Below the pieces are notes generated by a model. The model worked only from the letters and a program-made list of their open reading frames with translations, searched no databases and was not told where the DNA came from. A DNA stretch of 63,914 nt, filler included, from Octopus bimaculoides (lineage: Eukaryota), in NCBI RefSeq assembly GCF_001194135.2. It is 8 parts of 7 records of this genome, joined end to end, with 100 filler letters (N's around TTAATTAATTAA, not from the genome) between each part and the next. Parts side by side here need not be neighbours in the genome. Positions count along the whole stretch, not along the records: positions 1 to 12,399 come from NC_068992.1; positions 12,500 to 21,132 come from NC_068993.1; positions 21,233 to 26,798 come from NC_069004.1; positions 26,899 to 47,150 come from NC_068982.1; 4 more parts are not named here. One strand, 5' to 3'. The position numbers and the translations under genes were made by a program. Shown here piece after piece: positions 1-63,914 of this stretch. Every line of letters begins with the position of its first letter. Position 1 is the first letter of the stretch.

Positions 1-1190
1 GTAAGCAACCGTATGTGTGTGATGGTTCATATGTATGTGTATGTCTGTATGTGTGCGTGTGTGGCATGTGTATATGAGTATGTGTTAGTTTTATCTATGG
101 TAGGATGGTGTGTGTATGTGTGTGCACGTTTGTGTGAGTCTGTATGTGTGTGATTAATATTTGTTAGGGTGTTGTGTGTGCGCATGTGTGTGTATGTGTA
201 TATGTGTTTGTTCGTGTGCGCGCGTGAGTGCGTTTGTTAGTGCGTGTGTATGTGTGTTTGTGTGTTTTTTGTGTCGGTGGGGATGTTAGGTGTGTGTACG
301 TGAGAGTGTGCGTACATCTATTTTTCTGAGTATGTATGTATTGTTTTAATCGTCCTTGTGGTGTGTGTGTGTCTGAGAGAGAGCAACCGTATGTATGTGT
401 GAGGGTGTGTACATTTGCGTGCGTCTGTGTGTGTATGTATGTGTGCATCTGTGTGTGTGCGTGGGAGTGTTTTGTGTGAGTGTGGGAGTTTGTGTGTACG
501 TGAGTGTGTGTGTGTCTCTCTGTCTGAGTGAGTGTGTTGTTTTAAATACCCTTGTGGTGTGTGTGCGTGTGTAAGCAACCGTATGTGTGTGTGATGGTTC
601 ATATGTATGTGTATGTCTGTATGTGTGCGTATGACTATTTGTGTTGTGTGTTGGTGGGGGTGTTATGTCTGTGTACGTGAGTTTGTGTGTGTCTCGAAGT
701 ATGTTTGTGTTTGAATTGTCATTGTGGTGCGTGTGTGTGTGAGAGAGCAACTGTATGTGTGTGCATGAGGGTGCATGTGTGTGTGAGCATGTATGTGTGT
801 GTTGTATTTATTAGGTGTCCTTGTACGTTGGGTTTATCCAGGTGATGTGTATGTGTGTGCATGTGTGTTCCGTGTATGTTGGTACTGGGCATGCGTTTGT
901 ATGTGTGTGTATGTGTGTNNNNNNNNNNGGTGAGTGCATGTACCTGTTTACGTATGTGTGTATGGGTGCTGGTTGTGGTTGCTACAATTGTATTGTAAGT
1001 GTATATATGCATGTGTTTTTTCTTGAAATGTATGTGGGTTTGTGCTCTAGTGTGGAGATATTGTGATTGTGTGTGTATATATGTGTGTAAGTGTGTTCGT
1101 GTCGGAGGTTTGCATTGTATTGGTGTGTGTGTGTGATTTTGCGTATCTGTGTGTCTTTGTTTTGGGTGTGCACCTGGGAAGGGGGATTAT
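1..1190. repeat. Degenerate (TG)n-rich complex simple repeat with a cryptic longer unit
   Basis: TG-dominated. 1-58 recurs almost exactly from 571. The motif 'ttgtgg(tg)n..agcaac(c/t)gtatgt' recurs near 355-395, 550-590 and 722-760. Confidence 0.85.
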
Positions 1191-1191
1191 A

Positions 1192-1608
1192 TTAGAGTAT
1201 GTTGAGCTGTGGTCTGTATTTTTGAATAAGATTATTTTCCCTATTTATTCGTGTTTGGTCAGTGGTGTTGTCTGGGCATTGGTATAATGGGAAAACTAGG
1301 AATTTGGGGGACTTGTTTTGTGAACAGAGATCTAAGTGCCCACTGAGTGGTATCTGTCTCGTGGTGGGATCCCTCAATTGTTGGCGGTGGACTGTCATCC
1401 TTTCTCTGAGAGTAAGGCTCGTTTGCCCTATGTATTCGTTGTGGCACCCTTCACACCTTATGGCATAAAGTAAATTTTTTGATGCGCAAGTGAAGTTATT
1501 TTTTATGACAAAAGTGTGTCCCGACTGGAATCTGTATGTTGTTCCTTCCATGAGGTGGATGCAAGTCCTGCAGTTGGAACGACCACATTTTTTGACGGTA
1601 GGTGGTGG
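1192..1608 (-). mobile_element. Penelope-like element (PLE): C-terminal Cys motif plus GIY-YIG endonuclease coding fragment
   Basis: Stop-free frame from the gap edge: PPPTVKKCGRSNCRTCIHLMEG...FTCASKNLLYAIRCEGCHNEYIGQTSLTLRERMTVH...GHLDLC...RENNLIQKYRPQLNIL*. The CxxxxCxxC, TCxSxNxxYxIxCxxC-YIGQT-R-H layout is the PLE-type GIY-YIG. Confidence 0.92.
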
Positions 1609-2629
1609 GNNNNNNNNNNNNNNNNNNNNNNNNNNNNNNNNNNNNNNNNNNNNNNNNNNNNNNNNNNNNNNNNNNNNNNNNNNNNNNNNNNNNNNNNNNN
1701 NNNNNNNNNNNNNNNNNNNNNNNNNNNNNNNNNNNNNNNNNNNNNNNNNNNNNNNNNNNNNNNNNNNNNNNNNNNNNNNNNNNNNNNNNNNNNNNNNNNN
1801 NNNNNNNNNNNNNNNNNNNNNNNNNNNNNNNNNNNNNNNNNNNNNNNNNNNNNNNNNNNNNNNNNNNNNNNNNNNNNNNNNNNNNNNNNNNNNNNNNNNN
1901 NNNNNNNNNNNNNNNNNNNNNNNNNNNNNNNNNNNNNNNNNNNNNNNNNNNNNNNNNNNNNNNNNNNNNNNNNNNNNNNNNNNNNNNNNNNNNNNNNNNN
2001 NNNNNNNNNNNNNNNNNNNNNNNNNNNNNNNNNNNNNNNNNNNNNNNNNNNNNNNNNNNNNNNNNNNNNNNNNNNNNNNNNNNNNNNNNNNNNNNNNNNN
2101 NNNNNNNNNNNNNNNNNNNNNNNNNNNNNNNNNNNNNNNNNNNNNNNNNNNNNNNNNNNNNNNNNNNNNNNNNNNNNNNNNNNNNNNNNNNNNNNNNNNN
2201 NNNNNNNNNNNNNNNNNNNNNNNNNNNNNNNNNNNNNNNNNNNNNNNNNNNNNNNNNNNNNNNNNNNNNNNNNNNNNNNNNNNNNNNNNNNNNNNNNNNN
2301 NNNNNNNNNNNNNNNNNNNNNNNNNNNNNNNNNNNNNNNNNNNNNNNNNNNNNNNNNNNNNNNNNNNNNNNNNNNNNNNNNNNNNNNNNNNNNNNNNNNN
2401 NNNNNNNNNNNNNNNNNNNNNNNNNNNNNNNNNNNNNNNNNNNNNNNNNNNNNNNNNNNNNNNNNNNNNNNNNNNNNNNNNNNNNNNNNNNNNNNNNNNN
2501 NNNNNNNNNNNNNNNNNNNNNNNNNNNNNNNNNNNNNNNNNNNNNNNNNNNNNNNNNNNNNNNNNNNNNNNNNNNNNNNNNNNNNNNNNNNNNNNNNNNN
2601 NNNNNNNNNTATATATATATCGATATATT

Positions 2630-2830
2630 TACACAGACATATTTACATATATAGGGAGAATTCACAAAAAAAAAGACGAAGACGGTGTAGACAACAAACA
2701 GATATATTAGTTTAACGCTCGGGAAGTGAAAAAGTCTTTAACATTTCGAGCCTCCGCTCTTCCACAGAAAGGAACACAGAAAGAAACAGGGAGAGAAAAT
2801 GAAGAATGTGTAGTGGCTAGCGATCTGTCA
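2630..2830 (-). mobile_element. PLE terminal-repeat (pLTR)-like segment carrying a hammerhead motif
   Basis: Same strand as, and upstream across a gap from, the GIY-YIG fragment. Shares 'tctttaac.ttt.gagcct..gctctt..acagaaaggaa' with 32359-32398. Confidence 0.6.
2735..2772 (-). ncRNA. Minimal type-I hammerhead ribozyme-like motif (A6U core variant)
   Basis: Minus strand reads CCUUU-CUGUGGA-A-GAGC-GGAG-GCUC-GAA-AUGU-U-AAAGA. Stem I CUUU/AAAG, stem II GAGC/GCUC, near-palindromic stem III, GUU cleavage triplet. Confidence 0.7.
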
Positions 2831-3023
2831 TGGCAAATACCGGACAGAGGAGTCACACGGGAGAGCTAGGAATAAGGGGAGATAATAAATTTGTGGTGAC
2901 CCCAAAATGAAGGTGCGCGTGCATGTGTACATAAATGAATACACATACACGCACGCACACACAGCAAGCCCTTGCACAAACATACACACATACATAATAC
3001 AGACATACATATACATATATATA

Positions 3024-3060
<37 letters not shown>

Positions 3061-3739
3061 NNNNNNNNNNNNNNNNNNNNNNNNNNNNNNNNNNNNNNNN
3101 NNNNNNNNNNNNNNNNNNNNNNNNNNNNNNNNNNNNNNNNNNNNNNNNNNNNNNNNNNNNNNNNNNNNNNNNNNNNNNNNNNNNNNNNNNNNNNNNNNNN
3201 NNNNNNNNNNNNNNNNNNNNNNNNNNNNNNNNNNNNNNNNNNNNNNNNNNNNNNNNNNNNNNNNNNNNNNNNNNNNNNNNNNNNNNNNNNNNNNNNNNNN
3301 NNNNNNNNNNNNNNNNNNNNNNNNNNNNNNNNNNNNNNNNNNNNNNNNNNNNNNNNNNNNNNNNNNNNNNNNNNNNNNNNNNNNNNNNNNNNNNNNNNNN
3401 NNNNNNNNNNNNNNNNNNNNNNNNNNNNNNNNNNNNNNNNNNNNNNNNNNNNNNNNNNNNNNNNNNNNNNNNNNNNNNNNNNNNNNNNNNNNNNNNNNNN
3501 NNNNNNNNNNNNNNNNNNNNNNNNNNNNNNNNNNNNNNNNNNNNNNNNNNNNNNNNNNNNNNNNNNNNNNNNNNNNNNNNNNNNNNNNNNNNNNNNNNNN
3601 NNNNNNNNNNNNNNNNNNNNNNNNNNNNNNNNNNNNNNNNNNNNNNNNNNNNNNNNNNNNNNNNNNNNNNNNNNNNNNNNNNNNNNNNNNNNNNNNNNNN
3701 NNNNNNNNNNNNNNNNNNNNNNNNNNNNNNNNNNNNNNN

Positions 3740-3770
<31 letters not shown>

Positions 3771-4295
3771 TAAATGCAAATCTCATTCCTTTGGTTATTA
3801 TAAAATATAGAGAGTATCTATTTAAGACACGTTAAAATATGGAGGAAGAATAGTGCATACATAAGGCTTGTTTATACCACACAAATATACAATATATTTT
3901 CTTTAAAGCTCTGTACGACACGTGTTTCTACTGCATAGATATCCTGGGATGTTGTATCTAGAAGTATTGTGTTAGTTCAGTTGCATACTAATTTCATCCA
4001 ATGATAATGATTCCATGCCCCCCCCCCCACTTTCACTCTTTATCTTCAGTTTATAAGTCTATTAGTTCCACGTGATATAAATACATTTAATTGTTATTAA
4101 AGTTCTCGTATCTTTCTTTTACTTTATATTGTCTGAAGGCTATTCATATCCTGACCTGGTCTGGACTTTTCCGATTACTAATTGTTATTCACGTTTAAAT
4201 ACTTCCCATCTAATATATTTAATAAAATATTTAGTAGGCTATCACGGGCTCAAGTGTACAAGAGTCAATCAACCAGATTATATTTATAGATGTAT

Positions 4296-4530
4296 GGGGT
4301 GTTCAAAACGTCTCTCCGTAGTAAGTTTTTAATGGTTTTCGGGCGATTCTTGTACACTGATCCTTTATTTGCTCCACAGGAAAAAAGTCTGTGCAGTGTG
4401 AAATCAGGTAATCGTGGTGGCCAAAGTCTCTTCGAAATAATTCGTTCACCGAAAAACTCTTGAAGTAGCACCATGCTGATGCGCAGGATGAAAACCAAAA
4501 GTCACCGTGGAGAGACATTTTGAACACATT
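4296..4530 (-). mobile_element. Internally deleted Tc1/mariner-superfamily relic with TIR-like end
   Basis: Minus frame LQEFFGERIISKRLWPPRLPDF..SVYKNRPKTIKNL resembles the WPPRSPDL region. It runs into 'ggggtgttcaaaacgtctctcc', an end resembling CAGGGTGTTCAAAA. Confidence 0.75.
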
Positions 4531-5049
4531 GTGCTATAATTAGATTGCCACTAACGTAATGTGAACTTCACCCTATGTTTTTCGAAATAAACATTTATAA
4601 CTTCTATTTTTGCTTTTAATAACTTAACCAATTTAAGGCTACCTATTTGTCCGGAAGATTCATCAGTCTATGTCGTTTTCGATTTGTGAGGAAACGCACT
4701 TCAACAGATTTTGCAATTACCTGACACCTAAATTCTTTCAAGATTTCCTTTCTAAACATAAGAGAAACTCCAGAATAAAAGGAAAATGATCTTTATAACA
4801 ATATCGTTTTTCTCAACAATCTCTACTAAATAATACTACTGTTCGTTTCAAAGCCCTATAATAGTGACGACTTCAATAAATCTGCACTGGTGCGTTTGCA
4901 TTCCACGAAATTATAATGAAACTGAACGAAGAGGGTTCTAGTGGAAGATATATACTAGGATATCTATGTAGGAGAAACAAGTGTCGGGCAGAGTTTTAAA
5001 GAGAATGTATTGTATACATAACTGTTATAAATGTATATATGTGAATGTA

Positions 5050-5087
<38 letters not shown>

Positions 5088-5247
5088 CGAGCTAGTGAAT
5101 GAGTTAGAGTGAGAAAAAATAAAAGAATAAACATTTCCAAGGGTTTCACATACCACTTTACATCAGAAGAAGAGCTGGATTTCGAAACCGTGTCTCTGTA
5201 ATCAAGTATAAATGTGACTTGACTGGTATTCCATTGTGGTTGTTTTC

Positions 5248-5291
5248 TTGTTGTTGTTGTTGTTGTTGTTGCTACTTTCATTATTATCACG

Positions 5292-5361
<70 letters not shown>
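5248..5361. repeat. (TTG)n and (TTA)n microsatellites
   Basis: Direct reading of the sequence. Confidence 0.95.
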
Positions 5362-5362
<1 letters not shown>

Positions 5363-6574
5363 TACAGCAGCGTTGTAAATAACTGAGCGAAAGATCAACA
5401 ATGAAAGTAAGTATGTAAACGTATTATGAAGAAGATGAAGAGTGAGTCAATGATTGCAGAGTTTATGAAAGTGTCAATAATTTCATGCTGTATAGTTCTA
5501 TTGTCTGTACATTGGAAAATTGAAGTTTATTTAGAAATTATTCTTGGCTGTAATTCAATAACTTTATAATCGCTTTCAAGGTAGAAAGGGAGATAAATAA
5601 ATCTGCAGAGATTGATTATACATTAAATATATATACATGCACAAAAGTGTGTATATATATNNNNNNNNNNNNNNNNNNNNNNNNNNNNNNNNNNNNNNNN
5701 NNNNNNNNNNNNNNNNNNNNNNNNNNNNNNNNNNNNNNNNNNNNNNNNNNNNNNNNNNNNNNNNNNNNNNNNNNNNNNNNNNNNNNNNNNNNNNNNNNNN
5801 NNNNNNNNNNNNNNNNNNNNNNNNNNNNNNNNNNNNNNNNNNNNNNNNNNNNNNNNNNNNNNNNNNNNNNNNNNNNNNNNNNNNNNNNNNNNNNNNNNNN
5901 NNNNNNNNNNNNNNNNNNNNNNNNNNNNNNNNNNNNNNNNNNNNNNNNNNNNNNNNNNNNNNNNNNNNNNNNNNNNNNNNNNNNNNNNNNNNNNNNNNNN
6001 NNNNNNNNNNNNNNNNNNNNNNNNNNNNNNNNNNNNNNNNNNNNNNNNNNNNNNNNNNNNNNNNNNNNNNNNNNNNNNNNNNNNNNNNNNNNNNNNNNNN
6101 NNNNNNNNNNNNNNNNNNNNNNNNNNNNNNNNNNNNNNNNNNNNNNNNNNNNNNNNNNNNNNNNNNNNNNNNNNNNNNNNNNNNNNNNNNNNNNNNNNNN
6201 NNNNNNNNNNNNNNNNNNNNNNNNNNNNNNNNNNNNNNNNNNNNNNNNNNNNNNNNNNNNNNNNNNNNNNNNNNNNNNNNNNNNNNNNNNNNNNNNNNNN
6301 NNNNNNNNNNNNNNNNNNNNNNNNNNNNNNNNNNNNNNNNNNNNNNNNNNNNNNNNNNNNNNNNNNNNNNNNNNNNNNNNNNNNNNNNNNNNNNNNNNNN
6401 NNNNNNNNNNNNNNNNNNNNNNNNNNNNNNNNNNNNNNNNNNNNNNNNNNNNNNNNNNNNNNNNNNNNNNNNNNNNNNNNNNNNNNNNNNNNNNNNNNNN
6501 NNNNNNNNNNNNNNNNNNNNNNNNNNNNNNNNNNNNNNNNNNNNNNNNNNNNNNNNNNNNNNNNNNNNNNNNNN

Positions 6575-6836
6575 GGCCGCTGCCAAATTACTGAAAGAAG
6601 TAAAAGAGTGAAAGAGTAACCAAATGTCAATTCCGGAAGTAAAATTCGTGAAGTAAAATTGTGTAGCAACACCAAAAGGCGGTGCTCCAGCATGGCCACA
6701 GCTCATGAGCTGTGGCCATGCTGGAGCACCGCCTTTTGGTGTTGCTACACAATTTTACTTCACGAATTTTACTTCCGGAATTGACATTTGGTTACTCTTT
6801 CACTCTTTTACTTCTTTCAGTAATTTGGCAGCGGCC
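6575..6836. repeat. Perfect 262-bp palindrome (131-bp arms, no spacer) built from SINE 3' sequence
   Basis: Centre gctca|tgagc at 6705/6706. I matched the arms base for base out to ggccgc (6575) and gcggcc (6836); the left end abuts an N gap. Confidence 0.95.
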
Positions 6837-6925
6837 GTGCTGGAGCACCACCTTTAGTCGAGCAAATCAACCCCAGGACTTAATCTTTGGGAGCCCAGTA
6901 CTTATTCTATCGGTCTCTTGTTCCG
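6800..6925 (-). mobile_element. SINE-A 3' fragment
   Basis: 'gctggagcaccacctttagtcgagcaaatcaaccccaggactta' matches copies at 32851-33251 and 62836-63232. Confidence 0.85.
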
Positions 6926-7139
6926 GTCTCGGGGGTAGCTGATGAAGGAAAATGTTCTCTATGTGGCTTGTGTGGTTTTCTGTACTCTGATTATCATTAT
7001 TTTCTTGTCTACGTTTTGTTTGTAATGTCCTGTACCCAGATATGCACCTATACATACAGGTGGATGTCGGTATGCACATACCTGTACGTATATATGCATA
7101 TACTCATTTACTATTTGTTTATATATATATTAAGTTGTA

Positions 7140-7390
7140 TGCTGTCAACTTAACGTGACAGTCCCAATAAGGGAATCATACTACTGCGATTTAGCCCTAG
7201 GAAGCTGCACCGTTTCGTGTTGGCCTTGACACATTTCCTGTGTCCTTATGTTTACAAGGGGGAGACAAGCACCTCCACCAAGCCAGGCATGCATCCAGGG
7301 ACATGTTCCTGGGTTTTTGCTCGTCAACAGCCTGTAGTAGCATGACTTGCTGGCTGAAGATACCCTGCCTAGTTCTCGTAAACATAATAA
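7140..7390. repeat. Unclassified interspersed repeat (second copy at 61878-62070) with terminal hairpin CTGTCA-N8-TGACAG
   Basis: 'ctgtcaacttaacgtgacag..agccctaggaa..caccgtttc..ttgacacatttc..gtccttatgttt..ggagacaagcacctcc' is shared between the two loci. Confidence 0.8.
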
Positions 7391-7392
7391 TT

Positions 7393-8248
7393 CTAGTGAT
7401 TCACCAATGCAGTCTAATTTTTTTGCAAGTAAGCATGCATTTCAACGAGTTGATTCCAGTAAACTTCTGCTGTAATGCTCTGAATGGCTTCCAGAAATCT
7501 GCAATGGACAACACCAATTGCAGACCAACAGACCGTTACCATTATCTTTTGCTGATACAACTTTGGCTATGGGAAATGTTTGGGGGACTCATCACGATCA
7601 AGTCATTAATCTGATCATTTACAGTTATCATAAAGGATCCACTTTTCGTCACAAGTGACTATTCTGTCGAGAAAAGGATCATTGGTGTTTCGCAGAATGA
7701 GCATTCAGCACACTTGAAATCGCCGAACTTTTTGATTTGCAATGGGCTCACACAGTACACATTTACCGAATTTTTCACCTTACTAATCTCATGCAGAGTG
7801 CGTGAGACTGTTGCAATACGAACACCAAGTGTCTGAGACATTTCTCTGACACTTTGACGTGGGTTTTGTTCGACAATTGCTTTTGATTGTTCATTGTCAA
7901 GACTGCATGACCATCCTCTGCCTTCTTCATCTTCAAAGTTCTCATCACCAGTACGGAATTTCTGAAACCACCTTCGTACTGTGCGATCACTTGTGGACTC
8001 TTCTCCCCATGCTCTGTTGATATTGGCAGCAGTTCGCGAGGCATTGTGCCCAAGCTTCATGTCCTGCAATAAAAGGGCACCTATGCTTCAAGAATGTTCT
8101 GTCTTAAATAAGTAGAAATTTATTAAAGAGCATACATCAATTATTAAGTATGTAGAAATTCACCTGAAATATAATTAAAATACTATGATAAAATTGCGTT
8201 TGAAAACACAATGTTTAGAGCGGCCATTAGTTTCGGAACAACCTAATA
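7393..8248 (-). mobile_element. Mariner transposon relic (5' TIR, HTH, first catalytic Asp; 3'-truncated)
   Basis: TA plus TIR-like 'ttaggttgttccgaaactaatggccg' (TA at 8247-8248). Minus frames: GHNASRTAANINRAWGEESTSDRTVRRWFQKFRTGD..., FLDRIVTCDEKWILYDN, PKLYQQKIMVTVCWSAIGVVH. Stops and frameshifts present. Confidence 0.93.
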
Positions 8249-8877
8249 TTATAGCATTTACATAGTTTACCTGCCATCTTGGGATTCTGGGTACCAAAAT
8301 CTCTTATATATATTGCATACAAACATACATTCATACATATATACTACTATTTCAATTCATATACATACATACTTGCATGCATGCATTTATATAAACTCAA
8401 GTACATACATATGATGAATTTCCAACACGGTTTTCAGCGTACGGAATTTATCTAACTGATAAACAGAAAAAAGAATCAGTACTAAATTCTCTCATTAAGA
8501 TGCTATTGCAGAATGCTGTTGAAATTTTACTCCATCAACATAGGTTTGACTATAATGGTGAAGAACGAGCTGGACTTTTCTACAAAGCGATAATGCTGTA
8601 AAAGTGGTCGGAAGTTTCTCGAATAACACTCTTCCGGTTTCATACCTATGACATATCTTAAAGACCTCAGTAGCTATGTGCATCAGCTTTGTGCATCAAA
8701 CCGGAATTTCTAAAATCACATGTTATTTTAGAAAAAACTGTATTAAAAAATGTATAAGAGGAACAGCCAAATCAGAGTAATTTAGTGATGACATAGAGAC
8801 ATATAGGCAGGAAATGATCTATCTATCTATCTATCTGTCTCTCTCTATATATATGTGTATATATATGTATATATAAG

Positions 8878-8921
<44 letters not shown>

Positions 8922-9583
8922 NNNNNNNNNNNNNNNNNNNNNNNNNNNNNNNNNNNNNNNNNNNNNNNNNNNNNNNNNNNNNNNNNNNNNNNNNNNNNNN
9001 NNNNNNNNNNNNNNNNNNNNNNNNNNNNNNNNNNNNNNNNNNNNNNNNNNNNNNNNNNNNNNNNNNNNNNNNNNNNNNNNNNNNNNNNNNNNNNNNNNNN
9101 NNNNNNNNNNNNNNNNNNNNNNNNNNNNNNNNNNNNNNNNNNNNNNNNNNNNNNNNNNNNNNNNNNNNNNNNNNNNNNNNNNNNNNNNNNNNNNNNNNNN
9201 NNNNNNNNNNNNNNNNNNNNNNNNNNNNNNNNNNNNNNNNNNNNNNNNNNNNNNNNNNNNNNNNNNNNNNNNNNNNNNNNNNNNNNNNNNNNNNNNNNNN
9301 NNNNNNNNNNNNNNNNNNNNNNNNNNNNNNNNNNNNNNNNNNNNNNNNNNNNNNNNNNNNNNNNNNNNNNNNNNNNNNNNNNNNNNNNNNNNNNNNNNNN
9401 NNNNNNNNNNNNNNNNNNNNNNNNNNNNNNNNNNNNNNNNNNNNNNNNNNNNNNNNNNNNNNNNNNNNNNNNNNNNNNNNNNNNNNNNNNNNNNNNNNNN
9501 NNNNNNNNNNNNNNNNNNNNNNNNNNNNNNNNNNNNNNNNNNNNNNNNNNNNNNNNNNNNNNNNNNNNNNNNNNNNNNNNNNN

Positions 9584-9803
9584 CGTATGAAAAAAAGTCC
9601 CGTGTGGAAGGGATTACGGTTTAGCCATCTAACTTAGAGATATCAAATATAAAATATACAAGAATAAGGGCAGAGAATCGTCAATTAATAATAGAATTAA
9701 TAATTAACAATTTTGCCAAGTAGTTCAGTATGAAAAAAACCTTTATCGGTAAAACTATTTATCATTATAAATATACAGGGATTAGCAATTGAGTTGCTTC
9801 TCC
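9584..9803. repeat. Unclassified interspersed repeat, copy 1 of 3 (others 11338-11580, 19562-19790)
   Basis: 'aagaataagggcagagaatcgtcaatta..gccaagtagttcagtatgaaaaa..cctttatcggtaaaa' is shared among the three loci. Confidence 0.85.
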
Positions 9804-9871
9804 AACATATATATATATATATACACACACATATGTATATATATATATATATATACATACATACATATAAG

Positions 9872-10250
9872 TGTAGGCACAATGACCCAGTTGTTAGGAC
9901 AGTGGACTCGTGGTCGTAGGATCACGGTTTCCATTCCCAGACCGGGCGTTGTGAGAGTTTATTCAGTGAAAACACCTAAAGCTCCACGTGGCTCCAACAT
10001 GGGGTAATGGTGAACTCTGCTGTACACTTTCACCACAAATCTCTCTCACTTTTTCTTCCTGTTTCTGTTGTACCTGTATTTCAAAGGGCCAGCTTTGTCA
10101 CACTCTGTCTCACGCTGAATCTATACGTTAACTACGTCAAGAGTAGACGTGTCTGTGGAGTGTTCAGCCTCTTGCATGCTAATTACACAAGCAGGCTGCT
10201 CCGTAGATCGGAGCATGTGGAACGTACGTCGTCGTAACCGACGTTGTGCC
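9872..10250 (+). mobile_element. tRNA-headed SINE (C-group head, alternative body, shared tail)
   Basis: A-box-like tgacccagttg, B-box-like ggtttccattccc. The 3' part matches 32533-32700, 23468-23576 and 63450-63605 in reverse complement. Confidence 0.8.
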
Positions 10251-10276
10251 ACGATGTATATATATTTGTATATACA

Positions 10277-11278
10277 TACAGAGTGGGTAGAAAGTAACTA
10301 GGCATTAGAAATTGCTTATGGAGCTTTTACTGTCACGGAAGTCACGAGAAAAATATATTTTAAACAGACAACACTAATGATGATTTCTTATTTTCTTATT
10401 TCTTCTTTTCCAGGAGCAAGCTAAGATGACATTAACTGTGAAGTGTGGAATTCTAATGTCTTGGTTCCGTGATAGTGGCGTGCATGGAGAGGTAAGCATG
10501 CAAATCTGAGTCTGGAAACAATAAAAAGTTGACATGCAAAGCTGATTACCACGGGCTCTTTGAACGATGCGAGAGTTGGCCGCCCAGCCATATCTCGATC
10601 AGCGGAGAACGTGGCAACAGAGCTGGCAGAAACGACGAGCTGGCAGAAACGTAAACACGCCAGGCGAAATACGTAACGGTATTTCGTCTGCCATTACGTT
10701 CTGAGTTCCAATTCCGCCGAGGTCGACTTTGCCTTTCATCCTTTCGGGGTCGATGAAATAAGTACCAGTTACGCACTGGGCTCGATATAATCGACTTAAT
10801 CCGTTTGTCTGTCCTTGTTTGTCCCCTCTGTGTGTAGCCTCTTGTGGGCAGTAAAGAAATAAGAAATGTTTAATCGCAGCTCGCAAAAATCAGCAGCCCG
10901 GGAAAGTGGACTAACAAGACTAAAGAATTGAATTCTCGTCTATGGGAACCCCATTACGTGCAAGAGCTAAAGCCCGAAGACTGTAGCCGCAGAATTCCAA
11001 AAAGTCGAGATCTCACTCCATGTGATTTTTACCTGTGAGGTTACACAAAAGCGGAGGTGTAAAACAAAAAACCTCGTACACTGGAAGATTTGGAGACACG
11101 GATTCAGGCGGTTCTGAATGAGATCCTTGACGATGTCGTTCAGAATGTTGTCCATTCCATTCCTCGGTGTTTAAGAAATCCGTTGACGATACCAGTACTT
11201 ACGTTGAAATATAAAAATTTACTTTTATTTTCCCATGTAATAAAGAACATGTGTCATTCGTTTCAATAACACTGTGTA
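10277..11278 (+). mobile_element. Internally deleted Tc1/mariner-superfamily transposon interrupted by a SINE
   Basis: TA-cagagtggg... left end, ...cactgtg-TA right end. Frames: ETIKS*HAKLITTGSLNDARVGRPAISRSAENVAT [SINE] FNRSSQKS..ARESGLTR..HYVQELKPEDCSRR / PKSRDLTPCDFYL*GYTKAEV*NKKPRTLEDLETRI. Confidence 0.85.
10612..10867 (+). mobile_element. SINE-B, nested in the transposase
   Basis: gagctggcagaaacg (tandemly duplicated), B-box gagttccaattcc, aaagaaat tail. Homologous to 38477 and 62477. Confidence 0.9.
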
Positions 11279-11337
11279 TATATATATATATATGCATGAC
11301 GGATTCTTCCGTCTAAGACGACGAATGAACATTTTTT

Positions 11338-24398: not shown

Positions 24399-24720
24399 GG
24401 TGGTAGTGGTGGTGGTGGTGGTTGGTGGTAATGGTGGTGGTAGTGGTGGTGGTGGTGGTGGTGGCAGTGGCGGCGGCGGCTTTATGTGCCACCAGCATGG
24501 GTGCCAGTGAGGCAACACTGGCATCGACCCACGCTTGAATGGTGCTTTTTATGTGCCACCGGCACGGGGAGCCAGTCATGTGGGACCAGCATTGACCCAC
24601 ACTTGAATGGTGCTTATTATGTGCCACCAGCACAGGTTCCTGTGAGGCGGCACTGGCATAGGCCACAACTACAATTTCTATTTTAATTTTGATTTTACTT
24701 GACTCAATAAGTCTTCCGAA
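24399..24720 (-). mobile_element. (GGT)n tract plus RTE 3' UTR fragment with about 3 units of the 68-bp array
   Basis: Matches 16500-16850, including 'gattttacttgactcaa'. Confidence 0.85.
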
Positions 24721-25780
24721 GTGTAATATATATATTTCAAAAATCTAACAAAAACAGAGTCGTCTGAAAGATCTTTATGCTTTTGAGTGTCATTTAACTG
24801 CTATTTCTAACATGTCATCCTGCTGCAAGAGTGTGTGCAATATTATGTCAGCAAATAGGTTTAAGATATTTAGCATTGAAACCTAACTCTGAACCCACGC
24901 AACACCCCAACCTCTCCCTAACCTCACACACACACATAGTCATCCCCCTTGCCCCTTGCTCACCCTTCCTCTGACTGGTTCCAGAAAGGCAGGGTTGGCT
25001 ATCTTTTGTCCTTATCTCTTATTTTATTGACATGACCAAGCATCCAGGTCACTAACTTCTCAGAAATGTCTGCCTCCTTCTTGCTACATGTTTATATTGA
25101 TCAAATGTCTCTGCAACTGAATGGGGGAAGAGATTAGCTGCTGTTTTTTGTGGGGGGAAGAGGGAGGAATGGAGGGTGTGCTTGGCACAGGTTTNNNNNN
25201 NNNNNNNNNNNNNNNNNNNNNNNNNNNNNNNNNNNNNNNNNNNNNNNNNNNNNNNNNNNNNNNNNNNNNNNNNNNNNNNNNNNNNNNNNNNNNNNNNNNN
25301 NNNNNNNNNNNNNNNNNNNNNNNNNNNNNNNNNNNNNNNNNNNNNNNNNNNNNNNNNNNNNNNNNNNNNNNNNNNNNNNNNNNNNNNNNNNNNNNNNNNN
25401 NNNNNNNNNNNNNNNNNNNNNNNNNNNNNNNNNNNNNNNNNNNNNNNNNNNNNNNNNNNNNNNNNNNNNNNNNNNNNNNNNNNNNNNNNNNNNNNNNNNN
25501 NNNNNNNNNNNNNNNNNNNNNNNNNNNNNNNNNNNNNNNNNNNNNNNNNNNNNNNNNNNNNNNNNNNNNNNNNNNNNNNNNNNNNNNNNNNNNNNNNNNN
25601 NNNNNNNNNNNNNNNNNNNNNNNNNNNNNNNNNNNNNNNNNNNNNNNNNNNNNNNNNNNNNNNNNNNNNNNNNNNNNNNNNNNNNNNNNNNNNNNNNNNN
25701 NNNNNNNNNNNNNNNNNNNNNNNNNNNNNNNNNNNNNNNNNNNNNNNNNNNNNNNNNNNNNNNNNNNNNNNNNNNNNNNN

Positions 25781-25922
25781 GTAACTGGTACTTATTTAAT
25801 CGACCCCGAAAGGGTGAAAGGCAAAGTCGACCTCGGCGGAATTTGAACTCAGAACGTAGCGGCAGACGAAATACCACTAAGCATTTCGCCCGGCGTGCTA
25901 ACGTTTCAGCCAGCTCGCCGCC
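25781..25922 (-). mobile_element. SINE-B 5' part
   Basis: 'gaaaggcaaagtcgacctcggcggaatttgaactcagaacg..gccagctcgccgcc'. Confidence 0.9.
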
Positions 25923-26421
25923 TTTATATGCATTTATATGCATTTATATGTGAGCTTATGTGCAGAATGTATGTATGTTTGTGTGTCTGTTTGTGTCTAT
26001 ATATCTAAATGTCTATGTGCATGCATTGTATATATGTGTGTGTATATATGAGCTTCCATATATATGTGTAAGCATATGTATACGTGTATTGTACGTTTAT
26101 GTACATGTATGTCAGTCTATATCTATAAATAACACCATGAAGAAAAGTTCTTCTGCATGCATATAATAGGGTTGTCCCAACTAGGGTTAGAGATGGGCAC
26201 ATCGTCCCTTGGGAGGGGGAATTATTTTGAAGGAACATGTGGAACAATTTAATATTAAAAAAAAAACCTTTTATTCTGGTAATTTTGTAACGTTACACAA
26301 GGGAAAACATTTAAGGATTGTTTTGACGTAACATATATACATATATATACACACATATATACATACATGTGGGTGTGTGCGTGCATGTGTGTGTATGTGT
26401 TTGTGTGTGTATATTTAGGCA

Positions 26422-26579
26422 CAGAAGTGGCTGTGTGGTAAGAAGCTTGCTTACCAACCACATGGTTCCTTGTTCAGTCCCACTGCATGGAACCTTGGGC
26501 AACTGTGTCTACTATAACCTTCTGGTCAACCAAAGTCTTGGGAGTGGATTTGGTAGACAGAAACTGAAAGAAGCCCATC

Positions 26580-26635
<56 letters not shown>

Positions 26636-26798
26636 ATGTGTGTATTTGTGCATCTTTGTTTGTCTTCCCACCATTGCCTGACAACCGACGTTGGTGTGTT
26701 TACATCCCCGTAACTTAGTGAGATTAATAGAATAAAAAGAGATTGATAGAATAAGTACTTGGCTTAAAAGGAATAAGTCCTGGGGTCTATTTTTGCAG
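26422..26798 (+). mobile_element. SINE-A with internal (TA)n/(TG)n tract, ending at an assembly linker
   Basis: Head gaagtggctgtgtgg..gttcagtccc, body ccttgggcaa..gaaactgaaagaagccc. Confidence 0.9.
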
Positions 26799-26898
26799 NN
26801 NNNNNNNNNNNNNNNNNNNNNNNNNNNNNNNNNNNNNNNNNNTTAATTAATTAANNNNNNNNNNNNNNNNNNNNNNNNNNNNNNNNNNNNNNNNNNNN

Positions 26899-27135
26899 GG
26901 AAACTGAAAGAAGCCCGTCGTATATATGTATATATATATATGTCTGTGTTTGTCCCCCCAACATCGCTTGGCAACCGATGCTGGTGTGTTTATGTACCCC
27001 TAACTTAGCGGTTCGGCAAAAGAGACCAATAGAATAAGTACTAGGCTTCCAAAGAATAAGTCCTGGGGTCGATTTGCTCGACTAAAGGCGGTGCTCCAGC
27101 ATGGCCACAGTCAAAAGACTGAAACAAGTAAAATA
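26899..27135 (+). mobile_element. SINE-A 3' part
   Basis: 'gactaaaggcggtgctccagcatggccacagtc..gactgaaacaagtaaaa'. Confidence 0.9.
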
Positions 27136-27344
27136 GTAAAATAGTATATGTACATATACATTCTCTCTTTTTCTCTCTCTCCCTCAACACACACGTACAC
27201 ATACACACACAAACGCACACGTATTTGTTTATTCACGTGTGTACATATGTCTTTTTGTAAATGTGGGCGTGTATATTGCAAGGAAGGGTGTGCGCCAGTG
27301 CGTCTCTGAGGCCTATGGATCATTAGGCTCGTTGAATCGTCAGC

Positions 27345-27423
27345 CACGCCGCCGCTGTCATCATCATCTTCAGCAGCAGCAGCAGCACTACTACCACCAG
27401 CATCAGCATTGTCATCATCCTCA

Positions 27424-27463
<40 letters not shown>

Positions 27464-27500
27464 TGTAGTTCTTGTCTTCGTCTTCTCCATCATTACTGTC
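27345..27500. repeat. Compound trinucleotide repeat (CAT/CAG/CGT)
   Basis: Direct reading of the sequence. Confidence 0.9.
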
Positions 27501-27574
27501 TACGTCATGCATGGAGTGAATCTGCATTGAATAAACCAGTCACATGCCAGCTCTTGGCAGTTCCTTGATTTCAT

Positions 27575-27730
27575 CGACCCAAGCGCTTAACTGGTACTTA
27601 TTTTATCGTTCTCCGAAAGGATGAAAGGCAAAGTCGACTTCGGCAGAATTTGAACTCAGAGCATAAAGACGCAAGAAATGCCACTAAACATTTTCTCTGA
27701 CGTGCTAACGATTGTGCTAATTCGCCAACT
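27575..27730 (-). mobile_element. SINE-B
   Basis: Similarity to 25781-25922. Confidence 0.85.
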
Positions 27731-29972
27731 GTGGGGATTTGGACTGGATCGCTGCTCAGCTACTTTTCTGAGTATGCACAGGGTACTCATCTATAACATA
27801 GTTAGTTGGAAAATTTTGATTTACTGAAATGATTCATATACAATTGATTGTTGAAATAAATCTCACTTCCGTTGTGTGTAAAATCTAAAATTTAAAAAAA
27901 AAATGTGCAAGGGAGATAACTCGAAGACGATCAGTTAATTGAAATCTGTAGTGAATGTAAGCAATGCAGATTGGTAAAAGCGACATTGACCGAACTCCGT
28001 GAAGTATATCGTTGTCAGTTGCCTACGCAGAGTAAGTAATATACTGTGGGGATCTGATATATGAACGGTTCTTTAAACGAATAAATTAAATAACAAGTGG
28101 CTTCTCTGAAAAAATTAAACTCGCAAAACAAGCTGAAATTCGACTAACAAAACAGGAGCTGACTACGCACGCATATAAGTAACTGGGAGCCCATTCGTGG
28201 AGAGACTTCAAAGTTTAACAACAAACCACATGTCGTTACCTCAGAAGGTAACGACAGACGAAATACCACTAAGCCTTTCGCCCGACGTGCTAACGTTCCT
28301 GCCAGCTCGCCGCCGTCTAGGCGACGAATATTATTATAGCTTATTATAGCAGTAGCATGATTTGTGTAGATCTAGTCCAACACTCTCGTTCTTCAAACTT
28401 GTATTGGTCTGGTGCAACAAGTATCATGAGACCAGTAGGTATCAGTATGCCGGATTGGTATGAAATTACGTTTTCTTTGATAAGTTGCTAAAGAAAGGGC
28501 TGAAAGAACCTTATTTGGTCTAGGTCGGTTGTAGTGTCTGTGAGTAACCTGCTTCTAGGGCATGTTTTGCCTTTGTTATCCAAGGGAAAGGCAAGACGTC
28601 GCGACTCATTTCTACAGCCCAGTGAACTGGAACAACGTGAAATAAAGTGTCTTGCCCAATATGTATGTATCTATGTACGTACGTATGAATGTATGTATGC
28701 ATGTATATTACTTGATATGTGTGTGTATGTGTGTGTGTATGAATGTACGTACGTATATATGTATGTATACTAATTTATGTACATATATATATATACACAT
28801 ATATATATATATGTACGATTTAACTCGTGTAGAAAAAAATTCAGTAGTAAGGTTCGAGATACATTAAAAAAATTGGCTTCAGTAATCACTGTATTTGTAC
28901 TCTGTGCATATGGTTTTTTACATGTTGTCGGGAGCTTTTACTCTGCTAGTAATAACACCATTTTGTATATATTATGCACGCACTCTTTTCGTGGCCTGAA
29001 CTGCTTTATGTGTATTGAAATTTTTTTTTGATTTGAGTCTTGAGGCTTTATACTTTTCATTTAATACACACACAAACACACACACGCACATACATGTTTT
29101 ATTATGGTGTGTGTGTGTGTATGTGTGCTTGTGTATGTGTGTGAGTGTGTGTGTATAACTGGAGAAAAGTATTAAACGGGTATATGTATAGGAAGTATGT
29201 AAATAGTATTGTCTTATAAGGTCATCTCGCTTATGTGTCACGCTTATCTCTGTATCTTTCTCTTTTCCTCTCCCTCTCTCTTTTTCCTTTCACTCACACA
29301 CACACACTCACTCATACACAGACATACCCACACTTCACCACGCTCGTTCTATCAACACATCTCCTCCTTCGTTTCCCAGCTTCTTTCTCTTTATCGCTTT
29401 CTACTTAATTCTTTTTCTATTTGCTTATTATTTTAACTTCTATTTTTAACCCTATTTATTTTAACTCCCTTTCAAACGTACACACATACGTATCCTTGCA
29501 CACACATACACACGCAAACACACCCACACATGCACGCACACACATACATACATACATACACACGCACACGCACACACGTACACACAGTTACACACGCTCG
29601 CGCACATACACACATACACATATATATACATACACATACAATTACATATACATCCAGTGAAAAGTGCAGCGGAAACTTAAAGTGCAAAAGAAACACGAAG
29701 TCATTACACTTTCCCTCTGCTGCTGTTTGCAAAGTGTGTTGCTTCTGCTGTTTGAAGATTAAACAAATGGATCTCCAGCGGTTACAACGATGATTAATCC
29801 AGCTGTTGAATAAACTGAACTATTTACACACTGAATTAAAATCTAAGTGGCTGAATACTCCACAGACAATTTTTCTCTGAACAAACCTCAACCAGTATTA
29901 GCCTGACAAAGCGAGAAAATGGGTTTGGACCTTTGAATTATATAAATGTTTCTTTCCAACGACCTTCTACAG

Positions 29973-30277
29973 CAATGGTTCTCAACCATTATTCAACTAT
30001 AGACCCCTTTGATTGTGGTGAAACTCGATAGCCCATGGGCCTATTCGATGTTTAAAAACAAGTTTTATAAATACTTCTTTCAAAATTCCTATTTTGCTAT
30101 GCGCATATTAACTTGAGTGGGTTGAACTATGTAAAACGTTAAAGAAAGAAACTTAGCTGTTTTTTTTTTGTTTTTTTTTTTGCAATAGACATATTTAAAT
30201 CAAAATATGGACAGTTAAAATACCGCTGTGGATCCCCAATCTAAAGGGTCGTATGGGCCCTGGTTGAGAACAACTTG
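29973..30277. mobile_element. hAT-superfamily MITE
   Basis: TIRs caatggttctcaacc / ggttgagaacaacttg; 8-bp TSD TTCTACAG at 29965-29972 and 30278-30285. Confidence 0.9.
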
Positions 30278-30404
30278 TTCTACAGTGCCAATCTGCCAAT
30301 TTCTTACAAATCTTGGATTCAAATGTGGTTTTTTGGTAAATAAAAGAAGCAAATGCAAGATGCTACATTGATGAACGAACTTGGGAATTCAAAACCTCGA
30401 ATAG

Positions 30405-30560
30405 ACGTGTCTGTGAGGTAAGAAGCTCGCTTCCCAACCACACGGTTTCAGGGTTCAGTTCAACTGCGTGACACCTCAGGCGAGTGCCTGCTACACCAGC
30501 CTCGGGCCGACCAGAGCCTTGTGAGGGGATTTGGTTGACAGAAACTGAAAGAAGCCTTTT
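30405..30560 (+). mobile_element. SINE-A 5' part
   Basis: 'ggttcagttc..gcctcgggccgaccagagccttgtgag..gaaactgaaagaagcc'. Confidence 0.85.
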
Positions 30561-30881
30561 TTGTGTGTATGTATATATATATGACTGTGTGTCATATTAA
30601 TCACAACTGGGACGAAGTTAATTCCCAATTGTGTACATTTATGGAAGTACAGGGTATCCTTGATCTTTTTACTTGTTTCAAACATAGAACTTGCGGCATT
30701 ACTGGGGCACCACTTTCAAAGGTTTAGTCTTAATAATTGCCGCCCCACCACACACTGCATATATATTTTTAAAGCAAAGTACTTATTCTGTGGGTCTCTG
30801 TTGCCGAACTGACAACACCGAAGATGAAGGAGATAGAAACAGAAACACACACACTCACACGTATGTATATATGTATATATG

Positions 30882-30952
<71 letters not shown>

Positions 30953-31047
30953 GTGTTTGTGTGTACATGTGTGTGTACATGTGTGTGTATGTGTGTGTGT
31001 GTGTATGTATGTGTGTGACCAACCAGTGTAAAATTAATTGCAGAACT

Positions 31048-31500
31048 TGACGCAATCCAACAAAGCTACAAGAGGAAGATAACCACTTTGCAGCAAATAA
31101 GCTACTGGGGAAGACTCAAGCGCCTGAGGCTATTCCCTGAAGCGTAGACGGGAAATATATGCTGTAATATACATCTGGAAGATCCTGGAGGGACTTGTCT
31201 TAAACTTTGGCATTGAGAATTACACTAACGCTAGAACAGGGCTCCACTGCATAGTGCTAGAGACGCCAACTTTGCCATCAAAATATAGGATATTGCAATA
31301 GCCAGGGCTTTAAAGGCCCACATCTCTTCAATATCCTCCCGAAGGACCTGAGAGACCTACATGGCGTGGATGAAGATGTCTTCAAAACAAAACTAGATCT
31401 CTTACTGCCAAGAGTCTCAGATGAACCAACTTCACAGCAGAAAGTGCAAATGAGGGCAGCGGCGTCAAACTCCCTTATACACAAAATGTCAAGTTCTAAA
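31048..31500 (+). mobile_element. CR1/L2/Jockey-group LINE, ORF2 C-terminal relic
   Basis: DAIQQSYKRKI..SYWGRLKRLRLF..RR.IYAVIYIWKILEGLV..FKGPHLFNILPKDLR..FKTKLDLLL..VSDEP. Confidence 0.85.
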
Positions 31501-32289
31501 AAGTAAAAATGATGTAGCGACAACAAATGGCGGTGTGCCTTCCTGTATATATACTTAAATGTATATATACTTAAATGAGTTTGTTTCCCCCTCCTAAATT
31601 ACCCTGCATGCATATATAAGGTTCTGATGAAATTGTAAGGTGTTGCTCAGACATATATATATANNNNNNNNNNNNNNNNNNNNNNNNNNNNNNNNNNNNN
31701 NNNNNNNNNNNNNNNNNNNNNNNNNNNNNNNNNNNNNNNNNNNNNNNNNNNNNNNNNNNNNNNNNNNNNNNNNNNNNNNNNNNNNNNNNNNNNNNNNNNN
31801 NNNNNNNNNNNNNNNNNNNNNNNNNNNNNNNNNNNNNNNNNNNNNNNNNNNNNNNNNNNNNNNNNNNNNNNNNNNNNNNNNNNNNNNNNNNNNNNNNNNN
31901 NNNNNNNNNNNNNNNNNNNNNNNNNNNNNNNNNNNNNNNNNNNNNNNNNNNNNNNNNNNNNNNNNNNNNNNNNNNNNNNNNNNNNNNNNNNNNNNNNNNN
32001 NNNNNNNNNNNNNNNNNNNNNNNNNNNNNNNNNNNNNNNNNNNNNNNNNNNNNNNNNNNNNNNNNNNNNNNNNNNNNNNNNNNNNNNNNNNNNNNNNNNN
32101 NNNNNNNNNNNNNNNNNNNNNNNNNNNNNNNNNNNNNNNNNNNNNNNNNNNNNNNNNNNNNNNNNNNNNNNNNNNNNNNNNNNNNNNNNNNNNNNNNNNN
32201 NNNNNNNNNNNNNNNNNNNNNNNNNNNNNNNNNNNNNNNNNNNNNNNNNNNNNNNNNNNNNNNNNNNNNNNNNNNNNNNNNNNNATATA

Positions 32290-32520
32290 TATATATATAC
32301 ATGCAGTTGAAATTTATAGAAAGACAAGAAAAAGACAGTCGGGAAAAATGGAAAAAAATCTTTAACGTTTTGAGCCTTTGCTCTTCAACAGAAAGGAATG
32401 AGAGAAAATGAACAGAGAGAGAATGGAAAAAAACTTGTAGATTTCAGCGGTCCAGCGTATACATTTATATACTATTGCTTAAAACAGGTTGGTTCTGATC
32501 CCGAATAAGCTGAGCTTTTA
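32290..32520 (-). mobile_element. PLE pLTR-like segment related to 2630-2830
   Basis: Shared hammerhead-like block with similar purine-rich flanks. Confidence 0.55.
32359..32396 (-). ncRNA. Minimal hammerhead-like motif (A6U core; G12A in this copy)
   Basis: CCUUU-CUGUUGA-A-GAGC-AAAG-GCUC-AAA-ACGU-U-AAAGA. Confidence 0.6.
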
Positions 32521-32532
32521 TATGAAGCCAAC

Positions 32533-32835
32533 GACGAAGGCTCAAGTTGATCCGATTAACGGAACAGCCTGCTCGTGAAATTAATGTGGCAGTGGCTGAG
32601 CATTCCACAGACACATGTACCCTTAACATAGTTCCCAAGGAGATTCAATGTCACGCAGAATGTGACAAAGCTGACTCCTTGAAATACAGGTACTACTCAT
32701 TTTTGCCAGCTGAGTGGACTGGAGTAACGTGAAATAAGGTGTCTTGCTCAAGAGTACAACGCGTCGCCGGAAATTAAACCCATGACCTCATGATCGTGCG
32801 CTGAATACCTTAACAGCTAAGCTACGCGCCTTCAC
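32533..32835 (-). mobile_element. SINE: C-type head and core joined to the tail found at 10060-10250
   Basis: Head plus 'cttgagcaagacaccttatttcacg' core plus 'gagcaggctgttccg' tail. Confidence 0.85.
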
Positions 32836-32850
32836 ACGCACAATAATATG

Positions 32851-33052
32851 CTCTTTTACTTGTTTCAGTCATTTGACTGTGGCCATGCTGGAGCACCGCC
32901 TTTAGTCGAGCTAATCGACCCCAGGACTTATTCTTTGGAAGCCTAGTACTTATTCTATCGGTCTCTTTTTGCCGAACCGCTAAGTTACGGGGACGTAAAC
33001 ACACCAGCATCGGTTGTCAAGCGATGGTGGGGAGACAAACACAGACACACAA

Positions 33053-33087
<35 letters not shown>

Positions 33088-33251
33088 ACGGGCTTCTTTC
33101 AGTTTCCGTCTACCAAATCCACTCACAAGGCTTTGGTCGGCCCGAGGCTATAGTAGAAGACATTTGCCCAAGGTGCCACGCAGTGGGACTGAACCCGGAA
33201 CCATGTGGTTGGTAAGCAAGCTACTTACCACACAACCACTCCTGCACCTAT
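32851..33251 (-). mobile_element. Full-length SINE-A
   Basis: Complete head, body, internal microsatellite and 3' module. Confidence 0.93.
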
Positions 33252-34261
33252 AGCCACTCCTGGAGACAATATTTGTTTAATGCACTTTATTATAGAACAG
33301 ATGGCATTGTTATTTATCCCTTATCTAAACAGGCACCCCTCTGATCAAAAATTGTAGCAGCTTCATCCACTCCATCTTTTTCTCTGAACATGAGAACCAC
33401 GTCTACGTCATTCCATTTGTCCTTTTCTGAGACAACAGCGTATGATTTACGTGAATGTTGACTTCGAGCAGGTCAATCGACCACGTTAAAGCTCCTTCGT
33501 TGCCTCGTATTGTAATAATTGATTAAGTGTGCTGTTATCGTATATGTGATATGCGAATCTGCTTTTGCATGATGTATGAGTATTTCTATATATATGTGTG
33601 TCTGTATGCATCGAAAGAGAGACAGGAAAGCAGACGGGCAGGGCGACACTCAGATGAATGCGTCAGATAAGATAAGATTTCAGGCTCCGTCTGACAAGCT
33701 ACTGAGCGCTATTGGCTAGTATCAGCTCAAGTTCAATGACCTCGGTTTAATTAAGGTATTACATCACCATTTAGAAGCATGCCTGTCAACTCGATAGAGT
33801 TTGCACAGCAGTTGTTGTCTGAAGCATGATAAAAATTTTTCGGTTTGTCAATATGACAGAAGGGCACGGAAAATACATTTAAATTATGATTTAAACCTTG
33901 GACTACTCACTCATGCATTATATTTGATATATGCATGTGTTTGTATGGGGGGTGTTTTGTGTGTGTGTGTGTGAGACCATCGGTGTGCATTAACATCCAA
34001 TAGTCTAGAGTTAGAGTATGAAAGAATGTGTGTGTGTAAGTGTGTGTGTGTGCGTGCGTGCCCTAAATTGGCAGTAATGTAACCTTTTTAATTTTGACAC
34101 AGCCAGCAATTTTGAGGGAAATTCGAAATCGATTACATCGATACCAGTGCTCCATTCGTGCTTATTTTATCGACCCTGAAACGAGAAAAGGTCGAGCTCG
34201 GTGGCAATTGAGCTCAGAGCTTGAAACGACAGAAGAAATGCCGCTAAACATTTCATACGGC

Positions 34262-34426
34262 TGTGTCTGGGGAGAGTCATTTTCTTTTTTGTGCCTTATA
34301 ATTTAACACACTCGCCGGTAAAATTTCCACTTATTTCTTATTATTATTTTCTAAAATTTTCGTTGCGTCTTGCAACCTTTTCAATCTCCACTTCATTAAA
34401 ACATGCATCAAATCCAAAAATGAAAT
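34262..34426 (-). mobile_element. 165-bp non-coding insert with 12-bp flanking direct repeat (ATTTCATACGGC)
   Basis: Direct repeats at 34250-34261 and 34427-34438. Confidence 0.8.
34351..34385 (-). ncRNA. Hammerhead-like motif with U3/A8 core variant (stem I not formed in this copy)
   Basis: UUGAAAA-G-GUUGC-AAGAC-GCAAC-GAA-AAUU-U-UAG. Confidence 0.5.
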
Positions 34427-35059
34427 ATTTCATACGGCGTCTTAATGATTCTGCCAGCTCATCACCTTATATATTGACAGTAATATAGGGTGTTATAAAT
34501 AAACATTTTGGATGCGTACTTGAAATGATGCGTCGTATTACCTGTTGTTTAAGCCCCACCGTTGGTTGTACTATCCTACTGTACTATCCTAGGGTAATGT
34601 ATTCTGGTAGAGACCAGCAGTCGATTATATCGACCACAGTATTTGAATGATTCTTTATTTTATCGATTTCAAGAAGGTTAAGAATCAAGTTTGATGTCAA
34701 CGAGATTTGAACTCAAAGCTTGAAACACCGGAACAAAGATCACGAGTCAGTTTGCTCGACGATCTTGAAATTTCATTATTACAACAAGGTCTTTTTATAT
34801 CTCTGGATTAGAGGTCAAATGATTGCAACAACGTGCTTTTTTATGGGATAGAAGCAATTATTTCTTGTTGTAAGTGAAGCACAATTTGAATGCTAAAATC
34901 GAATTGAACTTCTATATTTTGTTTAGTGTATATAAAAGTATTTACTTTCTTTTTCTTTTCTGCTGACTGATTTTGGAGAAAGAGCCAGTACACAAGACAT
35001 TCGAGATCAATGAGCTTAATGCATAATGTTCCATTTAAAAAGTTGCAAGTAAAAATCTC

Positions 35060-35580
35060 ACAAGAAGCGCATGAGAATATAGGACTTTACAGACGACTGG
35101 TGTTGTGAGGAACTGGCCATAGGAATTAGTGTGGGACCTCCTGAATGAGGGTGCATACAATAAGAGTGATGAATGATGGAGAACCGAGTTGGTGAGGGGT
35201 GTGTAAGAGGAGGAGTTAAAAGACTTGCCAGGAGACTAGAGACCCTTATAGTAGCAATAGAAAACACAGAGAGAGGAAACTTTACATATGTGGGGAACAC
35301 TTGGAACGTGTCTTTTGAGTAACTTAATGTTAATTAGTCTAGTAGTCCTTCTCACGATGGAGTCTAAGTTGTATGTGTGCGTAGCAGCAGGACCCTCTCA
35401 GATGTCGAGGCAACAGTTCATTGTGGACCTCTCTTGAACTTTATATAGTGTCAGAAATTGATGGATGCTGAAATATATTCTACTTCTAAAGAGAAAGGCC
35501 AGTTTTAGAGATGCGTTCCTGACTATACTAAGAATATGCTTTCACCAGACGAGATCCTTCTTTAGTGATAGTGAAGCCCA
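35060..35580 (-). mobile_element. Decayed CR1/L2-group LINE, C-terminal RT region
   Basis: Across frameshifts: MLGFTIT..ILSIVRNASLKLAFLF..HQFLTLYKVQ..LDSI.RRTTRLINI..SSLCVFYCYY. Confidence 0.7.
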
Positions 35581-35739
35581 GCATTGTGGGTGGCTGTGAG
35601 GTGTCTAGCTGAGCGTTAGCATAAGATAAAACTGTAAAAATTATCACAAGTTATCCAGCTTTTCTCTCCATGCACGTATTTATTAATGTATTTCACAGTT
35701 AGTATATAACGACATTATCACTCCATAGAGCCACATACA

Positions 35740-36530
35740 GCTATTATTTCGAATAATGATTATTGTATCACATTTCTAAGATTCCTGCCAAATCGAAATT
35801 ATTTTCTGGACTTCCTAGCAGTACTAATAGATATTAGATGTTAGATATTTTCTTTCCTGTTCAGGATATTGGAAAAAATTTATGCTCGCTCGACAGCTCT
35901 AAGACCAAAGAGCCAGACAAAATTCAATACTATTCCACGAGGTTACTAATTCACTATCTACATCTTATATTTGATTATTCTGCTAATCATTTAATCAAGA
36001 TCTAATCCTTGCCGAATAGAGGCCTGTCGTTTGTGTGGCAATCAACAAAATAAAATGTATCAAAATAATGTAATAATTTTAATGCTAATAGCTTCAGACC
36101 TTTTTCAATTACTTCAAACTGCTAGTGCGTTTAGTCAACGATAAAAGGTTGGATTTCTTACGCTCTAATAATCTGATTTATTCTGCTCAATTTGAATTAC
36201 AACCTCACCACGCAACAAAAGAGCAATTCAGCTTATCTATTCACTAAATTGTTGTCTGAACTTGTAAATTAAAAACCTCTAACTTCGCAATTTATGTAGA
36301 TTTGGCTTGTTTTTGATGCTCTACTCTGTTATTAGCTATCATACAAACTTCATTGCTTAAGGGAAACCGTTTCAGTCTGTTCAAAATAATTTAGTAGCTT
36401 TCTTCCCGGAAGAACCAAAAGAAGAGCATCAGTAATAACTTCTCTGATTTACGTGCCTTACAGCTCGTATTCCCCAGAGCAACATTGTTGCCTTAACCTT
36501 ATTTCATTTAATTTATTTAGGTCAAGACTG
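35740..36530 (+). mobile_element. Heavily decayed LINE reverse-transcriptase region
   Basis: Remnant motifs FRPF.ITS, LVNDKRLDFLRSNNLIYSAQF, AIYVDLA.FD, IPQS (VPQG-like). Confidence 0.65.
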
Positions 36531-36789
36531 ATTCATATTGGCCCTTATTCATTAGTTTCTTCTAACACTTAATGAAATGGTTAAAACTATGCTGATGTCT
36601 CTGTTGGTGCTATCACACGGCGTCAGTATCATTATTAATATTGAATTGCAGATTGGGCAAAACATTCAGATTGTTCGGGTTAAATTTGACGAATTTATGT
36701 CGCCTTTCTTTTCAGGAAGAGCTTGCTGTATTGGTAAACAATCAACAGCGTTGGAGAGCATAAAGATTAAAGTTGTAGTTGAGAAAAAT

Positions 36790-37560
36790 GTAGCTGACAT
36801 GGAAGACTGGAAGCCATCAGAATATTGGAGAGGAGACACCTGTACCATGATGATTTGCGTCGAGTATCAGAATGACGACACCATGACTGCTGCACGGTGC
36901 TCTGTGAGCACTGTAAATGTTGTAAGATGTGACATTGTCAGGGACACAGCAGGTGTTCTGACTGGATCTACACACCCCCACTTCTTTGGACAAGGCCTTG
37001 GATAAATTCAGACGTCTATGTGAAACAGCTGGAGACTGTGGTCAAATTGTGGCTGAAGAGGGTTACTGTTGGCTGTCTATATTTGTCAAAGCAGGATTCG
37101 GTTTCTTGCCATACATCCGAATTATTACAGGCAAGTCCACCACCATCAATTCACCGTGGAGAAAGTTCACTGTGAAGACAGTTCACCGCGAGGAGAGTTT
37201 ATCGAGAAAATATCTCCATAGTATCTCACCATTAATAGTTAAAAACTATATTATTGAAAAAAGAAAATACGGTGGATTGATGACGGTGAACTTACCGGAC
37301 ATGTCTCCGAAAAGAGTCGGAAGTGGTTGACAGAGAATTTCTACATCACCGGCTCCTGTTTCTGGCCTCCTAATTACCCAGATTGTAATCCATAGATTAC
37401 TATGCGAGGGGAACTTTTGAGAAAGAAACCAACCGCTCTGTGTGCATCACTAAGGCCGAGATGGAGTCCAAGATCAAGGAAGCGTTCAAAGAGCTTCCCA
37501 GGGGCACAGTGAGGAACTTATGCACAAGGTCCCGGAACTGTTATCTCCAAGCTACAACCT
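36790..37560 (+). mobile_element. Internally deleted Tc1/mariner-superfamily relic split by a MITE
   Basis: MEDWKPSEYW..; PHFFGQGL..SDVYVKQLETVVKLWLKRV..KQDSVSCHTSE [MITE] KSRKWLTENF..FWPPNYPDCNPIDYY..EKETNRS. Confidence 0.85.
37130..37296. mobile_element. Small MITE with 28-bp imperfect TIRs
   Basis: 37130-37157 versus reverse complement of 37269-37296: 23/28 identical; interrupts the transposase reading. Confidence 0.7.
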
Positions 37561-37809
37561 AGTTCGTAATTTTTAATTTTTTAAATTTAATTTTTTAGAT
37601 TTAATTTTTTTGAAACTGCGAGCAAGTGAAAGAGTTATCACTGGCATCAACGACCAGTGTTTAATTAGAAGTCAGTATGGAAACTGATCCACTAAATAAC
37701 AAAGGATTTTGAGCACTACCCTTATGGAAAACTGGAATGAAACATTGCTCATTTGCTTCCTATCCTCGCTCACATACTTTCAAAACCCGCACACTTTCAA
37801 CCCAACCCC

Positions 37810-37846
<37 letters not shown>

Positions 37847-38476
37847 TCACCCCAAATTGAATACTTATATAAACATGACGGAATCAGCAAGTAACATACA
37901 ATGGAAAGCCTGTAAGCTCTTCCAGTTTCCGTTAGAAATAAATGGTGTGAAGATACCCAGGAGAGTGTCTGAAAAATAGAACAACAATCTTCTGGGATAA
38001 GAAAATATACAGAGACAAAATCAACGAAACATTGTTATCAAAGACCAAAGAAGCACAAGTTGTACTTTTATTTGGAATGCATAGCATGGTAAACTATTTT
38101 GACCAAAGAGACCAAAAAGTTATCCAAATACAGGGATTGGTTTTCTTCTATAATTAATATATTATCATCAGTGAAAATAAATTCTAATAATCATATAGGA
38201 ATATTTACATTTGCCTTGTAGAACTGACTTATAGGAAAGGGGACTGTCGCTATCATCTTCCTTAACTTGAATAACGCAAAAGTATTATAGTCTTCTTATA
38301 AGTGATATCCGTCATAGATTATTTACGCTTTTAGCATTAGATTTTATTGTATGTAATTATCTCCAAATCGACTTAACAGTAGTTGATCAGCTCTAGTGAT
38401 CACATTCTTACCAATTTAACCATATTAACTGTTCATTAAACATGCCAAAGTGATTTTGTTAACGTAGGATTATTTC

Positions 38477-38668
38477 AAGGCGGCGAGCTGGCCGAATTGT
38501 TAGCACACCGGGCAAACAGCTTTGCGGCAATTCGACCGTCTTTACGTTCTGAGTTTACTTTCCGCCGAGGTCGATTTTCCCCTTCATTCTCCCGGGGCCG
38601 ATAAAATAAGTAACAGTTGAACTTTGAGGTCGATGCAGTAGGCTTAACCCCTCCACGAAATTGCTAGC
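38477..38668 (+). mobile_element. SINE-B
   Basis: ggcggcgagctggc head; homologous to 10612. Confidence 0.85.
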
Positions 38669-39177
38669 TGATATAACAATACATGACTTTAAAAACTGTT
38701 CAGCTTTTGAAAGTTTCATTTTAACAAGAGACCGAAGTTGCTTTCCTGACTCTAAACCAGTGGTTACCGACCATCTTTTTGCCTATGGATCCCCCTTGAC
38801 TCCTATTTTACTCTGGTGGACCGCCGTAGCCTTTCGATGTTTATATATATATATAAAAAATCCCATTGTATTTTTATAATTAAATATTATTAGGAATTGT
38901 ATAAAACTTTAAAATATTTTGTGTATCACAGAAGCAAATCAATTTATTACACATAAATTTTAATATCGACCTCGGTGATATTTGAATTTATAATACAAAG
39001 ACATGACGCTCATCATTTTGTCCGGGGTGCTAACGATTCTATCAGCCTTCAGCCTTCAACTGGCTAATGATAATGAACCGCTTTAATGTAAGCAGATGAG
39101 TTATCATTAACGAAAAAAGTGAAATAATCACAGTTGTAAATCCTTTGATAATAGGTTTGCTAACATAGGGTAAAAGG

Positions 39178-39501
39178 TTAAGACCCCCTTCAGTCATGAA
39201 TGACCATAGGATTGCACCTAGAAACGTCCCCTTCGTGGCACAGGTGAGGTTGTATATAGAAGACCAACGGTCACCCGAGCGTACCAGACTTTCCTCTCCA
39301 CGCCACTGACGTTATCCAAGGGATAGGCAATGGCCGATAGAACTTGGAACCTGTAACGTTGCAACTCATTTCTGCAGGTGAATAAACTGGAGCCACATGA
39401 AATTAAGTGTCTAGCTCAAGAACACAAGACATAGCTCGGTCAGGGAAACGAACTCACTACCTCATGTTTGTGAGCCCGATGCTCTAAACACTGAACCATG
39501 C
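39178..39501 (-). mobile_element. SINE-C
   Basis: Homologous to 12558-12871. Confidence 0.88.
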
Positions 39502-39687
39502 TAACATAGGACATTCATTTAAGCTACAATTCACACAGTTTCGAATACAGTGTGCGTGAGACTGAAGACTCCAGGCAGTCAAAAAAACTGACATTTGAGA
39601 GACTGCGTGAATCATAAGTTTTCTAAGTGATGCTGACCAGTCTACAGTGCTTTATGCATAAAACTAGTGCACACCAAACACATATTC

Positions 39688-39722
<35 letters not shown>

Positions 39723-40239
39723 NNNNNNNNNNNNNNNNNNNNNNNNNNNNNNNNNNNNNNNNNNNNNNNNNNNNNNNNNNNNNNNNNNNNNNNNNNNNNN
39801 NNNNNNNNNNNNNNNNNNNNNNNNNNNNNNNNTATATGTATATATGTGTATATGTATATATATATGCATATGTGAATATATATGTATGCACATATTTATA
39901 CACACACAAACACAAGCACACACAATTAGTGGGAAATAATGTTGTGGGGGAACAGCTGTCATCGTTAATGATGGCAAGAGTGGTAAAGGAAGGCCCAACT
40001 CGATGCACAACAAATAGATCAAGGTAGTTAAATGGGAAAACATCAGTTTTCTCGCTGTATGCATAGTATACACCATAAAAATATATAAAAGGATAGTAAT
40101 GACGCAATCCTCCTGATACAACAAGACGTCCAGGGCCAATCGAAGAACCCCAACATCCCAGATCTTCCTGAACACTAATGACAAGTGTCCTCTTCAGTTT
40201 TGCTCACCGGCTTACAAGCTTATATTTGGAGTGGTGCCA

Positions 40240-41400
40240 CTTTTGCAACTTTCGTTCATCATTCAATAAATCCACTCTAGGCAGCACCTCACTATTCACT
40301 CTAATTTTCCTTTTCAAGTAAAACTTGAAAATGTTGACGAAAGCCTTTCAGCCTCGTTCGCCATATTTCTTCTTTCGCTGTAGACAAAAACTGCCTTCCC
40401 TACTCGGTTAAAGAGAGCAGCGAGGCAGTCATTAATAGATTCTGTCAGTAGCCGGATCCGTTCCGCACGTGGCACAACTCTGCAATGGCTGGACACTGAG
40501 CGAGTGCTTGCAGAACGATTTCTTCCCTTTAGACGCATCTCGGACAAGCCCGTCTATCTCAAACCGGTTGTATCCCACGATAACATTGCCAGGCTAAAGA
40601 CTTTTGGAAATATCCATAGCAGTCTCCAATCGAAATGTCTTCCGGAACAAACAAGTCAGTTCGTTTTCGTCAACACCGAGGTTTCTCCTTGAGAATGTCG
40701 TCACCCTTTCTCGCCACTAATCCTCTATAGATTGCTGGAAGTAGCACATCTACCGATCACATTACTTGACTGGCAGAGGGCGATGAGTGCCTGAGAATAT
40801 TCTTGGTGCCAACGCCCAGTCTCGATCTTTGCTTTATGTAGGACTGCAGCTCTTTCAAGGAAACGTGCCATGGAAAGACGTTCCTCACGAACAGTGCCTA
40901 CACACGTTCACTACCAAGGAACTTTTGCAGATGGCGTCGTTCAGGTGTATGTCTGCATATCTATAGTCACGATATCCCTACGCCGCTGTGCAGAGGGTGC
41001 TGGCAACTGATGGGCTGTCTGAGAAGAGAAAGTTTCCTTTCCACAGGTAATTGAATAACAAACGTTCCATTCAGGTCAAATGGTAGCTTGGTCAGGGCAC
41101 AACAGTTAAATGATGAACCAGAAAGGAAGCAATATAGGCATTCGCCTGTCCTACTCTTTCGGCGATAGATTCCTCTTGGCTAATTTCTGAGTAAGTCTAA
41201 CCAACTGCTCGTGACCTCATCCTATAGACCCCCATCGAATAGCTTTTCTTTCTCTCGAATTTAAGTGCACAGGCCTTGGCTCTAACAACGCGGCCTTCGT
41301 GTTTCGTCTCTGAGAAATAGTTGAGGACCATTCTCACTGCTAGCACGTAGGTCGTATTAATACCAACTGCAGCAATTTCAATACCCTAGGAAGGTCAACC
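40240..41400 (-). mobile_element. L1/Tx1-like LINE, ORF2 C-terminal relic
   Basis: Decayed minus frames including LYRGLVARKG.DDILKENLGVDENEL..SLAWQCYRG..RACPRC (Cys-finger remnant). Confidence 0.6.
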
Positions 41401-41800
41401 ACGATCACATGCATAAGCCTTTCTCTTTTAGTTAGATTCATAGAAAGAATACTATGTAGGCTAAGAAAAGCAGCATAAAAGCAGGATGATTACAAATCTC
41501 AATACTGGAAGAGAAGCAAATGACTGAAAAATGACCTTGAAATGTCTTTTAAGTCTGAATTTCTTCATTTAAGGTATTTCTGGATTTGAACTCAGAACTA
41601 ACAATGTCATTAGACTGCGCCCATGCTGGGGTACCGGCTTGAGGAATTTTAGTTGAGCCAATCAGCCCCCCACCCCCGTACTTTTCTTTTTTCTTAAACC
41701 TGGTACTTAATCTATCAGTCTCTTTTACCGGAACGTAAACACACCAACACTGGTTGTCAAGCGGTGGTGGAGGACAAACACAAACACAAAGACACACACG

Positions 41801-41831
<31 letters not shown>

Positions 41832-42796
41832 TCAAGTTATCTGCGATGATTTTTAGCAATCGGTGTTGATTTTACAAATCTGTAGATAATAATAATGTTT
41901 TATAAGCTTAAAGCTTANNNNNNNNNNNNNNNNNNNNNNNNNNNNNNNNNNNNNNNNNNNNNNNNNNNNNNNNNNNNNNNNNNNNNNNNNNNNNNNNNNN
42001 NNNNNNNNNNNNNNNNNNNNNNNNNNNNNNNNNNNNNNNNNNNNNNNNNNNNNNNNNNNNNNNNNNNNNNNNNNNNNNNNNNNNNNNNNNNNNNNNNNNN
42101 NNNNNNNNNNNNNNNNNNNNNNNNNNNNNNNNNNNNNNNNNNNNNNNNNNNNNNNNNNNNNNNNNNNNNNNNNNNNNNNNNNNNNNNNNNNNNNNNNNNN
42201 NNNNNNNNNNNNNNNNNNNNNNNNNNNNNNNNNNNNNNNNNNNNNNNNNNNNNNNNNNNNNNNNNNNNNNNNNNNNNNNNNNNNNNNNNNNNNNNNNNNN
42301 NNNNNNNNNNNNNNNNNNNNNNNNNNNNNNNNNNNNNNNNNNNNNNNNNAAAAGGAGGTACCTCAAAAAAACCTTCGACAGATTTTGTCTCAGCGCTCTA
42401 CTGCTTAAACATTTAAGTAAATTGAGACACTAACCCTATATCAGTTCTCACTTTTAAATATCCTGTTCTCCAGCAAACTACTCCACTTAAATGCTAATTG
42501 TGAGGATACTTGCCCTCGCTTCCTTGTATACAAAATTACAACCACCGGTAGCCGTCAGCAGACGCACCGTCGGCGTTAATAATCAAACGAAACAAATTAA
42601 GGAAATTAGAGATAAGTAGGTAAAAGTAATGTTGTGAAGAATACACGAATATAGTATATAAGCGTAGATCTGCACATATACACACAACAACACACATGCA
42701 CACACTCACACACATACACACACAGAGCTGCATATATCATTACAATTCGATAAATTTGTGCATGGGTGCTAGAACATCTATCTATCTATCTATCTA

Positions 42797-42837
<41 letters not shown>

Positions 42838-43729
42838 NNNNNNNNNNNNNNNNNNNNNNNNNNNNNNNNNNNNNNNNNNNNNNNNNNNNNNNNNNNNNNN
42901 NNNNNNNNNNNNNNNNNNNNNNNNNNNNNNNNNNNNNNNNNNNNNNNNNNNNNNNNNNNNNNNNNNNNNNNNNNNNNNNNNNNNNNNNNNNNNNNNNNNN
43001 NNNNNNNNNNNNNNNNNNNNNNNNNNNNNNNNNNNNNNNNNNNNNNNNNNNNNNNNNNNNNNNNNNNNNNNNNNNNNNNNNNNNNNNNNNNNNNNNNNNN
43101 NNNNNNNNNNNNNNNNNNNNNNNNNNNNNNNNNNNNNNNNNNNNNNNNNNNNNNNNNNNNNNNNNNNNNNNNNNNNNNNNNNNNNNNNNNNNNNNNNNNN
43201 NNNNNNNNNNNNNNNNNNNNNNNNNNNNNNNNNNNNNNNNNNNNNNNNNNNNNNNNNNNNNNNNNNNNNNNNNNNNNNNNNNNNNNNNNNNNNNNNNNNN
43301 NNNNNNNNNNNNNNNNNNNNNNNNNNNNNNNNNNNNNNNNNNNNNNNNNNNNNNNNNNNNNNNNNNNNNNNNNNNNNNNNNNNNNNNNNNNNNNNNNNNN
43401 NNNNNNNNNNNNNNNNNNNNNNNNNNNNNNNNNNNNNNNNNNNNNNNNNNNNNNNNNNNNNNNNNNCGGACTCAGAAGTTACAGCCCGAGTTGTTATCTA
43501 TAACAATAAAAATTAAAGTTCTTCAAATTCAATTTTCTCTTGAAACAATAAATTTCTATAGAGATTAGGATTTAAATTCCAATCTATGAAATGATTCCGT
43601 TCTACAATATCCTTAAATGAACGAAAAATTATCTCACAACTCGAGCTAATACGGACGAGCCTGGTAAGTGTAAAATACTAACTGGTATCTCTTGTCAAGA
43701 GTACAGGCGACAGTCAGATCACTGATCTT

Positions 43730-43804
43730 CGTTGTGCACTCCACCGTTGTGCACTCCGCCGTTGTGCACTCCGCCGTTGTGCACTCCGCCGTTGTGCACT
43801 CTGC
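43730..43804. repeat. 15-bp minisatellite, 5 copies (cgttgtgcactccrc)
   Basis: Units start at 43730, 43745, 43760, 43775 and 43790. Confidence 0.95.
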
Positions 43805-44034
43805 TGTTATTCTATGCGTCTGTGTGTAAAGATCAGTTGTGTTTTATCAGGGTTCTTTTATTTTTACCCTTAACTTAGAAATGGAGACAGACATAGTGCT
43901 AGATGTAAAAAGAAATAAGCCATTTAGGACTAGAAATAAAGCGGGAAAACGTGAAATTCCTCCAGCTGGCATGTGTCTTACGCGAAACCTGCGATGAGCC
44001 CGTGTGACACTGATGACCTGGTGTCGCCTGGCTG

Positions 44035-44096
44035 GATAATTGAAGAGATGTTGGAGTGGATCCCCCATCCTGGCATCCGAAACTCGGAGTTTTATC
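44035..44096 (+). ncRNA. Type-I hammerhead ribozyme-like motif (C3U)
   Basis: GAUAA-UUGAAGA-[GAUGUUG..GGAU-CCCCC-AUCC-UGGCAUC]-C-GAA-ACUCGGAGU-U-UUAUC. 5-bp stem I, palindromic stem III, GUU triplet. Confidence 0.7.
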
Positions 44097-44216
44097 ATGG
44101 CTACTGAATAAGTGTCACATATTTTTACAGATAAATTCCTCTATTTGCATAATATCGAGGTTTCTTTCTTTCTTTTGTTGCCATTCCTGTCAATTATATA
44201 TATATATATACATATC

Positions 44217-44250
<34 letters not shown>

Positions 44251-44906
44251 NNNNNNNNNNNNNNNNNNNNNNNNNNNNNNNNNNNNNNNNNNNNNNNNNN
44301 NNNNNNNNNNNNNNNNNNNNNNNNNNNNNNNNNNNNNNNNNNNNNNNNNNNNNNNNNNNNNNNNNNNNNNNNNNNNNNNNNNNNNNNNNNNNNNNNNNNN
44401 NNNNNNNNNNNNNNNNNNNNNNNNNNNNNNNNNNNNNNNNNNNNNNNNNNNNNNNNNNNNNNNNNNNNNNNNNNNNNNNNNNNNNNNNNNNNNNNNNNNN
44501 NNNNNNNNNNNNNNNNNNNNNNNNNNNNNNNNNNNNNNNNNNNNNNNNNNNNNNNNNNNNNNNNNNNNNNNNNNNNNNNNNNNNNNNNNNNNNNNNNNNN
44601 NNNNNNNNNNNNNNNNNNNNNNNNNNNNNNNNNNNNNNNNNNNNNNNNNNNNNNNNNNNNNNNNNNNNNNNNNNNNNNNNNNNNNNNNNNNNNNNNNNNN
44701 NNNNNNNNNNNNNNNNNNNNNNNNNNNNNNNNNNNNNNNNNNNNNNNNNNNNNNNNNNNNNNNNNNNNNNNNNNNNNNNNNNNNNNNNNNNNNNNNNNNN
44801 NNNNNNNNNNNNNNNNNNNNNNNNNNNNNNNNNNNNNNNNNNNNNNNNATAAATACATATTTATATACATATACATATACACATATATATACATATATAT
44901 ATATAC

Positions 44907-44937
<31 letters not shown>

Positions 44938-45316
44938 CATATGTATATACATATTTATATATATATATATGTGTGTGTATGTGTGTGTATATATATTAAA
45001 ACCCCACCCATACCTCTTCTCTACCCATCCCTTAATGCAGCTCTATCACGTCACCCCCAGTAATATATCTCACACTTATTCACTTCTTACCATCTCATTT
45101 CTTCCTATCCTTCCACCAACTCCTCTCCCATCCTCCCCTCACATTATCTTGACCACCAACTAACACTCCTTTTCTCTCAATTCTTTCACCCTTTCTTCAC
45201 ATTTTTTTCACTCTTTTCATTCTCTTATTACCCTCTATATTCCCTATCTCGTCCTTTTCCATAATAATTCTTTATTTCCAACTCAAATATATTCCTCTAT
45301 TTAACCATCTCACATC

Positions 45317-45364
45317 GTCTCTGATGGAGGGATATCCATAATATCCCAGAAACAGCTGTAAGAC
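45317..45364 (+). ncRNA. Type-I hammerhead ribozyme-like motif with palindromic ACAGCUGU stem III
   Basis: GUCU-CUGAUGG-A-GGGAUAU-CCAUA-AUAUCCC-A-GAA-ACAGCUGU-A-AGAC. Stem I GUCU/AGAC, 7-bp stem II, GUA triplet. Confidence 0.72.
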
Positions 45365-45689
45365 TATATCCATATCTTTTTCCTTATAAATGTCCTGAAA
45401 ACTCCTCACCGCCTTGGCTTTATCTCATTTTGTCTAATATACATATATGTGNNNNNNNNNNNNNNNNNNNNNNNNNNNNNNNNNNNNNNNNNNNNNNNNN
45501 NNNNNNNNNNNNNNNNNNNNNNNNNNNNNNNNNNNNNNNNNNNNNNNNNNNNNNNNNNNNNNNNNNNNNNNNNNNNNNNNNNNNNNNNNNNNNNNNNNNN
45601 NNNNNNNNNNNNNNNNNNNNNNNNNNNNNNNNNNNNNNNNNNNNNNNNNNNNNNNNNNNNNNTATCTTCTATCTTCTATCTTCTATCTT

Positions 45690-45714
45690 CTATCTATATA
45701 TATATAAATGAGAA

Positions 45715-45757
<43 letters not shown>

Positions 45758-45900
45758 GTGAATCCCTAAAACTCGAGAACTACGCAACCAATTTCATTCA
45801 AATTTTACACATGCCTTACTTAGGGTTCCAGTTGTGTTTTAGTCAAAAAGAATTATTAACTTCTTGCAGAGTTCGAGCACACGGCAACATAATATCTCCT
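45690..45900 (+). mobile_element. Probable non-autonomous Helitron-like 5' segment
   Basis: TC-TATATATATATAAATGAGAATG followed by (TCTG)n and 'aactacgcaaccaatttcattcaaattttacac', the layout of microsatellite-bearing non-autonomous Helitrons. No 3' hairpin/CTAG seen. Confidence 0.5.
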
Positions 45901-45904
45901 CCAC

Positions 45905-46157
45905 TATAGCCTCGGGCCGACCAAAGCTTTGTGAGTGGATTTGGTAGACGGAAACTGAAAGAAGCCCGTCGTATATATGTATATGTATATAAGTGTGGGG
46001 GGTACGATGGGCTTCCTTCAGTTTCTGCTTATCAAATCGACTCATAAGGCTTTGATCAGCCTGTAATTATAGAAGAAAACACTTGCCCAAGATTCCCTGC
46101 AATGGGACTGAACCCAGAATCATGTGGTTAAGAAGGAAATTTCTTAACACACATCCA
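45905..46157. mobile_element. Two SINE-A fragments in inverted, tail-to-tail arrangement
   Basis: 45905-45972 (+) and 46005-46157 (-). Confidence 0.85.
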
Positions 46158-46869
46158 TACGTGCGCCACGAAAGTCTCTTTTTGTATTTTATGACGATCT
46201 ATTTTAGAAAGATGAGATAGTTTAATTTATTGAATCACTCAAGATTTATTTATTATTTGGTAGAAGAACAAAGGTTTTCTGTGTAGTGGAGGTCAGGCTG
46301 ACGTAATTAATAATTCAGGCTCGAAATAGCTGTACATGAAAGAGGAGAAAGGAAAGGGAACAAAAAATGTGTTCTGTTTGGATTTCATGCTGCTGTGTAA
46401 CTCTGAATTTGTTCTTAAGTTGGTTAACTGACATTCCTATGTAACCAATATCGTCTTGATTAAATGCTAGACGTGACGATGACTGAATAGATGATTTCAT
46501 CAGTCTACTTGATGGATTTATGTTTTAAAAGTGACAGTTGTATCAGGTAATCCTGTCATTGATTATTTCATAAATTGATGCTAAGGTATTAGAACAAAAC
46601 AATCTCCGCAAAAGTCGCCTAACGACCACGATGCAGTTTTAAGCCTAGAAGTGTGGTATGGCTACCACCTCAAAAGAGAAGGCCTTCTATGTCATATCCA
46701 GCATACTGGATATGACGTAAAATAATTTTTCTGTAACTTAAAATTGGATTATATCATTTACATGTATAGCTGTGTGTGCATGTGTACGTGTGCGTGTGCG
46801 GGTGCGTTTGTGCATGTGTGTGTGTGTGTGTGTGTGCGTGCGTGCGTGTGTGTGTGTGTGTATGTGTAA

Positions 46870-46990
46870 GCGCGTGGCTTAGTGGTTATGGTGTGTTACA
46901 CTCATGATTGTGGTTTCGATTCCTAGAGCGGGCGATGCATCGTGTTCTTAAGCAAAACACTTCATCTCACGTTGCTCCAGTCCACTCTGC
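46870..46990 (+). mobile_element. SINE-C head and core fragment
   Basis: tggcttagtgg..ggtttcgattcc..cttaagcaaaacacttcatctcacg. Confidence 0.8.
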
Positions 46991-47250
46991 GACAGACGGA
47001 TGGGCTTGCCGTCTAGGTGAAGAATACATTCGCAACCAAATCCAGGAAAGCGATCTCATTACCCCTATGGCTCGGGAACTAACCGACGCTCTATAAATGA
47101 GATGTTTCTTCGATCTTGACTGACATGGGTTGAATATCAACTAGTAATGCNNNNNNNNNNNNNNNNNNNNNNNNNNNNNNNNNNNNNNNNNNNNTTAATT
47201 AATTAANNNNNNNNNNNNNNNNNNNNNNNNNNNNNNNNNNNNNNNNNNNN

Positions 47251-47283
<33 letters not shown>

Positions 47284-47313
47284 TATATATATGTATGTAT
47301 ATTCTTTTATTGT

Positions 47314-47445
47314 TTTACTTGTTTCAGACATTTGACTGCAACCATGCCAGAGCACCGCCTTCAGTTGAATAAATCGGCTCCAGGACTTATTCTTTGTAAG
47401 CCGAGTACTTATTCTATTGGTCTTTTTTTTTGCTGAACCACTAAC
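47314..47445 (-). mobile_element. SINE-A 3' fragment
   Basis: Similarity to 32851-32990. Confidence 0.8.
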
Positions 47446-47590
47446 ACATATATTAGGGATAATCCCATCTGTGAGACTGATGTAGCCAGGTCAGTTGCTG
47501 TGGTGGTCTTGTGTATTGGAGATAGTCCCATCTATGAGATTGATGTAGCACCCTCTCGCACATGTATAAGAATATATGCATGTTTCACAT

Positions 47591-47633
<43 letters not shown>

Positions 47634-47845
47634 GCATGAGGAGGTGGTAAATTATTCTCGAATTTGGGTAAATGAAAATACAGGAGGATCAGTTTATTAT
47701 TGCTTTATTTAATATATTCACACACATTGCAGCAGTGATAAAACATTTCTCAACCCTGTAAAGGAACTTCGAAGGTTGGGCCTCCGACCTGGCCTTTTGT
47801 GAGACATCTAAAACCAGGAGTTTTTCAGCCCTCCCNNNNNNNNNN

Positions 47846-47893
<48 letters not shown>

Positions 47894-63914: not shown

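What the first reader, a model, noticed from the sequence alone, without database searches (positions are those of the whole stretch)
2735..45364. Six minimal dimer-type hammerhead-ribozyme variants from about four families in one 43-kb stretch
Seen: motifs at 2735(-), 23334(+), 32359(-), 34351(-), 44035(+) and 45317(+) share the order stem I / 7-nt core / stem II / GAA (AAA in two copies) / short self-complementary stem III (AUGU, ACGU, AAUU, ACUCGGAGU, ACAGCUGU) / UH / stem I'. Stem sequences differ between families yet remain paired, and each has an extra unpaired base at a stem II junction. Established: PLEs carry minimal type-I hammerheads with palindromic stem III, including core variants, that cleave as dimers. 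Inference: this genome holds a large, diverse population of such variant ribozymes, some outside recognisable PLE ORFs, which canonical-core searches would miss.
Basis: partly seen in the sequence, partly recalled or inferred. Interest (0 to 1): 0.75.

Follow-up and report, generated by a model that had tools for sequence, protein, structure and literature searches.

The report
Penelope hammerheads, dominant A6U lineage
The six motifs are worn tail ends of very abundant Penelope-like jumping genes that carry a known, predicted self-cutting RNA shape; most odd letters are decay, but one lineage with about ten thousand copies has a U at a normally fixed core position and likely still keeps the motif under selection.

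Summary
Five of six motifs fit a minimal-hammerhead descriptor, above chance. The sixth (34351) lost stem I by truncation, but its family has it. They lie on three contigs, not in one 43-kb stretch. Each is the 3' end of a high-copy repeat; four families have a GIY-YIG endonuclease upstream in longer copies, so these are Penelope-like element (PLE) ends with the published minimal hammerhead (PMC4209133).

Most 'variants' are decay of the window copies. 'AAA for GAA' occurs at the CpG rate (18/142 vs 122/1183); C3U and A9G are minority changes in canonical families.

Family-level variants: U3-A8 (published), U4C, and A6U. The A6U pattern has 9,766 exact matches against 2,074 for A6. Between two A6U subfamilies, 0/30 motif positions differ against 15/77 flank positions, while the free positions 7 and 17 both change.

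I found no A6U natural hammerhead in the papers I could search; Lünse 2017 was not readable. This scan noted A6U before in other genomes. Cleavage is untested, and copies do not start at the cut site.

The parts
2647..2927 (-). Family B PLE 3' end (part of 3' UTR plus tail), ending in (TA)n
   Evidence: 89% over 290 nt to a long member, L172; 3255 first-look candidates
2736..2771 (-). Minimal hammerhead motif, core CUGUGGA (A6U, a family trait); predicted cut 2740/2739; ACGU decayed to AUGU in this copy
   Evidence: U6 in 29 of 29 family rows
23330..23390 (+). Family C fragment with motif 23334-23369; family majority core CCGAAGA (U4C in 17 of 28); this copy has G3, A4 and G12A
32340..32454 (-). 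Family A PLE 3' end with motif 32360-32395, core CUGUUGA (A6U, a family trait); G12A is CpG-type decay
   Evidence: position 6 is U in 25, C in 4 and A in 0 of 29 rows
34254..34385 (-). Family D PLE 3' end with U3-A8 core UUGAAAA (34384-34378) and AAUU palindrome; 5' strand of stem I lost by truncation
44033..44193 (+). Family E (Hydra-clade-like) PLE 3' end with motif 44035-44096; family core canonical CUGAAGA, this copy C3U; 9-nt odd palindrome; predicted cut after 44091
45001..45441 (+). Family F PLE 3' end (internally deleted) with motif 45317-45364; family core canonical CUGAUGA, this copy A9G; 8-nt palindrome; predicted cut after 45360

Best explanation
The six motifs are decayed, 5'-truncated 3' ends of Penelope-like retrotransposon families whose parent elements carry a minimal type I hammerhead predicted to cut only as a dimer, and the A/B lineage carries a fixed A6U core that likely works as a slowed ribozyme kept under selection. 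Shown: repeat families, position downstream of RT/GIY-YIG, family-level pairing, decay of the window copies, conservation of the motif between A6U subfamilies. Inferred from PMC4209133: two motifs on one tandem transcript pair through the stem III palindrome, exchange stem I strands and cut after position 17, which processes the element's RNA. The window copies themselves are likely inert passengers.
For: High-copy families: 669-3255 first-look candidates each, with a fixed 3' end at (TA)n, variable 5' truncation and inverted or tandem partial copies. A same-strand GIY-YIG lies 0.5-1.3 kb upstream in B (about 10 loci), D (4 independent loci), E (2) and F (2). B's RT has homologues with RVT_1 plus GIY-YIG in one protein. 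Family majorities have stems I and II paired and a palindromic stem III. In 28 A6 hits from a pattern that did not ask for pairing, 153 of 196 stem cells pair against a shuffle mean of 131; 0 of 5000 shuffles reach it (relatedness not controlled). Stem I covaries between A/B (C-G) and C (G-C). A vs B: 0/30 constrained positions differ vs 15/77 flank positions (p=0.005), with N7 and H17 both changed. N7 takes three states and H17 three states, none of them G, among four subfamilies. A natural A6C hammerhead cuts slowly (PMC3088659, PMC7151607).
Against: There are no cleavage data. 0 of 29 tail-baited B copies start within 3 nt of the cut, and no family shows a pile-up of copy starts there. RNA-seq shows no ends at the cut (fragmented libraries, weak test). 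A6C lowered the rate in Mg2+ from 0.3 to 3.6e-6 per min in one strong hammerhead, and even canonical minimal PLE hammerheads cut poorly. U6 can pair with A15.1 in a rod-like monomer fold. The active dimer is 4.5-6.6 kcal/mol above two monomers for all 4-nt palindromes, U6 or A6. No ORF link was found for family C (0 of 47 matches), and family A is linked only through its kinship with B. The selection test rests on 2-4 subfamilies.
Confidence: 0.72

Rival explanations
1. The A6U motif no longer cuts. It is kept as a rod-shaped RNA signal (stem I, core paired to the palindrome, stem II) that the element's RT or another protein reads.
For: The predicted monomer fold of A, B and the young subfamily pairs U4-G5-U6 with the palindrome and A15.1. 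N7 and H17 would also be free in that fold. No copy starts at the cut. Naiads spread without canonical hammerheads (PMC8557442).
Against: U16.1 and the full ACGU palindrome are kept and H17 is never G in the four majorities, which the rod does not need. Canonical family F forms a similar rod. Folding z-scores are weak, -2.3 to +0.7.
Confidence: 0.17
2. A6U is a loss-of-function change that hitch-hiked in one successful master lineage; the apparent conservation is small-sample chance and the ribozyme is dispensable.
For: Only 2 subfamilies were ascertained without the motif pattern. Flanks are pyrimidine-rich and indel-prone. RNA reads of run X21 show 4-14% changes at C3, U4, G8 and G12.
Against: p=0.005 on substitutions only. 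In three contig runs of other organisms, the large non-CpG variation inside the motif is at N7 (20-34% of depth) and H17 (about 2-6%), plus U4A in one run (9%).
Confidence: 0.09
3. The motifs are chance hairpins in AT-rich repeat DNA.
For: No Rfam hammerhead hit; weak folding z-scores; post-hoc descriptor.
Against: Family majorities restore canonical cores in E and F; pattern counts of 9,766 and 2,074 against reversed controls of 12 and 11; position matches the published PLE layout.
Confidence: 0.02

Closest known systems
[quoted passage not shown]
   Same: Short stem I, extra base between positions 9 and 10.1, G10.1-C11.1, palindromic stem III (ACGU is the commonest), mostly single motifs from truncated elements, U3-A8 variant (S. 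mansoni; as in family D), U3 with G8 (S. kowalevskii; as in the 44035 copy).
   Different: All motifs in the Fig. S3 text that I read have A6, and no cephalopod is listed. Families A/B have U6 and family C mostly C4.
Hydra-clade PLE hammerheads, Craig et al. 2021 (PMC8557442; passages, section 11 and supplement look-ups), e.g. Hydra-1_Obim
   Same: Family E's endonuclease end has CxxC before and CxH after the conserved E and N residues and resembles the published alignment by eye; odd 9-nt palindrome; (TA)n insertion; one published element carries the same 12-nt GAA-plus-palindrome word.
   Different: E's stems differ from the Hydra-1_Obim motif, so it is a sister family. No tree was built.
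Natural core variants A6C (phage Bcep176) and U4C (viroid): Perreault 2011 (PMC3088659; section 8 and passages) and Naghdi 2020 (PMC7151607; part 1 of 4)
   Same: Change at the same core positions, with low but detectable activity.
   Different: Those are rare single ribozymes. Here U (not C) at position 6 is fixed in a minimal dimer-type motif with thousands of copies.
Dimer-cleaving variant hammerheads of PLEs, Lünse, Weinberg and Breaker 2017 (not held; seen only as cited in PMC6765202)
   Same: Diminished palindromic stem III, PLE association, cleavage as dimers (per the review).
   Different: Could not check whether A6U is among its variants; this bears on novelty.

Membership tests
Minimal type I hammerhead of PLEs | Core CUGANGA and GAAA | tested here: inconclusive
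   Met by the majorities of E and F; D has the published U3-A8 pair; A/B have U6 (not met); C has C4 in 17 of 28
Minimal type I hammerhead of PLEs | Stems I and II paired around the core | tested here: met
   All six family majorities; 153 of 196 unforced cells pair in A6 hits
Minimal type I hammerhead of PLEs | Palindromic stem III followed by U-H | tested here: met
   ACGU, AAUU, ACUCGGAGU, ACAGCUGU; H17 is A, U or C in the majorities
Minimal type I hammerhead of PLEs | Extra base between 9 and 10.1; G10.1-C11.1 | tested here: met
   A-D meet both; E has the extra base on the 3' side and F has A on both sides
Minimal type I hammerhead of PLEs | Self-cleavage as a dimer | not testable with these tools
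   Folding favours the active dimer only for E and F; no genomic or read footprint of cutting
Penelope-like element (EN+) | RT followed by C-terminal GIY-YIG, motif in the 3' end | tested here: met
   B, D, E and F; the Pfam GIY-YIG hits of these fragments are below the curated cut-off; not shown for C; A only by kinship with B
Penelope-like element (EN+) | 5' truncation, inverted or tandem partial copies, (TA)n insertion | tested here: met
Neptune/Nematis clades (families B and D) | CX2-5CxxC linker before GIY-YIG | tested here: inconclusive
   Motif seen by eye in L281, L291 and L191; no tree, so the two clades are not separated
Hydra clade (families E and F) | CxxC and CxH around the conserved E and N; RT phylogeny | tested here: inconclusive
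   Motifs present in L049; F's endonuclease is about 30% like E's; no RT tree
Non-LTR retrozyme | Tandem ORF-less repeats, each unit with a hammerhead | tested here: not met
   Window copies are solo; longer copies continue into a PLE 3' UTR and ORF; tandem pairs occur in only a few of 180 loci

The most novel reading that the evidence does not exclude
A retrotransposon lineage replaced the near-invariant A6 of its hammerhead with U, then out-amplified its canonical relatives about five-fold while keeping the rest of the ribozyme under selection. The U6 core is a tuned switch: it locks the monomer in an inactive rod and allows slow, dimer- or cofactor-dependent cutting that the element needs.
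Probability: 0.25. Interest if true: 0.6.

Novelty: new variant of a known kind. Interest (0 to 1): 0.36.

Why it matters
Whether PLE hammerheads work for the element or merely ride along is open (PMC8557442). The A6U lineage is a natural test, with sister A6 families in the same genome. If it cuts, the core tolerates more than the consensus allows, and canonical-core searches miss the majority class among those counted here (9,766 vs 2,074). If it does not cut yet is conserved, the motif has a second, non-catalytic role. The rest of the finding is an already described system in decayed copies.

Tried and rejected
Rfam scans found no hammerhead.

Physical clustering was rejected: the motifs lie on three contigs, and no other window stretch matches the 60 kb upstream or 30 kb downstream of stretch 4 (those regions are 27% and 45% N).

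An alternative register for A/B, with a UUGAAGA core three bases downstream, was rejected: it breaks stems I and II and does not fit B or the alignment with family C (sequence).

G12A as a functional variant was rejected: the rate equals that of other CpG sites (p=0.39) and is 0 of 28 where G12 is not in a CpG. Two baits carried the A, which inflates the rate.

The GIY-YIG at window 1195-1608 as partner of motif 2735 was rejected: its family carries another hammerhead downstream (3 of the 20 closest loci).

Cut-site footprint: 0 of 29 tail-baited B copies start within 3 nt (one starts about 5 nt before); starts within 3 nt in B 0 of 177, D 1 of 47, E 0 of 43, C 0 of 47 matches; F's count was swamped by microsatellite matches.

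Sequencing runs: no RNA holder was listed. Three raw RNA runs labelled organism B hold reads of the family on both strands with no end pile-up at the cut; this is not a test of cleavage.

PDB search of the RT: no hit. Pfam missed the RT fragments.

Literature searches for A6U or cephalopod hammerheads and supplement look-ups found no natural A6U hammerhead. Supplementary file 1 of PMC4209133 was not searchable, and Lünse 2017 is not held.
Full report
Observation. The window is a pack of eight stretches. The six motifs lie in three of them and map to contigs C12, C24 and C2 of a 2.34-Gb genome, so the '43-kb stretch' does not exist. A relaxed descriptor finds five of the six. At stem I >=4 it finds nothing else, against a mean of 0.15 (max 1) in 40 shuffles; it was written after seeing the motifs. 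The motif at 34351 lacks stem I in this copy. Rfam has no matching hammerhead model hit.

Families. Each motif belongs to a high-copy repeat: 2463, 1421, 1744, 669, 1372 and 3255 first-look candidates, 40 scored and 30 loci fetched for each. Copies end at a fixed 3' point in (TA)n, are variably 5'-truncated, and some have inverted or tandem partial copies. After dropping the window copy and duplicate rows (28-29 rows left per family), the majority cores are: A CUGUUGA, B CUGUGGA, C CCGAAGA (17 C, 9 U, 2 A at position 4; CpG decay could turn C4 into U4), D UUGAAAA with a 3-bp stem I, E CUGAAGA and F CUGAUGA. None of the six window copies equals its family majority over core and stems. The changes are G12A (twice), C3U, A9G, AUGU, G3-A4 and loss of stem I. 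G12A occurs in 18 of 142 cells where G12 is in a CpG, like other CpG sites (122 of 1183, p=0.39) and above non-CpG sites (248 of 6336); it is 0 of 28 in family F, which has no CpG there.

Link to Penelope-like elements. Upstream of family D lie RT remnants, a cysteine linker and a GIY-YIG (four independent loci). For family B, a search with the far 5' end of the 3' UTR gave loci in which a GIY-YIG with a CX2-5CxxC linker ends about 0.5-0.8 kb before the motif, with RT motifs further up. The RT fragment's homologues include proteins with RVT_1 and GIY-YIG together (7 of 92 rows; one search agrees). Family E is preceded by an endonuclease end of Hydra-clade type (compared by eye), and F by a similar one at two loci. 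No ORF was reached for C (0 of 47 matches). Family A is a sister of B (80% alike). This matches the published picture: Cervera and de la Pena describe the same architecture, the extra base, the palindrome, the U3-A8 variant and mostly solo copies, and Craig et al. list an octopus Hydra-clade motif with an odd 9-nt palindrome. That this genome is an octopus comes from earlier notes of the scan and was not tested here.

The A6U lineage. Position 6 is U in 54 of 58 A and B rows, C in 4 and A in none. An exact pattern with U6 has 9,766 matches genome-wide (reversed control 12); the same pattern with A6 has 2,074 (control 11). Both counts cover only the ACGU type and are lower bounds. Clustering 146 of 203 unique copies on flanks alone (57 did not extend through the motif; 18 stayed in small groups) gives U6 in 67 of 68, 36 of 41 and 11 of 11 copies, and A6 in 8 of 8 of sister family C. 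A young subfamily (median 2.5% from its majority) keeps U6 and has a 5-bp stem I. Between A and B, found without the motif pattern, 0 of 30 constrained positions differ against 15 of 77 flank positions (p=0.005), and the two free positions N7 and H17 both differ. Over four subfamilies the counts are 1 of 30 (a loop deletion) against 32 of 84, but two of the four were pattern-ascertained and the flanks include indels. Contig runs labelled as three other organisms vary mainly at N7, H17 and CpG sites, with U4A at 9% in one. RNA run X21 shows U6 to C in 100 of 1325 reads, no U6 to A above 2%, and 4-14% changes at C3, U4, G8 and G12.

Mechanism. Inferred from the published model: in a tandem transcript two motifs pair through the palindrome, exchange stem I strands and cut after position 17. 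Folding supports this for F (the active dimer is the best dimer) and E (6.1 kcal/mol below two monomers). It is 4.5-6.6 kcal/mol unfavourable for all 4-nt palindromes, whether U6 or canonical. U6 allows a rod in which the core pairs with the palindrome, which is the basis of rival 1. Natural A6C is slow, strongly so in Mg2+, so U6 is probably slow too; that is inference. The window's same-strand neighbours (32359 with 34351; 44035 with 45317) have different palindromes and cannot dimerise. I found no footprint of cutting in copy starts or read ends; both tests are weak.

Novelty. The system is known, and the window copies are decayed. The family-level U6 core was not found in my searches (supplements 60, 91, 94), but Lünse 2017 was unreadable and may hold it. 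The scan has noted A6U in PLE hammerheads of other genomes; those notes are unchecked and are not counted as support. Verdict: new variant of a known kind, interest 0.36.

Noticed in passing
window 1195-1608 (-): Stop-free GIY-YIG endonuclease end of a PLE with cysteine linker (Pfam E 7e-7; 10,549 candidates). Its family carries a different hammerhead, U3-A8 with an ACCGGU palindrome and U on both sides of stem II (L227, L233, L239).
   Followed up: partly
L234, L248, L258, L261, L265: Further minimal hammerhead families, most with U3-A8 cores, and palindromes ACUAGU, ACCGGU, AACCGGUU, AUAU.
   Followed up: no
L035:6975 (+): Single motif with U4C core, 6-bp stem I and 8-nt palindrome ACCCGGGU.
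   Followed up: no
L335, L336, L344, L345, L348-L350: Near-identical young U6 subfamily with a 3-nt loop II, C at position 17 and a 5-bp stem I; the best candidate for an assay.
   Followed up: partly
L008, L009 and L296-L325: Some family A copies are followed by a second shared segment that translates to an RGYP-containing peptide, like the PLE RT thumb region (motif recalled); possibly a partial tandem.
   Followed up: partly
window 7662-8087 (-): Mariner-type transposase fragment (Pfam HTH_48, E 7e-13).
   Followed up: no
window 50197-51762 (+): Broken non-LTR retrotransposon: RT fragment (RVT_1, E 1e-5) and downstream ORF pieces.
   Followed up: no
window 14351-14872 (-): 174-aa frame that looks by eye like an LTR-retroelement integrase end; no Pfam hit.
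   Followed up: no
window 26942-27136, 32851-33250, 60174-60533, 62479-63233 and others: Several abundant short dispersed repeats, SINE-like, 75-94% alike within the window.
   Followed up: no
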